In this document: one piece after another, positions 1 through 64,000 of the stretch
Position numbering within the stretch: position 1 is the stretch's first letter
Layout of the letters: the number at the start of each line of letters is the position of its first letter
Sequence record: OR449013
Origin: Escherichia phage Mangalyan
DNA: 64,000 nt
Strand: one strand, 5' to 3'
Notes under the pieces: model-generated
What the model was told of the DNA's origin: nothing
Database searches by the model: none
What the model saw: the letters and a program-made list of their open reading frames with translations, nothing else
Position numbers and translations under genes: made by a program

Positions 1-54
1 TATCGTGACTTCGCTTTAAAAGACATTCTTCAGTTTTACTAAGGAATCTTAACG

Positions 55-1038
55 ATGATGACAAAGTTAACTCTTGAGCAAATTTTAACACTAAAGCAAC
101 AAGGATACACTAATAGACAAATTGCTCGTGAATTTTTAGGCCGTGAGTCACGTGAGAGCTGGATCCGACTACAGCTTAAACGTGCACAAGAGAATATGTC
201 AGAGATTGTAGGAGAAGCAACGGAGCGCTTCCTTGAAGAGCACAAAGGTGCTAAAGTTTGGGTGTATGATACAGAGACATCCCCAACAAACGGCTGGTTC
301 TTTGGGCACTATAAGACCAACATTCAAACCTGTGGTATTGAAGTTATGCCCTATATGCTAACTTTCGCAGGTAAGTGGTTAGACAGCTCTAGTGTGGTTG
401 ACTGCGCTCTTCCAGATTACAAAATGTGGGATGAGGATATTCACAATGATCTCGAATTGATTCAGGATTTGTGGTATTATCTGGATAAATGCGATGTCGC
501 AGTAGCCCACAATTCAGGTTTTGACTGCGGGTGGGCCAACCAACGATTTGCATTTCACGGGTTGCCTCCAACAAGCCCCTACAAAGAGGTTGACACCCTT
601 AAAATGATCAAGAAGGCATTCCGTTTGAATGCAAACACTTTAGAGTATGCATGCAAATACTTCCAACTGGCCCGACAGAAACTGATTGACCACACATTTG
701 AAATGTGGATCAAGTGTGTCCATGGCGATCTTGAGGCATTTAAACAGATGCGGGAGTATAATGTTGGTGATATCCTGTCTCTGGAAGGCTTGTATTTGCT
801 GGCTCGCCCGTTTGCTAAGCAGCACCCAAACATGTCATTGTACTACCAGGACGAGGAGCCAAAGGTTCGTTGCCCACGCTGTGGTGGAGAACACCTTCAC
901 GAGGAAGAAGCTTTGGCGTATACTCAGCTGAGTGCATTTAAAACATACCGCTGCGAAGGTTGTGGATCTGTTGTTCGTGATCGTAACAACATCCGTACCA
1001 GAGAAGAGATGAAAAACACCCTGATTCAGATAATCTAA
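55..1038 (+). CDS. HTH + DEDD-type (DnaQ-like) 3'-5' exonuclease-like protein with C-terminal Cys4 zinc ribbon
   Basis: 327-aa ORF, SD AAGGA upstream of ATG; motifs YDTET (Exo I), HNSGFD (Exo II), YNVGD (Exo III); CPRCG...CEGCG ribbon. Confidence 0.5.
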   Translation: MMTKLTLEQILTLKQQGYTNRQIAREFLGRESRESWIRLQLKRAQENMSEIVGEATERFLEEHKGAKVWVYDTETSPTNGWFFGHYKTNIQTCGIEVMPYMLTFAGKWLDSSSVVDCALPDYKMWDEDIHNDLELIQDLWYYLDKCDVAVAHNSGFDCGWANQRFAFHGLPPTSPYKEVDTLKMIKKAFRLNANTLEYACKYFQLARQKLIDHTFEMWIKCVHGDLEAFKQMREYNVGDILSLEGLYLLARPFAKQHPNMSLYYQDEEPKVRCPRCGGEHLHEEEALAYTQLSAFKTYRCEGCGSVVRDRNNIRTREEMKNTLIQII

Positions 1039-1045
1039 CAAGTAG

Positions 1046-1075
1046 AGGGAGGCTTGCGCCTCCCTTTTCCTTTTG
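1046..1075 (+). terminator. rho-independent terminator
   Basis: GGGAGGC-ttgc-GCCTCCC hairpin followed by TTTTCCTTTT, directly after the stop at 1038. Confidence 0.6.
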
Positions 1076-1083
1076 GAGGCACT

Positions 1084-1902
1084 TTGAGCAAGAAAGAGTC
1101 TAACGACAAGTATTACACAAACCCAGGGTATGCAGAATATCTTGTTGGTAAAGTAAAAGATAAGTATGGGAATTGTGCATACGTTGAGCCTTCTGCTGGA
1201 AGAGGTTCTTTTTCAAAACTATTTTCAGAGATACTGTCGTACGATTTAGTACCAGATCCTGAATTTGAAGGACCAACACCGTGCATTCAGGCAAACTTCT
1301 TGGAGATGCACCCCAAGGCAGATGTCTTCATAGGTAACCCACCATTTGGCAAGAATTCATCTTTAGCTTGCAAATTCTTTAACCATTGTGCATCATTGCT
1401 AGAGCTTGGCGGGGCTATAGCCTTCATCTTGCCACGGACATTTGAAAAAATATTTTTTTCAAACAAACTGGACATGTCTATGCACCTTGTCTACAGCGAA
1501 AGGTGCCCTAAGAACTCGTTTTTACTTAATGGCAAACCTTATGACGTGCCATGTGTTTTCCAAATTTGGGAGAAAAAGGCGTGCAATAGGGATCCTGTAG
1601 AGATTGGAGAGAATAAGTTATTTTCTTTTAGCACACCGGATGACTACGACTTCTGTGTAAGACGTGTTGGGTATAACGCTGGAAAAGTATTGGGTGATGA
1701 TGATCCAAAATCTGAAGAATCTACATATTTCATAAAATCTTTAGTTGACGGTGTTGACAGAGTGTTTGCTGAATGCTATTCTTCTTTTCAAGAAGAAGCA
1801 GGTAAGACTGCTGGAATGAAGAGTATAGGCAAGAAAGAACTACAATACATTTTGGAGACCCGGTATGATCAAAAGCATAGACTTGACCAAAGAACTTGCT
1901 GA
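1084..1902 (+). CDS. N6-adenine DNA methyltransferase-like protein
   Basis: EPSAGRGSF (AdoMet motif I-like) then FIGNPPFG (motif IV NPPF); no in-frame ATG before motif I, so TTG 1084 after GGAGG is assumed; start uncertain (track gives 1054). Confidence 0.5.
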   Translation: MSKKESNDKYYTNPGYAEYLVGKVKDKYGNCAYVEPSAGRGSFSKLFSEILSYDLVPDPEFEGPTPCIQANFLEMHPKADVFIGNPPFGKNSSLACKFFNHCASLLELGGAIAFILPRTFEKIFFSNKLDMSMHLVYSERCPKNSFLLNGKPYDVPCVFQIWEKKACNRDPVEIGENKLFSFSTPDDYDFCVRRVGYNAGKVLGDDDPKSEESTYFIKSLVDGVDRVFAECYSSFQEEAGKTAGMKSIGKKELQYILETRYDQKHRLDQRTC

Positions 1903-1945
1903 TGCAAAAGCTTTTGGTGAGACAGCGGTACAAAGAGGCCAGGCT

Positions 1946-2323
1946 ATGGGACTGGCACTACCTTTCGTCTTAAAAGAGCACTTTACAGATTTTCAACTTA
2001 TCAAGGGTGATAAGGGAATTCTTATCCTGGAGCATAAGTTGAGTAAGAAACGCTATAAAGTTGTTTTTAATTCTAAAGCTCCAACAAAACTGGGATTCAG
2101 AACTTACAATCTTAACCCATCCTACACTAAGGGTGTAGGAAGAGTAGAACAACAGCATTTCAGTGCTAGAGCTTCTTTAGCCCCCTTGATGCTAAATTTT
2201 TCAGGGGTGGCTTTAGGATACCTTGACAAGAAAAGAGTTCTTCATGTCCGTTTCACAGACTTTGTAACGCTTTTAGCTAACAATGAGGTAGATGAAAAGG
2301 GACGTGTAAAAACAAACTTCTAA
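1946..2323 (+). CDS. hypothetical protein
   Basis: ORF track 1865..2323; internal ATG 1946 preferred because of SD AAGAGG 7 nt upstream; no recognisable motif. Confidence 0.35.
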   Translation: MGLALPFVLKEHFTDFQLIKGDKGILILEHKLSKKRYKVVFNSKAPTKLGFRTYNLNPSYTKGVGRVEQQHFSARASLAPLMLNFSGVALGYLDKKRVLHVRFTDFVTLLANNEVDEKGRVKTNF

Positions 2324-2350
2324 TAACGCATAGTATGATTGGAGACCGCA

Positions 2351-2542
2351 ATGACACTAAAGTTAACAGTTCCAGACAGCTTTTCAGAAAACTTTATCCC
2401 AGAAATGATGGATAAGATGCGATCATTGCTTGATCAGATTGAAGAGGCTGTTTGGGAAGACGATGCTGTAGTGGCTAACGAGCTGGTAGATAAGTGTAAA
2501 AGTATTATTGATGCAGTTGAAGAATACCACGGAGGTTTTTGA
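2351..2542 (+). CDS. hypothetical small acidic protein
   Basis: SD GGAGA 5 nt before ATG 2351; stop overlaps next start (TGATG). Confidence 0.4.
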   Translation: MTLKLTVPDSFSENFIPEMMDKMRSLLDQIEEAVWEDDAVVANELVDKCKSIIDAVEEYHGGF

Positions 2543-3156
2543 TGGATATTATTGTTCTTAACGCCCCACCTAGTAGTGGTAAGGATCACATTGCAGATCT
2601 CTTGTTGGAAGCTATTCCTAACTCACACCATCGTGAGGTTAAGGAGATGCTCTTCAGCGTGGCAATTAAGGCAGCTGGTGTAACTCCTCAACTCTGGAAT
2701 GCACTTTATGACCGCCACTACAAAGAAGAGCCTTGCCCTTTCTTAATGATAGACGGTAAGCATGTTTCTCCGCGAGAGTGGATGATCCATTGTAGTGAAA
2801 ATCTGATTAAACCTATCTTTGGTGAAGATGCTTTCGGTAAGGCCGCAGTCACATCCTTGAAGAAAGATTTCCCTAAAGGTAAAGGGGTTGTTGTTTACTC
2901 CGATGGTGGATTCAAAGAGGAGCTGGCATGCCTTAGTGAGTACGCATACAGCACAGGTGGAGATCTGTTGTTGTTCCGTATTCACCGTGTCGGATATGAC
3001 TGGGGAAATGATTCCAGAACCTATCTAAGTCTGGAAAAGAACGGAATAAAAGGGATTGAGTTCGATGTTGTAAACCCTGAAGGTGCACCTTGGGAGTGTG
3101 CATCGGAGATTGTGTGCAAGTATATTGATGCTAAAGAGGCCCAAGAAGAATGTTAA
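2542..3156 (+). CDS. deoxynucleoside monophosphate kinase-like (P-loop) protein
   Basis: SD GGAGG; N-terminal P-loop LNAPPSSGKD resembles the start of phage dNMP kinases. Confidence 0.5.
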   Translation: MDIIVLNAPPSSGKDHIADLLLEAIPNSHHREVKEMLFSVAIKAAGVTPQLWNALYDRHYKEEPCPFLMIDGKHVSPREWMIHCSENLIKPIFGEDAFGKAAVTSLKKDFPKGKGVVVYSDGGFKEELACLSEYAYSTGGDLLLFRIHRVGYDWGNDSRTYLSLEKNGIKGIEFDVVNPEGAPWECASEIVCKYIDAKEAQEEC

Positions 3157-3743
3157 TCGGAATTGATGTAGATTTGACACTGGTAGATTCAGGAACAGCA
3201 TGGTGGGAGTGGTTGGAGCGTTTGTATGGTCCAGCCAGTAAGACAGTCGCTAAACCTTCTAATGGACTGATGTATTACGATCTGTCAAAGTATTGGCCTG
3301 ATCGCCCCAAAGAAAACATCATAGGGCCTTTTGATTTCTGGAGTGACCCATTCCTCTACGACTTTCTTAAGCCTGAAGAGGGGGCTATTGAGGTTATGAA
3401 AGATTTGGTGGCTCGTGGTCACAAGCTTGCATTTATCTCGGTATGCAAGAAAGGTCACCTTGCATCTAAATCAAGGTTCTTAAAGCGTTGGACCAGTGAT
3501 TTTATGGATCTGGACGATCACACCCAGGGTCACGGCTTCTACGCCACACATTTCAAAGGAAATGTGGCTGTAGATGTTATAATTGACGACAGGCATGAAT
3601 ACCTTAACCAATTCGCTTCACGACCTGAAGTTATTAAAATCCTAAAAGATACGCCTTATGAGCAATTCGAGGAGTTAAAGGTCAGTGTTGACTATACCGC
3701 CAATAGCTGGTATAAAATAGGAAAGTTTTTAGAAGGTATTTGA
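3150..3743 (+). CDS. HAD-superfamily 5'-(deoxy)nucleotidase-like protein
   Basis: N-terminal GIDVDLTLVD matches HAD motif I DxDxT; later IIDDRHEY. Confidence 0.45.
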   Translation: MLIGIDVDLTLVDSGTAWWEWLERLYGPASKTVAKPSNGLMYYDLSKYWPDRPKENIIGPFDFWSDPFLYDFLKPEEGAIEVMKDLVARGHKLAFISVCKKGHLASKSRFLKRWTSDFMDLDDHTQGHGFYATHFKGNVAVDVIIDDRHEYLNQFASRPEVIKILKDTPYEQFEELKVSVDYTANSWYKIGKFLEGI

Positions 3744-3744
3744 A

Positions 3745-3945
3745 ATGGGCAGATGTTCTAAAGGTGGCGATCCTGTAGTCAGATACGGTGACTGGCTGGA
3801 GGTATATGATCTGGGAGGTAAGCTAGTGTATGCCTCCAGGATCACCCAAGACATGTGCTCTGATATGTTTAACAGATACCTTGCATTTAAGGCCAACATA
3901 AACCCAGACGAAATTTCCAAAATTAAAACAAGGAGAGCTAAATAA
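3745..3945 (+). CDS. hypothetical protein
   Basis: 66-aa ORF tightly packed between neighbours; no motif. Confidence 0.4.
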   Translation: MGRCSKGGDPVVRYGDWLEVYDLGGKLVYASRITQDMCSDMFNRYLAFKANINPDEISKIKTRRAK

Positions 3946-4928
3946 TGCTAAAACTGTGCACTGCAAAGATCATTGCTGACAGCATTTCCGAGAAAGGTAA
4001 GCGTATCACCACTTTTGAGCTAGAGTATCCTCGAATTATTCACTCAGAGCTTATGACGCACCGAGTGTTCAGCCGAAACGCCATGTCTTCCCGTGCAGTT
4101 CCTGTCGGCAAGATGCTGCAGCAGATTGTGGAGAATCCGGCAATGCCAGTTCGCTTCGGTGTAAATAAGCGAGGTATGGAAGATGGTGGAGAACACGATC
4201 AAAAGATCCGTGTAGAGTACACTGACATGGAGCTAACCCCTGAAGAGTTTTGGAAAGAAGCTGCAAAAAACGCCGCTTGGCATGCAGAGAAGTTCGCCCT
4301 TGCTGGTTACCATAAACAAGTATGTAACCGCTTAGTGGAGCCGTTTCAGCGCATGAAAACAGTTGTAACAAGCACAGAGTGGAATAATTTTTTCCATCTC
4401 CGTTGCTGGCACGATGCGGATCCTACGATTCAGATGTTGGCTAATTGTATGTGGGAAGCTCTTGTGAATAGCACTCCTGAAATCCTTAAACCATGGCAAT
4501 GGCACACTCCATATGTAGAGCACGTTTATTTGGACGGAGAGTTTAACTACGCTGTACGTGACACAGAAGGAAAGCTCTGCATTCTCGATACTAAAGAAGC
4601 TCTGTCTATCAGTGCTAGTTGCTGTGCACAAGTATCTTATCGAAATATTGACAGCACGTTTGAAAAGGCAGACAGTGTGGCTAAAAAATTGATTGGTGGG
4701 GATCGTATCCATGCAAGCCCTTACGAGCACCAGGCAACACCTATGGATCACGATAACGCAATGGAACGTTTAAACTACTACCTGTCTTCATGTGAAATCA
4801 CACAAGACAGCTGTGTTTGGCAGGAAGGTGTAACCCATCAAGACCGTGATGGTAAATTCTGGTCTGCCAACTTTTGTGGGTGGGTTCAGCACAGACAACT
4901 GCTTAATAACCACTTCGTGAAAGGTTAA
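3945..4928 (+). CDS. thyX: FAD-dependent thymidylate synthase ThyX-like protein
   Basis: SD AGGAGAG; ELMTHRVFSRNAMSSR resembles the ThyX RHRxxSxNxxSxRY block; HLRCWHDADPTIQ resembles ThyX LRADSHAQWEIQ; divergent, with a C-terminal extension. Confidence 0.55.
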   Translation: MLKLCTAKIIADSISEKGKRITTFELEYPRIIHSELMTHRVFSRNAMSSRAVPVGKMLQQIVENPAMPVRFGVNKRGMEDGGEHDQKIRVEYTDMELTPEEFWKEAAKNAAWHAEKFALAGYHKQVCNRLVEPFQRMKTVVTSTEWNNFFHLRCWHDADPTIQMLANCMWEALVNSTPEILKPWQWHTPYVEHVYLDGEFNYAVRDTEGKLCILDTKEALSISASCCAQVSYRNIDSTFEKADSVAKKLIGGDRIHASPYEHQATPMDHDNAMERLNYYLSSCEITQDSCVWQEGVTHQDRDGKFWSANFCGWVQHRQLLNNHFVKG

Positions 4929-4929
4929 T

Positions 4930-4957
4930 CCTATCACAGCGATAGGTAACTTTTGTG
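4930..4957 (+). terminator. weak hairpin terminator after thyX-like gene
   Basis: CCTATC-acagc-GATAGG then taacTTTTgtg. Confidence 0.3.
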
Positions 4958-4986
4958 TTGACTAATAGTATCAGATAATCTATAAT
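4958..4986 (+). promoter_or_regulatory. sigma70-like promoter
   Basis: TTGACT, 17-nt spacer, TATAAT. Confidence 0.6.
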
Positions 4987-5014
4987 AATGGCTCACTTTG
5001 TTGGTGAGCCAGAA

Positions 5015-5488
5015 ATGGAGACAGATATGAGTAATGTTATGATTCCTAAAAAGACATTTATTTCAGTTACTTTAGATTTCCTAGCTACCGTCCCTGGGTT
5101 TAACGTTCGCACACGAAACGGTCTCCGAGCTGCACTCTTTGCCGTAGGGTTTGATTTAAAAAGTATTGATGTTCTTCGTGGAAAAAACGTTCGATGCAAA
5201 AATAAGCCAACACATTATCGAAAGGCAGATGTATTTGCTGGTGTTATGCGTGCAGACTTTAGATACCCGCAAATGTATAACGGTGTAGATATTTTAGATG
5301 TGGATAAAGCACCTGGTGAGGCAATGCTTGTTCAAGATCTCCCGTATGATATCCCAGTAGAGGATCGTGTTAATGTAAGAAAGTATACAAAACAATCTGA
5401 AAAGGCTGAAGATATTCATATTGTTGATGAACCTTTCAATTTTGAAGATCTGCATCGCCTGGAAAAATTATTCGGTATTGAAAGCTAA
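5015..5488 (+). CDS. hypothetical protein
   Basis: ORF track start 4988 lies 1 nt after the -10, so a downstream in-frame ATG is preferred (5015 with GGTGAG SD, or 5027 with GGAGA SD). Confidence 0.45.
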   Translation: METDMSNVMIPKKTFISVTLDFLATVPGFNVRTRNGLRAALFAVGFDLKSIDVLRGKNVRCKNKPTHYRKADVFAGVMRADFRYPQMYNGVDILDVDKAPGEAMLVQDLPYDIPVEDRVNVRKYTKQSEKAEDIHIVDEPFNFEDLHRLEKLFGIES

Positions 5489-5498
5489 GGTGGTGAAG

Positions 5499-5729
5499 AT
5501 GAGCCATAACTCCAAGTGGAAGGATCTTGGTTTTGCAAGTCGGGCAGAGTATGTTGGTTGGCTTTGGTTCAACGGCCTGACAAACGATATTAAAATGTAT
5601 GATGATGTTTATTATGACGAGTATACAGGTAAAATTATAAATATCTCTGTAGAAGAGGATACCTTTATCCAGCAAGATACTGATACCTGCCTTGATAAAT
5701 ACGTTAATGAAGTGGAGGAAGCAAATTGA
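5499..5729 (+). CDS. hypothetical protein
   Basis: ATG 5499 preceded by AAGGTGGTG; track ORF 5421..5729 trimmed. Confidence 0.45.
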   Translation: MSHNSKWKDLGFASRAEYVGWLWFNGLTNDIKMYDDVYYDEYTGKIINISVEEDTFIQQDTDTCLDKYVNEVEEAN

Positions 5730-8041
5730 TCACCAAGGTAATTAAAAGCAACGGATGTGAGGTAGCATTCGATCCAGAACGTTTAAATAAGGCAGCTATT
5801 TTCGGTGACGACGGTAACGGCAATTGGTCACATATTGCACTGGATGCATACAAACGACTGTATGATGGATGTACAACCAAAGAAGTTAACCAAGCTATCA
5901 TAGACTCCTGTGTTAGCCGTAAAGACGAAGCACATTCCCGTATGGCTGGTCGTGTTCTTATTGGTCAGATTTATAAAGAGGCTTTTGGAGGGTTTACAAA
6001 GATCCCTTCCTTACCATCATTTTACAATACCATGGTTGAGAAAGGGTATTGGGAGGATATGGGCTATAGCTTTACCGAGCTAAACACTTTAGACGCTGTT
6101 ATTGACCACAGTAAAGATCTCGGTTATGGCTATGCAGTCCTTAAACAGTTTCGCGACAAATACGGGATCAAGGATACTCTTAAAGACACCTTGTTTGAAT
6201 CTCCCCAGATGATGTTTATGGGGATAGCAATGGCTGTCATGAAGAATATGCCGAAAGAACGTCGTATCAACGATGTTGTAAAATTATACACTTATCTGTC
6301 CGACTTAAAGATCAATGCCCCGACACCGTACTTAAACGGGCTGCGCACAGGTAAGACAGGGTATGCATCTTGTTGTGTAATAAAAGCTGACGATACAGCA
6401 AAATCTATTGGTGTGGCACGTGAAGTTGCGTACACAATGACGGTTAACCAAGCAGGTATCGGCTACTATTTATCATCAAGATCTGCAGGCGATGGTGTTC
6501 GTGGTAACACTATTAAACACATGGGTAAGATTCCATATTATCGAGGTATTGATGCTGGGGTTAAGGAGAACAGACAACAATCACGTGGCGGTTCTGCAAC
6601 AGTATCATTTCTTGCACTAGACCCGCAGATTGATGAGCTAATCCGTTTGAGAAACCCTATGACTGTTGCTTCAAAAAGAATCAACACCATGGACTACTCC
6701 ATCGGTATTAATAGGTCGTTTATCAACCGTGTGGCTAAGAATTTGGATTGGATGCTTGTTTCTTATAAGCACGCGCCTCAACTGCATGAGGGTATCTTCA
6801 CCATGTCTATGGAGGAGTTTGATGCAGAGGTTGATCGTATTGCTAAAGATGACAGTATTCCTAAAACATGGATCCGGGCCAGAGATCTTGCTGTTGAACT
6901 GATCACGCAGCGTACTGAGGTGGGAAGGCTGTATGTATACTGGACAGATGAGATGAATAGACATACACCTTTTAAAGATGTGATCTATTCAAGTAACCTG
7001 TGTGCAGAAATAGCCCTCCCGACAAAAGGCTATTCAGATATGCGTAATATCTTCAAGTACGATGCTGATGATGGAGAGGTTGCATTGTGCTTCCTGTCAT
7101 CTCTTGTAGCTGGGAGGGTTACTCCAGAGGAGTATGAGGATGTTGCATACTATACGGTGCTTATGATTGACAATGTTATGGAAATCATGACATATCCGTA
7201 TGAAAATATGGAAAGCACAGTTAAAAAACGCAGATCCATCGGGGTTGGCCTTACCAATGTTGCACATTTTATTGCCAGCCACAAGGTTACTTACGGATCT
7301 CCTGAAAGTAAACAGCTCGTTCACGATCTTGCAGAACTTCACAGCTACAGCTTGCATAAGGCAAGTTTACGGTTGGCAAAAGAGCGTGGTGTCTGCGAGT
7401 GGATGCATAAAACAAAATATCCAGAAGGTTGGTTACCAATCGACACCTATAACAAAGAGGTCGATAGCGTGGTGAAAGATCCTTCTCTTAAACAGGATTG
7501 GGAAGGGTTACGTAAAGAAATCATTGAAAATGGTGGGCTACGTAATAGCGTTCTTGAAGCATATATGCCTAATGAAAGCTCTTCGCTGGCAACAAACACC
7601 ACTAACGGGGTCTATCCTGTCCGTGAGCACATTATCTTTAAAAAGTCGCCACAAGGGCAGGTGCTGTTTATCGTTCCTGACTATGATGAGTTGAAAGAGT
7701 ATTACACTTCGGCTTGGGACGTTGATACTAACGACATGATCGATATGTATGCTGTGATTCAAAAATTCACAGGTCAGGCAATCAGCGCGGATTTGTACAT
7801 AGACTACACCAAGTTGAAAGATGGTAAAATTTCAATGAAGGAGCAGCTAGGGTACCTTATCCGTGCCACTAAATTCGGAATGAAGACATGGTATTATTTA
7901 AACTCTAGGGTTGGTGCTGGCGACTCCTTGGCAGAGGAACTTCATGCCAAGAAACAGGCTGAAGATGAAACCAGAAAGAACTATCCTTTGAATGCAGATA
8001 GTTCAGTTGAAGATCAGTATTGCGAAAGTTGTGCACTATAA
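5726..8041 (+). CDS. nrdA: class I ribonucleotide reductase large subunit
   Basis: 771 aa; N-terminal ATP-cone-like VIKSNGCEVAFDPERLNK; active-site block SSNLCAEIALP; TTG start after GGAGGAAG. Confidence 0.85.
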   Translation: MITKVIKSNGCEVAFDPERLNKAAIFGDDGNGNWSHIALDAYKRLYDGCTTKEVNQAIIDSCVSRKDEAHSRMAGRVLIGQIYKEAFGGFTKIPSLPSFYNTMVEKGYWEDMGYSFTELNTLDAVIDHSKDLGYGYAVLKQFRDKYGIKDTLKDTLFESPQMMFMGIAMAVMKNMPKERRINDVVKLYTYLSDLKINAPTPYLNGLRTGKTGYASCCVIKADDTAKSIGVAREVAYTMTVNQAGIGYYLSSRSAGDGVRGNTIKHMGKIPYYRGIDAGVKENRQQSRGGSATVSFLALDPQIDELIRLRNPMTVASKRINTMDYSIGINRSFINRVAKNLDWMLVSYKHAPQLHEGIFTMSMEEFDAEVDRIAKDDSIPKTWIRARDLAVELITQRTEVGRLYVYWTDEMNRHTPFKDVIYSSNLCAEIALPTKGYSDMRNIFKYDADDGEVALCFLSSLVAGRVTPEEYEDVAYYTVLMIDNVMEIMTYPYENMESTVKKRRSIGVGLTNVAHFIASHKVTYGSPESKQLVHDLAELHSYSLHKASLRLAKERGVCEWMHKTKYPEGWLPIDTYNKEVDSVVKDPSLKQDWEGLRKEIIENGGLRNSVLEAYMPNESSSLATNTTNGVYPVREHIIFKKSPQGQVLFIVPDYDELKEYYTSAWDVDTNDMIDMYAVIQKFTGQAISADLYIDYTKLKDGKISMKEQLGYLIRATKFGMKTWYYLNSRVGAGDSLAEELHAKKQAEDETRKNYPLNADSSVEDQYCESCAL

Positions 8042-8048
8042 TTTTAAA

Positions 8049-8068
8049 GGGGCTTCGGCCCCATTTTA
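8049..8068 (+). terminator. intergenic hairpin between nrdA and nrdB (attenuator or partial terminator)
   Basis: GGGGC-ttcg-GCCCC followed by ATTTTA. Confidence 0.35.
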
Positions 8069-8080
8069 GAGGTTAGAATA

Positions 8081-9169
8081 ATGGCTGTATTTAATGCTGA
8101 GAACACCGCTCATAAAACTGGTGACTATCCGCTGTTTCTAGGACAGCAAATGGGTATGTACGACTCTATCAACAAAAAATATCCACAACTGTTTGAACTA
8201 TACAAAAAACAAAAAGAACAAGACTGGGCAGAGGATGAAGTGGATTTGTCGCAATCTATTTCAGATTTTGTAACATGCTCAAAGTCAACTTATGACGTGA
8301 TGGTGCAGACCTTGATGTGGCAATGGGAGGCTGATAGCGTTGCGGCAAGATCTATCATTTGTCTGTTTTCACCATTTATCACCAATAGTGAGCTTTTCAC
8401 TCTATTGATGAAACAGTCAGAGATTGAAGTTCTTCACGCACTAACTTACTCAGAGATTGTTAGACAATGCCTCCCCAATGCCCGTGAGATTATAGAAGAG
8501 ATTCAGGAAAACCAAAACGTTCTGAGCAGATCCGGCGTTATTGTCAAATACATGCAAGAGCTTGAGGTTATTGGTGCAAAATACCGACTGGATCCTTCTA
8601 GTGTTGAAGAAGATGTTGTGCGGAAATGCATTCTTAGAGCGCTTTTTGCACTTTTAGCTCTGGAAAGTATTGAGTTTATTGCAAGTTTTGCATGCACTTT
8701 CGCAGTAGCTGAGCAGGGTATCTTTGTTCAGGTGGCGCAGCTTGTTCAAAAAATCATGCTTGACGAAATGCTACATTCGAAAGGTGATTTTGCCATCATT
8801 GATATCCTGCTTAATGATCCCGCATGGGAGAAAAGCTTCCTTGAGATAAAAGGGGAGTTAAAAGAGATTCTTGATGAAGTACGAACCAAAGAGTACGGTT
8901 GGAGTGACTATATTTTCAGCGAAGGAAGAGCGATTATAGGTCTTAACTCACCGTTGCTTAAAGAATGGGTTGACTATAACTGCTCACCGATTTATGATTA
9001 CTACGACATCGACAAAGACTTTGTGCCGCCAACAAAGGACCCTCTACCGTTTATGCAGGTGTGGATGAAACCTTCATTGCAACAGACGGCGAACCAAGAA
9101 ATGTCGAACACTGACTACCGCGTCAACACAACTGTTAACGACGCTGAAGAAGAAATTTGGGAGTTTTAA
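8081..9169 (+). CDS. nrdB: class I ribonucleotide reductase small subunit
   Basis: 362 aa immediately downstream of nrdA; ferritin-like E..H pairs (VLHALTYSE, DEMLHSKGD); acidic C-terminal tail. Confidence 0.8.
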   Translation: MAVFNAENTAHKTGDYPLFLGQQMGMYDSINKKYPQLFELYKKQKEQDWAEDEVDLSQSISDFVTCSKSTYDVMVQTLMWQWEADSVAARSIICLFSPFITNSELFTLLMKQSEIEVLHALTYSEIVRQCLPNAREIIEEIQENQNVLSRSGVIVKYMQELEVIGAKYRLDPSSVEEDVVRKCILRALFALLALESIEFIASFACTFAVAEQGIFVQVAQLVQKIMLDEMLHSKGDFAIIDILLNDPAWEKSFLEIKGELKEILDEVRTKEYGWSDYIFSEGRAIIGLNSPLLKEWVDYNCSPIYDYYDIDKDFVPPTKDPLPFMQVWMKPSLQQTANQEMSNTDYRVNTTVNDAEEEIWEF

Positions 9170-9172
9170 TAC

Positions 9173-9451
9173 ATGAGCTGTGAAAAATCTTTTTTCTTTA
9201 TTATTTACGGTAAAGATAACTGCCCACATTGTGTAAGAGCAAAAGAATTTGCAGTCAGTAAGGGTCTGCCTTTTGTATATAAGACACTTGGCGAGGGTTA
9301 CACAAAAGAAGAGCTTATTGAGAAGTGCAGTCCAATCGTACCCAGAACGTTGCCGCAGATCTTCTTAGAAAGTAATCTTGAAAGTGTCCATATAGGCGGT
9401 GCCGACGATTTCATCTCTTTTGTTAAGAATGGTTTTGGAGAGAAAAAGTGA
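9173..9451 (+). CDS. glutaredoxin/thioredoxin-like protein (NrdH/NrdC-like)
   Basis: 92 aa with CPHC redox motif; located between nrdB and nrdD. Confidence 0.6.
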   Translation: MSCEKSFFFIIYGKDNCPHCVRAKEFAVSKGLPFVYKTLGEGYTKEELIEKCSPIVPRTLPQIFLESNLESVHIGGADDFISFVKNGFGEKK

Positions 9452-10308
9452 AAGTTGTAAAACGGGACGGTAGAGAAGAGGTCTATAACGGAATTAAGGT
9501 GATCAAGGCGGCAGAGTCCGCCTTACTTGAGTCTGGACATACTGAAGAAGAAGCTTACCGGATCGCCTGCGCGGTTAATGAAGTTGTTGCTAACACTCTA
9601 CCAACCGACCAGTGCACGATCTCTGTAAAAAATATCCATATCCTTGTTGAAGACGCTCTTATGGATATGGGTTTAAAATGTGCAGCCAGAGAATACATCC
9701 AGTATAGGCAGACAAGAGATAATAATAGAGAGGCAGGTGGAAAACTGCTTGCAGATATTAGTGGCTTCTTGGATCGCACTTGTGATGAATTTACAAAAGA
9801 AAACGCAAATAAGCCTACCAATCATGTACACACTCATCGTGACCTGCTTGCAGGCATCCTTAGCAAACACCTTGCATCAACACAGATCCTGCCAGACCGT
9901 GTCTCAGAAGAGCACAATAGAGGCTTCATCCATGTGCATGATCTTGACTACTTGATCAGTCCGTTAACAAACTGTTGTTTGGTAAATTATCCAGATATGT
10001 TGGAAAACGGATTCAACATTGGTAACGCCCATGTCAGTAAGCCGAAGTCAATAGGGGTTGCAACAACAATCCTTAGCCAAATCTCTAGTGCAGTAGCTAG
10101 TGCTCAATATGGTGGTCAGACTATGAGCCATATTGATCATTATCTGGCACAGTATGCTGAAGCGACCTATGAGAAGAACCTTAAATTTTGCCAGGAACAT
10201 TGGTTGCCAGATGCTGAGACTGTTGCAATGCAAATGACAGATAAAGACGTATTTGACAGCATGCAGACTTTGCTCTATCAAATCAATACGTTAACTTCTG
10301 TCAACGGT
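9448..10308 (+). CDS. nrdD: anaerobic ribonucleotide reductase NrdD, exon 1
   Basis: ATP-cone start MKVVKRDGREEVYNGIKV; frame ends ...LYQINTLTSVNG; last exon base is T, as expected for a group I 5' splice site. Confidence 0.75.
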
Positions 10309-11099
10309 TAACAAACTGGCCGTTGTAAAACTCTCCTAACCTCATAAGAGGGGTCGGTAAATCCGGCTAACGGGGAACGCTAAGGCGAAAGCTATGCCAA
10401 TCCCGTGACTAGTTCTTACAGGAGTTGGAACGGTTGTAACGACTAACGAAAGGCAGAGATGCTTGACAAACATTTCTGAACCAAGTAGTGTAGGGGTTAG
10501 TTGAAATACTAACTTCGAAATGGAGAGGCTCTATGAAAAAGATCATTCTTAATGGTGAAGAATCAAACTATGTGATTGATGAGGTTGGAAACGTATACGG
10601 AAAACGTGGAATGCTACACCCAATATTGTGGGGAGGTTATGGAAAAGGTAAAAAGCATGTTAAACGCCGTTATATGTACTCTTTCAACCACAAAGGTAAA
10701 AAGATTCGAATCCAAACCTCAAGGATTGTTGCCTTGTATTGTTTGCCGGATGTCCCAGAAGACCCTGAAAACTGGGAAGTGAATCATAAAGATGGCAATA
10801 CATTGAATGATCATCCGTCTAACCTAGAGTGGGTTTTGCCGGAAGATAATAAGAGACATGCTTTCCGAACAGGACTTTGTCCAGGTAAGTGCTATAGGAA
10901 AGTGCAGGCATACAAAGGGAAAACCTTGGTGGGTGAATATCCTTCACTCTATGCCTGTGCAAAAGCCTTAAATTTGAACGTAGGTAACGTTCATAGGGCT
11001 ATCGAAGGAAATGCCGAAGGTAAGCATCTCACAATAAAGGGTTATTATCTTATTGAAGTAGAGTAAGAGATAGTCTGGCCCTGTGGAAACACAGGGAGG
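10309..11099 (+). mobile_element. group I intron interrupting nrdD (boundaries +/- a few nt)
   Basis: nrdD reading frame breaks at 10309 and resumes in another frame at ~11100; 5' part 10312-10532 is ORF-free and GC-rich with GNRA-like loops (GCGAAAGC); internal HNH ORF; intron ends in G. Confidence 0.6.
10533..11066 (+). CDS. intron-encoded HNH homing endonuclease
   Basis: 177 aa; HNH block EVNHKDGNTLNDHPSNLEWVLPEDNKRHA; SD GGAGAGG before ATG; lies entirely inside the nrdD interruption. Confidence 0.65.
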   Translation: MKKIILNGEESNYVIDEVGNVYGKRGMLHPILWGGYGKGKKHVKRRYMYSFNHKGKKIRIQTSRIVALYCLPDVPEDPENWEVNHKDGNTLNDHPSNLEWVLPEDNKRHAFRTGLCPGKCYRKVQAYKGKTLVGEYPSLYACAKALNLNVGNVHRAIEGNAEGKHLTIKGYYLIEVE

Positions 11100-12368
11100 A
11101 GACAGCAGACTCCATTCATCACATTGAGTTTAGGACTGGATACCTCGGTCTTTGGTAGAATGATTACCAAAAACTACTTGAAAGTCCACAAAATGGGTCT
11201 TGGTGAAGAACGTATTACACCTGTATTCCCTAAAGTGCTGTTCTTCCTGGAAGAGGGTGTTAACATGAACCCTGGGGATCCTAACTATGATTTGAAACGA
11301 TTAGCTCTGGAATGCTGTGCAGAACGTATCTACCCTGACTTCGTATCTGTACCACTAAATAGAAAAGTGACAGGCTCGACAGATGGCAAAGTAACGAGCA
11401 TGGGTTGCCGGAGTTTTCTTAGCAAATATAATGACTTGGAAACAGGTGAGGAAAAATACCTTGGCAGATTCAACTTGGGTGTTGTTAGCCTTAACCTGCC
11501 AATGATTGCGGCAAAAGCTAAGACGGAAGGTGTTGATTTCTTTGCAGTTCTTGACGAATACTTGGATCTTGCATACGAGGCTCACCTTGTAAGGGTTAAC
11601 CGTCTAAAAGGAACAAAGGCAGGGCAGAACCCCATCATGTGGTGTGAAGGCGCTCTTGCTCGCCTGGATCCTGAAGAAAGTATTGATAAACTCTTCTATG
11701 ACGGGTACGCTTCCATCAGCATTGGGTATATTGGTGTGTATGAAACCTGTCAGATTTTGGGCAGAGAGGGTGACAAGGCTTTAGCTCTTGGAATCCTTCA
11801 GCACATGAGAGATGCTTGTGAGCGATACAAGAAGGAAAGTAGACTAGCGTTTAGCTTGTACGGCACCCCTTCTGAGAGTCTATGCTATAAAGCTGCAACC
11901 TGTCTGGATCGTGAATATCCTGAAGTGTTGAAGCACGAGCATGAATATCTCACCAACAGTTTCCATCAGCCAGTATGGATCAATAGCTCTCCTTTTGATA
12001 AGTGGGCGTATGAGGAAGGTTTTGCTATGATCTCCTCTGGTGGCAACATCGGATATGTAGAGACACCGAATCTGAAAAACAACTTAGATGCTTTAGAGGC
12101 TCTTGTTGACTTCGGGTATAAACACATTATGTATTTTGGTATTAACCAACCTGTGGATAAATGTCTCAAGTGTGGTTTCTCTGGGGAGTTCAGTGCAACA
12201 GCTAAAGGCTTTGTATGCCCAGAGTGTGGAAACCATGAAGAGGGAACGATCAGTGTGATCAGACGTGTGTCTGGATACCTTTCCAGTCCTAACTCCCGTC
12301 CTTATAATAAAGGTAAGCAAGCGGAAGTTATCGAGCGAGTTAAGCACTATGGAAGTTGTAGTTGCTGA
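11100..12368 (+). CDS. nrdD: anaerobic ribonucleotide reductase NrdD, exon 2
   Basis: frame reads RQQTPFITLSLGLDTS... from 11100 (no start codon needed); C-terminal Cys4 CLKCG...CPECG and glycyl-radical motif RVSGYL. Confidence 0.75.
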   Translation, partial: RQQTPFITLSLGLDTSVFGRMITKNYLKVHKMGLGEERITPVFPKVLFFLEEGVNMNPGDPNYDLKRLALECCAERIYPDFVSVPLNRKVTGSTDGKVTSMGCRSFLSKYNDLETGEEKYLGRFNLGVVSLNLPMIAAKAKTEGVDFFAVLDEYLDLAYEAHLVRVNRLKGTKAGQNPIMWCEGALARLDPEESIDKLFYDGYASISIGYIGVYETCQILGREGDKALALGILQHMRDACERYKKESRLAFSLYGTPSESLCYKAATCLDREYPEVLKHEHEYLTNSFHQPVWINSSPFDKWAYEEGFAMISSGGNIGYVETPNLKNNLDALEALVDFGYKHIMYFGINQPVDKCLKCGFSGEFSATAKGFVCPECGNHEEGTISVIRRVSGYLSSPNSRPYNKGKQAEVIERVKHYGSCSC

Positions 12369-12432
12369 TACTTGACAAAAGCCACAAGGATGTGGCACCA
12401 TACAGATGTTTAGGGAAGTTAGGAAACAAGAG

Positions 12433-13566
12433 ATGGCTAAATTATCGACAGAAGAGTTTATAGAGAAGGCGAAAATCATTCACGGTTATAAATACAATTA
12501 CAAGAAAACAGTGTACGTGGATTGCTATGCGAAGGTTTGCATTACCTGTCAAATCCATGGAGATTTTATGCAAGCACCTTGTCAACACTTGCAAGGTCGT
12601 GGTTGTCCTTTTTGTGCAAAACTTTCTCGTGCTACAAAGTGTAATAAAGGTCTTAAATTTGTAGAAAGAGCCAAAGAAATCCATGGAGATAACTATGACT
12701 ACTCTCTCGTATACTACAAGACTTGCAAAGATAAAGTAGAAATAATCTGCAATACTTGTGGAAATCACTTTACACAGACACCTGACAATCATATAAATTT
12801 GAAAAGAGGTTGTCCAGTTTGCAAGGGGTCAAGAATCTCACAAAGCAAAACCAAACCTCATGAAAAGTGGGTTGAGGACATAGAGAAGAAAAATACTTAT
12901 ATTGAAATATTAGAAGAGATCACCACTGGGTGGAATAAAGTATTATGTCGTTGCAAAGTTTGCAACCACGAATGGTCAGCTACGCCTGTTATCCTTAAGC
13001 GTGGTCACGGCTGCCCCGGATGTGGCGGATCTATGAAAAAGACCACTGAAGAGTTTATCCAGGACGCTGTGGCTATCCACGGGAACAAGTATGATTACTC
13101 TAAAGTGAGGTATGTGAATTCACACATCAAGGTTACAATTGTTTGCACAGATCATGGAGATTTCTGTCAATCCCCTACCCAGCATTTAGGAGGGGGAGGG
13201 TGTCCTAAATGCACCAAAAGAGGATTTTTATCCCACGATTGTGGTAAACTTTACATTATGGTTGATGATCCGGAAGTGCCTACATTTATGAAAATAGGTG
13301 TCAGTCATAATGAAAGTAAGCGAAGAGACCAGATACTTAAAAGTGCACAAAGATCTGGAGCTGGTATCTGCGATCTGTACATAGTGAAAACGTTGGAAGG
13401 ATCAACTGAAAACATGCTGGCTGTAGAAAAATCTATGCACAAAGCCTTCAGTAAATATAAAATAAACTTCCCTGTAAAATTTGATGGTAGCACCGAATTC
13501 TTCTACTACAGGCCTGAGGTGTTCAGCACAGTGGAAGCAGCGTACAAAGAGATCTGCGGTAAATGA
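12433..13566 (+). CDS. multi-zinc-ribbon protein with C-terminal T5orf172/GIY-YIG-like domain
   Basis: four tandem ~45-aa modules (IHG.KY.Y ... GCPxC); C-terminal YIMVDD...KIGVS...R...E resembles the GIY-YIG/T5orf172 fold; SD AGGAAA before ATG 12433. Confidence 0.5.
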   Translation: MAKLSTEEFIEKAKIIHGYKYNYKKTVYVDCYAKVCITCQIHGDFMQAPCQHLQGRGCPFCAKLSRATKCNKGLKFVERAKEIHGDNYDYSLVYYKTCKDKVEIICNTCGNHFTQTPDNHINLKRGCPVCKGSRISQSKTKPHEKWVEDIEKKNTYIEILEEITTGWNKVLCRCKVCNHEWSATPVILKRGHGCPGCGGSMKKTTEEFIQDAVAIHGNKYDYSKVRYVNSHIKVTIVCTDHGDFCQSPTQHLGGGGCPKCTKRGFLSHDCGKLYIMVDDPEVPTFMKIGVSHNESKRRDQILKSAQRSGAGICDLYIVKTLEGSTENMLAVEKSMHKAFSKYKINFPVKFDGSTEFFYYRPEVFSTVEAAYKEICGK

Positions 13567-13618
13567 TCGTAGAAAGATACACATATCTTAAACATGCTAT
13601 AAACTAAGGAGGTACAGT

Positions 13619-13735
13619 ATGTCTACAGGCATTTATAAAATTTGCAAGTGTGGTTGTCGTTGCAATCTTCGTTGGTGCAAGGCACTGGACGATTTTATTT
13701 GGCATTGTCCTGAATGCGATGCAGAGTACTTATAA
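13619..13735 (+). CDS. small Cys-rich (zinc-ribbon-like) peptide, 38 aa
   Basis: perfect SD AAGGAGG 7 nt before ATG; 8 Cys in CKCGCRC...CPEC; below the track's 60-aa cutoff. Confidence 0.4.
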   Translation: MSTGIYKICKCGCRCNLRWCKALDDFIWHCPECDAEYL

Positions 13736-13886
13736 GCATAAGGGGTCGAAATGCGGAAATCTATCAAGAAAATCAAGATAAAATTGTTAGCACTGAAGCG
13801 TAAGTATAAAAAGTTATACGGCTTCATCAAATGGACTTTTATAAGTTTATCTTGAATAGAAGCACACCACAGAAGAGAGGTTCCTT

Positions 13887-14123
13887 ATGGTAGGTGTCTG
13901 TGTAAAAGCTAACAGATGGTTTACATTCGGCAAGGATTACGAAATTATCTTTCATTCGGACAGAGCCACAACAGTAGAAAGCGATGATGGGTGCTACTGG
14001 TTCGTTAGTTACCAGGGTGATGGGTATTATAGATCTACTGATTCCAGAGGGGAAGAAGCTGTTTTCTTAGATAGAGCTTATTGTGGGCCTGAATATCCCT
14101 ACCTCAAAGAGGGTAAGGAATGA
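13887..14123 (+). CDS. hypothetical protein
   Basis: 78-aa ORF; stop overlaps nrdG start. Confidence 0.45.
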   Translation: MVGVCVKANRWFTFGKDYEIIFHSDRATTVESDDGCYWFVSYQGDGYYRSTDSRGEEAVFLDRAYCGPEYPYLKEGKE

Positions 14124-14593
14124 ATGTTGTTAATATTATAGAGTGTAGCATGGTTGACGGCCCAGGCATTAGGACAACGGTGTTCTGTTCTGGTTGTCCA
14201 CATCACTGCGTTGGTTGCCAAAACAAAAGTGTTTGGTCACCCGCTAAAGGGGAACCGTTAACAAATGACACAATTGAGAGTATACTTCACTCTATAGAGC
14301 CGAAACATATTACTGGCGTTACATTATGCGGTGGCGAACCTTTAGCGCCTTACAATATCGATGGTATGTACTCGATCATTCTCGCTATCCGTGAACGCTT
14401 CGGCAACACAAAAACTATCTGGGTGTACACAGGGTATTTGTTTGAAGAAGTCCCAGGTTATATTAAAGATAGTGTCGATTACATTATGGATGGTAAGTAC
14501 GAAAAAGATAACCCCACCAAAAAACCATTCAGAGGTAGTGATAACCAAAGAATGTTTAAAAAAGTATCAGGCGGTTGGGTTCAGGTAGACTAG
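14120..14593 (+). CDS. nrdG: anaerobic RNR activating enzyme (radical SAM)
   Basis: 157 aa; CSGCPHHCVGC (Cx3Cx2C radical-SAM cluster); adjacent to nrdD. Confidence 0.75.
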   Translation: MNVVNIIECSMVDGPGIRTTVFCSGCPHHCVGCQNKSVWSPAKGEPLTNDTIESILHSIEPKHITGVTLCGGEPLAPYNIDGMYSIILAIRERFGNTKTIWVYTGYLFEEVPGYIKDSVDYIMDGKYEKDNPTKKPFRGSDNQRMFKKVSGGWVQVD

Positions 14594-14596
14594 CTG

Positions 14597-14626
14597 TTGA
14601 CAAAGCTTTGTTTAGATAGGTATAAT
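14597..14626 (+). promoter_or_regulatory. sigma70-like promoter
   Basis: TTGACA, 18-nt spacer, TATAAT. Confidence 0.6.
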
Positions 14627-14657
14627 TATCGTAAAATGAAAGCAGAGGAGGTGCCAA

Positions 14658-14771
14658 ATGGCTAAAAAAGCCTTGAAGAAGGCGTACAAAAAAGAAATTG
14701 CGCTTGAGCTCAAGAAAAAACACAAGCGTGAAAAGAAACATCATGAGGATGAAGAGGAGCTGCAACAGTGA
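14658..14771 (+). CDS. small highly basic peptide, 37 aa
   Basis: SD GAGGAGG before ATG; MAKKALKKAYKKEIALELKKKHKREKKHH...; stop overlaps next GTG start. Confidence 0.4.
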   Translation: MAKKALKKAYKKEIALELKKKHKREKKHHEDEEELQQ

Positions 14772-15118
14772 CACAAGAACGTATCGATTTGGCTAATAAG
14801 TTTGTAGATCTCATTTTGCCACGGTTAGTTACTCAACATGCAGACGCTATTTCTACTAATCTTGATGGCTTACGCCTAATGCTGAATCGCACAGATGACC
14901 CTCGCATTCGGGCTGATTTAGAAGCCTCTGCCAACAAACTGGAAAAGTTCTTGCAAGTAGATACGCAAGAAGCCTTACACAAGATTATGGTGGAAGGTTT
15001 CTCTAAAGAATTTACCATTAAAGAGCTTAAGGAGCTGATCCACCAAGAAGAGATGAATATCCGAGTTCAGGCTGTTGCAAGCAGCATGGAAGCGGCTATT
15101 GAAAAACTGTTGCAGTAA
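14768..15118 (+). CDS. hypothetical protein
   Basis: 116-aa ORF, GTG start overlapping upstream stop. Confidence 0.45.
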   Translation: MTQERIDLANKFVDLILPRLVTQHADAISTNLDGLRLMLNRTDDPRIRADLEASANKLEKFLQVDTQEALHKIMVEGFSKEFTIKELKELIHQEEMNIRVQAVASSMEAAIEKLLQ

Positions 15119-15156
15119 AAGTACTTGGCACATCTCAATCTGAAAGGAGTCCCAAC

Positions 15157-15945
15157 ATGGGTCGAGCTAAAGAAACAAAACGCATGCGTGATGAAGCTAG
15201 AGAGGCTCGCAAATCTGATCGCCTGCGCAAGGCTGCTGAGAAATTTGCTGACGAAAGAGAGCACACCGCTCCAGCTCTCCGACCAATGAATAAGAAGCAG
15301 CAAAAGTATCTTGATTATCTAGGGTCACGTAAGATTATCATTGTAAACGGTGTGTTTGGATCCGGTAAGACATTCATGGCATCTGCATATGCAGGTGATC
15401 TTCTGCGTAAGAACGAGATTGATAAGATCATTGTTGCACGTCCTTACGTTCAGACAGGAAAGACTTCAGGATTTAAACCTGGAAATGCAATGCAGAAACT
15501 GTGGCCCTATCTTCGAAGCATGATGGACACGATTTGTCGTCGTGTTGGCAAAGGTGCTTTTGCCGCAATGCTGGGAGACGGTCAGAACAGTCGTATCGAG
15601 ATTTGTGAAGTTGAAAGCATTCGTGGTCGTAGTTTCGATGAGCGATGCTTTGTCCTGATTGACGAGGCACAGCAAACTAACCCTGAAGAAATGTTGTCAA
15701 TTATCACAAGGATCTCTGATCAGGCCACCCTTGTAATCATGGGCGATAATAGCCAACGTGACATCCCTGGTAAATCTGGACTTGCATGGGTGACGGATTT
15801 CTTTACTCGTCATCCAGATCCTGAGGTTGGAATGATCAGCTTTGATAGTCCAGACGATGTCGTTCGTTCCGGATTGGGTCGTCAGATTGCACTCAATCTT
15901 ATTGAGGATCGTGCAAATCATATTTGGACCCCTGTTTCCGAGTAA
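15157..15945 (+). CDS. phoH: PhoH-like ATPase
   Basis: 262 aa; Walker A VNGVFGSGKTF; Walker B-like CFVLIDEAQ. Confidence 0.8.
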   Translation: MGRAKETKRMRDEAREARKSDRLRKAAEKFADEREHTAPALRPMNKKQQKYLDYLGSRKIIIVNGVFGSGKTFMASAYAGDLLRKNEIDKIIVARPYVQTGKTSGFKPGNAMQKLWPYLRSMMDTICRRVGKGAFAAMLGDGQNSRIEICEVESIRGRSFDERCFVLIDEAQQTNPEEMLSIITRISDQATLVIMGDNSQRDIPGKSGLAWVTDFFTRHPDPEVGMISFDSPDDVVRSGLGRQIALNLIEDRANHIWTPVSE

Positions 15946-15989
15946 CACAGAAGGGTGGTTATTCCACCCTTAGATATCTAAAACAGTTG

Positions 15990-16018
15990 TTGACAAACAG
16001 GTAAGCTTTAGATATTAT
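15990..16018 (+). promoter_or_regulatory. sigma70-like promoter
   Basis: TTGACA, 17-nt spacer, TATTAT; preceded by a GGGTGG-ttatt-CCACCC hairpin. Confidence 0.55.
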
Positions 16019-16043
16019 TATCGGACAAGGAGAAGGAGATAGT

Positions 16044-16355
16044 ATGGCTACAGTACAAGAGAAACTGAATAAAATATACTGCCTGTTTGTCTATAACGGC
16101 GAGACAATTCTGGCATATAAAGGATCCAAGAATGTATGGATCAAGGACAGTGGTGGTAATATAATCAACTTAGCGTTGCTACGTGAGCGCCGACACAGAT
16201 TCTTTATCGAGTCTCGGATTATTGAAAGCAGCACCTGCTACAGAACAGGCGATAAAGTAATTGTTGACAATGATACGTGGTATGTGGTAGACTGGCAATC
16301 ACTGAGCTGTGATGCTTCTGACAATCGTAAGTACTCTATAGTGATTGCTAAATAA
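16044..16355 (+). CDS. hypothetical protein
   Basis: 103-aa ORF with SD AAGGAGA. Confidence 0.5.
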   Translation: MATVQEKLNKIYCLFVYNGETILAYKGSKNVWIKDSGGNIINLALLRERRHRFFIESRIIESSTCYRTGDKVIVDNDTWYVVDWQSLSCDASDNRKYSIVIAK

Positions 16356-16415
16356 AGGTAAATGTGAATCAGGTTTAAATAAATAGCTTTCAACTTCCAA
16401 TATTAAGGATCTCTC

Positions 16416-17465
16416 ATGAATTTAACACCTCGCAGCACCATGGTACACGGCATGAAAGAAAAACAGAACGGTTTCGAACCTATGAGTAATAAAATGTTTG
16501 GTATGCCGGGGGGTATTATGGAAACATATAGCTACCCAACACCTGTTGTTGACCACGTTCTTTATATCGACGATTTGGAAGACTTACAAGATCATATGTC
16601 TCGTCTGCAGACGATCCGTATGGCTCAGCCGGAAGAAAGCATTCGGGTGATCATCAATAGCCCAGGGGGCTGCGTGCACATTGCAATGGCTTATTTGCAG
16701 GCATTCCGCGAGTCTCAGGCAAGCGTTGTTGCACACGCTGAAGGGATGTGCTGCTCGGCAGGAACAATCTTATGGCTGGGCTGCAAAGAACGAACTGTGG
16801 CTCCGGACACAGAATTTATGTTCCACTACTATCAAGGTGGCACCTATGGTAACGGTGTGAACATGAATACCCAGATCAACTACTGGAAGAAACGTTTTGA
16901 ACGCCTGATCGAAAAATACTACGGTGGGGTGTTAACAGAAGATGAGATCGCATCCATCACAGCTGGCGGTGAAGTGTGGTTAGATGGAGAAGAACTGGCA
17001 TCTAGAACTGGTGCTATCATTCTGGACGATGAAAACATTCAGCGCATTCAGAATGGACAGAAACCGAAAAAGCTTTTGGCAAAAAGTGATGAAGAAGGTG
17101 TGCTAGGCGAAGCAGGCCTGCCAGAGATTCACCAATGCACATCTCTGGACGAGCTGGTTCATGCTGTTGAGTCTGCAAAAGCAAATGGTATGAAAGATGA
17201 TGTTCACACTGTGTTCCTGAATCTGCAGATGGAAAGTGGCGAGACCGTCCGGATCGCCCTGGGTGAAATTACTTCAGAAGATCTGCAGCGATTCTCTGTC
17301 GTCGAACTTCAGGATATTCTGTCTCAATTGAAGACTACTCTGAACGGCGGTGAAGAGGTTAAGGTGAAAGACAAGACCCGCAAGCGTCTGATGGACAATA
17401 TCATTAAAACAGCAAAAGAGCTCAATGAAAAAATCCTGGGTGCAGGAATTGTCGAAGAAGCTTAA
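16416..17465 (+). CDS. ClpP-like (S14) serine peptidase with C-terminal extension
   Basis: INSPGG; GMCCSAG (catalytic Ser context); FMFHYYQGG (His context); ~150-aa acidic C-terminal extension. Confidence 0.6.
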   Translation: MNLTPRSTMVHGMKEKQNGFEPMSNKMFGMPGGIMETYSYPTPVVDHVLYIDDLEDLQDHMSRLQTIRMAQPEESIRVIINSPGGCVHIAMAYLQAFRESQASVVAHAEGMCCSAGTILWLGCKERTVAPDTEFMFHYYQGGTYGNGVNMNTQINYWKKRFERLIEKYYGGVLTEDEIASITAGGEVWLDGEELASRTGAIILDDENIQRIQNGQKPKKLLAKSDEEGVLGEAGLPEIHQCTSLDELVHAVESAKANGMKDDVHTVFLNLQMESGETVRIALGEITSEDLQRFSVVELQDILSQLKTTLNGGEEVKVKDKTRKRLMDNIIKTAKELNEKILGAGIVEEA

Positions 17466-17479
17466 ACATTAATTCTAAA

Positions 17480-17500
17480 GCCCTCTTCGGAGGGCTTTTA
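17480..17500 (+). terminator. rho-independent terminator
   Basis: GCCCTC-ttcg-GAGGGC followed by TTTTAT. Confidence 0.6.
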
Positions 17501-17516
17501 TGATCTGGAGATTTGC

Positions 17517-18050
17517 ATGACTTGTGCTAGAAAACCTGATGAACAACGTAACGCCTACGATGAGTATGTGACACCGGAGTGGTGTGCAGAAGGGCTGTAT
17601 GACCTTATTCCGTTCCCAGAAGACTGGACCTACTTAGAGCCTTGCAGGAATAGTGCCTCAGGTGTGTTCTACTCCCGTATGCCGTTAGGATCTGCATGGG
17701 GAGAAATACAAGAAGGTGTTGACTATCTGAATACAGAATACAACCATGTTGACTGTATTATCACCAACCCACCATACAGCCTGGCTCGTGAGTTTGTAGA
17801 CAAGGCGTTGAAAGATGCTGACGTAGTTATTATGCTTTTGCGTCTTAATTTTCTGGAAAGCAAAGCCAGATTTGAATGGTGGCTTGATAATGCACCTACT
17901 ACTGTGATCACAATATCTAAGCGTCCATCATTTCAATCAAACGGCAGAACTGACGGGCAAGCATATGCATATTTTGTGTGGGATAAGAAAAACCGTTTAG
18001 ACTTGCCGCCGTTTATGTGGTTGGCACCCCCAGAGGTAGACCTGAAATGA
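17517..18050 (+). CDS. N6-adenine methyltransferase-like protein (paralog of 1084..1902)
   Basis: IITNPPYS (motif IV); N-terminal YVTPEW parallels YYTNPGY of the other copy. Confidence 0.45.
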   Translation: MTCARKPDEQRNAYDEYVTPEWCAEGLYDLIPFPEDWTYLEPCRNSASGVFYSRMPLGSAWGEIQEGVDYLNTEYNHVDCIITNPPYSLAREFVDKALKDADVVIMLLRLNFLESKARFEWWLDNAPTTVITISKRPSFQSNGRTDGQAYAYFVWDKKNRLDLPPFMWLAPPEVDLK

Positions 18051-18331
18051 AAATGAGTGCTAAGGACAAATTACACCAGCTAGCGCTAAAACGCCCTGTA
18101 ACGCTCCCTGACGAGCTTAACTCCATTTATGATGCGATTGTAGGGGAGATACAAAATAAAGCGTTAGCAGGCTTTCTGGGGTGCGGATTTTCGATAAATC
18201 TACCCTCGCATCTCTCAGATTACTTCCCGCACATTGTTGGAGATTTAAGGGCAGGAGGTCTGCAGGTAGATGTTGTTGGCATCTCCCCAGAGAAAAATAA
18301 TACGGTTGCCTACTTGACAGTAACCTGGTAG
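18047..18331 (+). CDS. hypothetical protein
   Basis: ATG overlapping upstream stop (ATGA); track ORF 18017..18331. Confidence 0.45.
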   Translation: MKMSAKDKLHQLALKRPVTLPDELNSIYDAIVGEIQNKALAGFLGCGFSINLPSHLSDYFPHIVGDLRAGGLQVDVVGISPEKNNTVAYLTVTW

Positions 18332-18367
18332 TTGTGTATTGTTGTTTTCAACAAGAGGGGGTCATTT

Positions 18368-18607
18368 ATGTACAAGTCATTTTCAATCTACTCAAGACAG
18401 GCGAAACACTACACAGAGATCCTGATCACTCAGAAAAAATCTGTGGAAGGTGAGTGGGAATATCACCATAAAATGTTGCGTCCAGACTGGGTTTTTGATA
18501 GACTTATTGCTATGATCCCTCTCGGAGAAGTATACCCTCTGACAGCCCATCGCGATGCTTGGGATTTAATTGATTACATAGATTCATTTAAGGAGCCTAG
18601 ATTATGA
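18368..18607 (+). CDS. hypothetical protein
   Basis: SD GAGGGGG before ATG 18368. Confidence 0.45.
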   Translation: MYKSFSIYSRQAKHYTEILITQKKSVEGEWEYHHKMLRPDWVFDRLIAMIPLGEVYPLTAHRDAWDLIDYIDSFKEPRL

Positions 18608-19002
18608 AGATTGAGATTACTAAAGAAGGTAAGAAAGTGTCCGGCAACTATGCAACAGTAATTCGGGATTTAATGTTTGAAGCCACCAAGATCGGTACAT
18701 CTAAAGTTGGTCAAACTGTTAGTGTGAAAAGTAATATCTCCACAGGAGAGAAGGTATTCATTGTGGTCAAAGGGCAGGATCCCGTGGAAGGAACAGTGGG
18801 CCGAGGTGGCTACCTGTGCATTTCTGAAGAGCCGCGTATGTTAGTGGCTGACGCTACTATGGGTGGGAAACGTGTGTGCGAGGCGGATGAGGTAATGATT
18901 ATCCAACCTGTTGATCCAGATGACCCAGCAACTTGGGTGGTAGGAAATGAAATCTTCTCTTTAGAAGAGTTATCCTTCCCAGCACCGCGCTCTGTTCAGT
19001 AA
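18604..19002 (+). CDS. small acidic protein, MKxK paralog family
   Basis: SD AAGGAG; starts MKIEITKEG. Confidence 0.5.
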   Translation: MKIEITKEGKKVSGNYATVIRDLMFEATKIGTSKVGQTVSVKSNISTGEKVFIVVKGQDPVEGTVGRGGYLCISEEPRMLVADATMGGKRVCEADEVMIIQPVDPDDPATWVVGNEIFSLEELSFPAPRSVQ

Positions 19003-19041
19003 TAATTTATCTTACCAGGGACGGTAGAAGCAGGAGGTAGC

Positions 19042-19275
19042 ATGAAAGTTAAATTTCTTACAGATTTAGGGTACCCTTCCTTGGTTGACTGCGTTGGTAA
19101 AATTGTGGAAGCAAAACGGCTATCTGCAAACGAGAATGTTGTCCTGGTTAAGGGAAAGGATTTACTAGCTGCAGGTGCAGAGTCTGGCAGGATCTCTCCT
19201 GACTATACATATTACCTATCTTTAAGTAATCTGCCAGAACGAGGCGGCAAAGGCCTTGAAGTTGTGGAGGAGTGA
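19042..19275 (+). CDS. small acidic protein, MKxK paralog family
   Basis: SD AGGAGG; MKVKFL...LVKGKDLLAAGA...LEVVEE. Confidence 0.5.
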   Translation: MKVKFLTDLGYPSLVDCVGKIVEAKRLSANENVVLVKGKDLLAAGAESGRISPDYTYYLSLSNLPERGGKGLEVVEE

Positions 19276-19280
19276 CAGGT

Positions 19281-19805
19281 ATGCTTCTTATTAACTGGGA
19301 AGACCTCTATGGGGACAAAGACCCTGTTGCGTTTGTTGATCGTAGATGGAGATATACTGAAGAACAACTGGCTGCAAAAAATTTAACTGCGAAACGCAGA
19401 AAGATTATCCAGTGCAAGTACAAATACGCACAGTTTGCTGCAAAAGTGTCTCCACAAATCGAGAGCTTTGTACTTAAATTGTATGACGAGTATCTCAAAT
19501 TCAAATTGGATTTTGTGCAGGTATACCGTGCACAGGTACGCCCAGATACCAGCATTTGCAGATGGAAGGTTGTTTGTGACGGTAAAGCTTTGCCGATCAG
19601 CTTGACAATTGAGCAGCGTTGGGGGTATCATGAGTGTGGTCTGTATGAGACTTGGGATGTCATTGTAGATCCTGCTAAGTACCTGAACACAGAGGAGCTG
19701 GAATATATCAATAAGGTTATTCTAGATATGTTTTTCAACTACACCCGTGAAAACTCTGAGAAAGAACGAGATAATTTTCTTGACACCATCAGCAACCATC
19801 TGTAG
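19281..19805 (+). CDS. hypothetical protein
   Basis: SD GGAGGAG 10 nt before ATG 19281. Confidence 0.5.
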   Translation: MLLINWEDLYGDKDPVAFVDRRWRYTEEQLAAKNLTAKRRKIIQCKYKYAQFAAKVSPQIESFVLKLYDEYLKFKLDFVQVYRAQVRPDTSICRWKVVCDGKALPISLTIEQRWGYHECGLYETWDVIVDPAKYLNTEELEYINKVILDMFFNYTRENSEKERDNFLDTISNHL

Positions 19806-19835
19806 TATATAATTTAACCTACAAAGAGAGGACTA

Positions 19836-20072
19836 ATGAGTATAGATGTTGCGCTAATAGGTTACCTGGTAATAGCCGTTATAACGGCAGTATTCTTGAC
19901 AGGTGTATGCATCGTGTCCACACGAAGGGTGAAGTTTGATGATTTTATCACTATCATCACTGCTGCACCTTTTTGGCCTGTTGTTATCTTCATCGTGATA
20001 ATGTGCCTGGTGGATTACTACAAGAATACCCGTAAGGAGAAAAAGGAGAGTAGGGATGGAGACTGCACCTAA
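19836..20072 (+). CDS. small membrane protein (two predicted TM helices)
   Basis: hydrophobic segments LIGYLVIAVITAVFLTGV and FWPVVIFIVIMCLV; SD AGAGAGG. Confidence 0.45.
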   Translation: MSIDVALIGYLVIAVITAVFLTGVCIVSTRRVKFDDFITIITAAPFWPVVIFIVIMCLVDYYKNTRKEKKESRDGDCT

Positions 20073-20291
20073 AACTGTTTATACTGTTCTTAAAGAGATT
20101 GCGTTCTACGCAGATCTTAGCCAGGCACCTTTATGGGAAAAGAGCATGTATTTAAAATGGTGCATTAATTTAGGGAGATCTTCCAGTGTTTCAAGCCATG
20201 TTTATTGAAATGCTATCTGGGGTATTGTTACTGGTAACCATCTTAGGTGGTGCAGTTCTGATGTATAACTATCTTGAAAAAGGAGACAGCA

Positions 20292-20477
20292 ATGGTAAAA
20301 AATAAATCTTTAGAGCAGGCTGAAAACCTTCTCCACGAGCTGGTAAAGGAGTGGAAAGTTGAATACTCAGATTTTAATGCAAGAGAGGGGGAAGATTATT
20401 GGCCTACGGAGCGCTCAGAGGGAGAGTGGTATCAAGATTTCATAGAATGGTTATATCAGACGTGTGATGAGGGGTGA
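20292..20477 (+). CDS. hypothetical acidic protein
   Basis: SD AGGAGA 5 nt before ATG. Confidence 0.4.
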   Translation: MVKNKSLEQAENLLHELVKEWKVEYSDFNAREGEDYWPTERSEGEWYQDFIEWLYQTCDEG

Positions 20478-20479
20478 CG

Positions 20480-20935
20480 ATGTTTGTTAAATATGTAAAA
20501 ACGTGCCTCAACAACCTTGGTAGAGAGCATTGGTACACCTTGCTTGAAAAAGGAGAAATTTTAACAAAATCTGGAAAGATAACTTTGATACCCTTGGATG
20601 ATAAAGACCCGTCACTACTTGTCATAGATGATTACGTTACAGGTGTGTCGTACGAGGTCTCTGTGGAGAGGTTAATACGCAGATCTGGAGGGCCTTATGA
20701 CCGAAGAGAGTATGTTTTCGATTCTGTTACAGAGAAGGAGGATCCGTCTCTAATGTTTAGGATGGTAATCAGGGATATGAAATCATCTATAAATAGGATC
20801 GTAAAGGACATTAAAGAGCCTTTTAGGGTAAAAGTTAAGAAGTTTTTTGATTCTAAGATTAACATACTCGCCGTTGTACTAGGCGTAATTCAACTTCTGT
20901 TAATTTTGCACTATCTTGAACTGTTGTTCAAGTAG
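20480..20935 (+). CDS. hypothetical protein with C-terminal membrane anchor
   Basis: C-terminal ILAVVLGVIQLLLIL. Confidence 0.45.
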   Translation: MFVKYVKTCLNNLGREHWYTLLEKGEILTKSGKITLIPLDDKDPSLLVIDDYVTGVSYEVSVERLIRRSGGPYDRREYVFDSVTEKEDPSLMFRMVIRDMKSSINRIVKDIKEPFRVKVKKFFDSKINILAVVLGVIQLLLILHYLELLFK

Positions 20936-20995
20936 TGTGCAACAAGGCACAAAGGAGGTGCCATGATTAAATAAACTAAGAAAGAGGTAGAGAGA

Positions 20996-21343
20996 ATGCC
21001 AAAGATTAAGTCGGTATTAATGTGGGCAGCTGTTGTAGCTTTTGTAGGATACTGGACTTGGGAAACTGAATTAAAAGATATCGGATATACCAGTCTTGAG
21101 AGCAAGGCATGCATTGGCATAACCGATGCATTCAGGCAAAATGCTATGGATCACGAATGTGTTGATGCAGATATAGATGAGAAACTGTCTAAGGACAAGG
21201 ATTTTTACCATGGTCATGCCTTGCTTGATAGTGGTGACACTGTGGAATTCTGGTCGTGGTTCCGTGAAGATGGAACAATAAAGACAGCAGTAAAGATTTC
21301 CAACAAAGAGTTAATGCTGTTGCAGCAGAAGGAGGTGCAATGA
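20996..21343 (+). CDS. hypothetical protein with N-terminal TM/signal anchor
   Basis: SD GAGGTAGAGAG; N-terminal SVLMWAAVVAFVGYW. Confidence 0.45.
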   Translation: MPKIKSVLMWAAVVAFVGYWTWETELKDIGYTSLESKACIGITDAFRQNAMDHECVDADIDEKLSKDKDFYHGHALLDSGDTVEFWSWFREDGTIKTAVKISNKELMLLQQKEVQ

Positions 21344-21627
21344 TTTGGATATCCTACACTGATGGCACCATGCTGTATACCGCAGGTACTAGGTATGAAG
21401 TTCAGGAGGACGATAAAAAATTTATCGTAAAAACATTTGACAAGGACGACAACCTTTTGCTAGAGTTAACTTACAAAGTTGGAGAGGTATCCAATATCCA
21501 GCTGGATTGCGGTCATAAAGATAATCCACTCAAAAAACCTGGGATAGGCAAGGCTTCAGAAGAACGTTTGTCTCGTGTTGCAGAAAGCGTTTCTCCCCAA
21601 AAATCTAAGAAGAGGATTAGAAAATGA
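21340..21627 (+). CDS. hypothetical protein
   Basis: SD GGAGGTG; overlaps upstream stop. Confidence 0.4.
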   Translation: MIWISYTDGTMLYTAGTRYEVQEDDKKFIVKTFDKDDNLLLELTYKVGEVSNIQLDCGHKDNPLKKPGIGKASEERLSRVAESVSPQKSKKRIRK

Positions 21628-21824
21628 GTGACAAAATTCTTAAATTTAATACCTACTATGAGAATGATTTGAACGATCTGTATTATATAGTGCGTAGCGA
21701 AAACCCAAATGTAGTACTGTTTTGTCGAGAACCTTTCAAAAAAGAGGAGATTGAATCTACCATGAATGTGGATCAGATTTCACACCTGCTGCTCCTTGGA
21801 TCATTAAAAGAGGCTGTATTCTAA
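21624..21824 (+). CDS. hypothetical protein
   Basis: 66-aa ORF, coupled start. Confidence 0.4.
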   Translation: MSDKILKFNTYYENDLNDLYYIVRSENPNVVLFCREPFKKEEIESTMNVDQISHLLLLGSLKEAVF

Positions 21825-21843
21825 ACCAGGGTGGAGGGTTTTT

Positions 21844-22029
21844 ATGAAGCACTACTGTCTGTCTGGTAGAATGGGTGCAGATTGTGATTGGGTTTTCTTG
21901 AAACTTGTCAGTATTCGAGAGTTCATTCCAGAGGAAGAGCAAGAAAGCGAGCTGATGTCATGGATCAACCATTACGGTAACACTTTTAGGCATGTTAAGG
22001 TGGAAGAGTTGCCAAGCGAGGCTGATTGA
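21844..22029 (+). CDS. hypothetical protein
   Basis: SD GGTGGAGGG. Confidence 0.4.
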   Translation: MKHYCLSGRMGADCDWVFLKLVSIREFIPEEEQESELMSWINHYGNTFRHVKVEELPSEAD

Positions 22030-22124
22030 CTATGATTGCATCAATATTAACGTTTATGGGTGGCGTGGCATTCGGATTCATTGTTTGCCTGTTTATAGTG
22101 ATTATGTCTATGCGAGGCTGAATT

Positions 22125-22418
22125 ATGAAACTTTTTGAGTGGTTTAAAAAGTTTAAATATAAAGCTGTAGCCATCGTGCCGTGGTCCATTCAGTGGGTGG
22201 ACGATGAGGGATTACCAATTCCAGGTGATAAAGACACGGGATACTGGATCATGCTTGAGAACGGGTTCGGTAAACGGAAATATTCCTGCACGGATACCTC
22301 AGGAGCATCTTTTAGGAGAATTCCTGGGTATAAATGTATGATTGTGTGGAAGATGTCTGGTGTACCTCCGGCTAATGCACAATATCTTACTACCAATCCA
22401 ACCACAGAAGAGGACTAG
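22125..22418 (+). CDS. hypothetical protein
   Basis: 97-aa ORF. Confidence 0.4.
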   Translation: MKLFEWFKKFKYKAVAIVPWSIQWVDDEGLPIPGDKDTGYWIMLENGFGKRKYSCTDTSGASFRRIPGYKCMIVWKMSGVPPANAQYLTTNPTTEED

Positions 22419-22420
22419 TA

Positions 22421-22702
22421 ATGAAAAAGATTTGCGATACAGATGTGGAGTTCAAGGTGTGTAGTAAGGAGACCTATTGGGAAGTGAGACAAAAGGTATA
22501 TTTGTTTGGACTTATCCCATATTGGTCTAAATTCTACTGGGGAGCAGATGAATTAGGGAGATATGCCACCAAAGCTATGGCGCTTATAGGTATAGCTGAA
22601 TATATTGCTGCTAGGGACAGGGCTGGAAAAACCTGCTACTACACTGCTGACGAGATTCGTAACAGTGTTTACGTCCCCCAACCACCTGAAGGAGACCGTT
22701 GA
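22421..22702 (+). CDS. hypothetical protein
   Basis: 93-aa ORF, SD GAGGA. Confidence 0.4.
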   Translation: MKKICDTDVEFKVCSKETYWEVRQKVYLFGLIPYWSKFYWGADELGRYATKAMALIGIAEYIAARDRAGKTCYYTADEIRNSVYVPQPPEGDR

Positions 22703-22926
22703 TGAAAGTTAAAGTTTTAGATTCAAGCTTCTATATTGGTCAGGAGCCTTTAGTGGGTAAAGTGTTTACCGCTGTCCCTAACGAAGATTACCCTGACCTT
22801 TTAAAAATAAAGGGTGCAGATCTTATTGCCGCTGGTGCATCTCAGGACTGCTTTGACAGCCAGTGGACCTACAACTTTGCCCTAGGTGAGGATGTGGAGA
22901 TAATGGAGGACGATCATGAAGGTTAA
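22702..22926 (+). CDS. small acidic protein, MKxK paralog family
   Basis: SD AAGGAGA; MKVKVLDSSFYIGQ...IKGADLIAAGA. Confidence 0.5.
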   Translation: MKVKVLDSSFYIGQEPLVGKVFTAVPNEDYPDLLKIKGADLIAAGASQDCFDSQWTYNFALGEDVEIMEDDHEG

Positions 22927-23170
22927 AATTCTTGATTCTAACGTCTACTTGGGGCAATCCTTTCTTAAAGGGAAGGTTGTACCTGCGGTATACTTCGAAG
23001 GGTTGCCGTGGGATGATCCTGTGCGGCAACATCACAGTTATGTAGGCCACAACGTGGTGTTTATCTTAGGATCAGACCTGATCACCGCTGGTGCACCTGA
23101 ATATTATTTCGGGGAAGAGTCCTATTATGCCTTTGGGGTAGGTTCAGATGCAGATATTGTAGAGCTGTGA
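22916..23170 (+). CDS. small acidic protein, MKxK paralog family
   Basis: SD GGAGGA; MKVKILDSNVYLGQ...LGSDLITAGA. Confidence 0.5.
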   Translation: MKVKILDSNVYLGQSFLKGKVVPAVYFEGLPWDDPVRQHHSYVGHNVVFILGSDLITAGAPEYYFGEESYYAFGVGSDADIVEL

Positions 23171-23182
23171 TGGGTAACCGTT

Positions 23183-23581
23183 GTGAAAAATAAACTGTTC
23201 AAAGTTACAATGAAAATTCGCGGAGCTTGGAGCGTAAAGCAAGGGCGTATTCCGGAATTTGAGAAAGACTTCTACGTAGTCTCCACCTCGGAGGAGGCTG
23301 CATGCTGGCAGGCTGGCTATGCCTATGCAAGAACCTGGTACGAAGGATACCAGACTGGGGGCTATGACGGAGAAATTGTCAGCAAGGGTGTAGAAGAAAT
23401 TAATGTGTTGACAAGTGAAAAAGTTTTTGTTATAGTGCATCCAGATTCCAGAGTGAAGCATTACTGGAATGCCAGAACAAAAACTTGGACACCGTTTGCA
23501 GACTCTGCTACACCACTTTTAAACCAAAAAGCTCTTGACTCTGCCCCGAGCTATGGGGTTGTTGAAGAAAAGCTAAACTGA
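23183..23581 (+). CDS. hypothetical protein (paralog of 25391..25786)
   Basis: shared C-terminal block HYWNARTKTWTPF vs YYWDVLNNEWTPD; start uncertain. Confidence 0.4.
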   Translation: MKNKLFKVTMKIRGAWSVKQGRIPEFEKDFYVVSTSEEAACWQAGYAYARTWYEGYQTGGYDGEIVSKGVEEINVLTSEKVFVIVHPDSRVKHYWNARTKTWTPFADSATPLLNQKALDSAPSYGVVEEKLN

Positions 23582-23598
23582 AACAGTGAGGTGTCACT

Positions 23599-23889
23599 AT
23601 GATGGATTTAATTCTAAATATTGATAACGCAGAAGAGGTTAAAGACGATGGTGTAACAAGCATGGACCAACCATGCCCTGCCAAGATTGACTCAAAATGG
23701 ACATATAAGTTTGACGGAGAGATCTCTGCAAATGATGAAAAGGTTGTAGATGCTGCAGCCATTTTGAACGCTCTAGGGTACGACCCTGTAAATTCTTTGA
23801 TCAAGGATCCTGTTGAGTTTGCAGAGTATGTTCGAAAAATGGCAGATCTTGCTGTAGATATTTTAAATACTATCGACAACAATCTGTAA
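23599..23889 (+). CDS. hypothetical acidic protein
   Basis: SD GTGAGGTG. Confidence 0.45.
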   Translation: MMDLILNIDNAEEVKDDGVTSMDQPCPAKIDSKWTYKFDGEISANDEKVVDAAAILNALGYDPVNSLIKDPVEFAEYVRKMADLAVDILNTIDNNL

Positions 23890-23895
23890 AAACTG

Positions 23896-23924
23896 TTGAC
23901 ACAACGCTTCAGCTATAGTATTAT
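23896..23924 (+). promoter_or_regulatory. sigma70-like promoter
   Basis: TTGACA, 17-nt spacer, TATTAT. Confidence 0.6.
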
Positions 23925-23971
23925 TGTTTTCAAAGAGAGAGTTATTCCCTCTTCTTTAAAAGGAACACGTT

Positions 23972-24289
23972 ATGCAAATTGAGATCACTGGCAACGTAGA
24001 AATCACCGAAGGTATGGTGTCTTTCATTTCCCACAAAATGTCAAAACTGGAGCGTCTACATCCTTCTGTAAATCATGCACGTGTAAGTGTAAAAGTTGAA
24101 AATGATCACCAGGAAGTTATGGCGTTCATTTTTGACACTTCTGGAAAAGAAGTTATTGCCAAAGCTAAAGGCAGTGATGCTTACGAGGCAACTGACCGTA
24201 TGGTAGATGTTGCAGCACGTCAGCTGGCTAAATGCGGTGGAAAGAAAGGTAAAGGGAAAGGAAAAGTAAAGATTGACTTTGGAGAATGA
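23972..24289 (+). CDS. small protein, MKxK-related, Gly/Lys-rich tail
   Basis: MQIEITGN...; C-terminal KKGKGKGKVK. Confidence 0.45.
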   Translation: MQIEITGNVEITEGMVSFISHKMSKLERLHPSVNHARVSVKVENDHQEVMAFIFDTSGKEVIAKAKGSDAYEATDRMVDVAARQLAKCGGKKGKGKGKVKIDFGE

Positions 24290-24426
24290 GGTGCTACAAT
24301 GGGCGTGATTAAGAAATTAGTCCCAAGTGTATAGATTGCATGCTTTGAAATTATGTTTGCAATCGCAGTTGTAGTTAATGTGTTAGGTTACGGCTATTAA
24401 TATCAAATAATTGAGGAGACCTCTAA

Positions 24427-24696
24427 ATGAAAATTAAATTATTCAAAACCGAGCTGGCAGACAAAAACTGTGGACTGGTTGAAGGCATGATCGTTGAAGC
24501 ACAACCAGTGGACTACATGAAGGTAGTTCGTGATGCCTTGGGTGAAGGTTTTGATCTGATGGAACCAGCTCTGCGAGAAGATGTTATTGAGATGGCTAAA
24601 AAGCACACACCTGAAGGTTTGGTGGTGTTTGTTGCACCTGGTAACGGAGAAGAGTTGATTGTAACCCCTGATGTGTATGAGATTGTAGAAGAGTAA
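24427..24696 (+). CDS. small acidic protein, MKxK paralog family
   Basis: SD GAGGAGA; MKIKLFKTE...VYEIVEE. Confidence 0.5.
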   Translation: MKIKLFKTELADKNCGLVEGMIVEAQPVDYMKVVRDALGEGFDLMEPALREDVIEMAKKHTPEGLVVFVAPGNGEELIVTPDVYEIVEE

Positions 24697-24790
24697 TCCT
24701 GCTCGGATCAGCATACTCCTTCAATAAAAAGAAAAGTTTGTAATTATTTGTGGGAAAGGAGTCCCCATCTCTTGCCAGAGGTGATACTAT

Positions 24791-25054
24791 ATGATTATTT
24801 ATTTTAAAACTTCAGGTGGATACCCTGATTCTCAAAGCTTGATCGGAAAAACGTGCACAGCATACTCACCTCTTGATGAGGAGGTAAGCGATATCATACG
24901 AGATATGTATCGGATTGACCCCCAAGAAGCTTTTGATCAAAACCTTGTATTTGTCAAGGGCTCAGACATGAAGTCTTTGGGAGCATTTCCTGAAGCAGAT
25001 GATGATGCCGTTTATTCGTTTATGGCCCCTTTTGAAGCTATGGTTGTTGGGTGA
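24791..25054 (+). CDS. small acidic protein, MKxK-related
   Basis: VFVKGSDMKSLGA block shared with family. Confidence 0.45.
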   Translation: MIIYFKTSGGYPDSQSLIGKTCTAYSPLDEEVSDIIRDMYRIDPQEAFDQNLVFVKGSDMKSLGAFPEADDDAVYSFMAPFEAMVVG

Positions 25055-25058
25055 GAAT

Positions 25059-25391
25059 ATGAAAGTACGATTTATTGGTGAAACAATTCCTGTGCATCTC
25101 CGGTCGCCTGAAGATTCTGCAGATCTTGCATCTCAGAAGGCGAGAGGTTATGATAAGAAAGTAATCTCAACCGATGTAGAACTTGAGGCTACTAGTTTAC
25201 CTGACCCTGCTGCATTCTTTAATCATTATGGATACTATTTCAGCAATCTGATGAATATCGGTGAGCTTGTGTTTATTAGTGGTGGAGAAATTGTCAGCAA
25301 GCTTGGCGGCGATCCGGATGTCTTTCATGAAACCTGTCCTTTTGCATTTGTGGTGGGTTCAGATGTGGAAGTTATTGAGGAGGTGCGGTAA
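25059..25391 (+). CDS. small acidic protein, MKxK paralog family
   Basis: ATG 25059 (MKVRFIG) preferred over track start 24999; ends VEVIEEVR. Confidence 0.45.
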   Translation: MKVRFIGETIPVHLRSPEDSADLASQKARGYDKKVISTDVELEATSLPDPAAFFNHYGYYFSNLMNIGELVFISGGEIVSKLGGDPDVFHETCPFAFVVGSDVEVIEEVR

Positions 25392-25786
25392 TGGTAAGCC
25401 TATACCGTGTTGAGTATAGCTCAGATACTGTGTACAACGTAAGAAGCAAAGATCGCAGCGACAGAGTGCAAGAAATGTATGTTCTTGCCGACAGTCAGTT
25501 ATCTGCAGCGTTCAAGGCAGGGGCTCTTGCATCTCGTTGGAAATTTGAAGGCGGATCTTTCTATGAAGAAACCCTTGAAGATTCTGTTGTTATTTCTTCT
25601 GTAGAGGTTTCAGATGACTACGAAGGGAAAAAGTTCGTAATGCGGCACCCACACAGCAACATTGCGTACTACTGGGATGTTCTGAACAACGAGTGGACCC
25701 CAGATCTTCAGAAGGCTACTGTGCTAACACCGTTTTTGGCAGATAAGTTCCCACCAGAAGGTAATTTATCCGCACTGTTTCAGTAA
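25391..25786 (+). CDS. hypothetical protein (paralog of 23183..23581)
   Basis: shared C-terminal YYW...WTPD block. Confidence 0.45.
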   Translation: MVSLYRVEYSSDTVYNVRSKDRSDRVQEMYVLADSQLSAAFKAGALASRWKFEGGSFYEETLEDSVVISSVEVSDDYEGKKFVMRHPHSNIAYYWDVLNNEWTPDLQKATVLTPFLADKFPPEGNLSALFQ

Positions 25787-25804
25787 TTTTCTTGCACACA
25801 GGTG

Positions 25805-25833
25805 TTGACAACACCAACCCTGTGTGAAATAAT
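25805..25833 (+). promoter_or_regulatory. sigma70-like promoter with -35 inside a palindrome
   Basis: TTGACA, 17-nt spacer, AATAAT; -35 embedded in GGTGTTGACAACACC, itself inside CACACAGG...CCTGTGTG. Confidence 0.5.
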
Positions 25834-25865
25834 ACCTTCATCTTAACAAGACAGGAGACTGATTG

Positions 25866-26123
25866 ATGAAGATTAAACTGAAAAACCTTGAAATGGCAGA
25901 GATTCAGGATGGTGTTGATTTCCGCTCTAAAGATGGTGACATCTTAGAGGTAAATCTTCCAACCTACAAGCTGATTAAAGGTTTTGGCAACGTTCCGGAA
26001 GAGGATATTCCAGAAATTCTTATGATGTTGATTCTTGACGGAACTGTGTTTGTAGGTGAAGGTGAGAACGCTATTGCAATCCCAAGCCATTTTTATGAAG
26101 TAGTTGACGAAGAGGTGCTGTAA
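25866..26123 (+). CDS. small acidic protein, MKxK paralog family
   Basis: SD AGGAGA; MKIKLKNLE...YEVVDEEVL. Confidence 0.5.
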   Translation: MKIKLKNLEMAEIQDGVDFRSKDGDILEVNLPTYKLIKGFGNVPEEDIPEILMMLILDGTVFVGEGENAIAIPSHFYEVVDEEVL

Positions 26124-26474
26124 ATGAAAGTAGAAATTACCGGTTTTGATGTGAATGCGGTTCCGGAAGATATTTTATCTAAATTGCCGGAAGGTTTTGG
26201 TAACGGTGTTGTGGTGGACGCTGTTCCTCCTACCAAAGACATTCTGCTGCAGTATGGTGTAGCAGAGGAAGATGTTGATAAAGTTCTTACAATGATGGCA
26301 ATCGATCGTGTTGTCGTTGTTAAAGGTCTCGATAATTTTGAGAGTGATCCTCTGATTATTCGTGGAGATGACTACAAAATCATCGATAATGAAGGCCAAG
26401 AGTTCTATGAGCCTTGTGCAGAAGATATTCTTAACTTATTACTGGAAGCAGGCACCGAAGAGGAGGACGAATAA
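26124..26474 (+). CDS. small acidic protein, MKxK paralog family
   Basis: SD GAGGTG; MKVEITGFD. Confidence 0.5.
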   Translation: MKVEITGFDVNAVPEDILSKLPEGFGNGVVVDAVPPTKDILLQYGVAEEDVDKVLTMMAIDRVVVVKGLDNFESDPLIIRGDDYKIIDNEGQEFYEPCAEDILNLLLEAGTEEEDE

Positions 26475-26803
26475 TGAAGATTGACCCGTTACTGAAGGCT
26501 CGTGCAGAAAAAGCGTACACCATTAAGCTGACCAACCTAGTTCCTACTTGTCATCCAGATGTAGGTTGGCCCGAAGGTTTGGTGGAAGGAACTGTAACAG
26601 CTGCATACCTTCCTAACATCAAATACCTCATGGAGATCTTAGAGATGGATGAGGAAACTGCAGAACAGTTCCAGTTGGATATGAAACAGAGTGGGACTCT
26701 GGTTATTCACGGGTGGTATAATACTAAAGATGCAGAAGACCCTCTGGTAACTTCTAATCTGGCATATGAAATCTTAGGGCCTTTGAACCTGGAGGAAGAC
26801 TAA
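26474..26803 (+). CDS. small acidic protein
   Basis: SD GAGGAGG; MKIDPLLK. Confidence 0.45.
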   Translation: MKIDPLLKARAEKAYTIKLTNLVPTCHPDVGWPEGLVEGTVTAAYLPNIKYLMEILEMDEETAEQFQLDMKQSGTLVIHGWYNTKDAEDPLVTSNLAYEILGPLNLEED

Positions 26804-27090
26804 TGAAAGATCTGGTTAAGATTAAGATTAAAGATACCAATGGGGAGCTCAGCCATTTTGGAATTAATGATGGTGACGAGCTGATCGCACACCTGCCTAC
26901 CAAGGAGGTTGTAAGCAAAGCAGTTGCCGGAGAAGAAGCTGCAATGCAGGCTGCAGGTGTGGATGAAAACTATGTAGCTATGTGCATGTGCCGAGATCAG
27001 GTTGTTCTGTATAAAGCGTATAGACCAAACGGAGCCACGGAGTGGCTTGTATTCCGACCCGAAGGATATGAAATCTTAGAGGCACTATGA
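26803..27090 (+). CDS. small acidic protein, MKxK-related
   Basis: SD GGAGGAAG; MKDLVKIKIKD...GYEILEAL. Confidence 0.45.
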   Translation: MKDLVKIKIKDTNGELSHFGINDGDELIAHLPTKEVVSKAVAGEEAAMQAAGVDENYVAMCMCRDQVVLYKAYRPNGATEWLVFRPEGYEILEAL

Positions 27091-27179
27091 TAAATCTTGC
27101 CAAGGTTGCAACGGCACTGTTAATTATTTGCTGGTCAGTAACCTTAACACTGTGTCTTGTATTTCAGTGAGGTGCTTGT

Positions 27180-27443
27180 ATGAACATCCTGATGTGGGTT
27201 GTAGCAGTGGCGTTTGTTGCATGTTTTTGCTGCTGGGTTGCGGTGAGGATTTCTGTAGCTACCCTTCGGAAGTTGGGGTTCTCAGAGTGGGATATTAATA
27301 TCCTTTCTTTTCGCAATGAAACAATCTCAGCCGCCCTGCTCTGTAAGAAATTCAAGTGGGAACCTTGCGAGGTCATGAACTATCTAAGAACGGGAGATAT
27401 CCCTGAAAGATTTAAAAAAGTTCTTGACGACAAGGATAAATGA
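27180..27443 (+). CDS. small membrane protein
   Basis: N-terminal ILMWVVAVAFVACFCCWVAV; SD GTGAGGTG. Confidence 0.45.
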   Translation: MNILMWVVAVAFVACFCCWVAVRISVATLRKLGFSEWDINILSFRNETISAALLCKKFKWEPCEVMNYLRTGDIPERFKKVLDDKDK

Positions 27444-27471
27444 TAGTATAGTGACTAACAAGAGGTGAGGA

Positions 27472-27612
27472 ATGACTGATTTTACTGAAGCTTTAATGAT
27501 GGCCTTGTCTGTTTTAGCGCTATCGGTGTGTTTTGGGGCGTTATTCACATCTCTGGTTAAAGTTTTACATACAGTATTATTACCCAAGGAGCGCAGTAAT
27601 GACGAAGATTGA
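27472..27612 (+). CDS. small membrane peptide, 46 aa
   Basis: SD AGAGGTGAGGA before ATG; hydrophobic ALMMALSVLALSVCFGALF; below track cutoff. Confidence 0.35.
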   Translation: MTDFTEALMMALSVLALSVCFGALFTSLVKVLHTVLLPKERSNDED

Positions 27613-27850
27613 CTTAAATGCTGGAGACCATGTTGTTGTCAAATGCATCGGAGATTATCTTGGATTCACAATCGGCAATACTTACGAGGCGGTAGTGGCG
27701 AAGGTTTACCATGATAAAGTCCTCAGTCTTGTATTTGACTGCGATGATGATGGGGATGACCGATACGTCTGTGAGGTGCTGGCACGAGACGATAGTGAAG
27801 ACCAGAAATTCCTGGTTATTGAACTGAACGGTATTTTTGTAGAACGTTAA
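27599..27850 (+). CDS. hypothetical acidic protein
   Basis: ATG 27599 with SD AAGGAG; track ORF 27533..27850 trimmed. Confidence 0.45.
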   Translation: MTKIDLNAGDHVVVKCIGDYLGFTIGNTYEAVVAKVYHDKVLSLVFDCDDDGDDRYVCEVLARDDSEDQKFLVIELNGIFVER

Positions 27851-27878
27851 TTTAAAACAACATAAGGAGACTCTTACT

Positions 27879-28184
27879 ATGGCTAAATCTAAAGTTGAAC
27901 TGTTCACCTCTCTTCCTTCTGACACTGCAGAGCGTGATCGCCTTCGCAAAACAATCGAAGAACTGGTAGAACTCCAACTTCAGATTAAAGATCTGAAAGA
28001 TGCCATTAAGGATATCATTCTCGTTGAGAAGCAGGATCACCTGTATTCTCCTAAATTCATCAAATCTCTGGTGGCTACCGAGTTCGATATTCGCTATGAG
28101 GCTGAAAAACGTCGAGCTAAAATCGAAGAAGAGGTTGAGCACATGTCCGAGGCAGACATTCTGTTCAAACGCTCTGTAGAATAA
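27879..28184 (+). CDS. hypothetical coiled-coil-like protein
   Basis: SD AAGGAGA; charged heptad-like sequence. Confidence 0.5.
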   Translation: MAKSKVELFTSLPSDTAERDRLRKTIEELVELQLQIKDLKDAIKDIILVEKQDHLYSPKFIKSLVATEFDIRYEAEKRRAKIEEEVEHMSEADILFKRSVE

Positions 28185-28192
28185 TGACAAAA

Positions 28193-28216
28193 AGAGGGGC
28201 TTGGGCCCCTCTTTTT
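28193..28216 (+). terminator. rho-independent terminator
   Basis: AGAGGGGC-ttgg-GCCCCTCT followed by TTTTACT. Confidence 0.65.
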
Positions 28217-28239
28217 ACTATCTATGAAGGAGATTTGAG

Positions 28240-28572
28240 ATGGGTATACCGATCACTGTAAAAGAATTGAATGAACGTGATGCAGGTGGTCTATGGCCTG
28301 CACGAAAAATACGCTGCATCCGTATGAAAGAGAACCTTGAGCATCTTGAGCAACAGAAACGGATTGAGGTTGGTGATATTTTCGAAGTATTTTATTCTGA
28401 TCGCCGTAACTGGGAAACCATTCAACCTTCCGGTTTTGTTCTTGCTAAGCTTGACACTGGAGAAGTGATTGTTCCTGGGTTGGATATTGTCTTCGAAATT
28501 ATCCAGGAGTGGGATCCGGACAAGATTAGATACGAAGAGCTATTCGGTGAAGGTATTATCAAACCTGTGTGA
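28240..28572 (+). CDS. hypothetical protein
   Basis: 110-aa ORF, SD GAAGGAGA. Confidence 0.5.
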   Translation: MGIPITVKELNERDAGGLWPARKIRCIRMKENLEHLEQQKRIEVGDIFEVFYSDRRNWETIQPSGFVLAKLDTGEVIVPGLDIVFEIIQEWDPDKIRYEELFGEGIIKPV

Positions 28573-28580
28573 GGTGGATT

Positions 28581-28880
28581 ATGTCTACAAAGGCGGCTAA
28601 ATACTCCTACATGCCATCAACCTCTGCAGAGGTAGACTTTAGTTTCGATGTGTTTCCACTGTTTGAGGTGGTTCTGGCATACCCAACAATACTATCTACT
28701 CCTGAATCACTTGTGCCTGTTAAGTTGCAGAACGCTATGCATTCCATGCACTACAACAACAAATGTAGGCACAGATGGTGTCAGGACGAGGAAAAAGATT
28801 TGGATAGTTTGAGAGATTTTGACAGTCACCTTTTGACACCTTTCAGCTACTCCAACCTTGATAAGCCTTCGTGGGTATAG
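28581..28880 (+). CDS. hypothetical protein
   Basis: ATG 28581 with SD GAGGTGGA; track 28569..28880. Confidence 0.45.
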   Translation: MSTKAAKYSYMPSTSAEVDFSFDVFPLFEVVLAYPTILSTPESLVPVKLQNAMHSMHYNNKCRHRWCQDEEKDLDSLRDFDSHLLTPFSYSNLDKPSWV

Positions 28881-28904
28881 CAAAATATCAAATTTAAGAC
28901 ACCT

Positions 28905-28930
28905 AGGACGCTCTGTGGCGTCCTTTTCTT
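28905..28930 (+). terminator. rho-independent terminator
   Basis: AGGACGC-tctgtg-GCGTCCT followed by TTTCTTTATC. Confidence 0.6.
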
Positions 28931-29093
28931 TATCTGGTGCACGATTGCATACCTTGGGCAGTTAATCTCATTACAGAGCGTTTAAGAGCTCCCTACAAAC
29001 AACTCCATATTTCGAGCGTAGCGAGAACGCACGTCCGTTTTGACCCAAATCACCATACGCTCGGATTTTAACCAAACCCTCGCGGCGTTTCTG

Positions 29094-29122
29094 TTGACAC
29101 ATTACCGATCCAGTGATAGTAT
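29094..29122 (+). promoter_or_regulatory. sigma70-like promoter
   Basis: TTGACA, 17-nt spacer, TAGTAT. Confidence 0.5.
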
Positions 29123-29154
29123 CCACACATAGTTTGTAGAATATGGAGTACACA

Positions 29155-29244
29155 ATGAGAACATTGTCCGAAGTTTTAGTGGTGATCCTGATGATCATTA
29201 CGTCCATAGCGGCTGTTGCCGGAATACTCACGGGTGGAACATGA
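29155..29244 (+). CDS. small hydrophobic peptide, 29 aa
   Basis: SD GGAG before ATG; MRTLSEVLVVILMIITSIAAVAGILTGGT; stop overlaps next ATG (ATGA). Confidence 0.35.
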   Translation: MRTLSEVLVVILMIITSIAAVAGILTGGT

Positions 29245-29453
29245 TAAACACACATGCATCTGAAGAGACATCCAAAGGAGTGACTATATGTCCCTTGGCT
29301 GAGCCAGTGAAAGAGGAAAACTTAGATTCTGAAGATTCTCCATCTTCGCTCCAGGTAGATCCTGAGGCTGATGACCTAACGTGGGAAGACATCGTAGACA
29401 TCTGGTTCTCCATTATGCCTGAGCACGAAGAGTTCAGAGGTGGTAGACTATGA
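29241..29453 (+). CDS. hypothetical acidic protein
   Basis: 70-aa ORF coupled to upstream peptide. Confidence 0.4.
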   Translation: MINTHASEETSKGVTICPLAEPVKEENLDSEDSPSSLQVDPEADDLTWEDIVDIWFSIMPEHEEFRGGRL

Positions 29454-29574
29454 AGCACCGAGCCCACACAGGTTCCTCATGCTAAAGCATGGCCTGAAGA
29501 GGCAAACGTGTATAATTCCTGTGCATTAGAACGTATAAAACCCTGTTCACACTTTCATTCCCAGAGGAGATTTT

Positions 29575-29790
29575 ATGAAGATAGAGATATTTGGTGGAGC
29601 TGACAACACTCGTGGCCTGATTTACCTTGAATTCGATGAATCATACCTGCCAGAGGTGTTAAATATGGACTCTGTTGCTGAGGCTTTGGGAGTAAGTCCT
29701 AAAGATCTCCACTCTGGTGCTGAGATTGATGGTTGGGAGGAGACCATGAACATCGATTTCAGTGAAGTAGGGGATGAACCACTGGACTGA
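29575..29790 (+). CDS. small acidic protein, MKxK paralog family
   Basis: SD GAGGAGA; MKIEIFGG. Confidence 0.5.
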   Translation: MKIEIFGGADNTRGLIYLEFDESYLPEVLNMDSVAEALGVSPKDLHSGAEIDGWEETMNIDFSEVGDEPLD

Positions 29791-31319
29791 CACACAATTA
29801 GTTGCCCGGCTAAAGTGCTGGGAGCACCCATAACACATCTTTCAACTAAATTTTCTACCACCACAATCACTTACCTCCCACACATGACTGTTTGCTTGTT
29901 TAGTGAGCAGTCATGCCTTGACATTCTTGCCTATCCTGATAAAATTAAGTTCTTCTCTTTTCTTTTACCGAGTAATTCGGGTTTTCTGTTCTCTTCGGTT
30001 TGAAGGGGTATGGAGATACACCTGAGTGAACAGGGTGAACAACCGAACCATTGGCTATGGCATTAGCATGGCGAAGCGGACGGGTGACGAAAGAGGGGCC
30101 GGAGGACACCAGTCACTGCCATATGATATATGGGTGATAACCTGAAGAGTCTGAATAAGTGTTTAAGTACCAGTCAGAGGAAAAGGTGAATGGTAGCCGA
30201 AGGGGGAGGGGGGTTACCTGCTTCTGTAAACATGCATCTGAAATACTACTTTAGATAACCTGAACCTGCCTTTCTGACAAATATTCCCTATTAAACTTGA
30301 ATTATTTATAGAAAATACCACAACACCACTTAAGTCTTTGATTTTACACACAAATCTTACAGATATTAAACCTCTCTATTTAACATACCTGTAACATATA
30401 CTATACTCCACCTGTCTGATCAATTTCCCCAACTACATCCCCATATTTTCCCTGTCTGTACTACCCCTGCCCCGCCGGGAGTCCCGTCATATCTGGCTTT
30501 CCAGCAAATATCACACCCACAAATATCATCACCTGAAGAGGGTTTCATCCCATAATACATGCCTTACCTGAAGAGCGCTTCATACACCACATAAATTTTT
30601 TAATTGACCCCCTCCCCGCCGCCGGAGAGGTTGGCTTTTCCCACACAGACCTGGAGAGTCAGCCAGAAATATCTGAAGAGGGTCTAGTTCTGCCCTGTCA
30701 TAAGCGGTAGCGACTGGAGTGCTGCTAGGCGGACGAAATGGGAATACTTCTCATTCTTATAACAATTCTCAAATATCGAGGCAGTGAGGCAAATTAATAG
30801 GTGAGGCCGTTCACACAGTGGCACAACATTTGCAACCTATCTTGTGGGATTGAATGAGAATACCTATCATTGTGAGAACTGTTATCATTACGGGCAATTT
30901 AACATAATACCCATTATGCGCACCACTGGCGATACATACAGGGATTGATAACATGGGTTACTGTTTACGCACATAACAATTATATTTCTTACTATTTGTG
31001 TGGGATATAGTTAGCAGCCGATAGATTAGATATTAACCTGCAGACTTCTGACCGTCCAGACGTCTAAACGCCCACACACCAAGGATTATACATACACTCC
31101 TGAATGTAAACAGGGCCGCAAAAATGCTACCATACAAGCTTGTAAATTTTTCATGCAGCACTTGACAAAGAGGAGAAAAACTTGTCTGACATAATGTGAC
31201 CTAACTGACACAACATGACACTTTTACACACCTATTAGTTTACACACTGGATTGTTTACATTCCTGATTGTTCACATGCTAACCATTTACATGATTGACT
31301 GTTTACACACCGATAATCA

Positions 31320-31339
31320 GCCATGCCATTCGTTTGCAT
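31320..31339 (+). repeat. 20-nt direct repeat GCCATGCCATTCGTTTGCAT (copy 1)
   Basis: identical 20-mer recurs at 31551..31570. Confidence 0.7.
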
Positions 31340-31397
31340 GACAATAATTATACATGACAATAATCGCACTGATCATAATTAGCATGACATAATATAA

Positions 31398-31437
31398 AAG
31401 CAGGGCAACTATTAGCAGATCTATAGTTGCCTTGCTT
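31398..31437. repeat. inverted repeat, 15-nt arms around a 10-nt spacer containing AGATCT
   Basis: AAGCAGGGCAACTAT ... ATAGTTGCCTTGCTT (1 mismatch); GGCAACTAT/ATAGTTGCC recurs at ~31464 and ~31563. Confidence 0.65.
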
Positions 31438-31550
31438 GTTATGTCATGATTAACTAAATACAAGGCAACTATGATCTGATTAATAGTTTGCAGACAAACT
31501 ATCACGGGGGTGATGGTTACTGCTTTTATATTATGTCGCGACTCCGTCGC

Positions 31551-31570
31551 GCCATGCCATTCGTTTGCAT
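31551..31570 (+). repeat. 20-nt direct repeat GCCATGCCATTCGTTTGCAT (copy 2)
   Basis: identical to 31320..31339. Confidence 0.7.
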
Positions 31571-32176
31571 AGTTGCCTTATTGTTACAGATAAAATAATT
31601 GTATTGTTAATTATTTCTTATCTTTCTATTAGTCATCTAATGATTTCAGTTAATATAGTAACGTACAGTAAACATTAGACGACTAAAGATTTCTATGCTT
31701 ATGGTAACCTAACGTGACAATTCCAGACTGTTTACGAAAAATGTTGACACCTGGGCCGATTTATGTTATGCAGTTTACACGAATAATTATTTTATGCAGG
31801 TATTGACTATTCCGTTATTCTATGGTTGGAATAAATGCTTAGCAGGCTATAGAATGGCGAGCGTACGTAAATTCTGAGATCTGGCGGCTATAGTTATACT
31901 CGATTTTTCACGTAGAAAACGCTTTTGTAGTTATGTAAGTGTATGACTTATAAAGTTGACAAGCTATTGAATATATGCATCAGGTTAAATTTTGTGCAAA
32001 TGCTGCATTACGTGCAATTTTGGAAGGAAAAACGTGTAAAAATGGCCCTGCTACCACACAATGAAAAATTATGCAATAGTTATTTTATATGTATGTTTGT
32101 ACAGTGTGTGGGATTGATGGCTCGTCAATTATTCCACTTGCCAGGTAGGGCCGTTTATGGTAGGGGGAAGAGCAGA

Positions 32177-32202
32177 CAAAAAGAAAGGGGCCTAAGCCCC
32201 TT
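32177..32202 (-). terminator. rho-independent terminator closing the - strand gene block
   Basis: on - strand AAGGGGC-ttag-GCCCCTT followed by TCTTTTTGTCT. Confidence 0.55.
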
Positions 32203-32220
32203 GATAATTCAGTTAAAAAA

Positions 32221-32640
32221 TTATAATGATTCGTATATTTCAAAAATCCGATTTGCCAGGTCGTTACGGTAGCGGAATTTTTCCTCGCGTTTGATCATAA
32301 GATCTTTATAGCCGTACTCTTTAAGCACTTCATTAACTTTATGGCGGCATACTTTCATATTATCCTGCGCGTCACCAATAAATCTGTTGCTATGGTGCAT
32401 GGCTTTAATTTCTTCTTCCAGGACCAGGGCAACTATGCGGACCGGATCAAGCTGATAGGCGGTAACATCCATGCGGCATTGTAGACGGCTTTTAACGTCT
32501 GCCACCGGATATACTGCAACCTCTTCCCCGTCAACATTGACAATAATTAGTTTACCATCGATTTCGAATCCTTTCGCCGCCGGACCGTGACAAAAAGCGT
32601 TATCAAAGCTATATGCCGGATTATTAGATTTAATGTTCAT
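32221..32640 (-). CDS. hypothetical protein
   Basis: 139-aa ORF; SD AAGAGGT before ATG. Confidence 0.5.
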   Translation of the reverse strand: MNIKSNNPAYSFDNAFCHGPAAKGFEIDGKLIIVNVDGEEVAVYPVADVKSRLQCRMDVTAYQLDPVRIVALVLEEEIKAMHHSNRFIGDAQDNMKVCRHKVNEVLKEYGYKDLMIKREEKFRYRNDLANRIFEIYESL

Positions 32641-32689
32641 GGTGTTTTTACCTCTTAGTTAATTTTCTTACAACTCCCCTTCAAAAAAG

Positions 32690-32718
32690 AATATAGCAAA
32701 ACTGCCGATCCCTGTCAA
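32690..32718 (-). promoter_or_regulatory. sigma70-like promoter with -35 inside a hairpin
   Basis: - strand TTGACA, 17-nt spacer, TATATT; -35 lies in ATCCCTG-gttga-CAGGGAT. Confidence 0.5.
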
Positions 32719-32783
32719 CCAGGGATAGCATAATTTTTATGTGATCAAGGGGCTTTATTACCCCCTGACCGTAACTTGTTGTA

Positions 32784-33047
32784 TTATTTGTTGCTCATCC
32801 AGTTTTCCCAAGCTGCCTGATAATCTGCCTCACTGCGGCGGATCTCTTCTTGTTCTTCAAGCCGGATCTCTTCTTCCAGGTACCCCAGGATATCGGATTT
32901 TTTGGTCTGGCGTAGCATCCAGTCATCTTTTTTGCGAGTAAAGATCTTATAAGCTTTCTCGCAAACCTCTTTTTTGCTACCTTTTTGGACTTCAAGAATT
33001 CTGTAGGCCATGTACTGAACTAATTTAAGCTGATCCAGACGTTTCAT
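32784..33047 (-). CDS. hypothetical charged protein
   Basis: ATG 33047 with SD AGAGGA; track start 33119 is TTG. Confidence 0.45.
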   Translation of the reverse strand: MKRLDQLKLVQYMAYRILEVQKGSKKEVCEKAYKIFTRKKDDWMLRQTKKSDILGYLEEEIRLEEQEEIRRSEADYQAAWENWMSNK

Positions 33048-33125
33048 GATGTTTTCCTCTTTATGCGGTTCGTTTTGATTAGTTGATAATACAGCAGTTC
33101 GCAGATCAGTCTTTAGCAATTCATG

Positions 33126-33344
33126 CTATTTACTCACAACGGTGTCGAAAACAAATTTTTCTTTGTTGTCTAAACTCACGTATCCGATTCGACCACGCAA
33201 GCCGCAAGTAGTGCCGTACTCGTAACCATTAAGGCCTTTAACCTTCCAATCCGTACCCATTAAAACCGCATTATATTCCTGACCAACTACAAAAGCGCCC
33301 CCAGTCGATTCAATGCAAACAACTTTAATTTTACGGGTTGTCAT
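33126..33344 (-). CDS. hypothetical protein
   Basis: 72-aa ORF, SD AGAGAGAAAG. Confidence 0.5.
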   Translation of the reverse strand: MTTRKIKVVCIESTGGAFVVGQEYNAVLMGTDWKVKGLNGYEYGTTCGLRGRIGYVSLDNKEKFVFDTVVSK

Positions 33345-33404
33345 TTTCTTTCTCTCTTTGTGTGGTTCTGATTAGTGGGCCTTTTGGCCCGTGTCATTAT
33401 CTTA

Positions 33405-33677
33405 TTACTTACGGCGGCAGAATTCAAGCGTTTTTAATTGATAATCTTCCTCAGCCTGGAGTACAACCGCCTCGATCATTTCGTTGGCATTGTTGAAGCC
33501 ATACCCTTTAGCGAACTCATCCGCACCACCTTCGTGATCATGTTCTGCGTTCATCGCTTCCACGAAATGGAATTCAAGATTATTGAGATAAGGGCTTGAT
33601 GTTCCGTCCTCTTTTTCGATGAGATCCCAAATAGCATTAAAACGTGATTCGACTTCTTGATTAATCCAGCTTGACAT
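33405..33677 (-). CDS. hypothetical acidic protein
   Basis: SD GAGAGGA before ATG. Confidence 0.5.
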   Translation of the reverse strand: MSSWINQEVESRFNAIWDLIEKEDGTSSPYLNNLEFHFVEAMNAEHDHEGGADEFAKGYGFNNANEMIEAVVLQAEEDYQLKTLEFCRRK

Positions 33678-33731
33678 AATGTTTTCCTCTCTTCTGGTTG
33701 TTGTGTGGGCACTTTTGCCCCTTCAAGATAA

Positions 33732-33760
33732 ATGTTACCCCACCACCTGGCAGATGTCAA
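33732..33760 (-). promoter_or_regulatory. candidate sigma70-like promoter
   Basis: - strand TTGACA, 17-nt spacer, TAACAT. Confidence 0.4.
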
Positions 33761-33784
33761 CGGTTTTTATAGTTCTTATATGAC

Positions 33785-33829
33785 AGGCAGGCCCGGTGAT
33801 TGTCTCCACCCGTCGCCAGGTGCCTGCCG
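33785..33829 (-). repeat. GC-rich hairpin element, copy C (reverse orientation)
   Basis: reverse complement CGGCAGGCACCTGGCGACGGGTGGAGACAATCACCGGGCC matches 42999..43034 and 43133..43174. Confidence 0.6.
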
Positions 33830-33888
33830 TGAAACAAGTATAACAAAAAACAGGACCATTGCAAGCCCTGTTTTGTAGTTTATAAGGA

Positions 33889-34080
33889 TTATATTTTTTC
33901 GCCTATGTAGTCCGGTCGGTTTTTCTCTGTCATGCGCTTGAGCAATTCTTGCATGTTGCTTATGGCTTGCAGTGTATCCCCTTCCAGGCTTGAATCGACA
34001 TAATCAGGATCGTCTATGACCTTTCTATGATTATGATAACGCAGTACCGCCAATACCTTTCTAACTTGTTCGATATTCAT
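33889..34080 (-). CDS. hypothetical protein
   Basis: 63-aa ORF. Confidence 0.45.
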   Translation of the reverse strand: MNIEQVRKVLAVLRYHNHRKVIDDPDYVDSSLEGDTLQAISNMQELLKRMTEKNRPDYIGEKI

Positions 34081-34093
34081 TTTTTATCGCTCT

Positions 34094-34228
34094 TTAAAAC
34101 AAGGTGCCAACCGTTTCCAATAGATCACTGACCATCAGGACAATACTGATCAGCACATATCTAACCATAAGGGGAAAGAGCGCCAGCGATCCCGCCACGA
34201 TCCCCATGGTAATAATTATCTTTCTCAT
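34094..34228 (-). CDS. small hydrophobic membrane peptide, 44 aa
   Basis: ATG 2 nt after upstream stop (coupled); MRKIIITMGIVAGSLALFPLMVRYVLISIVLMV; below track cutoff. Confidence 0.35.
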   Translation of the reverse strand: MRKIIITMGIVAGSLALFPLMVRYVLISIVLMVSDLLETVGTLF

Positions 34229-34230
34229 GG

Positions 34231-34515
34231 TTAACGGTTCACGTAAGTTTTCCCGTTTACGGTTATCGGCAGATCCTCCAGGTCTGGATCTTCTTTAAGG
34301 TCGCGAGCAAGCTCACCGCACCGGATACCCTCGAATCCGTAGTACTCTGTTGTGCCGTCCTTAAAAGTTTTTGCGGCAAGGCATAACCGATAAGTAACAC
34401 CGATTTGATTGACTGCATGAATATCTGTTAGATTAACCTCTTTTGCCAGCTCTTTGGCCATTGCAGGCGCATTAAGTCCAACAACCAGGGCAACCACTGC
34501 GATCATCTTTTTCAT
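34231..34515 (-). CDS. small secreted/periplasmic protein (signal peptide)
   Basis: SD AAGAGGA; N-terminal MKKMIAVVALVVGLNAPAMA followed by KE. Confidence 0.5.
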   Translation of the reverse strand: MKKMIAVVALVVGLNAPAMAKELAKEVNLTDIHAVNQIGVTYRLCLAAKTFKDGTTEYYGFEGIRCGELARDLKEDPDLEDLPITVNGKTYVNR

Positions 34516-34604
34516 TGTGTCTATCCTCTTTCTGCTGCGTTTAAGGCGGTCACCGCCGCCTGTTTATGCTTTGTTAGTTAATGGGGCGCACGGTATAGAT
34601 TAAA

Positions 34605-34829
34605 CTATGCTGTACGCTCAACTATAACAACGGCTTGAGGGATCTCACCTTCCACCACTATCAAGGCTTTTTTCTGCGTAATGGATATCTTTACCCGTTG
34701 CAGCGTGGCGGTGAAGTCTTTCATTTCGTCACGTGGTGTTTTAGTGCAATGCCAGATCTCAGGTTTGCCGATCTGCAAGCCGCGTAAAAATTCCGTTTTG
34801 CCTGTTTTGTTAGTTATCATTTGATTCAC
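34605..34829 (-). CDS. hypothetical protein
   Basis: 74-aa ORF; SD GAGGTG. Confidence 0.45.
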   Translation of the reverse strand: MNQMITNKTGKTEFLRGLQIGKPEIWHCTKTPRDEMKDFTATLQRVKISITQKKALIVVEGEIPQAVVIVERTA

Positions 34830-34830
34830 C

Positions 34831-34935
34831 TCAACCGATACCGTGGGAAGATAGGATCATGTTAGCCATAGTTGCAACCAATCCAACCAATAATGCCAGG
34901 CCAACTACTACAACCGTGAAAATTTTTTCTAACAT
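34831..34935 (-). CDS. small hydrophobic membrane peptide, 34 aa
   Basis: SD GAGGG before ATG; MLEKIFTVVVVGLALLVGLVATMANMILS; the antisense track ORF 34859..35104 is rejected. Confidence 0.35.
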   Translation of the reverse strand: MLEKIFTVVVVGLALLVGLVATMANMILSSHGIG

Positions 34936-35012
34936 GATTCTACCCTCAGTAATGGCGGGAAGTATTCCCGCGCTATGTAGTACACTTTACCAGATTGTTG
35001 ACTGTTGTCAAA

Positions 35013-35207
35013 CTAATTTTTACAAGGGATCAGTAAACTTCTTGCTACTGCTTCACGTAGTCCTTGACTTTTTATCAGATCTATTGTTGCAGGATGGCAA
35101 GTAAAAGCCTTTGACCATTTTTGATCCCCTGGTTTACGGGCAAAAATGTAAACTTCCCCGTCGATTTCATCCCAACGAGTATTGCTTGTTAGTTTTTTAA
35201 GCGCCAT
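35013..35207 (-). CDS. hypothetical protein
   Basis: ATG 35207 with SD AAGAGA; track start 35237. Confidence 0.45.
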   Translation of the reverse strand: MALKKLTSNTRWDEIDGEVYIFARKPGDQKWSKAFTCHPATIDLIKSQGLREAVARSLLIPCKN

Positions 35208-35295
35208 GATGATTTCTCTTTTAGTTGTGAGCGGCACTATTGCCGCCCTATATGATAAACTATACCAGAATAAAAAACAGTGTCAAGCTATTTTA

Positions 35296-35535
35296 TCACA
35301 TTCCAACCATCGCGGCACGGATCGCCGTAGTGCTGTACTTGAAGCCGTCCGGGGTCTTATCTTGTCCGGTTAGCTCCAGAAAAAGCATCATATCCCGCGC
35401 CGCATCATTACGATTAGCATTAGCGTTAATAAAGCCTTGGGCCAACCGGTACAATGACTCATCGTTATTAATCCAAAGGCTTACATTCCAATGAGTTTTG
35501 TTTTTGTAACCGTTATAACCTTTATTGCTTTTCAT
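35296..35535 (-). CDS. hypothetical protein
   Basis: 79-aa ORF, SD GAGGT. Confidence 0.5.
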   Translation of the reverse strand: MKSNKGYNGYKNKTHWNVSLWINNDESLYRLAQGFINANANRNDAARDMMLFLELTGQDKTPDGFKYSTTAIRAAMVGM

Positions 35536-35626
35536 GGTGTTTACCTCTTCTTTGTTCCGGGTGGAGGATCATTCTACCACCTTATGTATTATGCTTTGTT
35601 AGATGGTTGTTTGTTGCCAAACTATT

Positions 35627-35806
35627 TTAACGATAATCATCATATGCTTTATTTACCTGGCGAATATAACATTCAAAAGCCAGATCAATAGATTTATATT
35701 CACGGATATACTCACCATAGGAAACCACATACATTTCTATAGCTTCCTCATATGCGAGGAGAATAGAATCTAAGCCTACGATCTCAGTTTTTGCAATAAT
35801 AGCCAT
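35627..35806 (-). CDS. hypothetical protein, 59 aa
   Basis: SD AGAGGA before ATG; fills an otherwise empty 350-nt gap; just under track cutoff. Confidence 0.45.
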   Translation of the reverse strand: MAIIAKTEIVGLDSILLAYEEAIEMYVVSYGEYIREYKSIDLAFECYIRQVNKAYDDYR

Positions 35807-35881
35807 GATTTTTATCCTCTTTGTGGTTGGTGGGGCTTGTTGCCCCCTTTGATTTATATACTACAGTTTTATATGGTCATG

Positions 35882-36115
35882 TCAACACTTTTCAAAAAAT
35901 TTTTCTGCCGTGATATTCTTCCCGGTAGGGTTCGCTACTTTCAAAATTTTATCATGCACTGGACGCCCAAAAGAATAAGATCCGTATACAGTAAACCAAT
36001 AATCTCCGTCAGGCTGTACTATTACCGCCGCATATGGTACGCCTTTTTCGTTTTTGCTGACAAAATAGATCACATTACCATTAATAGCCTCAGCGCGTTT
36101 AATTTGTTCCATCAT
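35882..36115 (-). CDS. hypothetical protein
   Basis: 77-aa ORF, SD AGAGAGG. Confidence 0.5.
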   Translation of the reverse strand: MMEQIKRAEAINGNVIYFVSKNEKGVPYAAVIVQPDGDYWFTVYGSYSFGRPVHDKILKVANPTGKNITAEKFFEKC

Positions 36116-36182
36116 GATGATTTGCCTCTCTTTATTTTTTTTATGATTTTATGCTGTAGGGGCCTTTTCGGCCCCGCCAGGT

Positions 36183-36467
36183 TTATTTATTGATAGCGTG
36201 CAGCGGGAAAGCTACGCCAGGTTGATAGATAACCTTTACAACCTCATCAGGACAAAAGAAATTGCAGAACTCACCGCAATAGGCCTCATCCTCTTTTAAT
36301 TCTTCATCAACATACTCAAAAAAGTAGTCGATGCTTGGATAATCCTGGCCGGGATTATAGTCGACCATCGTTAATAATAACTCTTGATCATTCCGTAAGA
36401 TATGCATACCCGCTTTTAAGTATTTTGCTTCCATTTCTACTGCATCGCCAGCGGTAACAATAGCCAT
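36183..36467 (-). CDS. hypothetical acidic Cys-containing protein
   Basis: SD AGGAG; CGEFCNFFC. Confidence 0.5.
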   Translation of the reverse strand: MAIVTAGDAVEMEAKYLKAGMHILRNDQELLLTMVDYNPGQDYPSIDYFFEYVDEELKEDEAYCGEFCNFFCPDEVVKVIYQPGVAFPLHAINK

Positions 36468-36690
36468 GGTTTTAACTCCTATCTATCCGGTTAATGATTT
36501 GGGGCCGCCCCCTGATGCGTCCTATTATCCATATTGTGGGGCTTGATGCAAGTACTTCTTTAAAAATTTTTTAAGCGCCTTGGGGCCGCTGTAACGCTAA
36601 AATAATAAAGACCATGCAACCGCATAGCCTTAATGTGATTATATCGCTGCAGGCCCTGCTAGGGGCCTTATTTTGCATCATTTACCGGAA

Positions 36691-36990
36691 CTATACAGAG
36701 AAAACATCGTTCACAATAGCGATCACAATGCCGCCCACCTTGTCACGGTCAACAATGCACAAATCACCATAGATCATGTGGTAGTCTGGATGATCTTTCA
36801 CAGAATAGTCAATAAGCGTTTTCTTGTCGTCCAGCTTCGTAACTTCCATTCTCATAACGATATGAGAATCATCAAAGGCATTATTCCGAAAAATCATAGC
36901 CTGGCCGCCAGGGCACCCGGTGATCTCCACTTCCACACCATCTACGATCTGACCATCAAAGAAATAAAGATTATTAGCCTGGATAAACAT
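36691..36990 (-). CDS. hypothetical protein
   Basis: ATG 36990 with SD AAGGAG; track start 36999 is GTG inside the spacer. Confidence 0.5.
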   Translation of the reverse strand: MFIQANNLYFFDGQIVDGVEVEITGCPGGQAMIFRNNAFDDSHIVMRMEVTKLDDKKTLIDYSVKDHPDYHMIYGDLCIVDRDKVGGIVIAIVNDVFSV

Positions 36991-37036
36991 GCCTATCACT
37001 CCTTGTTAACTGCGTGGTATTTTAACAGGGTTTAAA

Positions 37037-37081
37037 TTTACTTTATTGATGGCCTTGGAGTCAAGGCCATCTAAAAATAAA
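37037..37081 (-). promoter_or_regulatory. conserved ~45-nt promoter cassette, copy 1
   Basis: - strand TTTATTTTTAGATGGCCTTGACTCCAAGGCCATCAATAAAGTAAA: AT-rich upstream, 9-bp hairpin carrying TTGACT, then GTAAAT/TAAATT. Confidence 0.5.
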
Positions 37082-37083
37082 TT

Positions 37084-37284
37084 TTACAGGCCTACAATCT
37101 CTTTAATTCGTTTTACTGCTGCCTCAGCGCCTTGAGGGTAAAAATTATGGTAACCAATCACGCGAGTGATACTAATCGCCGTTTGATGATCTTCATAATC
37201 ACCTTTAAAGATTTCTTGACCGTCAATCAGCACGGCAATTTTTTCTTCTTTTTTGAAGTTAATAACGCGGATATTGTTGCTCAT
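37084..37284 (-). CDS. hypothetical protein
   Basis: 66-aa ORF, SD AAGGAG. Confidence 0.5.
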   Translation of the reverse strand: MSNNIRVINFKKEEKIAVLIDGQEIFKGDYEDHQTAISITRVIGYHNFYPQGAEAAVKRIKEIVGL

Positions 37285-37425
37285 TTTGTTTCTCCTTTCT
37301 GGTTTTTGTGGTGGTGGGGATTAGCTCCCCGTTGATTGTTATTATCCACATTCCGGACCGGATTGCAACACCCCGGAAGAATTTTTTTTTTTTTAAAGAT
37401 AGGCCCCCATGATCGGGGGCCGTTC

Positions 37426-37545
37426 TTAGTTACTTACAGCGATAAAGTACATCCCTACGCCTAGCAATATTTCAAGGGCGATAATCTCAAGCCATACCAT
37501 AACGCGGCGCACCTTATCGGTGCGGGGCTTATCCTTGGGTGTCAT
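37426..37545 (-). CDS. small membrane peptide, 39 aa
   Basis: SD GGGGGAG; ATGA overlap with upstream stop; MTPKDKPRTDKVRRVMVWLEIIALEILLGVGMYFIAV. Confidence 0.4.
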   Translation of the reverse strand: MTPKDKPRTDKVRRVMVWLEIIALEILLGVGMYFIAVSN

Positions 37546-37787
37546 CGTCTCCCCCTTCCCTTCTGGTAGTAGTGACGTGGTTTACAATGGCCCCCAGGAG
37601 TATTATCACCACGCACATTACAAGAAAAATTATCTCTGTCGTTGTTCGATCCATTGTTATAAAATTCCTTAAGATCAGGCCTGAAAATAAAGCTTTCATT
37701 ATTGAATCCATCCCGCCAGGCGGCTGGCCTCAAATCTTCACTAAATGGATTAATTAACGTGGTATTATTTAAACGGCTGGCCCACAT
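37542..37787 (-). CDS. hypothetical Asn/Gly-rich protein
   Basis: ATG 37787 with SD GAGAGGA; stop overlaps downstream ATG. Confidence 0.4.
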   Translation of the reverse strand: MWASRLNNTTLINPFSEDLRPAAWRDGFNNESFIFRPDLKEFYNNGSNNDRDNFSCNVRGDNTPGGHCKPRHYYQKGRGRR

Positions 37788-38136
37788 ATTTTCTATTCCT
37801 CTCAAATAAGCGATCCGCCTCAGTTAAACAAATCTCATGGGCGTGATCTCTGGTTTTAGCTTCATCGAAAACCTGTTGTGCAAGGCTGCAACGTAGGGAG
37901 ACTGGAAGATCACTATAATAGGCGTTGACAAACGTTTGAGCGTCGTACAGGTCGGAAAATACTTTACCCTTTCTATTATTCCCCTTGTCAACAATTGCAA
38001 GGATAACCAATACAATAGTTGCAACCACCCCCAGGAAAATAGATATAATAAACCATAAAAAGGCGGATCTTCCCATCTTGCCAGCGATCCAGGCGTTAAA
38101 CAAGGCAACCAATACAGCCAAAATAATAAATTCCAT
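37765..38136 (-). CDS. membrane protein (two N-terminal TM helices)
   Basis: ATG 38136 with SD AAGAGGT; MEFIILAVLVALFNAWIAG...FLWFIISIFLGVVATIVLVILAIV. Confidence 0.5.
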   Translation of the reverse strand: MEFIILAVLVALFNAWIAGKMGRSAFLWFIISIFLGVVATIVLVILAIVDKGNNRKGKVFSDLYDAQTFVNAYYSDLPVSLRCSLAQQVFDEAKTRDHAHEICLTEADRLFERNRKYVGQPFK

Positions 38137-38200
38137 TCTATGTACCTCTTTTACAGTTCTGATTAACAATAAGGCGGCAAATATGCCGCCTGTTACCTGA

Positions 38201-38581
38201 TTAAAAATTATCGCCGTAAATCTTTCCGCTTTCTACCCATACCACCACGCGAGGCATACTATCCCACACGTCTTGTTTTAGATTGAGCGCGTGCAATTCT
38301 TCGGTGGTGCTCATACCGGGCACGGGCTGATTGTATACTGCAAAACGACCGCCTGCATAATCATAGGCCAGGGTTAAATCACACTGGATCATCTTTTTGA
38401 TCATGGCATTAAGCATGGCGTTAGCCGCATATTGGTCACGTTTTAAAGGCAACTCTTTGATTAGTTTGCGATAGTTTTCGATATGGTCGCACACTGTTTC
38501 ACGCGGAAGATCTTTCATATCCTCGCGAAAGGTAACCAGGTTAAACATAACGGTGTCAATAGCCTTGGTAGTGTTTTTCAT
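38201..38581 (-). CDS. hypothetical protein
   Basis: 126-aa ORF, SD AAGAGGA; GC hairpin in 5' leader. Confidence 0.5.
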   Translation of the reverse strand: MKNTTKAIDTVMFNLVTFREDMKDLPRETVCDHIENYRKLIKELPLKRDQYAANAMLNAMIKKMIQCDLTLAYDYAGGRFAVYNQPVPGMSTTEELHALNLKQDVWDSMPRVVVWVESGKIYGDNF

Positions 38582-38635
38582 GATTTTATCCTCTTTGTTT
38601 TGTGTGGGGGCAAACGTCTTGCCCCCTTGAGTTTT

Positions 38636-38663
38636 AATATAGCAGGTTTTTAGGTTATTGCAA
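38636..38663 (-). promoter_or_regulatory. candidate sigma70-like promoter
   Basis: - strand TTGCAA, 16-nt spacer, TATATT. Confidence 0.45.
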
Positions 38664-38671
38664 CACTTTAT

Positions 38672-39295
38672 TTATGAAAAAGTCATCTCGCCATATTCAT
38701 CCACATCAAACCGCCAATCATTGGCCTCGATAAGGCCGATCAGGTTTTCGGTAGTGAATTGTTCAAGATAGGCCCCCTCCAGGTCTACGTAAACCTTGCG
38801 GGATAGCTCCCGTACCGTCTCGGTGATCAGCTCTTCCAGGTCTTCCACTTTGTTTTCTTGTTTGGCGGTCAGATCTAGCCAGGTGGTATCAATGTATCCG
38901 CTTACAGTGTTTTCATGGCTGTAATGGCTGTACTTGTCGCGTTCAACACTGGCCGATAACTCGCCATCGTGCATTGTGCCGAACAAGTGACGAATTGATC
39001 GGAACTTGGTCAGGGCCTTGACTTTACGCAAGAATTTTTCTAAGTCTACATTTTCAGCACTAATCGATGCGCCATCGCCTTGACACCAAAAGCCGGACCA
39101 ATGTACTTCGGTATCTTCAAGGCCGTACTCTGGAAAAACTTGTTCTTTATAGTATTCAATTACATTTTCTGCAAAAAAGTTATCCCCGCTGTGTTCTTCT
39201 CTTTCGCGTACCATTTCAATGGCTTTTTCTTTTTGTTCGTCGGTCAGCACGTCGAAAGATAAATTGTAACCTGTGGTAATGTTAACGGTGGTCAT
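38672..39295 (-). CDS. hypothetical acidic protein, 207 aa
   Basis: SD AGGAG; conserved-looking HWSGFWCQGDGASI block; family not recognised. Confidence 0.5.
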   Translation of the reverse strand: MTTVNITTGYNLSFDVLTDEQKEKAIEMVREREEHSGDNFFAENVIEYYKEQVFPEYGLEDTEVHWSGFWCQGDGASISAENVDLEKFLRKVKALTKFRSIRHLFGTMHDGELSASVERDKYSHYSHENTVSGYIDTTWLDLTAKQENKVEDLEELITETVRELSRKVYVDLEGAYLEQFTTENLIGLIEANDWRFDVDEYGEMTFS

Positions 39296-39369
39296 GATAT
39301 TTTCTCCTGTTTTCTTTGTTAGTGGCGGGAAGTTTTCCCGCCTATGTTTTTAATTATACTTATCAAGAT

Positions 39370-39630
39370 TTACTTGTCAACACTATTTTTTAAATTATTG
39401 TGGCGCAAAATGTTTAAAATCTCCTCAACGTCATCAACACGGCGGCAATTTTTAAACGCTACCAATTGCCCCAAGATTTTAATTACTGGGCGGCCTTGCC
39501 AGTGACCTTGAAGAAAGCGCGCTTTAACTTTATCGGTGGAACTATCACGCCACCAAATAGCCTTGTTGTTGCAGTAGTAAAAATTATTCAGGATAACATC
39601 AACCTTATCAAAATTTTTTAATTTACGCAT
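39370..39630 (-). CDS. hypothetical basic protein
   Basis: 86-aa ORF, SD AAAGGAG. Confidence 0.5.
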   Translation of the reverse strand: MRKLKNFDKVDVILNNFYYCNNKAIWWRDSSTDKVKARFLQGHWQGRPVIKILGQLVAFKNCRRVDDVEEILNILRHNNLKNSVDK

Positions 39631-39840
39631 GGCGTTTACTCCTTTCTCTCTTTGATGTGGTTAGTATAGCTAACCTGTTTAAGATGTCAAGCTTTAAATA
39701 AAATCACTGTCAATAATATTTTTAACGCCATAAAACGGTCCTGGGCGATGTTTTCAGGTTAAAGGGGGCGATTTTGCATAGGTGGGGGCCTTTTTGGCGC
39801 TTACAGGGCCAACCAGGGGCGCTATTCGTAGGATAGAAAC

Positions 39841-39865
39841 AAAAAGCCCCGCACAATGGCGGGGC
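39841..39865 (-). terminator. rho-independent terminator
   Basis: on - strand GCCCCGC-cattgt-GCGGGGC followed by TTTTTGTTTC. Confidence 0.65.
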
Positions 39866-39873
39866 GTTGGTTG

Positions 39874-40071
39874 TTATTTGTCTTTATGGCGGTACCGTTC
39901 CGCCTGTCGTTCACGTTCCAAAAGTAGGCTGGGCAATTTACGATCATAATGATTGCGCCAGATCTTCCCAAACCTTTTTGGCTTATTCAGTTTATTGTTA
40001 CGCTGGCGGCGTTCCGGCAGCTCTTCGGAATCATGAGGGCGCTTTACAATTTTCTCGAAATTAATTTTCAT
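39874..40071 (-). CDS. small highly basic protein
   Basis: 65 aa, Arg/Lys-rich; SD GGGGGG. Confidence 0.45.
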   Translation of the reverse strand: MKINFEKIVKRPHDSEELPERRQRNNKLNKPKRFGKIWRNHYDRKLPSLLLERERQAERYRHKDK

Positions 40072-40415
40072 ATATTCCCCCCCTTGCTAACTTCAATATT
40101 GGCCTGAATGGCCCGGATACGGCGCTTTATAACTTCCTGATCTGTGTGATCGTATCCCCAAAAGTCCACAATTTTTGCGCCCCCCGCCTCCAGGCGGTAT
40201 AGTGTTTCCTGCATTTTGTAAGCCGGGATCGGTCGCGGTGTTACTTGGTCACCTTCTTTATTTTTATACTTTATAATATAATCTTCGTTATCGTTAAATG
40301 TCCAAAATGGATATTCTGCAAGGGCGGTACTTCCTCTTTCCTTTTTATCCTGGATCTTGTTTACAATTAAAGCCGTAGCAATAGCGCCAATAATAAAACT
40401 AGCCCCGCTAATCAT
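40068..40415 (-). CDS. membrane-anchored protein
   Basis: ATG 40415 with SD AAGGAG; N-terminal TM ISGASFIIGAIATALIV. Confidence 0.45.
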   Translation of the reverse strand: MISGASFIIGAIATALIVNKIQDKKERGSTALAEYPFWTFNDNEDYIIKYKNKEGDQVTPRPIPAYKMQETLYRLEAGGAKIVDFWGYDHTDQEVIKRRIRAIQANIEVSKGGNI

Positions 40416-40489
40416 GTACTTTCTCCTTTCATTGTATTGATAAACTATCTTTATAGATGGCCCTGCAACCAGGACCACCGAAAAAATAA

Positions 40490-40735
40490 CTATTTCACAA
40501 TGCCTACAAAACAGATTCCGCCTTCACCTATATAGGCAATATCGGTAATTTTATAATTTGTCAAGATCCGCGTGTTCAGCTCATTAATAAAATCGGTCAT
40601 CGCGTTGGTGTAGTTGTCTTCCGTATCTAAGGCATAATCCCAGGTGTAAACCTTTTTACGTCCGAAGCCTTTTACCATGATACGGGCGCTTTTGGTGTTG
40701 GTAGGGGCATAATATTTGGTGATTAGTGCTGCCAT
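40490..40735 (-). CDS. hypothetical protein
   Basis: 81-aa ORF, SD AGGAG. Confidence 0.5.
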   Translation of the reverse strand: MAALITKYYAPTNTKSARIMVKGFGRKKVYTWDYALDTEDNYTNAMTDFINELNTRILTNYKITDIAYIGEGGICFVGIVK

Positions 40736-40778
40736 GGTTTTAACTCCTATGCATTAGTTCAGTGTTAACAGTATAAAG

Positions 40779-40823
40779 TTTACTTTATTGATGGCCCTGG
40801 TGTCAAGGCCATCTAAAAATAAA
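40779..40823 (-). promoter_or_regulatory. conserved ~45-nt promoter cassette, copy 2
   Basis: near-identical to 37037..37081; -35 here is TTGACA. Confidence 0.5.
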
Positions 40824-40824
40824 T

Positions 40825-41166
40825 TTACTCGTTTTCTTCCAGTTCTGCAAGCTCTTCTTTCACTTCTTCCAGCTCTGTCTGCAATTCTTGGTACTCTTCA
40901 TCGTCCTCAATATCCAGGCTGTCGATGTAGTCGCTAAATCCGCAGCGGTAAGCGATAGGATCTAACTCCTTGAGGATACGCGACGGAAGAAAAGAAATGT
41001 TTCCGATCATAATTTCGCCATAGATCTCGTCTAGCCATTCATCATAGTTTTCGTCGTACTTGTCCTCGTCGATTTCAAAGTTATCGATCTTGTTCTCAAG
41101 GTCTGCGATCTGTTTTTTCAGCGCGGCGATCTGAATAGCTTTTTCTGCGGCGGTCATAGTAGTCAT
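40825..41166 (-). CDS. hypothetical acidic coiled-coil protein
   Basis: 113-aa ORF, SD AAGGAGA. Confidence 0.5.
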   Translation of the reverse strand: MTTMTAAEKAIQIAALKKQIADLENKIDNFEIDEDKYDENYDEWLDEIYGEIMIGNISFLPSRILKELDPIAYRCGFSDYIDSLDIEDDEEYQELQTELEEVKEELAELEENE

Positions 41167-41216
41167 GGTGTTTTCTCCTTTTTGTGTTTTGGGAAGTTTT
41201 CCCGTTTACGTGTTTA

Positions 41217-41244
41217 AGTATACCGATTTGGGTTAGCTTGTCAA
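41217..41244 (-). promoter_or_regulatory. sigma70-like promoter
   Basis: - strand TTGACA, 16-nt spacer, TATACT. Confidence 0.5.
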
Positions 41245-41364
41245 TTAAAAATTTAAGAAAAATTTTGCAAAACTGTTGGCGCTACCCATCAACATTTGCG
41301 CCAGGATGTACCCAATGATGCAAACGATGATGGTTACCTTTGTGTGCTGGCGTGTAGTGCTCAT
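41245..41364 (-). CDS. small hydrophobic peptide, 39 aa
   Basis: SD GGAGGC 6 nt before ATG; MSTTRQHTKVTIIVCIIGYILAQMLMGSANSFAKFF. Confidence 0.35.
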   Translation of the reverse strand: MSTTRQHTKVTIIVCIIGYILAQMLMGSANSFAKFFLNF

Positions 41365-41398
41365 CTTTAAGCCTCCTTTTCCGCTCAACTGTGGTTAG

Positions 41399-41443
41399 TT
41401 TACTTTATTGATGGCCCTGGAGTCAAGGCCATCTAAAAATAAA
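41399..41443 (-). promoter_or_regulatory. conserved ~45-nt promoter cassette, copy 3
   Basis: near-identical to copies at 37037 and 40779. Confidence 0.5.
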
Positions 41444-41444
41444 C

Positions 41445-41840
41445 TCAATAAGTTTTTAGTACTTTCCCGTCCAATCTGTCAAGCTGGATCTCGATAGCTG
41501 CAGAAAACCTATTGTAAACCACATCGCCCAGGGAGTCCAGCCAATCTATGACGTTATATACCTGCTCTTTATTCTTGCAAGTCCGGATCCGTTTCATTAC
41601 GTAAGACGGATCAATATTAGCGCTCTCGTTGTTGTGGTCCTGCGCCTGGCCTGCTGCGCTAATTATAGATTTTACAACCACCTGAAAGGGCTTTAAGGTG
41701 CCTTTTGCGTTCATCTCACGCGCTTTTGCGGCGCGGTTGTTATATGTTACACAACGGCGGCAAATGTTGACCAAATGCATATCAATAATTTTTTCATCGT
41801 TTGCCAGTTCGTTCATGATGCGGCGTACGTTCTTATTCAT
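41445..41840 (-). CDS. hypothetical protein
   Basis: 131-aa ORF, SD AAAGGA. Confidence 0.5.
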   Translation of the reverse strand: MNKNVRRIMNELANDEKIIDMHLVNICRRCVTYNNRAAKAREMNAKGTLKPFQVVVKSIISAAGQAQDHNNESANIDPSYVMKRIRTCKNKEQVYNVIDWLDSLGDVVYNRFSAAIEIQLDRLDGKVLKTY

Positions 41841-41922
41841 GATCTTTTTCCTTTGTGCTGGCGGGAAACATTCCCGCCTTTTGTGTCTAGTTTACTTAAA
41901 TTTTGCAGCGTGTCAATGATTT

Positions 41923-42321
41923 TTATTCGTGGGCGCATGTTACAATGTGTTTTTTATAGCCCAGGTGGTCAGCAAGTGCCGACAAAAACTCTTCTTCGTA
42001 GATCCAGCCGTCGGCAGTGATCCCCATAGCATTTAATGCGCTCTCAAGTGCTGCGTTAGCTTTATCGTAACCGTGACCGCTCGCCTTGCCGCCAGTATAA
42101 CCGTACTTATTGTTCTTGTTGTCGTGAATCCAAAACACGCAGTAGTGAGTGTTCCCGCTGGCGGCGGCATAATACCGGATCTCAGCTACTTCGTGCAAAT
42201 TATTGTCATCGTCCAGGCCCACCAGATTATAAGCCTTGTAAAATCCACGATCACGGCGGCAGTTCTTGACATCAGAAAAAGAAAAGTCCGCATTATCAAA
42301 ATTAAAGGTAGTGGTTTTCAT
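41923..42321 (-). CDS. hypothetical protein
   Basis: 132-aa ORF, SD AAGAGGA; family not recognised. Confidence 0.5.
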   Translation of the reverse strand: MKTTTFNFDNADFSFSDVKNCRRDRGFYKAYNLVGLDDDNNLHEVAEIRYYAAASGNTHYCVFWIHDNKNNKYGYTGGKASGHGYDKANAALESALNAMGITADGWIYEEEFLSALADHLGYKKHIVTCAHE

Positions 42322-42385
42322 GATTTTATCCTCTTAGTGTCTTTTGTGCTTTTAGTGTATTTGGTGTCTGACTATATGTCAATAC

Positions 42386-42583
42386 TTATTTTTTATTAAA
42401 CCAGTGGTTGATCTGGCCTTTTGTCAGGGCGCAACGATTAAGCTGTTGCCGGGTATAGCTCTGACCGCGACGGAATTTATAAAGGCCTTGCCCGTTGTTG
42501 ATGGTTACGTCCACCTGGCAAACCATTTGATCGGTGACGGCCTGGCGAGTGTTGCGACGTACTTTAATTCCGTAGGCGTTCAT
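42386..42583 (-). CDS. hypothetical basic protein
   Basis: 65-aa ORF, SD AGAGGA. Confidence 0.45.
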   Translation of the reverse strand: MNAYGIKVRRNTRQAVTDQMVCQVDVTINNGQGLYKFRRGQSYTRQQLNRCALTKGQINHWFNKK

Positions 42584-42998
42584 GATTTTTTATCCTCTCT
42601 GTTAATTAGTGTGGTGTTGTTCACCTTGCGAGGATAAGAATAACAGAACTATCCGAGCTGTCAACCATTAGTTAGAATTATTTTTTGGGCAGAATTCTCC
42701 AGCCGCCGCCCCTGCCAGGTTAACCATCATTTTTTCGTACTCTTCTTTATGTTCCAACGCTCCCGCCATAGCCTTTTCAACCAGGGCGATAACTTCAGCG
42801 GCATTGATCGCTACATTTTCCAGGGGATTATATTACTTTTCATTTTTGTACCTCTTCTGTAGCTGCTTACTTTATAGCGTGGACCTGCCAGGCTGGCCCC
42901 GCCAGGTTGCAACGGTTAGCGCATCAGGTTAGAATTTTTTTTTTGAAAAGTGTTGACAGCGGCCCCGCCAGGTGGCACAATATACCTATCGAAAGGAC

Positions 42999-43034
42999 GG
43001 CAGGCACCGGTGACGGGGGAGACAACCACCGGGG
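42999..43034 (+). repeat. GC-rich hairpin element, copy A
   Basis: GGCAGGCACCGGTGACGGGGGAGACAACCACCGGGG; CCGGTG/CACCGG stem; followed by GAGAACGGTTATCATTATCATTTAAAAA. Confidence 0.6.
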
Positions 43035-43132
43035 ATGGGCGCTGCATAAAATGAGAACGGTTATCATTATCATTTAAAAATTTATGCAAAAAGTCCTTGC
43101 TTTCTTTGTCCTGTGTGATACTATAATAACAA

Positions 43133-43174
43133 GCCGGGGCAACAGGGGCCGGGAGACAATCACCGGGGGTGCCC
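43133..43174 (+). repeat. GC-rich hairpin element, copy B
   Basis: GGGGCCGGGAGACAATCACCGGGGGTGCCC; followed by GAGAATGATTATCATTCAAAAT. Confidence 0.6.
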
Positions 43175-43321
43175 GTTATTCTGCAAACGAGAATGATTAT
43201 CATTCAAAATTCTAAATGAGAACTCCTCGCATTTAATAAATTTAATTAGCATGCTAATTACCCTCCGTAACAATTTCCTATAAAACAGTATCCCATAAAA
43301 TATTCCCATATAGAAATTTTA

Positions 43322-43504
43322 AAAATCCATTTCTGAAAACGAAAAATCGATTTCGTCCCCAAAAATTTCAGGTCGAGATCCGGAACGATTTCCAGAAAAT
43401 CCGATTTAGAAAACGAAAAACAGATCGAGTACTGAGAAATTTATCGAGAAAAATTTTCAGAAAATCCAAGCCATGAAATGAAAAGTAGATCGAGTACTGG
43501 AAAA
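43322..43504. repeat. AT-rich iteron array (~60-nt period)
   Basis: three degenerate direct repeats built on TTTCAGAAAATCC...GAAAA..AGATCGAGTACTG; inverted copies near 43672-43700. Confidence 0.55.
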
Positions 43505-43806
43505 ATTGTACCGCAACCCACTGATAGTGATGGGTTTTCCGTCATAAATCACTAAGAGTGAGTGGAGAAAGGTATGGTGGAGAGGTGTGTATGTGTGGGA
43601 AATATGGAACGGTGATCTCGAGTATGGTGCAAACGGCTAGATAGATTGGCACAATTTTCCGCGCTTGTGTTGAAAAAATCCATTTTAGTTTTCGATCCAT
43701 TTTCTGATTTTCTAAGAATTTTAAAATATCTATGTGTTCAAAATATCAGGAGAAAATACATTTTAGAAATTCCCCTGATTTCTGGCAACTTGGCAATTTA
43801 AAAATA

Positions 43807-44139
43807 TCAGGTGCCCAGTTTGTTCTTTCCTTTATATAAACGCAAGGGTATAGTTTTTGTAACAGTCCACCTTCCCACACCTTCCCAGTTCCAGTTGTAG
43901 GCATGGTACCCGGTTACGCATGCACTGCTAGAGTGGTCATAGGCATAAGAGAACGCTATACGCACCAAATGGAACCAGTCTTTCCACGGTTGTGGTCCGT
44001 AAGCTTTTCTCCAACACCGACACAAACTAAATGTCTCAAGAATAGGCAGGATAACAAATCCATACACCGCCACCAGAATAGCCAGCGCAATGATTGTCAG
44101 GAATACATACCCTGCAGTTGAAACGATGATCTCTGTCAT
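43807..44139 (-). CDS. membrane protein
   Basis: N-terminal hydrophobic IIVSTAGYVFLTIIALAILVAVYGFVILPIL. Confidence 0.45.
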   Translation of the reverse strand: MTEIIVSTAGYVFLTIIALAILVAVYGFVILPILETFSLCRCWRKAYGPQPWKDWFHLVRIAFSYAYDHSSSACVTGYHAYNWNWEGVGRWTVTKTIPLRLYKGKNKLGT

Positions 44140-44333
44140 TTGTCGTCCCCTTTCTTACGGATATAGATGTGAGAGCCTGCCTGTATATAAATTTCTCGAC
44201 CATCTTCTGCAAAGATATGAAATACACGATCACCTTCATACTCGATACGTGATATCTTCATAATGGTCTTTCCACCTGGGATGCGGATCTCGTCCCCCAC
44301 AGCGATGTTCCATGCAGATTTAAGCTTAAACAT
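44136..44333 (-). CDS. hypothetical protein
   Basis: ATG 44333 with SD AAGGAGGG; track start 44339 is GTG. Confidence 0.45.
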   Translation of the reverse strand: MFKLKSAWNIAVGDEIRIPGGKTIMKISRIEYEGDRVFHIFAEDGREIYIQAGSHIYIRKKGDDK

Positions 44334-44571
44334 CTGCACCCTCCTTTGGGAACTTAAACTCTGGCATAGCCATATACGCTACAACAGGGTTGTGATCAAA
44401 GTAGAACTGACCGTTAATTATCCCGGTTTTACTCACATAGTTACCAGATCCTGCAAGAACAACCTCGCAAGCTCCGAAATCTACATTGCCATCCTCATCA
44501 GCCATGGCTACGATATACTTTCCAAGAGGCATGTTTTTAACGCCATCTACAAATGTCCACTCTGTGTTCAT
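44326..44571 (-). CDS. hypothetical protein
   Basis: 81-aa ORF. Confidence 0.45.
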   Translation of the reverse strand: MNTEWTFVDGVKNMPLGKYIVAMADEDGNVDFGACEVVLAGSGNYVSKTGIINGQFYFDHNPVVAYMAMPEFKFPKEGADV

Positions 44572-44580
44572 ACTTTACCC

Positions 44581-44913
44581 TTAAGGTAGCCAGTAAACAA
44601 TCTCGCCTTTCAGCTTCATGTCGTTTCCAACATAAATTTCCCAGCCATCCATCTTAGCAACTGTAGGCCCAAAGTCATCCGCACCCCTTACCTCTTTCCA
44701 GGTCCCGTAGTCAGGTTGCCAGATATAGAATCCACCCTCTTTATCCCATGCTCCGTACACTACGTTTAACAGGTTTCCCATTGCAACAATGGTGGGCCGT
44801 GGGAATAATACATCTACAGATGCGCCACAATTTCTGGTATCTTTTAAGTTGCAATCCCAAAAGATGTCTGCCAGTGTGGCGGCGATAGCTTTACGTCTTT
44901 CCAATGTTACCAT
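44581..44913 (-). CDS. hypothetical protein
   Basis: 110-aa ORF. Confidence 0.5.
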   Translation of the reverse strand: MVTLERRKAIAATLADIFWDCNLKDTRNCGASVDVLFPRPTIVAMGNLLNVVYGAWDKEGGFYIWQPDYGTWKEVRGADDFGPTVAKMDGWEIYVGNDMKLKGEIVYWLP

Positions 44914-44920
44914 ATCATAC

Positions 44921-45112
44921 TCACTTGTTGTTAATAAGTTCTAAAACTTTCTGTCTTACTTTGTCAAGGTCTGTGGATTCAAAAACTGTACGGTATCCCC
45001 AACTTTGCCCATAGGAGTGACTGCAATCCCCGTAGCACCATTGCTCAATTTGATAGTATTCAAGGAACGGGTGCTGTCTAACTATGATACCATCTCGGTT
45101 AAAAATTACCAT
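44921..45112 (-). CDS. hypothetical protein
   Basis: 63-aa ORF. Confidence 0.45.
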   Translation of the reverse strand: MVIFNRDGIIVRQHPFLEYYQIEQWCYGDCSHSYGQSWGYRTVFESTDLDKVRQKVLELINNK

Positions 45113-45175
45113 AATACATCGCTCTCTGTTAGTTTATGCGTATATTATACACTGCAGTTTTCAGATGTCAACCTC

Positions 45176-45370
45176 TTACAGATTGCTCCAGTACAATCGG
45201 CATTTACATTTTGGGCAATGAGGTTCTTTTATATAATAACCATCAGTCTTTGGAACACTTTTTGGTGCAGTTTTAAGATTGTACCTGGTAAAACATCGGA
45301 AGCAGGTTACCTCTCCCACCTGTTGATCGTTGATCCACTCACCAGAGTAAAGTTCTTTCTTGTTTCTCAT
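45176..45370 (-). CDS. small zinc-ribbon protein
   Basis: ATG 45370 with SD GGGAGAG; CFRCF...CPKCKC. Confidence 0.45.
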   Translation of the reverse strand: MRNKKELYSGEWINDQQVGEVTCFRCFTRYNLKTAPKSVPKTDGYYIKEPHCPKCKCRLYWSNL

Positions 45371-45602
45371 AATTCTCTCCCAAATCATCTGCAATCTTAT
45401 ACCAAAATCTCCAGCCAGAAAGCACACGGGAACACTTTGAGGATTGAATCTTTACTTGGCTCGGAAGTTCTTTTTCCGTATGATAGGTAGAAATACCCTC
45501 CTGCAGATTCGAATATAGCTCCTTCGGTTGTATCTACCACAGCAAGAATTAAGATTTTAGTCTCCACAGTGCTCTCCTCTCTTAGTTGTTGTGGAAACTA
45601 TA

Positions 45603-46118
45603 TCACCTCAGAAGATGGTCGTCAACACTTTTGTACTCTACTACAACCACATCAATATCTGTGGTTGCAAGATTAATTACATCTTCTACATGTTCCCACT
45701 TTAGACCTCCAATACCGCATCCGATTTTAGGAATGTAGAACGGCAATGACATACCTTTGAATACCTCGTTGACTCGCTCAAAACCTTTCATGATTGAGAA
45801 GTATTCAGCATTGGGCCCTGGGTAGAACTGGGTATACAGGTTGATTCCATATACGACCCTGGCCTTGGCAAAATGCTCCCAACAAGAAAACATACCCAGC
45901 TTGTCTAGATTACCATAAGCAGTCTCTTTGTCGGCTGCCAGTGCTTGAGGGAACTCACGGGCAATATCTTTCGCTATACCTGCACCCATTGTGTGAAAGC
46001 AGTTACAACCGTGGATCATGTGGCCTGACCCTTTCTTGAAAATGGAGATTAGATCTCCCTTTACAGTATCAATAATCACGGTATTCCAGCTCCTCTTCTG
46101 CAATTTCCAAAAACTCAT
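45603..46118 (-). CDS. macrodomain protein, TARG1/OARD1-like ADP-ribose hydrolase (start uncertain, 46076-46178)
   Basis: VKGDLISIF...HMIHGCNCFHTMGAGIAKDI and PKIGCGIGGLKWEHVEDVI align by eye with human OARD1 (YVKGDLFACP...AHCISEDCRMGAGIA; PRIGCGLDRLQWENV); 5' end overlaps upstream gene. Confidence 0.7.
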   Translation of the reverse strand: MSFWKLQKRSWNTVIIDTVKGDLISIFKKGSGHMIHGCNCFHTMGAGIAKDIAREFPQALAADKETAYGNLDKLGMFSCWEHFAKARVVYGINLYTQFYPGPNAEYFSIMKGFERVNEVFKGMSLPFYIPKIGCGIGGLKWEHVEDVINLATTDIDVVVVEYKSVDDHLLR

Positions 46119-46494
46119 CCCAACCCTGTGGCATATTTGAGTTGCCGAAGTGGCTTTCGTAGTAGAGATTTTTACCACTTGGAAGGTAGAAATCTGTTAC
46201 CTCATAGAATCCACAATCGTCGCACTCACCTTCTTCAAACTTGGCCTCAACCTTAATACCGAGGAAGGTGAAAAGTTTATGGATATCTTCAGTTTCGAAC
46301 TCCCAGTGAATGTTGTTTTCCGCATCGGTGTAGAACTGGATCAGCAGACCATTGTCCAGTTTACCAAAATACTCTGTGAAGTAACTTCCTTCCCAGAAAT
46401 CTTTATGACAAATAATATCCATGCGTTTGCCCATAATAATGGTGTGAGCGTTTTGGGCATCGTCACGAATCAGTTTTGGCATTTCATAGGTCAT
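46069..46494 (-). CDS. hypothetical acidic protein
   Basis: 141-aa ORF, SD GGAGAA; overlaps macrodomain gene start. Confidence 0.5.
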   Translation of the reverse strand: MTYEMPKLIRDDAQNAHTIIMGKRMDIICHKDFWEGSYFTEYFGKLDNGLLIQFYTDAENNIHWEFETEDIHKLFTFLGIKVEAKFEEGECDDCGFYEVTDFYLPSGKNLYYESHFGNSNMPQGWDEFLEIAEEELEYRDY

Positions 46495-46562
46495 CTTAGT
46501 TCTCCGGGTTCAACAGGTGGTGGCGCTATAGGAAGATCATAAAACATGGCTATCACATCCTC

Positions 46563-46760
46563 TTACACAGGAATTGCTTCAAATAGACCGTTATCTATAC
46601 CGTCCTTCAGATAGAGATTATATTCTATGTCGGTATCTGTATAAAGGGCAGCATCCAGCATTCTATCTGTGAGTCCATCCATCGGGTGGAGAAACCACCA
46701 CCCACGCCAGTCAAAGTAACAGCCTGGTGCATCTTCTCTTACACGGATTCGATAAATCAT
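46563..46760 (-). CDS. hypothetical Trp-rich protein
   Basis: 65-aa ORF, SD AGGAGG. Confidence 0.45.
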   Translation of the reverse strand: MIYRIRVREDAPGCYFDWRGWWFLHPMDGLTDRMLDAALYTDTDIEYNLYLKDGIDNGLFEAIPV

Positions 46761-46855
46761 GGGCAGTGGCCTCCTGTTAGTTATACATCCCAGTTTTCTT
46801 CGTTCATCACGTCCTCCCGTCTATGAAGTTATAATTGCACACCTTTCAACCTGTG

Positions 46856-47272
46856 TCAACAGAAAACTTCAACAAACTCTTCCACAGTTTTAATGTCGTG
46901 GGAAAAAGGTTTACGGCTATAACGGGCAATAGCACTATCAACCACCGCTCGGTACTCAAGATCTTCAGAGTATTTCATGAAGCATTGCAGTGTTTCTGGA
47001 CAGATAGCTAGATAGCTCCACCACCCTTCATCAGATTGATAGTCAAAGCCCATGCTCTCCAACCATGAAGCATATACGCCTGCACCTTCCAGCCAGTGAG
47101 TATTTTCATCCAGAAACTTGTTAACAGACATGTGAGCTTCTAAGCACTTGTCCAGCTCTTTTCCGTTAACCAGCCACGCACTAACTGTGGCGCATCCAAG
47201 GTCTACAGATTGAGTTGACAGGTTGTATTGGTCATAGTTCTCAGGTTTAACAATGATATCTTCTAATGTCAT
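46856..47272 (-). CDS. hypothetical protein
   Basis: 138-aa ORF, SD AAGGAG. Confidence 0.5.
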   Translation of the reverse strand: MTLEDIIVKPENYDQYNLSTQSVDLGCATVSAWLVNGKELDKCLEAHMSVNKFLDENTHWLEGAGVYASWLESMGFDYQSDEGWWSYLAICPETLQCFMKYSEDLEYRAVVDSAIARYSRKPFSHDIKTVEEFVEVFC

Positions 47273-47290
47273 TTTTCAGATCTCCTTATA

Positions 47291-47319
47291 CAAAAATGCC
47301 CCACCCTTTCGGGCAGGGC
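47291..47319 (-). terminator. rho-independent terminator (copy 1 of an identical pair)
   Basis: on - strand GCCCTGCCC-gaaa-GGGTGGGGC (9 bp incl. 2 G.U) followed by ATTTTTG; the same stem has A.C mismatches if read on +. Confidence 0.7.
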
Positions 47320-47334
47320 TATGTTAGTTAGGTG

Positions 47335-47958
47335 CTAAAAGTATTCATAGAGGTATCCATCGGGGGCTGGAATTTTTTCATGAATGTAGTAATCAACACA
47401 TATTCCGGTTTCTCTTCTACAAGAATTGTGGGATACCCATTCTTTAAGAACGTTTCCATTCATGTCCAGCCTTCTTACATTTTTACACCGTCTACCGCTG
47501 GTGCTTCTATGCAACAGAATATCCTCCGTCTGCTTGTCTTTATTTTCTCCCCAGGTCGTTAAACGGATATTATCAAAAGAGTACCCTTTGAAATCATCTA
47601 TCCTGTCACAAGAAGGCTTTTTCCTTTTGTCGTATCCGCTGGCTACCCACTGATCATACAACTCTTTGTAACCGTTCAGGTATAGCCACTCCTTAAACTC
47701 TTTTTTGGTGTAAGTCGGAGGAGGGTGGCCTCTTTGCTTGCTGTTGCACTTTTGAGCCTTGTACAGCACGCGTATTACACCTTTTTCTGAAGAGTCGTGG
47801 GAAAACCTGTCAGCCTCCCTGCTGGCCTTCTTGCAACACTCTTTGCACTTATTAAGATGACCGTCAGACATCTTTGGGTGTTTGTAGAACTCGGAGAGGT
47901 TTTTCACCTCTCCGCACTTGATGCACCTCTTACAATGCGTGGATTCTGCTTTTTCCAT
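47335..47958 (-). CDS. zinc-finger HNH-like endonuclease (putative homing endonuclease)
   Basis: N-terminal CKRCIKCG...[10 protein letters not shown]; later [26 protein letters not shown] resembles an HNH core; ATG 47958 assumed. Confidence 0.45.
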
Positions 47959-49201
47959 ATTGCAAACCCACCGGAGCGAAAGGTATGTCATCACAGAAGT
48001 CATACTGTGCTGGATTCTGATCCATCGGGTCATCTTCCTCGTCATTTACAGGAGGAGCGTCTACAGTGTTTTGCTGTGGAGCTGCTTCCTGTTTGGCAGC
48101 TTGAGGTTCTTGATGGTCAGTGGACCCAGCACCGTTCTTGATCCAATCGTACAACGGCTCAGCCAGATTAGTCAAGACATCTTTTGCTTCTGCAGTAATT
48201 GCCGCTGCAAAATCATCAACTTTCGTTTTCTTGTCAATACGGCGACAAGCGTTCAACACCGCATTGCCGACACTGGCACCTACTTCATCTTCAGTTCGGT
48301 TGGTGGCTTGAGCATACTCTTTCTTAAGCTCGATGGTGACTACGTGCAGTGTTTTAGCCACGCCTAGTGGGTCGTCTACCTTAAACCCACGATCCAGGAT
48401 GATCTGCAACGCATTGATGCTATGCCCCGTCTCCACACCAATAGGGTCGTAAGAGGATTTACGCTTGCCACCAGGGCCTTGAGTGCCGTTCTCTGCCTTA
48501 GGTGGGTAGGCTTTGAAACCACTGATAATGTTTCCGGTGTCTTTGTCCACAATGGCTGCAACACGACCGCCTACCACCAGGTCTTTAAGCTGCTCATCAG
48601 TTACAACCATAGCACCTTCGCCAATCTTGTGGTCATTTACAGTAACCACGTTGCCAACAATCTGAGTCACATCACCATAGATGCGTAAAACGTCCTGATT
48701 GGCATTCTGCTGAGGTTTCTGCTTCTGGCCTTGTGATTGTGCACCTTGTTGCTGTTTTTGCTGCTGAGTCGCTGCTGGAGCCTCTCCTGCGCCCAGCTTA
48801 ACCATCTTAGCCAGTGAGCCTTTGTAGTAGGTCTTACCGTTATGCTCGTTTGCCTTCAAAGGGATATTTACGATCCATCCTGGCGTTACGGTTTCCCACT
48901 TGTCATCAATCTTAACAGAGACAGAGTCTTGATGACCCGGTTTAAGCAGTTTATCACCCATGCTGATCCAGACTTCTTCACCACCTTGAAGCAGGTTATC
49001 AGAGGAATCCAGTTCAGAAATCAGTAAAGAGATGGTGTGGCTGGACTCAATTTTCTTACCTTGCCACACAGTGGTTTTAATACCTGTTGTAGGATCAGCA
49101 CCTTTGATAGGCTTGATGCTGACGCGTTTAATCATGCCGTGAGCCAGTAAAACAGTTTCACGCGGATTCATCGGGTTAGCGAATTGTTGAATAACGCTCA
49201 T
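47930..49201 (-). CDS. SSB-like protein with acidic C-terminal tail
   Basis: 423 aa; Gln-rich linker; acidic tail [22 protein letters not shown] resembles the SSB C-terminal DDDIPF tip (frame continues 16 aa beyond); SD AAGGAGA. Confidence 0.4.
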
Positions 49202-49566
49202 TATTTGTCTCCTTGTTCTTCGTTAGTGTTTGCCGTGTGTGCAAACCCTGCTTGAATTAATTTGTCCTGAACTTGAGCCAACAGGCCCATTGCAAAACTT
49301 GTGGTCCCAGAGAGGGCCATCAGCATATCTCGTTGTTGAGCTACCCAACCTAAGGCATAGTCCAAACGACGATATTTTTCTTCTTCACGCAGAGCCTGAA
49401 ATAATTGTTCAGCCTCCGGTTGTTGTGTGAGCTCCTGAAGTCTTCCCATGAAAGAAGAAAGCACTAGCAAAAGAGACACTTGATCTTTACTTAACCCTAA
49501 GAAAAATTCTTGAGGTTGTTCTTGCTCGTTCATCGCAACCGACGCTTGATCGTTCATTTGTTCCAT
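49201..49566 (-). CDS. hypothetical acidic protein
   Basis: 121-aa ORF, SD GGAGA; TAATG overlap with downstream gene. Confidence 0.5.
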   Translation of the reverse strand: MEQMNDQASVAMNEQEQPQEFFLGLSKDQVSLLLVLSSFMGRLQELTQQPEAEQLFQALREEEKYRRLDYALGWVAQQRDMLMALSGTTSFAMGLLAQVQDKLIQAGFAHTANTNEEQGDK

Positions 49567-49649
49567 TATGGAATCTCCGATTTTATTTGAACAACATAGA
49601 AGGAGACACTATTTTAGCATCCCCTTCTGTAAATTACAATAGGTATTTG

Positions 49650-49895
49650 TTAGCCAATCACTTCGAAAGTTCCCCAATTCCCGTCCAGCAGGCAGGTGAT
49701 CGGATCCCCATCGTCGTCAAAGATTTCAAAGTTTTCAGCATCCAGGATGTGGCCCTCGAACACAATACTTTCGTCGCCACCACCAGAAATAACAGCGTAT
49801 TCCTTACCTTGAGTCAAGTTTTGACACCCTTTGCCACCAAAACCTACTTCAACACAACGTACTTTCTGTCCTGCGCGAGCAACTACTTCAGTCAT
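49650..49895 (-). CDS. hypothetical protein
   Basis: 81-aa ORF, SD AGGAGA. Confidence 0.5.
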   Translation of the reverse strand: MTEVVARAGQKVRCVEVGFGGKGCQNLTQGKEYAVISGGGDESIVFEGHILDAENFEIFDDDGDPITCLLDGNWGTFEVIG

Positions 49896-49912
49896 CTTAA
49901 GGTCTCCTGATA

Positions 49913-50215
49913 TTAATCGTCAAGTTCAAAATAGATTTTAACAGCTTCATCAAAGATTGGAATCCCGATGTTGTTAATAAGCTGCCAAACTACCATATCT
50001 TTACCTGGGTCGGGGAGAATGTCAACCTTTCTCCATGCGCTGTATATCCAGTTCGGACCACCTTCTGCACTAACTGGCAGATTTTCACCAGCCTCCTGCA
50101 GATACTTATACAGCAAAAGATATTCTGGATACTCTAGAACACTGTCCTCTGTAGTATATAGCAGTTCACGGTATACTTTTAAGAACCCTGCGGGGGTGAT
50201 GTTTTCAGTCTTCAT
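49913..50215 (-). CDS. hypothetical protein
   Basis: ATG 50215 with SD AGGAGAAG; track start 50233 lacks SD. Confidence 0.45.
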   Translation of the reverse strand: MKTENITPAGFLKVYRELLYTTEDSVLEYPEYLLLYKYLQEAGENLPVSAEGGPNWIYSAWRKVDILPDPGKDMVVWQLINNIGIPIFDEAVKIYFELDD

Positions 50216-50594
50216 TTGCTGCTTCTCCTGCATTCATCAGATCTGCCATAGCGTCACCCACGAAGAGAACAACCACATCGTTGACAGCGTCAGCATCATC
50301 TTTGTTGACGTTGCTGAATTTAGGACACACAGCAATGATCATATAGACACCGTTACCAACTTGAACTGTCCGTGTGGTGCACATCATGGCGGTATTTGTG
50401 CCTTCTTTGAAGGCGAAGCCTTGAAGACGCTCCTCTAAAGTGTTACCGGTAGATTTCAGAAGCGCCAGCTCGTCCAAGGCATAGATGATATCTCCGGAAG
50501 TTAGTGTTGCCTTGCCATCAGACACCATAATCACTCCATCAGCACCATCAAACTTAGAGGCTTCAAAGATATCGATATCCCAAATATTTTTCAT
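50205..50594 (-). CDS. hypothetical protein
   Basis: ATG 50594 (track GTG 50597); SD GAGGAAG. Confidence 0.45.
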   Translation of the reverse strand: MKNIWDIDIFEASKFDGADGVIMVSDGKATLTSGDIIYALDELALLKSTGNTLEERLQGFAFKEGTNTAMMCTTRTVQVGNGVYMIIAVCPKFSNVNKDDADAVNDVVVLFVGDAMADLMNAGEAANED

Positions 50595-50866
50595 CACGCT
50601 TCCTCATCATCTAAGTAATCATCAAGAGAGGTGAAGATTTCACCGAAGTATTCTAAGATTTCTAGCTCACGTGTGGTGCAGCAAACATAATCGCCTTGGT
50701 CGTCCTTAATAGTGGCCTCTTTACCCAGAATATCTACTTCAAGTTCATCGTTCAACAGGACGGCCCCTGTGTAAACTTTGTCAGCTGTGCAGTCCCGAAA
50801 AGCAGAGTCCTTCTCCAGATAGTCTGGCTTAACCTTGGCTTTAATTCGTTGATATTGTTTGGTCAT
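50594..50866 (-). CDS. small Cys-containing protein (paralog of 50930..51184)
   Basis: ATG 50866 with SD AAGGGGA; shared block SAFRDCT vs RAFKDCT. Confidence 0.45.
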   Translation of the reverse strand: MTKQYQRIKAKVKPDYLEKDSAFRDCTADKVYTGAVLLNDELEVDILGKEATIKDDQGDYVCCTTRELEILEYFGEIFTSLDDYLDDEEA

Positions 50867-50929
50867 TGCTGTGGTCCCCTTTCGTTTTGATAGGGCCATT
50901 ATAGTAGGCCCTATGACTGTTGTCAAGCA

Positions 50930-51184
50930 TTAATGTTCAGGTTTTACAAAAACTACTTCATTAACAGTGCACCAGACAGAGTCTCCTTCATCATCTTTAA
51001 AGGTAAGGCACTGTGCTGAGTTTTCCAACTCATCAAGCTCTTCCTGTGATAGAGGAGCTCCTTCTTCCAGAAGGGCTTTTACCAAAGGGTTCTCACAAAA
51101 CTCTGCTTCATAAATTGCACCGATTGTGCAATCTTTAAAAGCTCGGTCATTTTCAACGCATTCTGGCTTCAGAGTAATTTTCAT
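50930..51184 (-). CDS. small Cys-containing protein (paralog of 50594..50866)
   Basis: SD AAGGAGA; RAFKDCT block. Confidence 0.5.
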   Translation of the reverse strand: MKITLKPECVENDRAFKDCTIGAIYEAEFCENPLVKALLEEGAPLSQEELDELENSAQCLTFKDDEGDSVWCTVNEVVFVKPEH

Positions 51185-51284
51185 CTTAGCGGTCTCCTTA
51201 AGTGTTAAACAATCAACGCTCTGTTTGTGTGAAGCATCTTATATCTAATCTTACTTCCTGTCAACGACTATTTTCGATCATCCA

Positions 51285-51632
51285 CTAAGGATCAAGATAA
51301 GTTTGTTGACTTTTTGCCCACTGACAAACTTCATTGTACATCTGAACCTCGTTGTCCGTCAATTCACGAATAGGTTCATCTATACCCTCATTTTTATGGT
51401 AATCCCATTCTGCGTCTATCTCCCACAGCCATGACTTGTTGTCACCACGCTTACGCACACAGAAATCACCAGGGCGGCCTGCCAGTGCATTTAAGAACTC
51501 GTTCTCCGCTCGCTCCTGGAGAATACTAAGGAGCAAAACGTTGGAGCATGACCGTAAAATATGCTTCAGCTCACAATCATCAATCTCAACTTCAATACGT
51601 TGTTTGACTGTGTGGGTACCTTTTACTAACAT
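51285..51632 (-). CDS. hypothetical protein
   Basis: ATG 51632 with SD GAGGAGG; track start 51659 is TTG. Confidence 0.45.
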   Translation of the reverse strand: MLVKGTHTVKQRIEVEIDDCELKHILRSCSNVLLLSILQERAENEFLNALAGRPGDFCVRKRGDNKSWLWEIDAEWDYHKNEGIDEPIRELTDNEVQMYNEVCQWAKSQQTYLDP

Positions 51633-51642
51633 CCTACCTCCT

Positions 51643-51837
51643 CTAAACGAACTCTGCAAGAGTTGTGTTGTTCACTGCACCGCAGTAAATGGAGTATCCC
51701 AGCCCATTAGAGTGCAGAAACCACGGCGTGCCGAAATTATCTTTCACGTAGACATCACCGTTGTTTGTAAAGGGCCAATATTCTTCACCAAGGGTAAAAT
51801 ACCTATTCATACCTTCAGCAAGATACTTTACTTTCAT
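51643..51837 (-). CDS. small protein, 'GKxY...KDxxG..W' paralog family
   Basis: SD GAAGAGGA; FTLGEEYWPF...VKDNFGTPWFL. Confidence 0.5.
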   Translation of the reverse strand: MKVKYLAEGMNRYFTLGEEYWPFTNNGDVYVKDNFGTPWFLHSNGLGYSIYCGAVNNTTLAEFV

Positions 51838-52061
51838 AGGTCCTCTTCAACAACTACAAACTTGGCAAGCAAAGTGGTTCCGTAGATATGATACTCACCG
51901 TTTGCCAGGTGAGAGATATACCAGGCAACCCCTTCCTCGTCTTTAATCATTTTGTTTGCACGAGCTTTATCGTAATAAACCTCGTAGGTCTTTCCTTCTT
52001 TAAAGAATGACAGGTCTGTCATCTTTTCTTCTACAAAGGTAGCTTTAACCAAAGTCGTCAT
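51834..52061 (-). CDS. small protein, 'GKxY...KDxxG..W' paralog family
   Basis: SD AAGGAGA; FKEGKTYEVYY...IKDEEGVAWYI. Confidence 0.5.
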   Translation of the reverse strand: MTTLVKATFVEEKMTDLSFFKEGKTYEVYYDKARANKMIKDEEGVAWYISHLANGEYHIYGTTLLAKFVVVEEDL

Positions 52062-52342
52062 TGATCGGTCTCCTTCTTGTTAAGTCTGAATACTGCAATA
52101 ATAGCATTCCCAAGGTGCAGTGTCAAGTCATTTCCAAGATACCACAGCATCCCACGGTCATCTTTAATGAAAGGGTAACAATCTGGTGCCTTCCAGACAT
52201 TGTACACTTTCCCAACCTGAAAGAAATCAGGCCCTGTTGGGATTTTAGTGCCTGGCCACACTTGAGATACCTGAACACACTCCACCTGCATAATAACAGG
52301 GATAGTCATGGATGTAAATGTTTTTGTTGGTTCTACTACCAT
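52058..52342 (-). CDS. small protein, 'GKxY...KDxxG..W' paralog family
   Basis: ATG 52342 with SD AGAGGAGA; FQVGKVYNVW...IKDDRGMLWYL. Confidence 0.45.
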   Translation of the reverse strand: MVVEPTKTFTSMTIPVIMQVECVQVSQVWPGTKIPTGPDFFQVGKVYNVWKAPDCYPFIKDDRGMLWYLGNDLTLHLGNAIIAVFRLNKKETDQ

Positions 52343-52391
52343 AAAAGTCTCCTCTTTGCTCAACAACACTTCCATGTGTTGATAGTTTACA

Positions 52392-52748
52392 TTAGTGACA
52401 ATCACCCCAATTACGACCACACAGGTATTCACCTGTGATCTGGAACGGGACGCCCATCATTTTAGAAGCTTGCCAGAAGCAATGCACCACCATTTCACCC
52501 ACAGGGCTCCAGATAAGTTCAAGCTTTCCGTCATCGTTCAGGATAGGATCGTACACCGTGTTTCCGTCTCTGTCAACCACTTCGTTTCCGTCCTCATCCT
52601 TGCGTGCCTTTTTGTACTTATGACCGTCGAACACATGAAGTTTGGCCTCCTGCTCTGCCTTAAATGCTTCCAGTTCTTCGATTGTGTCGAAGGTGTACAC
52701 AGTCTTATACTTCGGTGTGTCAGGGACCTGAAGTTGGTACTCATCCAT
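52392..52748 (-). CDS. hypothetical protein
   Basis: 118-aa ORF; no SD upstream of ATG; preceded by a 190-nt structured leader. Confidence 0.45.
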   Translation of the reverse strand: MDEYQLQVPDTPKYKTVYTFDTIEELEAFKAEQEAKLHVFDGHKYKKARKDEDGNEVVDRDGNTVYDPILNDDGKLELIWSPVGEMVVHCFWQASKMMGVPFQITGEYLCGRNWGDCH

Positions 52749-52940
52749 CTGTTCAGGTAGGTCGTTAAGCTACCCCGCACCATTACGTGCATAGCCATAC
52801 AGTTTCCTGTATGGATCGGACTACCTCACTGCCTTGGTAACAAGGCACCTCCCATTTCGACCGCACTTGCTGGCCTACTCTACTCGCTTCTTCACACCAA
52901 CCTGTGTTGGAGCTATGCTTTCGATAGTCTCTGAACGTTA

Positions 52941-53447
52941 CTACCAGGTGTAGTTTTTAGAGATATGTTTCCACTGTCTTCTTTGCTTTATGGCTCTGAC
53001 CGTCTCATAAGGATACCCAAGATCCCTAATCTCACATTGTCGTAGACCACTCTGCAACAGTTCGCAAATCTCTATTACCTCATCTTCTGTCAGCACAGCG
53101 TTGGCATTATACTCACCAACTGGCCTTACTCTGAGGTCATTATCATAGGCGTGCTTGATATTTCCACCAGGGGTGGTCCATTCCAGGTTCCAGTATGCAT
53201 TGTTGTACTTATTCCCATCCTTATGGTTCACCCATGTGAGCCTTTCAGGATCTGGGTTTGATACAAAGCATTCAGCAACCAGGTGGTGGACACCTTTTGT
53301 GCACTGCTTCCCCTCGATTAGCATGGTTACGCAAAGGTAACCTCTACCATTATCAAAATAAAACATTGTTGTATGATCACGTTTCGATAAAGGTATTGTT
53401 CCATCATCAAACACGGTATACCCGTGATAATCAGCTGTTCTAGCCAT
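52941..53447 (-). CDS. free-standing HNH homing endonuclease-like protein
   Basis: VHHLVAECFVSNPDPERLTWVNHKDGNKYNNAYWNLEW (HNH core), same family as the intron ORF; SD AAGGGG. Confidence 0.7.
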   Translation of the reverse strand: MARTADYHGYTVFDDGTIPLSKRDHTTMFYFDNGRGYLCVTMLIEGKQCTKGVHHLVAECFVSNPDPERLTWVNHKDGNKYNNAYWNLEWTTPGGNIKHAYDNDLRVRPVGEYNANAVLTEDEVIEICELLQSGLRQCEIRDLGYPYETVRAIKQRRQWKHISKNYTW

Positions 53448-53582
53448 TTTAACTACACCCCTTTAGTCTTCGCTGCGGATTAGCATATTGAGCTTTTACC
53501 ATACTCAGGTGTAAAAGTCAACTTAGCTTTCCCGTCAATTAAAGAGGTTATTCGACATAGATCACTCTATGAAGCCACAATG

Positions 53583-56500
53583 TTATTTATGGTAATAGAT
53601 AATACGACGAACACCTTCATCGTACCACCCACGCTTCACCATTTGATGGTGCATGAGTATCCCAACTAAGTCACACAACGATGCGCCGCCATTTTGTTGG
53701 TATGCATTAAGTAAAGAGTGTTTAGATCGGGTCCAGATGGCATGACCATCAAAAGAGTAGATAAACTTCTTACCCGTTGCTTCCCAGAATTTCTCCAGAT
53801 CTTCTTTACGCCCCTTAAGACCAGGGTTGGCATCCCAAAGTGCATCGATTACCCTTTGTCCCAACTCTGGAGAGATATCCAGCATGTCTGCAACTTTATC
53901 TTTTTGTGCCCCGTACATAACACCGTACGTGACAGGTTTACCGTCGTTACGGGAAATCTCCTTGCCTGCTACAGAAGAGTAAGCTTTGGCGTTATTACAG
54001 TTACCGCACACTGCCACTTTACCATTCCTTCTCACAATGATTGCTCCAGAAGGGACGGTAACGCAATAAACCAAAGAACCGCTCACCTCGACAGACTCTT
54101 TAGATAGTGTCAGCAACCCTGCTCTCTGTTTGCTACCAATCGTGATTCTGTGCTGTACGGAACGACCTTTTTTGTGAATCGCCACCGTATTATTCCGTAA
54201 ACCACACTGAGTAGCCAGCGCAGACACAACCTCTACAGATTTCTTCCTGCACTCGGCCTGAGAGTAGTAGGCAACTTTTCCACCTTCGGAAGATACCCAC
54301 CCGTCCCAGTTAGATAAAGAAGCTATAAACAGGTTTTTAGATTCTTTATCAAGGTCCATCAGGTTGTAGGTGAAATCCTTATTGCTGTCCAAAAACTCAA
54401 ATACCCAGGACGGAACGTGGAATTGGAACCTTCTCGCCAGTAAGCCCCCTTTTGTGGTTTTCCCGCTCTGCTCTACATAACTAAGGCTTAGAGCAGAAAA
54501 AGTATCTAAAAGCGTTGCAACTTTTCTGCCCTTCCCGACCTGAATCCTGCACACGATGCTGCCGTCCTTATTTGTATGCAAGTGCCCATCATCGTGAATA
54601 GCAATAAGCAAATTAACCTGGGCAGGAGATAAGGTTGTATTCCCATAAAACTCTGCCGCATGGATAAACCTTCTTCCTGAATTAGACCCTTTACCTGCTT
54701 TCAGGTCTTTTGCCAAATCTTCAAACAATTTATTGCTTCTGTGATCCACGGTCAGCATCCTGTGTTGATCTGTAACCATAAAATCCACACTGCTGTTGTG
54801 GAAATGATACATATCCCCACAATAACTACGCTTAACGTAATTTAATGGAGTAACAAGGTTCATCGACGAGGTGTTGTGATCGTACTGGAACACTTGTGTT
54901 CCCGGATCAAGATCTTCAAACCTCACCCACCCTTTCTCCGTGAGAATTTGTGTATCTCCTGAATAACAGTGTGCATCGCCATTACTTACAACATCATAAT
55001 ACAGACCGTTGTCAAACTCAAAGGCACCCCAGGCCCCGATGAGCTGCTCTAAGTTGGACCCGTCAATACCGATCTCAAAGTATCCTGGAGGAACACCCCA
55101 CAGACTACGCATCTCTTTACCCATAACCACTTTAGGAGATGGTTTAGGCATGTTTGCACAAATACTGTGTTTCTGTCGGGAAGTGTTTGTTAACCCAGAA
55201 CTTTTAGCAGGAAGCTTATGGTCAATCTTCAAACGTGGGTGATTAAGAAGACCAGTATCAACCTTATCCTCCTTGATTGGATCAAGGACCGATCTGCGGT
55301 TTCGCAATGATAACCACAAGACGATATCTTTAGCCATCTCTCCGTTCAATTTTTCAAGATTCGGGCATAGGTGTCCAAACGTATCTTTCAGTTGCGGAGA
55401 AGTAATAAGTGCCCTAGCTTTTCTACGTATTTTCCCGAATACTTCCTTTTTAATCCTTTCGGAGTTAGGAAAGCTTCGGAACTTGTGCACGGTTGTCTGG
55501 AACTTAGCATCAGTTTTGTTCCAGAAGTTGATAATTAGGTCACAATACTCTGACTCTAAAAGCTCGTCCATATATGCATACACTCGTGCATCAACATCTG
55601 CATCAGGTAGAGCTTTCTTCTTGCTGTCTTTAGTTACATCCTTAGTTCTCCACATTGTCGGAAGCCAACCAGCACTGATCAGGTATCGCTTAATGTCGTC
55701 CTGATTGCTGATTTTCATAGGTATCTTGCAGTCCGGCATTCGCTTCTGCTGTAGATCACTTATTGCCTGATCCATTAGCTCTTTAGGTAAAGGTTGTGGT
55801 GTGGAAGTGCCCTTAATATAGCCTCTCAAGAAATCAGCCATCTTATCAGGGTCTTTGCAGCCCATCTCTTCACACCATTTTATCCCCATCTTGCTGACAT
55901 CTCCTGTGGAGGTAAATGCTCGCTTAGGCGGGGCTTTGAACTCTAAAGCACTCATGTCCACAGGATAGCCAAGCTTATCTTTTAACCATTTCCAACCATT
56001 GTTGGAGATTGTCCCATCTTGGTTAAACGGCTTTTCAGGGAACTTGGGCCGCTGAGACATTGACAGCTCTTTTAAAGGAAGTTGAGGTTCAACACGATCA
56101 GCGATTTCTTTCATCCACGCATCGCAACGGTCACGTAAAGCAATAGCTCCATCTATGTCGAAGTATACACCCTGACGGGCCTGCAGCTCCATCAGGAAGT
56201 GCTGCAGCATGCCTCGACGTAGTGCGTTCTTCCAGGTGATCTTCTTGAACCCTTTCGGCTTCTCTTTGGCTGGATCGTACATAAAGTTCTGCATGTCAGA
56301 TTTGCCGTAGAATACACCTTTTGATTCCGCTACCAGCTCTTTCCAGAGCAGCTCCTGGATGATAACGTCCTCGAATACACGATCCACATACTTCCACAAC
56401 GGAAGATCGCGCCAGTCATCGATTTGAACTTTCTGGTTACCAAGGGCGTAGCCCCATGCCATAAGGCCGTGAGGACCAACAGGCTGCATTTTCTTAGTAA

Positions 56501-56981
56501 CCGGGTTGAATACAGAGTCCGGACAACCTTTTGGTAAAGGGCGATCAGGCCACAAGATTCGGCTCATCGCCAACGTATCAAACAGGTTAACCTGGTGGTC
56601 GTTGATAGTCCCCATACATTTAGGATCACGGAACATATCAAAATGAATACCGGATAATCTCTCCATCAGCATAAAGTCATAACTGTAGCAGTTATGGCAG
56701 TTCAAAGCTGTTGGTGACCAGTCGGAATTGCCTGTAAGCCAACCCTCCAACTCTGAAAAATCTGCTATGCGAACTTCAAAATCTTTATAAAGAGTTTTCT
56801 TTGCCAGAATAAAGTTCTTAGCCTTCTCTATATCCTCCTCGGAATAGTGTGTGCGGTCATTTAGAGGGAGGAACAGCATAAAACGGTTCTTATTCAGCTC
56901 TTTAAACAGGCCGCAGTGATAATAAAGATCTGGGTCTTCCAGCAAACCGGATGACTCAAAGTCGAACGACCACATGCTCAT
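53583..56981 (-). CDS. family A (T7-like) DNA polymerase precursor containing an intein
   Basis: SD AAGGAGA; N-terminal exonuclease FDFESSG...HCGL and HNCYSYD (T7 gp5-like); motif A GIDGSNLEQLIGAW; motif B-like RNDGKPVTYGVMYGAQ after the intein; 1132 aa including a 323-aa insertion. Confidence 0.75.
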   Translation of the reverse strand: MSMWSFDFESSGLLEDPDLYYHCGLFKELNKNRFMLFLPLNDRTHYSEEDIEKAKNFILAKKTLYKDFEVRIADFSELEGWLTGNSDWSPTALNCHNCYSYDFMLMERLSGIHFDMFRDPKCMGTINDHQVNLFDTLAMSRILWPDRPLPKGCPDSVFNPVTKKMQPVGPHGLMAWGYALGNQKVQIDDWRDLPLWKYVDRVFEDVIIQELLWKELVAESKGVFYGKSDMQNFMYDPAKEKPKGFKKITWKNALRRGMLQHFLMELQARQGVYFDIDGAIALRDRCDAWMKEIADRVEPQLPLKELSMSQRPKFPEKPFNQDGTISNNGWKWLKDKLGYPVDMSALEFKAPPKRAFTSTGDVSKMGIKWCEEMGCKDPDKMADFLRGYIKGTSTPQPLPKELMDQAISDLQQKRMPDCKIPMKISNQDDIKRYLISAGWLPTMWRTKDVTKDSKKKALPDADVDARVYAYMDELLESEYCDLIINFWNKTDAKFQTTVHKFRSFPNSERIKKEVFGKIRRKARALITSPQLKDTFGHLCPNLEKLNGEMAKDIVLWLSLRNRRSVLDPIKEDKVDTGLLNHPRLKIDHKLPAKSSGLTNTSRQKHSICANMPKPSPKVVMGKEMRSLWGVPPGYFEIGIDGSNLEQLIGAWGAFEFDNGLYYDVVSNGDAHCYSGDTQILTEKGWVRFEDLDPGTQVFQYDHNTSSMNLVTPLNYVKRSYCGDMYHFHNSSVDFMVTDQHRMLTVDHRSNKLFEDLAKDLKAGKGSNSGRRFIHAAEFYGNTTLSPAQVNLLIAIHDDGHLHTNKDGSIVCRIQVGKGRKVATLLDTFSALSLSYVEQSGKTTKGGLLARRFQFHVPSWVFEFLDSNKDFTYNLMDLDKESKNLFIASLSNWDGWVSSEGGKVAYYSQAECRKKSVEVVSALATQCGLRNNTVAIHKKGRSVQHRITIGSKQRAGLLTLSKESVEVSGSLVYCVTVPSGAIIVRRNGKVAVCGNCNNAKAYSSVAGKEISRNDGKPVTYGVMYGAQKDKVADMLDISPELGQRVIDALWDANPGLKGRKEDLEKFWEATGKKFIYSFDGHAIWTRSKHSLLNAYQQNGGASLCDLVGILMHHQMVKRGWYDEGVRRIIYYHK
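54000..54968 (-). mobile_element. intein (323 aa) with LAGLIDADG-like endonuclease motifs
   Basis: starts CYSGDTQILTEKGWVRFEDL (block A), ends ...GKVAVCGN followed by +1 Cys; internal LLIAIHDDG and LFIASLSNWDG; inserted between polymerase GDAH and motif B. Confidence 0.65.
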
Positions 56982-57039
56982 ATACAGTTCTCCTTAAAGG
57001 GGAGGCGGTTGTACTACCCCTCCCACTCTTGGTTAAACA

Positions 57040-59118
57040 TTAAAAAGGTGTTTCATCGTCCTCAAAACCAGGGACAGGGTCAGAGGATGGATCATCGTAC
57101 TGGAGGTCTTCCTGCGTGTCAACAGGCTTAACAGTAGGAGTTACAACCTTATCAGCCACAACCTTACCCATAGGTGTTTCTACAACTGTATGCTCCTGAT
57201 CCTCAAACATAGCCTGAGGTCTCCAAACAACCTCCCCACCTTCTCCGTCTGTAAACATCTGCATTTCTTTGTCCCAGTACCAATTGCTGGCATCATGGAA
57301 CTTGCCTGTGTGAGGGTCCATAACTAAAGTGTCAGCAATACCTAAAGTTTTTGCTGGACGGTTTTTAAGACCTACCAGACGGACACGTCCACGAGAACGA
57401 TCCACCATTTCTTCGGCCTCGACACCTATGACTACCCAACTCAACTGTTCAAGCCCAGCCGATCCTCGCAAATTCTCTTTTCGCACAGGATACCAGAAAG
57501 GTAACGGGTTACCATCCTTGTCCTTAGGAGGCACAATCTCTATACGCTTGAGGTGAGCGATCACCAAGATAAACACGTTAAACTGCTTACAAAACGCAGC
57601 CAGTTGGGTCATAGCCATGTCCAGTTCTTTTCGCTCATCCTTAACATTAAGCCCTGAAATTACCATGGACAGGTGATCCAGTACAATATAACGACAATGG
57701 TACAGGCAAACCATTTGCTTAAGCTTAGTAATCAACTCGTCCACCGGAATAGATCCGAAATGTTTGAACACTTTGATTTTTCCAGCTTTTGCCCATGATT
57801 GGTGAATCTCTGCGTGTTCTTGATCAGTTAAAAACTGGCTAGGATCTTCAACAAACTCTTTAACATCAAACCCTAACTGGTTTGCATACAAGGAGTTAAT
57901 TGCTTCCTCTGGGTCCTCCTCAAGATGGATCATGCATAGACGATCATCCTCTTCGTAGTCATCGGCCTTCGGACATGTCGGGTCCATTAGGTATCTTGCA
58001 ATACAGTGTTCCAGTTTTTTAGCTACGGTTGTTTTACCGCCACCTGACGGACCTGTAAGCATTACAAGTGTCCCTTTGTGCAAGCCTTTTAGCATTTTTT
58101 GCAGTTTTGGGAACTCTGCGCTGATATCTACCCCGTTGGAAGTCTTTTTCCGCAAAGACTCGATAGAGAAGTCTTCTAAATCCGACACAGCATCAGGCAC
58201 ATATTTAACAGGGTGCCGGAACATGTTGACAATATCTTCCAGCTTTTTAGCCTTCAGCATGTCTCGGATATCTTTTACACCGTCAGGGTCGTTTACTTCA
58301 CCAGGGTATTCTACGTGGTAAACGTTATCGGCCATCAAAAATGCTGCGATATTGTGCGTGGCCTCAACACCTTTAATGACGTGTTTTTGCTTCTCTACCT
58401 CGTTAGCTGCATCGTTATCCATTGCCAGCACAACTGTTCCATAGCTACGGATAAACTTCTCATTGTTTGCAAAAGTATCTACTGCGTTTGCACATCCACA
58501 GTTAATTCCAACAAAAGGCAGGCAGGGTTTTCCTGCCAGATCACCACCATTGATAACTGCGTCGATCCCGTCCTGGACCTCTTTAGCCCACTGCTTCACC
58601 TTTGCCGGGGCTTTAGCGTTGGTGAGAATCCCTTTTACTTGTATCTGATATGCAGCCTGCCATGCTGCAATAACATCCCCTTCTCCCTCACAAACGTTAA
58701 TCTGCTTACGGTTGTTGGAAGATGCACACAGCTTTTGACCAAACATCTGAGAGTTAGCCTTTACGATGCCAACAACGGAGAAATGGCCCCTTTGCTCTTT
58801 AGGAATCGTCCAGTCACGCTTTTTGAAACCGGACAGATTTCCGTAGCGGTCGTAATATGGGAAATATGTTGCAGTGACTGTCACACCGTCTTCTTGGGAC
58901 AATGCTGATCGCACACCAAAATATTGTGCAGCCATCAGACCGATATTTTGTTGTGGGACAGGGACAATTTTAGTATTTTCTAAAACAGTTTCTACAGTTT
59001 CAACTTCTTTTTCATCACGATAGTCTCGTTTCACACTTCCCCCACTCTTATACTTAGTTGCTTTCGGGTTTGGCTCACCGAAACGGTTGTATGCAGATGC
59101 CATAAATTTACTTCCCAT
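57040..59118 (-). CDS. primase-helicase (TOPRIM primase domain + DnaB-like helicase, T7 gp4-like)
   Basis: TOPRIM-like INVCEGEGD and LAMDNDAAN; Walker A LTGPSGGGKTT; 692 aa; SD AAGGAG. Confidence 0.6.
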   Translation of the reverse strand: MGSKFMASAYNRFGEPNPKATKYKSGGSVKRDYRDEKEVETVETVLENTKIVPVPQQNIGLMAAQYFGVRSALSQEDGVTVTATYFPYYDRYGNLSGFKKRDWTIPKEQRGHFSVVGIVKANSQMFGQKLCASSNNRKQINVCEGEGDVIAAWQAAYQIQVKGILTNAKAPAKVKQWAKEVQDGIDAVINGGDLAGKPCLPFVGINCGCANAVDTFANNEKFIRSYGTVVLAMDNDAANEVEKQKHVIKGVEATHNIAAFLMADNVYHVEYPGEVNDPDGVKDIRDMLKAKKLEDIVNMFRHPVKYVPDAVSDLEDFSIESLRKKTSNGVDISAEFPKLQKMLKGLHKGTLVMLTGPSGGGKTTVAKKLEHCIARYLMDPTCPKADDYEEDDRLCMIHLEEDPEEAINSLYANQLGFDVKEFVEDPSQFLTDQEHAEIHQSWAKAGKIKVFKHFGSIPVDELITKLKQMVCLYHCRYIVLDHLSMVISGLNVKDERKELDMAMTQLAAFCKQFNVFILVIAHLKRIEIVPPKDKDGNPLPFWYPVRKENLRGSAGLEQLSWVVIGVEAEEMVDRSRGRVRLVGLKNRPAKTLGIADTLVMDPHTGKFHDASNWYWDKEMQMFTDGEGGEVVWRPQAMFEDQEHTVVETPMGKVVADKVVTPTVKPVDTQEDLQYDDPSSDPVPGFEDDETPF

Positions 59119-59872
59119 TAATTCTGCTCCTTACTACAGGCTCGTTTGCTAAGAATACGGCTTTTGCCCAGCCACGTGGTGTGAGGCTTCGGATCATCTT
59201 CGTTCTTGCACTCTTTCCACCCAGCTTGGCGTGTTGCATGGAATACCCGCTAACCGCGTCAACTATTTGCGGGACAGGTTTTGTGGCCGGGATTATAAAT
59301 CCATTACCTATCCAGCCGCAAGTTATTTTTGGATAGGCATCACGTGGAGCTATAAATTCAGGAAACCATGGGTTTACATCATCTTCCGGTAAATACCCGC
59401 CATAATCCGAAGGGTGAAAACGGTAATCAGGTTTGCGCCACAGTGTGGACATAACACCCACAGGATTCTCTACATGCCACGGGCAATCGTAAATCTCTCC
59501 CAGCTCTTCCGCAACCCGAGCATCCTTTACAGCATTAATTTGGATCATGGGGTCCTTAGCCAGCTTTTTCTTAAAATGTGCAGCACCTGATACCGCTAAA
59601 TGCGTGCACGGAGGAAATGCAAGAATAAAGTCTGGAGCCGGATACATGCAAAAAGTTTCCTGAGGGAACCACGGGTCAATCCAATAGTCCACATAGTGAA
59701 TGTTGGGATGATCGGTGATCACCTCTGCATAACTGCCGTGATCAGCGCCTTCTGCATTAAAGCACAGACACAGGTACCCAGCTTTTGCCCAGTCAATGAC
59801 TGCACCGCCAGATCCGTCAAATAGACTCCACACAACACCTTTGTGGTAGTGTTCTTTATAGATAAATTTCAA
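59108..59872 (-). CDS. DNA (cytosine-5)-methyltransferase-like protein (short form)
   Basis: motif I SLFDGSGG, motif IV FPPCTHLAVSGA, motif VI HVENPVG; TTG 59872 after AGGAGA assumed because track start 59902 falls inside the terminator hairpin. Confidence 0.5.
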   Translation of the reverse strand: MKFIYKEHYHKGVVWSLFDGSGGAVIDWAKAGYLCLCFNAEGADHGSYAEVITDHPNIHYVDYWIDPWFPQETFCMYPAPDFILAFPPCTHLAVSGAAHFKKKLAKDPMIQINAVKDARVAEELGEIYDCPWHVENPVGVMSTLWRKPDYRFHPSDYGGYLPEDDVNPWFPEFIAPRDAYPKITCGWIGNGFIIPATKPVPQIVDAVSGYSMQHAKLGGKSARTKMIRSLTPRGWAKAVFLANEPVVRSRINGK

Positions 59873-59889
59873 TTTGCTGTCTCCTAATG

Positions 59890-59917
59890 CAAAAAGCCCC
59901 ACCCTTTCGGGCAGGGC
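59890..59917 (-). terminator. rho-independent terminator (copy 2 of an identical pair)
   Basis: same GCCCTGCCC-gaaa-GGGTGGGGC + TTTTTGC as at 47291..47319. Confidence 0.7.
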
Positions 59918-59923
59918 CTAGTG

Positions 59924-60406
59924 TTAAACCCGGATACCTATTGTATACTCGGTGGATACCAATGTCAAATCTAAATTTAAAATTTCTTGCATCTCATAGT
60001 ATGCATCCAGGGTGAGATACATTTCCCCATCCTTTTCTACATACTTGTCCAAGTGCTTGAGGCATTTCGGATAACTATCAAGGGCAGCCTTTAGGCACTC
60101 AAACTCTGTGCTGTTGATGAGTCCTTCCATCTTGGCTACCCGTTCTGGGGTAACGATAGCACTGTAGTGAGATTTAGCTTCCTGAATGCAATGGGTCCAA
60201 GCATCAACTTTCTCTTCGAAAAGTCCGAAGAACTTCTTTTTGGTGAGCTTCAGATTCTTTAAGTGCTTAAGCACTCGGTTGCCGATCACAGCTACATCAC
60301 GAAACTTAAGGATCACTTTGTCGATATCCTCGCGGCCTATTTTCACAAAGCAAGCCTCACACATTTCAGGAGCTGCGTAACCTACTTTCCACATAAAATC
60401 TGACAT
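59924..60406 (-). CDS. hypothetical protein
   Basis: 160-aa ORF, SD AAGGAGA. Confidence 0.5.
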   Translation of the reverse strand: MSDFMWKVGYAAPEMCEACFVKIGREDIDKVILKFRDVAVIGNRVLKHLKNLKLTKKKFFGLFEEKVDAWTHCIQEAKSHYSAIVTPERVAKMEGLINSTEFECLKAALDSYPKCLKHLDKYVEKDGEMYLTLDAYYEMQEILNLDLTLVSTEYTIGIRV

Positions 60407-60418
60407 AACACTATCTCC

Positions 60419-60817
60419 TTATTCTTCCTGAAAAGCAACGATATCATATGAACTTGCAGACGATCCTGGTGAAGAATGACTCCAGTCTAGGTCATCAGAG
60501 TAGTCAGCGTATTGTGCACCACTACGTAGTTTATATTTTACCCACTTACCTGGTGCAGGGTTTTCACCACCTTCCCATACTTCCCAGCCTTCTGGCAGGC
60601 CGTCCTGGGGATAGTCATCCACCTCACTGATAATCTTAGGGTTTGGCACCAAGATCCCTGCAGGCTCCTCCTTCCGGATAAGTGTCCACACAACGTAGGT
60701 GTCTGAGCAGGAGCATGATAGCAAAGTATATCCACTGTTCAGAACTTCTGCAAGCTCTTTTTCAGCATCTTCCAATTTAGTTAAGTGGTATTGGAGAATC
60801 TTCACACCTGTAATCAT
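60419..60817 (-). CDS. hypothetical protein
   Basis: 132-aa ORF, SD GGGAGG. Confidence 0.5.
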   Translation of the reverse strand: MITGVKILQYHLTKLEDAEKELAEVLNSGYTLLSCSCSDTYVVWTLIRKEEPAGILVPNPKIISEVDDYPQDGLPEGWEVWEGGENPAPGKWVKYKLRSGAQYADYSDDLDWSHSSPGSSASSYDIVAFQEE

Positions 60818-61119
60818 CAGAAACCTCCCACTTCTTCAGCAAATGCAGCTGCTGTCGTCGCTGCATCCAGATAGGACTCTAGTTCACGGGCTGCACGTTT
60901 GTAAATTGAGTGGCGAATATCGTTTGGCAGTTGGTGGAAGTCCACCTCTTCACCGTTGTGGTAAACATGCACATCAGTGATCTGTCTAAATCCGTAATAG
61001 TCAACATCAGAATCACGGCACTCCGGGTCTGGCAACTGGACAACTGCCTGAGCTTCTACAGTGAACATATCGTCAAGTTCGAAATCGATTTCAAAAGTGT
61101 ATGGTTTATAACGTTTCAT
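60817..61119 (-). CDS. hypothetical acidic protein
   Basis: 100-aa ORF, SD AAGGAAG. Confidence 0.5.
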   Translation of the reverse strand: MKRYKPYTFEIDFELDDMFTVEAQAVVQLPDPECRDSDVDYYGFRQITDVHVYHNGEEVDFHQLPNDIRHSIYKRAARELESYLDAATTAAAFAEEVGGF

Positions 61120-61179
61120 CGTTTAGTGCTTCCTTAGTTTTTGTGGGGAGGAGTGCCTCCCCTTTATACTCACATCTTA

Positions 61180-61521
61180 CTACTCAAGGTCTTCAGAGTC
61201 AAGCTCAAAAAGAATCAAACTGTGCATGCCTGCAGAGAGATCAACACACCCTGCAACAATAAGGGTTTGATAGTAAGGTTCAGCACCCTCAATGTCTTCG
61301 TTAAAATCCACAACAAGGTAGTCACCTTTGTTAAAGGTGTATTTGTCCGATGTAAACGCAAAACCTGCCCAGTCCCCTACTGCAGGATCTTTATCAGTCA
61401 CCTTTGTTAGCAGTAGATCTTTTTCACGAGATCTTTTAGTAAAATCGTGAATCACAACATCCTTCTCTTCAGGAGTTGGATTGCCACACACGTAGTTAAC
61501 GATATTTCTCCACAAACTCAT
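61180..61521 (-). CDS. hypothetical protein
   Basis: 113-aa ORF, SD AGAGGGGGA. Confidence 0.5.
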   Translation of the reverse strand: MSLWRNIVNYVCGNPTPEEKDVVIHDFTKRSREKDLLLTKVTDKDPAVGDWAGFAFTSDKYTFNKGDYLVVDFNEDIEGAEPYYQTLIVAGCVDLSAGMHSLILFELDSEDLE

Positions 61522-62888
61522 ACGTCCCCCTCTTCTGCTCTGGTTTCAAAATCTTTCCTGACAATTTTGTCTAAGTCAGGGAATGTTGTATTGTAAAACT
61601 CTACGACTCGCGGGTCAACAATAATGTCAACTTCTCTTAGTGGACGCAACAAGTTTATTCCCTGTATTGTCTTAACTCTACTCAAAGCGACATACGTCAT
61701 CCCAGGAGAGAAAGCTCCGTTCTTTCCAAGGTCTAGGTTGTAACAATCTAGAGTAAGTCCTTGACTTTTATGAGATGTTACGGCGTACCCAGATTTCAGA
61801 GGAAGTTGCTTGTATGACCCAATCACTACCCTCTCTATAAACTTCTCCATCTTCCTTTCTGCAATGTTGTATCTCTGAGAGGGCTTATACTCGTTATTCT
61901 CCCACAACCTCTGCTCTATGTCAACCTGTGTTCCATCTTCAAGCTCTACCACCACTGCCTTGTTCTTAAATTTAACAATTGTGGCACGTGTTCCGTTAAC
62001 ATAATAAGGTACTTTGTGCGTCGGGTCAACATCGTTGGCGGTTATCATAACTTTCATGCCAATTTTCAACTTCATCTCCTGCTCAACTGGCAGGGTGGAG
62101 GGAAACTTACCCTTCATTTCACCAGTGTATACCTTCTCTGGGGCGTTGATGGCATCATAGAACCTTCTGTTCACTTCCTCTGCTTGTTTGTTGGTGGCGC
62201 AAATTGTGAGAGCGTCTGTTGGTACACCGCCTTTGTAACAGCGAGCATTAAGTTCTGCTACAACCTCTTTTATGCGACGACCCTCACGAACACAGTTGAG
62301 CATTGTGGCAAATCGAATAGACTCCTGTCGGAACTGATCTATTAGAGCTATGTTGTGGAGGTCAAGTTCTTTCCAAGATTCGGTGTAGCAACACAGGTCC
62401 GTATGGTAGAAGTTGAAGTAGGCTTCCTTCTCCATAGAAGAGACAACAGGAGGTGCCTGGTAAAAATCGCCAAACAATATGACCTGTATGCCTCCGAAAG
62501 GTTTGTCATTTTTTCGAAGGAAGCGGAGTTTCCTATCCATCTCTATAAACTTATCAGCACGGATCATAGAGATTTCATCGATAATTAGGATGGTAAATGC
62601 CTTGCTTTTCAAAGGCTTTGCTGTTTTTGCCCTTATTGCGGTCCAGTCTGACTCCATGCTCACACCTGCTGCAAGATCGAAGGTTCGGTGTGCTGTTGCT
62701 CCATTAACGTTTAAAGCGGCTACCCCTGTCGGGGCAACCGTTATGCAAGAGTCTCCATACATTGACTGGATCATGTTGATGAGGTACGTCTTCCCACAAC
62801 CTGCGGGTCCTGAAACGAAGACATTCTCACCGCTCATGATTGCAACGAGGGCAGCATCTGTGCCTACATCATACTGCCCTTTTTCCAT
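61518..62888 (-). CDS. Dda/PIF1-like SF1B DNA helicase
   Basis: Walker A VSGPAGCGKTYL; Walker B ILIIDEISMI; VTSHKSQGLTLD; SD GAGGAGG. Confidence 0.75.
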   Translation of the reverse strand: MEKGQYDVGTDAALVAIMSGENVFVSGPAGCGKTYLINMIQSMYGDSCITVAPTGVAALNVNGATAHRTFDLAAGVSMESDWTAIRAKTAKPLKSKAFTILIIDEISMIRADKFIEMDRKLRFLRKNDKPFGGIQVILFGDFYQAPPVVSSMEKEAYFNFYHTDLCCYTESWKELDLHNIALIDQFRQESIRFATMLNCVREGRRIKEVVAELNARCYKGGVPTDALTICATNKQAEEVNRRFYDAINAPEKVYTGEMKGKFPSTLPVEQEMKLKIGMKVMITANDVDPTHKVPYYVNGTRATIVKFKNKAVVVELEDGTQVDIEQRLWENNEYKPSQRYNIAERKMEKFIERVVIGSYKQLPLKSGYAVTSHKSQGLTLDCYNLDLGKNGAFSPGMTYVALSRVKTIQGINLLRPLREVDIIVDPRVVEFYNTTFPDLDKIVRKDFETRAEEGDV

Positions 62889-64000
62889 TACGCCTCCTCG
62901 TAAAGAATGTCGATAGTGTTACCGTCACGATCAACTACATATTCAATAGGGTCTCCATCTTTGCGTGCTTCCGGAGCTACCACAATCTCATAGCGGCATG
63001 CACGGCACTTAGCGCTATTGTGTTGATATGGCACACTAACTACATCTGCAGGGTCAACCATGACAGTCATTACAGTGCCGTAGCTCTTTGCATACTCTTT
63101 GCTGGCGCAGTGTAAGCCATAGGAGCACGCAGCTTCAGGATCATCCTCTACAAAGTTACGAGGCATGGATACAAAAGCACCTTGGTATTGTGGGACTTTA
63201 CCACTGTGCCAATCCACCCACTTGCTGCCGTTAAACTGAACCCCTTTGTAGCAAATGATTCGACCATCTTCTGCAATCTGAATATCATTGGCCTGCATAA
63301 AATCGTAGAGCATGTTTACAGATTTTGCAGAAGGATTGCGTAGCAGGCGAACGAGGAATTTCACATAGCGGTCATCCAGCGTTCCGTCTGCATAATCTTT
63401 CTCAATTTTCTTTGCAATGGTGGATCGCATCTCTACACCGTAGTAGTAGAGCTTACCATCTTTCATGATCAGGTTGTCTGCAAGTGTGGTGAACTCATTC
63501 TTGCGTTCCAGCCAGACAAGGATTTCACCAATTGCCTCATCATATTCCTGAACAGAGATATGGTCGAAGACTTTCTGGTAAACTTCCTCACTTTCGCTGC
63601 GGCGAATTTCAAAAATTCCTTCGTTGCAGGTGATCTGGAGGAGTTCCCCGCAAATAACTACCAAAGGCTCGATGCTTCGAGTCTGTTGCTGAGACACACT
63701 GCTCACCACTTCCAGCACCGGATCTTTGACTTCTACTAAAGGTTCTTCTGACTTGATTGCTACCCCAGTAAACCCCACACCGTGAACAACACACAGTGGG
63801 TATACCACGCCCCAACGTTTAACGGAACCTTCGCCTAAGTCTAAGATCATGGCGTACTTACCGTTATCTTCCAGCCCATATCTAAATAAACGGGCCTCTT
63901 CACGGGTTTCAAAATCCTCACGGGTGTAGCAGACGCTGTCACGGTCAGGATCGAACAACTCTGGGGCACCAACTGCCAGTGTCCAGGTTGTGTCGCCTTT
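62888..64000 (-). CDS. hypothetical protein, 5'-truncated at window edge
   Basis: frame stays open through 63959-64000 upstream of the track start, so the gene continues beyond the window; no motif recognised. Confidence 0.45.
   Translation of the reverse strand, partial: KGDTTWTLAVGAPELFDPDRDSVCYTREDFETREEARLFRYGLEDNGKYAMILDLGEGSVKRWGVVYPLCVVHGVGFTGVAIKSEEPLVEVKDPVLEVVSSVSQQQTRSIEPLVVICGELLQITCNEGIFEIRRSESEEVYQKVFDHISVQEYDEAIGEILVWLERKNEFTTLADNLIMKDGKLYYYGVEMRSTIAKKIEKDYADGTLDDRYVKFLVRLLRNPSAKSVNMLYDFMQANDIQIAEDGRIICYKGVQFNGSKWVDWHSGKVPQYQGAFVSMPRNFVEDDPEAACSYGLHCASKEYAKSYGTVMTVMVDPADVVSVPYQHNSAKCRACRYEIVVAPEARKDGDPIEYVVDRDGNTIDILYEEA

Follow-up and report, generated by a model that had tools for sequence, protein, structure and literature searches.

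Methyltransferase genes and their relatives

The window, by which we mean the whole 64,000-nucleotide stretch of the Escherichia phage Mangalyan genome (OR449013) that was analyzed, raises the question of whether three short methyltransferase-like genes encode active enzymes and which bases they would modify. The first-pass annotation had described two paralogous N6-adenine types (ORF1 and ORF2) and one C5-cytosine type (ORF3), the last with an apparently incomplete target-recognition region. Its placement of the three reading frames was correct, ORF3, for which it named no strand, lying on the minus strand, and the motifs that it quoted translate as claimed (Table 1). These motifs are not chance occurrences, as EPSAG, NPPF, TNPP, PPC, and ENP are invariant in 28 to 32 diverse homologues per protein.

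The phage is an rV5-like Vequintavirus whose DNA is approximately 96.5% identical to that of Escherichia phage WalterGehring (Bas51). The annotation of Bas51 lists the counterparts as two N6-adenine methyltransferases and one Dcm-like C5-cytosine methyltransferase. The division into two adenine-type genes and one cytosine-type gene is supported. The profile matches by which the first-pass annotation had proposed to judge the genes were strong in PHROG for all three, but none of the three reached the cut-off of a curated Pfam or NCBIfam model. ORF1, ORF2, and ORF3 are real, full-length DNA methyltransferase genes that were already annotated in relatives; the finding is correct but ordinary, because close homologues of two of them have been characterized experimentally. 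Each encodes a solitary (orphan) AdoMet-dependent enzyme, and together these would modify the DNA of the phage as it replicates. We consider it likely that this orphan trio acts in protection from restriction, with ORF2 forming m6A at GATC, ORF3 forming 5mC, and ORF1 as the candidate for GTAC.

Table 1. Positions of the methyltransferase genes, their motifs, and the indel junction in the window
Feature	Position	Strand	Basis
ORF1, 272-aa gamma-class-like N6-adenine methyltransferase	1084..1902	+	Orthologue of Bas51 bas51_0200
ORF1 N-terminal DKYYT block (motif X-like)	1105..1119	+	Translation, homologue alignment
ORF1 AdoMet-binding motif I, EPSAGRGSF	1186..1212	+	Translation, homologue alignment
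ORF1 catalytic motif IV, NPPF	1336..1347	+	Translation, homologue alignment
ORF2, 177-aa minimal N6-adenine DNA methyltransferase	17517..18050	+	ATG start; 176/177 residues identical to bas51_0176
ORF2 catalytic motif IV, NPPY	17766..17777	+	Translation, homologue alignment
ORF3, 254-aa compact Dcm-like C5-cytosine DNA methyltransferase	59108..59872	-	Orthologue of Bas51 bas51_0074
ORF3 motif VI, ENP	59462..59470	-	Translation, homologue alignment
ORF3 motif IV, PPC	59606..59614	-	Translation, homologue alignment
ORF3 motif I, FDGSGG (AdoMet loop)	59804..59821	-	Translation, homologue alignment
Empty site of type III Mod-like methyltransferase (PF01555)	61119..61180		ORF list, indel junction

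ORF2 and methylation of GATC

The orthologue of ORF2, bas51_0176, was shown in 2025 to form m6A at GATC and to trigger the retrons Asa1 and Squ1 (PMC12548924). Mutations by which Bas51 escaped these retrons, D69G, D79G, and T83P (PMC12548924), agree in position with the numbering of ORF2 only; the residues of ORF1 do not match. In the T83P mutant, the number of methylated GATC adenines dropped from the 1405 of the wild type to 35 (PMC12548924). By our own count, the Bas51 genome contains 703 GATC sites, equivalent to 1406 adenines, so the wild-type value agrees with complete methylation. ORF2 retains D69, D79, T83, and NPPY, occupies the same genomic position after a ClpP-like protease gene, and differs from bas51_0176 by a single conservative change near the C terminus (V174A), from which no functional difference is expected. 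Judged by the activity of this 99%-identical orthologue, ORF2 is predicted to be a GATC m6A methyltransferase, and it would place the methyl group without a separate recognition domain.

Within the family, which ranges from 165 to 227 aa, T83, directly before NPPY, and N84, P85, and P86 were invariant in 30 homologues. ORF2 matched phrog_799, 'DNA methyltransferase', at 8e-67. Among proteins of solved structure, M.TaqI came closest to its family (E 5e-5). The product, m6A at GATC, is shared by the ORF2 orthologue with the Dam enzymes of E. coli and T4 (alpha class) and with the proteins of PF05869 and TIGR01712; a profile length of 169 shows members of PF05869 to be of comparably small size. 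However, the motif order of ORF2 is of the gamma and not the alpha type. Its scores against the small phage Dam family remained below the cut-offs (19.2 versus 28.1 bits for PF05869 and 16.1 versus 97.05 for TIGR01712), sub-threshold or weak matches to these two models came from 10 of 30 ORF2 homologues, and comparison with the T1-type Dam of phage KarlJaspers revealed no meaningful similarity.

ORF3, a compact C5-cytosine methyltransferase

ORF3 starts with TTG, preceded by AGGAG, and displays the C5 motif order FxGxG, Pro-Cys, and ENV-type Glu as FDGSGG, PPC, and ENP. Among 28 homologues, FDGSGG was partly conserved, with G30 and S31 (264-aa numbering) nearly invariant and the final glycines variable, whereas P97, P98, C99, E145, N146, and P147 were invariant; a further block, RSLTPRG, is invariant or nearly so in the family. 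ORF3 matched phrog_757, 'DNA methyltransferase', at 3.4e-87 over profile positions 3 to 226 of 247. Its AF2 model (pLDDT 85.6, pTM 0.86) has the fold of a C5-methyltransferase catalytic domain: in a Foldseek search of the PDB, ranks 1 to 15 were catalytic domains of DNMT3A and DNMT3B, followed at rank 16 by the prophage CP-933R methyltransferase 3g7u, with E values of the top matches from 3e-6 to 2e-5 and a TM score of about 0.5. The Rossmann fold, FxGxG, the cysteine of PC, and the glutamate of EN(V/P) are common to ORF3, DNMT3A/DNMT3B, and PF00145 enzymes, and motifs I to IV of DNMT3B and M.HaeIII could be aligned with the ORF3 family profile. ORF3 itself did not match PF00145 at E <= 1. Six of the 28 homologues matched the model, and three that were scanned separately exceeded the 22-bit cut-off, over motifs I to IV only.

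Classical bacterial C5 methyltransferases comprise approximately 320 aa or more. Canonical enzymes such as M.HaeIII and E. coli Dcm are longer than ORF3 and contain a large variable recognition domain, which was not found between motifs VIII and IX of ORF3, where only about 45 residues separate the YPK(K/I)T block from LGGKS...RSLTPRG. The target-recognition region is thus much reduced, as the first-pass annotation had noticed, and resembles the reduced region of DNMT3.

The closest characterized relative is the Dcm of Drexlerviridae (phage K42; KarlJaspers bas06_0055), for which 5mC formation and triggering of retron Ec86 have been shown; 5mC was demonstrated by LC-MS on retron msDNA, and a CCWGG context was proposed (bioRxiv 10.1101/2023.08.16.553469). 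A later report on this Dcm trigger is that of Wang et al. (Cell Rep 2024). ORF3 and bas06_0055 are 54% identical over 235 residues (E 2e-86) and have the motifs, a DNMT3A-like predicted fold, and the PHROG family in common. They differ in that ORF3 reaches about 18 residues further at the N terminus, in a divergent loop at 205-222, and in their origin, a siphovirus for K42/KarlJaspers Dcm and a myovirus for ORF3. In the inactive K42 Dcm control, residues C82, E128, K175, and K176 were mutated. Pairwise alignment placed the first three at C99 (C89 counted from the TTG start), E145, and K192 of the 264-aa frame, all conserved, whereas K176, the second substrate-binding lysine, corresponds to Ile193. 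This exchange and the divergent loop imply that the sequence specificity may differ from that of K42 Dcm. By analogy with its active homologue, ORF3 can be assigned as a putative 5mC methyltransferase, probably acting at Dcm-type CCWGG sites. As a DNMT3-like member of a widespread family of short phage Dcm proteins (3549 homologues, typically 225 to 260 aa), it would use the PPC cysteine as the nucleophile.

The lack of a conventional large target-recognition domain in ORF2 and ORF3, together with their failure to reach Pfam cut-offs, could also indicate truncated remnants that serve as regulators or make non-methyl modified bases, as the first-pass annotation had suggested. This reading does not hold up against the invariant catalytic motifs and against lengths that are the norm of the respective families, and it is contradicted by the methyl transfer shown experimentally for the ORF2 orthologue and the ORF3 homologue. 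We regard it as highly improbable.

ORF1 as a remote homologue of ORF2

ORF1, which starts with TTG preceded by a GGAGG ribosome-binding site, and ORF2 both follow the gamma-class motif order, DKYYT, EPSAGRGSF, and NPPF in the former and YVTP, EPCRNSASG, and NPPY in the latter. The cores of these motifs (T12, EPSAG, and GNPPFG in ORF1; TP, EP, and TNPP in ORF2) were invariant or nearly so in the family alignments. For ORF1, the 32 aligned homologues showed D8 and T12 to be invariant and Y11 nearly invariant in the N-terminal block, and E35, P36, S37, A38, G39, G41, and F43 of motif I as well as G84, N85, P86, P87, F88, and G89 around motif IV to be invariant. Profile-profile comparison of the two families (hhalign) yielded a probability of 97.5% and an E value of 7e-12, and ORF1 matched phrog_799 at 2.8e-12 in addition to phrog_5172 (2.5e-128). 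The paralogy proposed earlier therefore stands as true homology. It does not extend to a recent duplication: the two proteins are only about 20% identical and each is closer to proteins of other phages, which marks them as anciently diverged members of a class. On sequence comparison, the kinship of ORF1 with ORF2 is remote and not that of recent paralogues.

Both proteins have a class I Rossmann methyltransferase fold like that of solved gamma-class enzymes and share with the M.TaqI/Eco57I type the succession of a (Y/V)TP block, EPxxGxGxF, and NPP(Y/F). Scores for Pfam Eco57I PF07669 and N6_Mtase PF02384 were nevertheless below the gathering cut-off of 25.3 bits (15.7 for ORF1 and 13.3 for ORF2), and few homologues of either protein matched. 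ORF2, which aligns over its full length with the catalytic half of ORF1, stops about 90 residues past NPPY, and no separate C-terminal target-recognition domain was found. In ORF1 only about 100 further residues follow, a region conserved among the 32 homologues. M.TaqI, in contrast, comprises 421 aa with a separate C-terminal recognition domain. The structure model of ORF1 resembled M.BseCI, CamA, MmeI, and M.TaqI across 226 to 251 of its 272 residues, 226 in the case of M.TaqI, the aligned part being the N-terminal domains of these larger enzymes.

The core fold and the NPPF catalytic motif of METTL5-type proteins are also present in ORF1, so that a METTL5/Erm-like RNA adenine-N6 methyltransferase with host or phage RNA as its substrate has to be considered. 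We judge this unlikely. METTL5, PH1948, and Ta1320 are single-domain housekeeping proteins of about 200 aa without a C-terminal extension, whereas the ORF1 family (769 matches) is patchily spread in phage or mobile contexts, and two of its members have type I RM genes or a further DNA methyltransferase beside them. Moreover, the tie of ORF1 to the proven DNA-enzyme family of ORF2 is much stronger than that to RNA enzymes, its match to phrog_799 likewise speaks for DNA, DNA methyltransferases give the longest alignments with its structure model, and Bas51 displays a DNA activity at GTAC to which no enzyme has been assigned.

GTAC methylation in Bas51

In Bas51, m6A at GTAC was reported for 509 adenines in the wild type and 511 in the T83P mutant of the ORF2 orthologue (PMC12548924). 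According to our own count, 516 GTAC adenines are possible; 99% of those on both strands exceeded the >60% threshold in two independent samples. GTAC is also the second most depleted 4-bp palindrome, with an observed/expected ratio of 0.59 to 0.68. E. coli K-12 is not known to possess a GTAC methyltransferase. On balance, the leading candidate and most likely source of the GTAC m6A found in Bas51 virion DNA is ORF1, which is remotely homologous to ORF2 and extends about 100 residues further at its C terminus.

Nanopore calls can be disturbed by neighboring modifications, and modifications in Bas51 were called with a 6mA model only, which leaves room for a base-caller artefact caused by another GTAC modification, for instance on cytosine. 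Given the near-complete calls on both strands in independent samples, and given that the family of the sole cytosine methyltransferase is linked to CCWGG and not GTAC, an artefact seems very improbable.

A more serious competitor is a Mod-like, beta-class enzyme. Bas51 carries, besides the ORF1 orthologue, the Mod-like gene bas51_0070, which is present at the matching site in most Vequintaviruses (about 88 of about 120 records). No match to it was found by tblastn within the window, and comparison with Bas51 revealed a clean 1.33-kb indel junction instead (Table 1). Though absent here, as the Mod-like gene also is from phage Pr121LW, bas51_0070 could be the GTAC enzyme of Bas51, leaving ORF1 with another specificity or with weak or no activity. 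Approximately 349 m6A sites outside GATC and GTAC remain in the T83P mutant (PMC12548924) and call for an explanation; if the Mod-like enzyme makes GTAC, they might be due to ORF1. However, such sites suit a Mod-like enzyme better than does a fully methylated 4-bp palindrome. Type III Mod-type enzymes usually recognize asymmetric 4- to 6-bp sites and methylate one strand. The Mod-like gene is furthermore accessory, whereas ORF1 is a conserved core gene, found in all Vequintavirus and Phapecoctavirus records retrieved. We therefore consider assignment of GTAC to bas51_0070 doubtful and retain ORF1 as the preferred candidate.

Restriction and retron defense

The modification of the phage genome anticipated by the first-pass annotation is borne out in its nearest relative, as the Bas51 genome is methylated. 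Methylation would shield GATC, GTAC (including GGTACC), and CCWGG from enzymes that cut these sites when unmethylated. The proposed role against restriction is plausible in this form, limited to cognate sites; the BASEL study reported exceptional sensitivity of Vequintavirinae to the RM systems that it tested (PMC8594841), and any anti-restriction benefit is therefore narrow. It comes at a known cost, since such phage methyltransferases are sensed by retron defense systems.

Methyltransferase genes of the window and their annotation in relatives

The first-pass annotation had placed three methyltransferase-like genes in the window, and all three were present at those positions, with the quoted motifs exact on translation: DKYYT, EPSAGRGSF, and NPPF in ORF1 and YVTP and NPPY in ORF2, both of the N6-adenine type, and FDGSGG, PPC, and ENP in the Dcm-like C5-cytosine gene ORF3. 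In alignments of 28 to 32 diverse homologues each, the core motif residues occupied invariant or nearly invariant columns, so the motifs are not chance matches. Pfam and NCBIfam returned only subthreshold matches for the three proteins. Their identity as methyltransferases was borne out by HMM searches of PHROG, where strong matches to families labeled DNA methyltransferase were obtained for ORF1 (phrog_799, 2.8e-12, next to phrog_5172 of unknown function at 2.5e-128), ORF2 (phrog_799, 8e-67), and ORF3 (phrog_757, 3.4e-87). Single-sequence searches of solved structures yielded nothing useful for any of them, and family profiles were therefore needed. A strong GGAG(G) ribosome-binding site precedes all three genes, two of which start with TTG.

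Coordinates of the methyltransferase genes and associated features
Feature	Sequence	Coordinates	Strand	Description
ORF1	window	1084..1902	+	272 aa; TTG start, GGAGG ribosome-binding site upstream
ORF2	window	17517..18050	+	177 aa
ORF3	window	59108..59872	-	254 aa; TTG start, AGGAG ribosome-binding site upstream
Terminator-like element and ribosome-binding site just 5' of ORF1	window	1046..1083	+	GC-rich hairpin and T-run
Terminator-like element and ribosome-binding site just 5' of ORF2	window	17480..17516	+	GC-rich hairpin and T-run
Terminator-like element and ribosome-binding site just 5' of ORF3	window	59873..59915	-	GC-rich hairpin and T-run
Mod-like gene (bas51_0070)	Bas51	64456..65781 (= L004 14456..15781)		PF01555 adenine methyltransferase, type III Mod-like
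Empty site of the Mod-like gene	window	61119..61180		60-nt intergenic gap; clean 1.33-kb indel junction

By megablast, the first 20 kb of the window shares 96.5% identity with Escherichia phage WalterGehring (Bas51), an rV5-like myovirus of the genus Vequintavirus, and more than 100 further Vequintavirus genomes also match. In Bas51, the counterparts of ORF1 and ORF2 (bas51_0200 and bas51_0176) are both annotated as putative N6 adenine methyltransferase and that of ORF3 (bas51_0074) as Dcm-like C5 cytosine methyltransferase; the ORF3 counterpart of phage Pr121LW is labeled DNA cytosine methyltransferase. The three genes are thus already in public annotation. More than 100 Vequintavirus genomes carry them as annotated genes, and experimental characterization exists for two of the three families. 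Little is new for ORF2 and ORF3, since a GATC m6A enzyme and the phage Dcm family have already been defined experimentally; the sole new element is a GTAC methylome that lacks an assigned gene, with ORF1 as its likely source.

ORF2 is a minimal adenine methyltransferase of probable GATC specificity

ORF2 and bas51_0176 are identical at 176 of 177 residues. The engineered substitutions D69G, D79G, and T83P described for Bas51 (PMC12548924) fit D69, D79, and T83 of ORF2, the last of which directly precedes NPPY; ORF1 has Q, A, and I where these changes fall and does not fit. Native nanopore sequencing in the same study showed that Bas51 GATC carries m6A, with 1405 methylated GATC adenines in the wild type as against 35 in the T83P mutant (PMC12548924). 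By our own count, Bas51 contains 703 GATC sites, corresponding to 1406 adenines, so methylation of GATC in the wild type is essentially complete. Expressed alone, the orthologue was toxic, and m6A sites outside GATC and GTAC decreased from 576 in the wild type to 349 in the mutant (PMC12548924). The loss of about 227 such sites would fit some relaxed specificity of the enzyme.

Proteins of the ORF2 family are 165 to 227 aa long, and M.TaqI is the best solved relative of the family profile (E 5e-5). Taken together with the GATC activity of the orthologue, this length range and kinship identify ORF2 as a minimal adenine methyltransferase of the gamma type that is full-length and in all likelihood active, not a truncated remnant. 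Its 177 aa, which had been read as truncation, lie within the family range, and the nearly identical Bas51 enzyme is active. T1-type Dam was considered as a relative and rejected because the likeness is limited to NPPYS.

Downstream of ORF2, at 19281..19805 (+), the window encodes a 174-aa protein that is orthologous, at 93% identity, to bas51_0171, a putative glycosidase of Bas51; no Pfam match was obtained for it. The change R87* in bas51_0171 lets Bas51 escape from retron Asa1, and R87 is kept in the window orthologue.

ORF3 belongs to a compact family of phage C5 methyltransferases

Homologues of ORF3 comprise 3549 proteins with a typical length of 225 to 260 aa. PPC, ENP, RDxYxKxT, and LGGK..TK.IRSLTPRG form invariant or nearly invariant blocks of the family, and FDGSG is largely kept. 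ORF3 itself does not match PF00145, which was matched by 6 of 28 homologues; three homologues exceed its cutoff, over motifs I to IV only. The same motifs were weakly aligned when the family profile was compared with DNMT3B and M.HaeIII. The top Foldseek matches of the AlphaFold2 model of ORF3 (pLDDT, 85.6) were the catalytic domains of DNMT3A/3B and 3g7u, a methyltransferase of prophage CP-933R.

A preprint from 2023 (10.1101/2023.08.16.553469), since cited as Wang et al., Cell Rep 2024, describes a dcm of 711 bp that triggers retron Ec86 and comes from a Drexlerviridae phage resembling KarlJaspers. With this Dcm, 5mC appears on msDNA, CCWGG being the proposed site and C82, E128, K175, and K176 the proposed key residues (10.1101/2023.08.16.553469). 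The KarlJaspers gene bas06_0055 is exactly 711 bp long, and its product is 54% identical to ORF3 over 235 residues (E 2e-86). C82, E128, and K175 are kept in ORF3, whereas K176 is replaced by Ile. On the strength of this identity and the kept residues, sequence comparison places ORF3 in the experimentally validated compact family. The first-pass annotation was right that a full target-recognition domain is missing, a small recognition region being a family trait. Its inference that ORF3 might not be a classical methyltransferase is not supported, given the usual length of the homologues and the 5mC made by the Dcm of the KarlJaspers-like phage.

ORF1 is a candidate for the GTAC methyltransferase

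The 769 homologues of ORF1, about 250 to 290 aa long, come chiefly from metagenomes and phages. D-x-YYT, EPSAG-G-F, and GNPPFG are invariant among them, and the C-terminal region is conserved. Direct BLASTP between ORF1 and ORF2 was insignificant (E 0.02), whereas comparison of the two family profiles gave a probability of 97.5% (E 7e-12), with roughly 20% identity across 142 columns. Judged by their profiles, the two are genuine but ancient homologues. The description of them as paralogues therefore holds as remote homology but not as a recent duplication, which was rejected: homology is visible by profile comparison only, and each has closer phage relatives, the nearest beyond Vequintavirus being 53% identical for ORF1 (Phapecoctavirus) and 60 to 73% identical for ORF2.

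The supplementary data of the Bas51 study list 509 methylated GTAC adenines in the wild type and 511 in the T83P mutant (PMC12548924). We counted 258 GTAC sites (516 adenines) in Bas51, so GTAC is about 99% methylated on both strands without need of the ORF2 orthologue. We know of no GTAC methyltransferase in E. coli K-12, and a phage enzyme is therefore needed. The study assigned no gene to this complete second adenine methylome of virion DNA (PMC12548924).

ORF1, through its orthologue bas51_0200, is by a modest margin of belief our favored candidate. It is a conserved core gene of the TaqI-like type, for which a 4-bp palindrome is a typical target. The competing source is bas51_0070, a Mod-like protein of 441 aa that is present in Bas51, matches PF01555 at 4e-42, and has its closest likeness among the Mod subunits of type III systems. 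Enzymes of this type usually methylate a single strand at asymmetric sites, a habit that would fit the approximately 349 residual m6A sites of Bas51 that are neither GATC nor GTAC. The Mod-like gene is also accessory (about 88 records, against about 120 with ORF1); it occupies the Bas51 site in about 70% of the Vequintavirus records. No tblastn match to it was found in the window, so this phage has three methyltransferases rather than four and naturally lacks the competing enzyme.

It is improbable that ORF1 is instead a METTL5/Erm-like RNA adenine-N6 methyltransferase acting on host rRNA or tRNA or on phage transcripts, with GTAC m6A left to the Mod-like enzyme. If it were, phrog_5172 would represent a phage RNA modification module shared by Vequintavirus, Phapecoctavirus, and jumbo-phage-like contigs. 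Five bacterial or metagenomic loci with ORF1 homologues are phage-like or mobile regions, one adjoining a type I HsdM/HsdS pair and another an Eco57I-type methyltransferase, contexts that fit a solitary DNA methyltransferase somewhat better than a housekeeping RNA enzyme. No conserved restriction enzyme partner was seen at these loci; the downstream genes are mutually unrelated and unannotated, and no specificity can thus be transferred to ORF1 as the candidate GTAC enzyme. Two metagenomic contigs of 144 and 230 kb (L012 and L011) carry ORF1 homologues among many small unannotated ORFs, accompanied by a DnaB with an intein and by IF3- and NusG-like genes; both contigs have the appearance of jumbo phages or of some other large mobile element.

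Literature searches found no report on whether rV5-like DNA resists RsaI or KpnI and, for GTAC methyltransferases in phages, only the Bas51 paper, two other mentions of GTAC being irrelevant. Entry 1EG2, considered as a solved structure of M.RsaI (GTAC), was rejected because it is M.RsrI.

Site content, restriction, and retron triggering

The window contains 359 GATC, 137 GTAC, and 138 CCWGG sites. Among 4-bp palindromes, GTAC ranks second in depletion (observed/expected, 0.68 in the window and 0.59 in Bas51); GATC is not depleted, and CCWGG is depleted in Bas51 (229 sites versus about 328 expected). Depletion of GTAC and CCWGG is compatible with past selection by enzymes cutting these sites. 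The window has seven GGTACC sites, within which adenine methylation blocks KpnI. If the window enzymes act as those of their relatives, ORF2 would produce GATC m6A and ORF3 5mC, while ORF1 may produce GTAC m6A; methylation would then protect from GATC-, GTAC/GGTACC-, and CCWGG-specific restriction. To our knowledge, no restriction-modification system tested in the BASEL study targets these sites. The exceptional sensitivity of Vequintavirinae to the systems tested there (PMC8594841) limits the antirestriction idea but does not contradict it.

Retrons are triggered by both the ORF2 orthologue (PMC12548924) and the ORF3 homologue (10.1101/2023.08.16.553469). ORF2 and ORF3 are unusually small sequence-specific DNA methyltransferases whose families also trigger retron immunity, and the way in which they recognize their sites in the absence of a recognition domain poses a genuine structural question.

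Genome comparison with relatives

Megablast of window positions 1 to 20000 gave two pieces against Bas51 and two to five against other relatives. Within these 20 kb, the offset between the window and Bas51 moves from 500 to 327 bases, which indicates indels. In the Bas51 annotation, the anaerobic NTP reductase, large terminase, and DNA polymerase genes are joined coding sequences split by homing endonuclease insertions (L001 10161..12868, L003 683..3113, and L004 20664..24283 in the Bas51 segments). Between about 20 and 50 matches per search (21, 39, 21, and 52) were records named Campylobacter phage (host, C. jejuni). The best of these (such as MG065659, MG065690, and MG065644) are 96 to 99% identical to E. 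coli Vequintavirus DNA, and the MG0656xx records are unannotated and probably mislabeled or contaminant assemblies.

Follow-up and report, generated by a model that had tools for sequence, protein, structure and literature searches.

Relatives of the element reported here are known among the group I introns of phages. In T4, nrdD (sunY) is interrupted within the Tyr180 codon (YE|YEVNTL) by an intron whose compact core fills the whole RF00028 model (105 bits), lacks hairpins between P3 and J3/4, and lies upstream of the GIY-YIG gene I-TevII (core at 5653-5884 and I-TevII at 4837-5613 of T4 locus L008, minus strand). IA2 introns with HNH genes occur in the DNA polymerase genes of the T7-like PhiI/W31 and of cyanophage Pf-WMP3 (I-PfoP3I); they share GUA-linked P7.1 and P7.2, a U·G splice site, a short P10 and an HNH endonuclease with the intron analyzed below, but their ORF is in P6a and they have no P2, whereas ours has its ORF in P8 and two extra hairpins (PMC3428280). 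In CB7, a related member of the Vequintavirinae, HNH-containing introns splice in vivo, as determined by RT-PCR (PMC7344957). A literature search on the nrdD intron of rV5-type phages found neither a description of the ribozyme nor evidence of splicing.

We analyzed a stretch of 64,000 nucleotides from Escherichia phage Mangalyan (OR449013; the window), which represents a Vequintavirus (rV5-like) and whose nrdD locus is 98.6% identical to that of phage WalterGehring. Our reading, to which we assign a probability of about 0.9, is that the nrdD gene of this rV5-like coliphage carries a 797-nt group I intron with its own HNH homing endonuclease gene. The figure applies to the whole explanation, a mobile phage IA2-type intron in nrdD, of which we infer the splicing and homing part. 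The reading is supported by the logic of the splice sites, by core helices with compensatory changes, and by alleles that lack either the intron or its ORF.

The T4 nrdD intron had been proposed in a first-pass annotation as the architectural match. Both introns reside in the same host gene, belong to phage group IA, begin with UAA and have GUAAAA followed by the 5' strand of P3. However, neither the insertion site nor the ORF places the window intron in the T4 sunY lineage, as the T4 site is 32 nt upstream of that in the window, which is located between the equivalents of Gly190 and Gln191, and the T4 ORF is a GIY-YIG gene 3' of the core, whereas P7', P9 and the omega-G follow the HNH ORF in the window. 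A sunY-like ribozyme is present in some rV5-like phages at a third site (SMG|CRSF), and is absent from the window.

Exons and splice junction of nrdD

The exon 1 frame extends from GTG at 9448 to GGT at 10306-10308, followed by TAA at 10309-11, and U10308, with which exon 1 ends, is the uridine of the 5' splice site (Table 1). ORF reading and the split of Pfam NRDD both bear out the earlier observation that the nrdD frame stops at 10308 and resumes in a different frame. The NRDD match is continuous over the junction, passing from position 154 to 156, and its downstream part begins at 11106, the third codon counted from 11100. On the other hand, the 3' boundary first placed at about 11099|11100 is actually at 11105|11106, 6 nt downstream, as shown by the intron-less phages rV5 and A6-1, whose sequence, AACGG-GCAAACTCC, aligns collinearly with 10308|11106 and falls 6 nt short of the join proposed before. 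The same spliced product with an identical junction is on record as a joined CDS (GenBank QXV85697.1, RefSeq YP_011997805.1). According to this CDS and to the intron-less alleles, the residues RQ originally attributed to NrdD are intron sequence and not protein, and no RQQTPF version of the protein was present in the sequence collection searched. The gap of 790 nt consequently becomes 797 nt, with 39 nt instead of about 33 nt separating the ORF stop from the corrected splice site. The codons at the joined site in intron-less sister phages are AAC GGG CAA ACT (SVNG|QTPF), and the spliced protein of the window has its junction in the same register. The insertion point separates the Gly codon from the Gln codon in the conserved NGQTPF motif. 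An omega-G closes the intron (G11105|C11106) and its excision restores an uninterrupted gene, a situation repeated in seven intron-bearing loci.

Table 1. Coordinates of the nrdD exons, predicted intron helices and intron ORF in the window.
Feature	Position	Strand	Description
nrdD exon 1	9448..10308	+	ATP-cone and first part of NRDD domain; Pfam NRDD positions 1-154
Group I (IA2-like) intron	10309..11105	+	797 nt; in-frame UAA at start, omega-G 11105 at end
nrdD exon 2	11106..12368	+	Rest of NRDD domain, glycyl-radical domain, C-terminal Zn site; Pfam NRDD 156-562 and Gly_radical
P1	10302..10325	+	Exon CAACGGU 10302-10308 / guide GCCGUUG 10319-10325; 7 bp; MFE folds
P10 guide	10316-10318	+	CUG, pairs with exon-2 CAG 11106-11108; 3 bp
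P3 5' strand	10331..10336	+	CUCUCC; partner 10522-10527; found by unconstrained MFE
Two extra hairpins, P3 5' strand to J3/4	10340..10368	+	A, CCUC AUAA GAGG 10340-51; B, GGUCGG UAAAU CCGGCU 10352-68
J3/4, P4, P5 (P and Q consensus elements)	10369..10406	+	UAA; ACGGGG/UCCCGU; P5 with GAAA loop
P6 and P6a	10407..10435	+	GACU/GGUU; GUUCU...GGAAC; folds
R element	10436..10445	+	GUAACGACUA; direct reading; matches RF00028 consensus GUUCAaAGACUA
P7.1, linker, P7.2	10454..10516	+	Unconstrained MFE and centroid
P7.1	10454-61 / 10471-78	+	CAGAGAUG / CAUUUCUG
GUA linker	10490-92	+	
P7.2	10493-501 / 10508-16	+	GGGGUUAGU / ACUAACUUC
P3 3' strand	10522..10527	+	GGAGAG; doubles as Shine-Dalgarno of the HNH ORF, 5 nt upstream of ATG
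P8 5' strand	10528..10533	+	GCUCUA; pairs with UAGAGU 11059-11064; abuts P3 3' strand
I-HmuI-like HNH homing endonuclease ORF (putative)	10533..11066	+	177 aa; fills P8 loop
P8 3' strand, J8/7, P7 3' strand	11059..11075	+	P8 3' strand 11059-64; S element AAGAGAUAGUC 11065-75
P9 hairpin	11079..11096	+	CCCUGUG-GAAA-CACAGGG

The same reading frames refute the possibility of an intein or another protein-level element. Phage RNR genes often contain inteins (PMC3653736), but the insert opens with an in-frame stop, its frame differs from those of both exons, the HNH ORF is delimited by a start and a stop of its own, and no Hint-domain match was obtained.

The locus could also be conceived as a gene in pieces that is never spliced, in which the HNH gene and its flanks have split nrdD, so that its product would consist of two polypeptides that together form an active enzyme. 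Such a role has a precedent in mobE, which split nrdA in Aeromonas phage Aeh1 (PMC3653736, PMC7344957), one HNH insertion of CB7 failed to splice (PMC7344957), and nrdD is annotated in most GenBank records as two separate CDSs, with those of the sister phages mostly showing two or three instead of a join. Nevertheless, we consider a gene in pieces highly improbable. A split gene of the Aeh1 nrdA type would have its own start downstream and no ribozyme, whereas here a ribozyme core is present and exon 2 has neither a start codon nor a Shine-Dalgarno sequence at 11106. Its first in-frame start is a TTG at 11124, without a Shine-Dalgarno sequence upstream and already past the conserved QTPFIT residues, which counts against independent translation of exon 2, and a promoter scan inside the intron returned no promoter-like site. 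Moreover, in an ORF-less allele of 257 nt the ribozyme is complete and UAA again interrupts the frame, a combination that would be senseless for a plain endonuclease insertion, and the RNA helices are maintained by compensatory changes.

Predicted ribozyme fold and its conservation

Folds and a P3 control revealed a group I core in the intron, comprising the P3-P8 and P4-P6 domains, the P3/P7 pseudoknot and the P, Q, R and S elements. The fold of the ORF-deleted RNA was 6.1 sd better than those of dinucleotide shuffles (z = -6.1), with none of 100 shuffles being as good, so the arrangement is not due to chance. Unconstrained MFE folding recovered P1, P3, P4-P6a, P7.1, P7.2, P8 and P9, and the same architecture was obtained for seven introns folded with only P7 blocked. 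As claimed in the first-pass annotation, the segment upstream of the ORF (10309-10532, 224 nt) is free of ORFs and contains GNRA-like loops, in the form of GAAA tetraloops, with a further GAAA loop closing P9 downstream of the ORF; its description as GC-rich holds poorly, as its GC content is 47% compared to about 41-45% in the flanks.

Comparison of the window-type intron with the 257-nt ORF-less allele showed compensatory changes in P1, P3, hairpin B, P6a and P9. In P1, where the splice-site uridine forms the U10308·G10319 pair, the ORF-less allele has AAACGGU/GCCGUUU, a C-G to A-U change. P3 covaries as CUCUGC/GCAGGG in bov10K2, CUCUGC/GCAGAG in the IMG/VR contig L012, GAGCGCC/GGCGCUC in L015, CGUGGU/GCCACG in L014 and CUCAUUG/UAGUGAG in L021. 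As the 3' half of the MAFFT alignment of seven introns was too poor for a formal pair count, this covariation was assessed on landmark-defined strands with an own-versus-cross control, in which the duplexes gave -9.1 kcal/mol for own strands and -2.7 kcal/mol for cross strands. The hairpins A and B were predicted in all seven introns folded and appear in viral contigs at the same place with other stem sequences; one pair of hairpin B is G-C in the window, G·U in L012 and A-U in bov10K2. The P6a stem of the ORF-less allele, GCUUCAC/GUGAGGC, differs in sequence and keeps its position, and its P9 (CCUUGUG/CAUAAGG) shows a compensatory C-G to U-A change and a G-C to G·U change.

The P7 5' strand, GACUA at 10441-45 within an R element that is conserved in related introns, pairs with UAGUC at 11071-75, forming a pseudoknot with P3. 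The S element aligned to the RF00028 consensus AAGAUAUAGUC at high posterior probability, and a pattern scan found the motif TAACGGGGAA...GAAA...CAATCCCGT, aligned to P4/P5 of RF00028, in 19 viral contigs. P8 directly follows P3' in all seven introns, and the P8 pair G10528·U11064 is A-U in phage FV3. Two other pairings, GGGGU...GC with ACCUU as P3 and ACUUCGA with UUGAAGU as P8, were dropped, as folding and cross-species comparison gave CUCUCC/GGAGAG and GCUCUA/UAGAGU, respectively.

Introns are assigned to subgroup IA2 when a G-U-A linker joins two extra helices, P7.1 and P7.2, located between P7 and P3' (PMC3428280). The predicted folds display this arrangement both in the window and in the ORF-less allele, where P7.1 (ACC-UUUU-GGU) and GUA are followed by P7.2 (GGGAUU/GAUUCC). 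The P7.1 region of the window-type intron draws its support from folding alone.

At the gathering threshold of RF00028 (50 bits), no match was found in a scan of the whole window or in sibling loci, and none of nine ORF-less relatives from viral contigs reached it. The Rfam search proposed as a check gave significant E-values at scores below gathering: 27.7 bits (E 7.7e-5) for the window, where the ORF interrupts the model, and 29.8 bits (E 8.1e-6) for an ORF-less sibling, covered end to end over the full model length. The window alignment is convincing for J8/7-P7'-P9 only, its 5' half being set inside the ORF, which is not credible. Low scores plausibly result from the two extra hairpins in J3/4, as the model misplaces P3; shortcomings of RF00028 with phage introns have been described (PMC11878797).

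The sub-threshold score could also be taken as a sign of decay, in which case the ribozyme would splice poorly and nrdD would effectively be a pseudogene, tolerated given the class I RNR. The genes for the latter, nrdA and nrdB, are indeed intact next door in the same phage, so a poorly splicing intron might be tolerated, and T4 I-TevIII illustrates that parts of introns can decay (database annotation). We nonetheless judge a decayed intron very unlikely, given the plausible effect of the hairpins on the score and the fact that all core helices are intact in the window intron. With respect to FV3, the ribozyme parts differ at only three positions, one of the changes turning the P8 G·U into A-U, and the 3' tail has one substitution and one inserted nucleotide. 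Differences between these intron carriers fall mainly at third codon positions (28 of 32 in exon 2, 15 of 19 in exon 1 and 16 of 18 in the HNH ORF), a pattern indicating purifying selection on both exons and on the HNH ORF.

Tentatively, this intron may represent a sub-class of IA2-like introns, widespread in phages, in which the P3 5' strand and J3/4 are separated by two additional hairpins that covary. The rV5-type introns and the nine ORF-less members from viral contigs all score below RF00028 gathering, and the current Rfam model under-scores introns with these hairpins; pieces of the core motif are present in 246 phage records. The position between the P3 5' strand and J3/4 is empty in T4 sunY, and the td and Twort introns are not known to have hairpins there. 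A literature search on P3.1/P3.2 nomenclature found nothing. A dedicated model would reveal many unannotated phage introns, provided that the sub-class has not been described before.

The HNH ORF and the proposed splicing and homing pathway

The 177-aa HNH ORF reported in the first-pass annotation was confirmed by a match to Pfam HNH_3 (29.3 bits, cut-off 24.8) and by alignment with I-HmuI (PDB 1U3E; residues 8-160, E 2.6e-4), in which the HKDGN...N...NLxWV motif is aligned. The I-HmuI NUMOD-like domain was detected under its cut-off (18.4 bits vs 27), PHROG 59 matched at 8.8e-27, and the protein is identical to WNM70544.1 of phage Mangalyan. On the basis of these motifs, the product is a putative I-HmuI-like HNH homing endonuclease. 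It resembles I-HmuI of Bacillus phage SPO1 in length (177 vs 174 aa), over a 153-residue alignment, and in its layout of HNH_3 followed by a NUMOD-like domain, but their identity is low, the host gene and the phage lineage are different, and I-HmuI nicks, whereas the activity of the window enzyme is putative.

The ATG of the ORF begins in the P8 5' strand and its TAA begins in the P8 3' strand, with P8 (10528-33 / 11059-64) closing exactly around it; therefore, the ORF is inside the P8 loop and not 3' of the catalytic core as first supposed, since J8/7, the P7 3' strand (UAGUC, 11071-75) and P9 are all downstream. The ORF of the SPO1 intron also sits in P8.

From these features we propose that a single pre-mRNA would be transcribed from nrdD, with ribosomes on exon 1 halting at the UAA that opens the intron while the RNA folds into the P1-P10 ribozyme. 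Exogenous guanosine would then attack after U10308, and exon 1 would subsequently attack after omega-G 11105, joining ...AAC GGU|CAG ACU... to yield a 707-aa NrdD with the length and register found in intron-less relatives. The endonuclease encoded in the P8 loop would have the P3 3' strand as its ribosome binding site and its start codon in P8, so it may be translatable only from RNA that is not folded as a ribozyme. In a mixed infection, the enzyme would presumably nick or cut an intron-less nrdD near GTCAACGG|GCAAACTCC, and recombinational repair would copy the intron in (homing).

Distribution of the alleles and meaning for rV5-like phages

Of about 119 rV5-like phages, the intron is present with its ORF in 28 and as the 257-nt ORF-less form, at the same position, in 14, whereas about 77 are free of it. 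In the sister Vequintaviruses WalterGehring/Bas51 (QXV85697.1), FV3, slur16, FFH2 and JEP1, the gene DNA is 94.5-98.6% identical to that of the window and the junction is the same, as is the HNH protein, with no difference of substance. Intron identity is 97.2-99.9% where that of exon 2 is 89-98%. A patchy distribution together with an intron more conserved than exon 2 is a signature of mobility.

The ORF-less intron is carried by bov10K2, AlexBoehm, navn, Shigella phage CM1 and the contig L012. It shares with the window intron the segment from P1 to the 5' half of P7 (86% identical) as well as J8/7, P7' and P9, whereas its P7.1, P7.2, P3' and P8 are unrelated in sequence and adopt the same fold. 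The exon codons beside the site are CAA ACC CCT in this allele and CAG ACT CCA in the window.

Selfish elements of this kind are ordinary in phages and already annotated, and the current understanding of group I introns is unchanged. For annotation, what appears in most rV5-like genomes as two nrdD fragments and a "hypothetical protein" corresponds to one gene and the homing endonuclease carried by its intron, and the protein is correctly joined as SVNG|QTPF. T4-like and rV5-like phages further show independent invasions of nrdD at three conserved sites that lie close together, and the intron-less, ORF-less and ORF-containing alleles of close coliphages constitute a natural series for the cycle of gain and loss of homing endonucleases.

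Reading frames and boundaries of the split nrdD gene

The first-pass annotation had described nrdD as split, with an HNH ORF between its pieces, and this arrangement proved real in the ORF list (see table) and in profile searches. In Pfam, the first nrdD piece corresponds to the ATP-cone plus positions 1-154 of the NRDD profile, and the second to NRDD positions 156-562 plus the glycyl-radical domain, with the NRDD match of the second piece beginning at 11106, the third codon when translated from 11100. The product of the 177-aa ORF gave a Pfam match to HNH_3 above threshold and also matched an I-HmuI NUMOD-like module, aligned to I-HmuI (PDB 1U3E; residues 8-160, E 2.6e-4), and matched PHROG 59, annotated as 'HNH endonuclease'. 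This protein is restricted to rV5-like phages, its next relatives sharing less than 40% identity with it. The reading frames exclude an intein as the explanation for the interrupted gene.

In this region the window shares 98.6% identity with Escherichia phage WalterGehring and 94-98% with many further rV5-like phages (Vequintavirus). About 18-19 records labeled 'Campylobacter phage' (host C. jejuni, e.g. MG065655, MG065644) also share >93% identity with this region of an E. coli Vequintavirus, which suggests mislabeled hosts or coliphage contamination in that data set. Among the approximately 119 rV5-like phages with this part of nrdD, 28 have a 797-nt insert containing the HNH ORF, 14 have a 257-nt ORF-less insert in the same place, and the remainder, rV5 included, have no insert.

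Aligned to both exon ends, the intron-less phages rV5 and A6-1 read ...GTC AAC GGG CAA ACT CCA... (SVNG|QTPF; putative endonuclease target in rV5, GTCAACGGGCAAACTCCATTC), so exon 2 starts at C11106, the last intron base is G11105, and the intron spans 10309-11105. The ORF-less allele follows the same rule (...ACCG|CAAACC). The 3' boundary proposed earlier, which produced an RQQTPF join, had to be abandoned, as rV5 and A6-1 are six bases shorter. An exact-sequence look-up found the product joined at 10308|11106 as the protein of the joined WalterGehring CDS in GenBank and RefSeq, and the RQQTPF version in no database. The identical junction is thus already annotated in public records; no description of an rV5-type nrdD intron was found in the literature searched.

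Features of the interrupted nrdD region
Feature	Position or sequence	Strand	Basis
nrdD frame, first piece	GTG 9448, stop TAA 10309-11	+	ORF list
HNH ORF, 177 aa	10533-11066	+	ORF list
nrdD, second piece	downstream of HNH ORF, other frame	+	ORF list
P1	CAACGGU / GCCGUUG	+	unconstrained fold
P3, long-range	CUCUCC 10331-36 / GGAGAG 10522-27	+	unconstrained fold
P4-P5 with GAAA loop; P6-P6a		+	unconstrained fold
P7.1, P7.2		+	unconstrained fold
P8, adjoining P3' directly	GCUCUA 10528-33 / UAGAGU 11059-64	+	unconstrained fold
P9 with GAAA loop		+	unconstrained fold
P7 strands, unpaired in fold, complementary	GACUA 10441-45 / UAGUC 11071-75	+	sequence

Fold of the insert and its comparative support

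The ORF-deleted RNA was folded without constraint and its energy compared with that of shuffles, over which it was 6.1 sd better. U10308, preceding the 5' splice site, pairs with G10319 in the 7-bp P1, CUG at 10316-18 can form P10 with CAG at 11106-08, the first three bases of exon 2, and the final intron base is G. Exon position -1 (10308) is T (GGT) in intron-carrying alleles versus G (GGG) in rV5 and A6-1, and position +3 (11108) is G (CAG) in the window type versus CAA; both differences are synonymous and agree with the U·G pair of P1 and with P10, and they may also change the endonuclease target. The two P7 strands fall within the R (GUAACGACUA) and S (AAGAGAUAGUC) elements, which are canonical, and the complementarity of these strands implies a P3/P7 pseudoknot. 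P7.1 and P7.2 are present with a GUA linker between them, the published criterion for subgroup IA2 (PMC3428280).

Folded independently, the ORF-less allele and five unrelated introns from viral contigs, which have nothing but the P4-P5 motif in common with the window, gave the same architecture. Each lineage has its own P3 sequence, yet complementarity is kept: with strands set by neighboring landmarks only, own pairs averaged -9.1 versus -2.7 kcal/mol for cross pairs. Window and ORF-less types show compensatory changes in four places, namely P1 (C-G to A-U), P3 (C-G to G-C), hairpin B (a G-C, G·U, A-U series) and P9 (C-G to U-A), and P6a has another stem sequence at an unchanged position. A gene split without splicing, as in Aeh1 nrdA, is unlikely given this maintenance of helices, the lack of a start or Shine-Dalgarno sequence in exon 2, and the retention by the ORF-less allele of a structured 257-nt insert with an in-frame stop. 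Judged from sequence, this is an unremarkable group I intron of phage IA2 type with an HNH homing endonuclease.

Relation to the Rfam model and to the T4 nrdD intron

The check by Rfam group I models formally fell short, since a whole-window scan with RF00028 gave no match at gathering score. The window scored 27.7 bits (E 7.7e-5), with a credible alignment only for J8/7-P7'-P9, and the ORF-less sibling 29.8 bits (E 8.1e-6) over the full model length; P3 was misplaced by the model. None of nine ORF-less relatives in viral contigs reached gathering, a score attained by unrelated introns on those contigs and by the T4 nrdD intron, sunY (105 bits). Where phage introns carry endonuclease loops, RF00028 has been described as matching partially or not at all (PMC11878797). 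The window intron has two extra hairpins, A (10340-51) and B (10352-68), located between the P3 5' strand and J3/4; in sunY this position is empty. Covarying hairpins A/B are common to the introns of 19 viral contigs with the motif TAACGGGGAA..GAAA..CAATCCCGT (loci L010-L028), none of which reached gathering, and 246 phage records contain parts of this motif, among them those of Geobacillus, Enterococcus, Vibrio, Bacillus and T7-like Yersinia and Pectobacterium phages. The hairpin pair, common to a broad set of phage introns under-scored by Rfam, might be new. The sub-gathering score thus has an explanation, and the direct evidence from structure weighs more. One unrelated contig, L026, collected only for its intron motif, also carries several tRNAs and a type II hammerhead ribozyme match (13592-13660; 38.7 bits, gathering 37).

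The ORF had been placed 3' of the catalytic core, as in T4, which does not hold: J8/7, P7', P9 and omega-G all lie downstream of it, and the ORF is enclosed exactly by P8, whose 5' strand ends with the A of ATG and whose 3' strand ends with the U of TAA. The T4 core is complete upstream of I-TevII, whereas here core parts lie on both sides of the ORF. Both introns open with an in-frame UAA, but that of T4 interrupts the codon for Tyr in YE|YEVNTL, lying 32 nt upstream of the window site, and carries a GIY-YIG rather than an HNH gene.

A second nrdD intron was observed at ATGGGT|TGC (SMG|CRSF, which we take to be the catalytic-cysteine motif) in some rV5-like phages, namely JEP1, phita32, 'Campylobacter' phage C2 and an IMG/VR contig (L012), a site empty in the window (11405|11406). 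It is ~260 nt without an ORF in L012 (2285-2543; 70.5 bits on RF00028) and ~771 nt with a 169-aa HNH ORF in JEP1 (L002, ~2459-3228). Its ribozyme closely resembles the sunY core, with long identical runs (e.g. GCUCAUGUAAAAUCU, UGAAGAUAUAGUCUGA), and its upstream exon context is AUGGGU versus AUGAGU in T4, indicating a sunY-type ribozyme at a different, P1-compatible site.

Expression, selection and mobility

In the proposed mechanism, the pre-mRNA would fold into the ribozyme, guanosine would attack after U10308, and exon ligation after G11105 would yield a 707-aa NrdD. Upstream of the HNH ORF, a good Shine-Dalgarno sequence (GGAG, 10522-25) lies within the P3 3' strand, and the ATG is in P8, so that endonuclease translation and ribozyme folding should be mutually exclusive. 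No sigma-70-like promoter was found in the intron. HNH-bearing introns of the related Vequintavirinae phage CB7, in genes other than nrdD, were spliced according to RT-PCR (PMC7344957).

Differences from phage FV3 fall mostly at third codon positions in exon 2 (28/32), exon 1 (15/19) and the HNH ORF (16/18), which shows purifying selection on all three in intron-carrying phages, a pattern that fits an nrdD still expressed and an active endonuclease. This pattern and the intact core disfavor a decayed intron that no longer splices.

Between nrdD and nrdG (14120-14593) lies a 386-aa ORF (12406-13566, + strand) whose product contains two stretches of DUF4379 treble-clef zinc finger, has a T5orf172/MUG113 domain at its C terminus and matches PHROG 681 'endonuclease'. 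It is annotated as 'putative homing endonuclease' in WalterGehring and absent from bov10K2, in which nrdG soon follows nrdD; it probably encodes a free-standing homing endonuclease.

As for the group I intron itself, its identity among carriers is 97.2-99.9% versus 89-98% for exon 2, and its presence does not track exon similarity, exon 2 of the intron-less A6-1 departing from the window only at position +3. Such higher conservation of the intron, together with a presence unlinked to exon similarity, is what homing would predict.

Follow-up and report, generated by a model that had tools for sequence, protein, structure and literature searches.

The gene at positions 12433–13566 of the Escherichia phage Mangalyan DNA analyzed here (record OR449013; the analyzed stretch of 64,000 nucleotides is referred to as the window) is probably a homing endonuclease gene (HEG) of the free-standing type, belonging to the T5orf172 branch within the GIY-YIG superfamily and located in the nrdD-nrdG region of a Vequintavirus, and we put the probability of this reading at roughly 70%. 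According to this reading, the encoded protein would cleave DNA at a target near the site of its own gene, and the gene would be actively mobile among related phages. The evidence comes from the domain composition and the predicted fold of the protein, the conservation of its catalytic residues, the exact boundaries of the insertion, the presence/absence polymorphism of the gene among close relatives, the mosaicism of its alleles and the purifying selection acting on them. A homing-type endonuclease had been proposed in a preliminary description of the window, and the proposal is supported by a match to the PHROG family 681, the conservation of the catalytic Arg and Glu, and the presence or absence of the gene at a fixed intergenic site.

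The gene and its location in the nrd operon

The reading frame is intact and encodes a protein of 377 aa. An alternative in-frame ATG upstream, at 12406, would extend the protein by nine residues to 386 aa, but we consider the ATG at 12433 the likely start because the homologues begin with MxRKLTTEEF, whose first residue is equivalent to the methionine at 12433, and because an AGGA is found 8 nt before it. The PHROG 681 family, annotated as 'endonuclease', matches the protein with E=2.3e-72, and a search of NCBIfam with the 377-aa protein returned no meaningful match. The identical protein is encoded on four contigs assembled from metagenome or SRA data, the longest of them 137.8 kb, in the same gene context. 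The four-module mosaic allele is absent from the 50,697 GenBank phage records searched; the allele is previously undeposited, and the kind of gene is already known. Within the 64-kb window the gene has no paralogues (best tblastn E=0.05–0.1), and a promoter and terminator scan of the gene gave no signals above shuffled expectation.

When a 4-kb query around the gene was searched, 120 phage records matched with 90–99% identity, nearly all of them from Escherichia vequintaviruses; the window comes from an rV5-like phage of the genus Vequintavirus. Some of the 120 matching records carry the name "Campylobacter phage"; these are flagged UNVERIFIED and are also classified as Vequintavirus. The gene lies in the nrdD-nrdG intergenic region, inside the nrd operon and in the same orientation as the operon, and begins 65 nt past the stop codon of nrdD exon 2; the preliminary description had placed it directly downstream of an intron-containing nrdD. 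The interruption of nrdD, at 10312–11123, contains an HNH_3 ORF and a sub-threshold Rfam match to a group I intron.

The boundaries of the insertion were located by comparison with rV5. In the blastn alignment of the window, 11105–12397 and 13602–15000 align to rV5 at 95% and nothing is aligned between them, which defines a cassette of ~1.2 kb (Table 1). The hairpin at the left boundary is kept in the empty sites and in most of the occupied sites. The right junction is located just 5' of the ribosome-binding site of a conserved 38-aa ORF, and neither of the genes neighboring the insertion is disrupted. The target site, or polymorphisms that confer immunity, may lie in the region of the 38-aa ORF.

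Table 1. Positions of the gene, its domains and the neighboring features in the window.
Feature	Position	Strand	Details and basis
CDS of the 377-aa T5orf172 homing-endonuclease-like protein, complete	12433..13566	+	Stop codon 13564-13566; ORF list, translation, Pfam and PHROG matches
Shine-Dalgarno-like AGGA	12421..12424	+	8 nt 5' of ATG 12433; read from sequence
Insertion cassette, 1204 bp	12398..13601	+	Replaced by 16 bp in rV5; blastn vs rV5, junction alignments
Hairpin GCCACA-AGGA-TGTGGC (GCCACAAGGATGTGGC)	12381..12396	.	Immediately at the left end of the insertion, ~30 nt 3' of the nrdD stop
Conserved Cys-rich 38-aa ORF	13619..13735	+	Its ribosome-binding site and initial codons lie next to the right end of the insertion; translation
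Module 1, DUF723/DUF4379-type	12433..12651	+	aa 1-73; C39-x2-H42 and C58-x2-C61; helix, beta-hairpin knuckle, second pair at helix start; AF2 secondary structure
Module 2	12652..12864	+	aa 74-144; C106-x2-C109 and C127-x2-C130
Module 3, CapR-like subtype	12865..13050	+	aa 145-206; C174-x2-C177 and C194-x2-C197
Module 4 and GFLSHD linker	13051..13248	+	aa 207-272; C238-x2-H241 and C257-x2-C260
T5orf172 (GIY-YIG superfamily) nuclease domain	13249..13563	+	aa 273-377
Key residue Y274	13252-13254	+	
Key residues K287-I-G289	13291-13299	+	
Key residue R297	13321-13323	+	
Key residue E332	13426-13428	+	
Key residue E355	13495-13497	+	

Presence and absence of the gene among vequintaviruses

To count empty sites, we searched the phage records with an 88-nt probe that spans the empty site. 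In 92 records the probe found an unbroken site, and in ~20 it found the right half alone. Insert-related DNA is present in 29 vequintavirus records, none of which covers ≥80% of the insert, and the site is occupied in 20–29 relatives as against ~92 in which it is empty. All eight alleles inspected are inserted at the same position and have an intact reading frame. The gene is therefore polymorphic for presence and absence at one defined site in otherwise collinear genomes, which is the population pattern expected of a free-standing homing endonuclease.

Two features near the site differ between phages with and without the gene. Codon 3 of the downstream 38-aa ORF is AAA in all three empty-site phages compared and ACA, TCA, TCG or TCT in all eight occupied ones. 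Moreover, five of the HEG-positive phages ('type B') all lack orf116 and carry a diverged 5' block of nrdG, in which the first ~125 codons are ~50% identical before near-identity resumes at ~14486. In a sample as small as this, the codon-3 difference and the nrdG/orf116 block are hints that may point to the target or to co-conversion. The sliding-window identity of the flanks shows a mosaic only, with no clean co-conversion gradient centered on the insert.

An array of four zinc-finger modules

The protein begins with four tandem modules that end in GCPFC (residues 57–61), GCPVC (126–130), GCPGC (193–197) and GCPKC (256–260). The preliminary description had recognized these four modules by their GCPxC ends and conserved Cys and His residues, and we confirm them: the candidate zinc ligands number four in every module and come in two pairs, the first being C-x2-C in modules 2 and 3 or C-x2-H in modules 1 and 4, and the second, 14–17 residues further on, C-x2-C. 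The repeats had been given as ~45 aa long; they are real repeats, but the unit is 62–73 aa (~65 aa), with distances of 69, 67 and 63 aa between successive GCPxC motifs. All four cysteines of module 2 (C106, C109, C127 and C130) are invariant in the homologues, and so are C257 and C260 of module 4.

We compared the modules with each other by local alignment, expressing each score as a z-score against 300 shuffles. The highest value was obtained for modules 1 and 4 (27.5), followed by modules 1 and 2 (18.6), 2 and 4 (17.2), 2 and 3 (7.7), 1 and 3 (4.9), and 3 and 4 (2.0). The modules are homologous and their likeness is not compositional, and module 3 is a divergent subtype because its z-scores to the other modules are low (2.0–7.7). 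When the whole protein is scanned, the Pfam family DUF4379 ("probable treble-clef zinc finger") matches in three stretches with E=1.9e-12 and 47.6 bits (cut-off 24.5). Scanned alone, module 2 scores 25.8 bits for DUF4379, above the cut-off, with a weak DUF723 match (E=0.007), and module 3 scores 29.5 bits, also above the cut-off, with a CapR match of E=1e-3 whose 19.7 bits are below the gathering cut-off of 24.2. Module 4 alone gives a sub-threshold DUF4379 score (16.8 bits), and module 1 alone has no Pfam match, although it is homologous to modules 2 and 4 (z of 18–27).

In the AlphaFold model of the whole protein (mean pLDDT 86.6, pTM 0.36), each module consists of an N-terminal helix, a beta-hairpin carrying the first ligand pair, and a helix that starts with the second pair; the predicted layout is the treble-clef arrangement. 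The low pTM implies that the domains, although confidently modeled, have no fixed orientation relative to each other and are arranged as beads on a string. Repeats at the DNA level inside the gene are only 14–24 nt long and degenerate, suggesting that the duplications of the modules are old rather than the product of a recent tandem expansion. By analogy with CapR, the modules would be expected to bind zinc and DNA.

The C-terminal nuclease domain

The array is followed by a domain that matches Pfam T5orf172 (PF10544, GIY-YIG clan) at residues 273–363, with 24.9 bits in the whole protein and 28.0 bits as an isolated domain against a cut-off of 20; with the related family MUG113, the isolated domain scores 23.8 bits (cut-off 22.3). 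The motif LYIMV...KIGVS...R...E, from which a T5orf172/GIY-YIG-like domain had originally been suspected, is present and conserved across the homologues. When residues 262–377 were modeled alone (pLDDT 93.3, pTM 0.84), the predicted order of elements was beta-beta-alpha-beta-alpha-(beta)-alpha, forming a three-stranded sheet flanked by helices that is similar to solved GIY-YIG domains, and the closest solved structures were the GIY-YIG nucleases Slx1, HIGLE and I-TevI (1ln0). The two computational checks proposed in the preliminary description thus agree with it: the Pfam search for T5orf172, GIY-YIG and zinc-ribbon families found T5orf172 together with the treble-clef zinc-finger family DUF4379, and the predicted structure of the domain has GIY-YIG nucleases as its best solved matches.

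Conservation among 21 homologues is complete for L273, G289, E332 and G352 and reaches at least 90% for Y274, K287, R297, H336 and E355. From G289, the glycine of motif 2, it is eight residues to R297, the same spacing as from G19 of motif 2 to R27 in I-TevI. The second motif reads KIG and not YIG, so that the second tyrosine of GIY-YIG is replaced by lysine (K287), and the same substitution is found in Odn (gp88 of phage ICP1, from NC_015157). The invariant E332 aligns with E180 of Odn, whose replacement in Odn E180A abolishes cleavage in vitro and activity in vivo (PMC8263062). Both an Arg and a Glu are essential in Odn (PMC8263062), with R297 and E332 as their counterparts here. We mapped the catalytic residues by sequence and secondary structure, by way of Odn and ICP1 gp122, and from this mapping the putative active-site set is Y274, K287, R297, E332 and E355. 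The similarity to these two proteins is remote, with blastp E-values for the 377-aa protein of 0.075 to Odn and 1.2 to gp122. A single-sequence hhalign comparison with I-TevI gave no match, and a search of the PDB with the family-profile HMM gave no GIY-YIG chain at E≤1. By analogy with Odn, the C-terminal domain would be expected to cleave DNA.

Alleles of the locus

The occupied relatives carry the same nuclease domain with finger arrays that have been shuffled, lost or swapped. In WalterGehring and nom (321 aa), modules 1 and 2 and a divergent module 3 are fused directly to the nuclease, and module 4 is missing; JEP1 (311 aa) has no module 1. The alleles of nomine and navn (310 aa) and SophiaRose (386 aa), with ~44% amino acid identity, and that of phiWec189 (333 aa), with ~50%, have different arrays joined to a nuclease domain that is similar at the DNA level. 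The allele in the window is itself a mosaic, as its modules 1 and 2 are 96% identical in DNA to those of WalterGehring and nom, its modules 3 and 4 are 88–96% identical to those of JEP1, and its nuclease domain is 86–91% identical to that of WalterGehring and nom.

The dN/dS ratio is ~0.15–0.25 in both the array and the nuclease part, indicating that the gene is under purifying selection. Between the same genome pairs, the synonymous divergence of the HEG alleles is 0.29–1.6 vs 0.05–0.29 for nrdD, nrdG and phoH, implying that the alleles are older than their backbones and uncoupled from them.

These observations raise a bolder idea, which we consider unlikely: that the nrdD-nrdG spacer holds a natural allelic series, with one nuclease domain, at least five arrays of ~65-aa treble-clef modules and backbones that are 92–99% identical, in which the specificity is roughly additive and is re-programmed by the loss, gain or swap of modules as the alleles compete in an arms race within the locus. 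Provided that the number of base pairs read by each module is fixed, the locus would be a naturally re-programmable system resembling zinc-finger nucleases, in which rival alleles retarget one another. The series would then offer a direct route to the DNA-recognition rules of the DUF4379/DUF723/CapR family, which has more than 7800 homologues.

A model for homing and its alternatives

In the mechanism that we propose, the four independently folded zinc modules (three of the DUF723/DUF4379 type and one CapR-like) would serve as a sequence-reading array, and the T5orf172 domain would make the cut. During co-infection with a relative that has an empty spacer, the array would bind a long, asymmetric target at or close to the spacer, or else the beginning of the small ORF that follows, and the nuclease would break the DNA of the empty-site genome. 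Recombinational repair from the HEG-carrying genome would then copy the gene, with flanks of variable length, into the empty genome. The resident genome would be spared, its own site having been destroyed by the insertion, perhaps with a contribution from substitutions nearby. Alleles with different arrays and, presumably, different specificities could arise when the repeated modules recombine with one another.

We weighed this model against four other explanations. The first, which we consider unlikely, is that the gene is a domesticated relative of HEGs that no longer homes and serves the phage either as a competition or exclusion nuclease against co-infecting phages or satellites, like Odn of ICP1, or by site-specific DNA binding that regulates the nrd operon, in the manner of CapR or of autorepression by I-TevI. 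Purifying selection on both halves of the protein would fit such a role, as would the position of the gene in the nrd operon, in the same orientation and without a convincing promoter or terminator to itself, and a weak match to the candidate defence family PADLOC PDC-S57 (E=0.002). Co-option of this kind is documented for both T5orf172 and CapR domains (PMC8263062, PMC8096241, PMC10448857). However, about three quarters of the close relatives do without the gene and have the exact empty site, a pattern easier to reconcile with a selfish insertion than with a regulator that is useful to the phage. The catalytic residues are kept in all alleles, and the DNA-binding part is the standard finger array of HEGs and not a domain acquired from a satellite, such as RepA_N. 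In addition, the exclusion of co-infecting relatives and homing are mechanistically one event.

The second explanation, that the gene is an inactive and decaying HEG remnant that persists because it is neutral, is quite improbable. HEGs commonly degenerate after fixation, some of the related alleles have lost modules, and modules 1 and 4 are below the Pfam thresholds when scanned alone, all of which would be in line with decay. Yet the frame is intact in every one of the eight alleles at a dN/dS of 0.15–0.25, every zinc ligand and catalytic residue has been kept, the structures are modeled with confidence, and the gene is nowhere near fixation in the population.

In the third explanation, the protein would act together with the nrdD group I intron in 'collaborative homing', cutting intron-less nrdD and thereby mobilizing the intron as well as itself. 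The gene does lie just downstream of the intron-containing nrdD, and comparable pairs occur in T7-like phages and cyanophages (work cited in PMC10448857). The nrdD intron, however, has an endonuclease ORF of its own, of the HNH_3 type, and either element can occur without the other: the intron alone is present in phage 203, the T5orf172 gene alone in phiWec189, and neither in rV5 and A6-1. We rejected collaborative homing on this independent distribution and consider it very improbable. Finally, we give practically no credence to the idea that the repeats are merely compositional (Cys/Gly-rich) and the likeness of the C-terminal motif is due to chance, with no nuclease present, as nothing was found for it beyond the empty NCBIfam and I-TevI hhalign results, and it is refuted by the Pfam matches, the repeat z-scores and the structure matches to GIY-YIG nucleases.

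The locus is a well-resolved example of a T5orf172 HEG in a heavily sequenced genus of E. coli phages, with exact boundaries, a known empty site and at least five alleles. With these in hand, and given how readily rV5 and the BASEL phages, among them WalterGehring, can be grown and crossed, it is a convenient system. It suits the questions left by the work on Vibrio phage ICP1, namely where the enzymes cut, how several fingers together determine the specificity, and how far co-conversion reaches into essential genes such as nrdG. For annotation, 'T5orf172/GIY-YIG homing endonuclease' should replace many of the 'hypothetical protein' labels given to genes at this position.

Comparison with known systems

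Phage T4 has comparable GIY-YIG enzymes. I-TevI and the Seg proteins have the GIY-YIG fold and a modular 'beads on a string' architecture, and spread by co-infection and recombinational repair. The T4 enzymes also invade genes of nucleotide metabolism, being found in the introns of nrdB and nrdD and, as mobE, between nrdA and nrdB. Their nuclease domain is N-terminal, the reverse of the C-terminal position found here, and they read DNA with NUMOD/HTH elements, while the zinc finger of I-TevI is a ruler and not a reader. In the protein described here, unlike in the T4 enzymes, the second tyrosine of GIY-YIG is replaced by lysine.

The zinc modules have structural relatives outside phages. The top Foldseek and HMM matches in the PDB are kinetoplastid mitoribosomal DUF4379 proteins (mS66, mt-SAF33 and 6yxx chain E2; E=3e-4 to 0.07), which in our PDB search were the only solved structures containing the DUF4379 module. 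These are ribosomal or assembly proteins of a eukaryotic organelle and have no nuclease, so the likeness is confined to the finger fold. Sequence searches returned a family of 7846 proteins at E≤1e-10, with arrays of up to ~650 aa and with some members fused to other nuclease domains, e.g., PF04480, and 294 viral structures in BFVD match at E≤1e-3.

CapR (PF21817), from the PLE satellite of Vibrio cholerae, represents the finger family to which module 3 is similar (CxxC, ~17–25 residues, CxC/CxxC), with the reservation that the CapR score of module 3 is below the cut-off. CapR has a single finger and binds DNA in EMSA, and variants with its conserved cysteines changed to serine were built to test whether they are needed for binding (PMC8096241). 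It is a stand-alone repressor without a nuclease domain, different from the multi-finger protein described here. Odn, the only T5orf172 nuclease with demonstrated cleavage (PMC8263062), has a T5orf172 domain that agrees with our protein in the KxG of the second motif, in the Arg and in the catalytic Glu. It differs in its reader, a RepA_N domain captured from a satellite, with which it destroys the satellite origin; here, the reader would be a zinc-finger array, and the population pattern is of the homing type.

The closest counterparts are the T5orf172 HEGs with repeated zinc-finger DNA-binding domains, a class described by Barth, Dunham & Seed in 2023 (PMC10448857). In that survey, 200 of the 229 genes carry CapR, DUF723 or DUF4379 fingers, often several of them as "beads on a string" (PMC10448857), so that the repeated DNA-binding array, which had been called unusual in the preliminary description, is in fact the normal architecture of these genes. 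A third of the surveyed HEGs (33%) are found in ribonucleotide-reductase neighborhoods, recombination between intragenic repeats leads to in-frame deletions, and domains are shuffled between HEGs (PMC10448857). The gene described here shares with ICP1 gp53, gp121, gp130, gp165 and gp174 and with the 229 surveyed genes the N-terminal zinc-finger array and the C-terminal T5orf172 domain, and it resembles the surveyed genes also in being free-standing, in lying beside ribonucleotide reductase genes, as many of them do, in the in-frame gain and loss of repeats and in the shuffling of domains. It differs from the ICP1 genes in sequence, with only remote identity (blastp E of about 1), and in its host, an E. 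coli Vequintavirus. The gene clearly belongs, as an ordinary member, to a phage gene family that was described in 2021–2023, and it does not represent a new kind of system.

nrdG allelic types and the adjoining reading frame

When the region of the window was compared with the corresponding loci of related vequintaviruses (L003, L006, L007, L008 and L009), two allelic types of nrdG were found. JEP1, nom, navn, SophiaRose and phiWec189 lack orf116, and over its first ~125 codons their nrdG shares only about 50% identity with the window/rV5 type; the sequences become near-identical again from about window 14486. Because all five phages bearing the diverged nrdG 5' part also have the T5orf172 homing endonuclease gene (HEG), the block, orf116 included, may represent a large co-converted segment or 'HEG island'. 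Upstream of it, the 38-aa Cys-rich ORF had no match in the Pfam search, and its third codon is AAA in 3/3 empty-site phages and ACA, TCA, TCG or TCT in 8/8 occupied phages. Several phage annotations wrongly call this ORF a reductase fragment.

Features of the nrdD-nrdG region and of the post-phoH position
Feature	Sequence	Coordinates	Remarks
nrdD coding parts	window	9448-10311, 11124-12368	split by insert
nrdD insert	window	10312-11123	interrupts nrdD
Endonuclease ORF	window	10533-11066	in nrdD insert; 177 aa; HNH_3 + I-HmuI-NUMOD-like
Hairpin	window	12381-12396	GCCACA-AGGA-TGTGGC; perfect 6-bp stem; about 13 nt past nrdD stop
38-aa Cys-rich ORF	window (+)	13619-13735	MSTGIYKICKCGCRCNLRWCKALDDFIWHCPECDAEYL; conserved; between HEG and nrdG
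Diverged region	window	13740-14486	takes in orf116 and first ~366 nt of nrdG
orf116	window	13887-14123	
nrdG	window	14120-14593	
Extra gene	SophiaRose, L008	4928-5327	directly 3' of phoH; annotated 'GIY-YIG nuclease family protein'
Extra gene	navn, L007	5289-5785	directly 3' of phoH, position as in SophiaRose; annotated only as hypothetical protein

Left boundary and nrdD

The hairpin past the nrdD stop coincides exactly with the left boundary of the HEG insertion and is conserved at the empty sites and at most of the occupied ones. Because no T-run was found on its + strand, it is, judged by its sequence, not an obvious terminator. Alleles of the nomine/navn type have unrelated sequence, with a T-rich stretch in it, in place of the spacer and the final ~22-37 nt of nrdD (nomine L004 2847-3000 compared with window 12346-12432), and the nrdD C-terminus therefore varies among the HEG alleles. 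The presence or absence of the nrdD insert is independent of the T5orf172 gene; the insert's Rfam group I intron match (10809-11096) is sub-threshold at 27.7 bits vs a GA of 50. In JEP1 and navn, nrdD is interrupted a second time, with another HNH ORF.

A further position in the operon

The post-phoH position, which carries an extra gene in SophiaRose and navn, corresponds to ~15950-16040 of the window, where there is no gene; the operon may thus hold a second site at which an HEG is polymorphic.

The zinc-module array in other proteins

Among the homologues P0004-P0120, the top-scoring proteins are 450-660 aa long with many more finger modules and lack a T5orf172 match; in some of them, PF04480 (DUF559/Vsr-like endonuclease) takes the place of T5orf172. 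PHROG 559 'HNH endonuclease' also matches the finger array of the 377-aa protein, and thus the same reader array is joined to several nuclease types. Among solved structures, the DUF4379 zinc module occurs only in kinetoplastid mitoribosomal or assembly proteins (mS66, mt-SAF33; PDB 6yxx_E2, 7aor_at, 6sga_Fd, 7ane_at), which suggests that the finger family of the phage HEGs either was recruited into the mitoribosomes of trypanosomatids or has a common origin with them.
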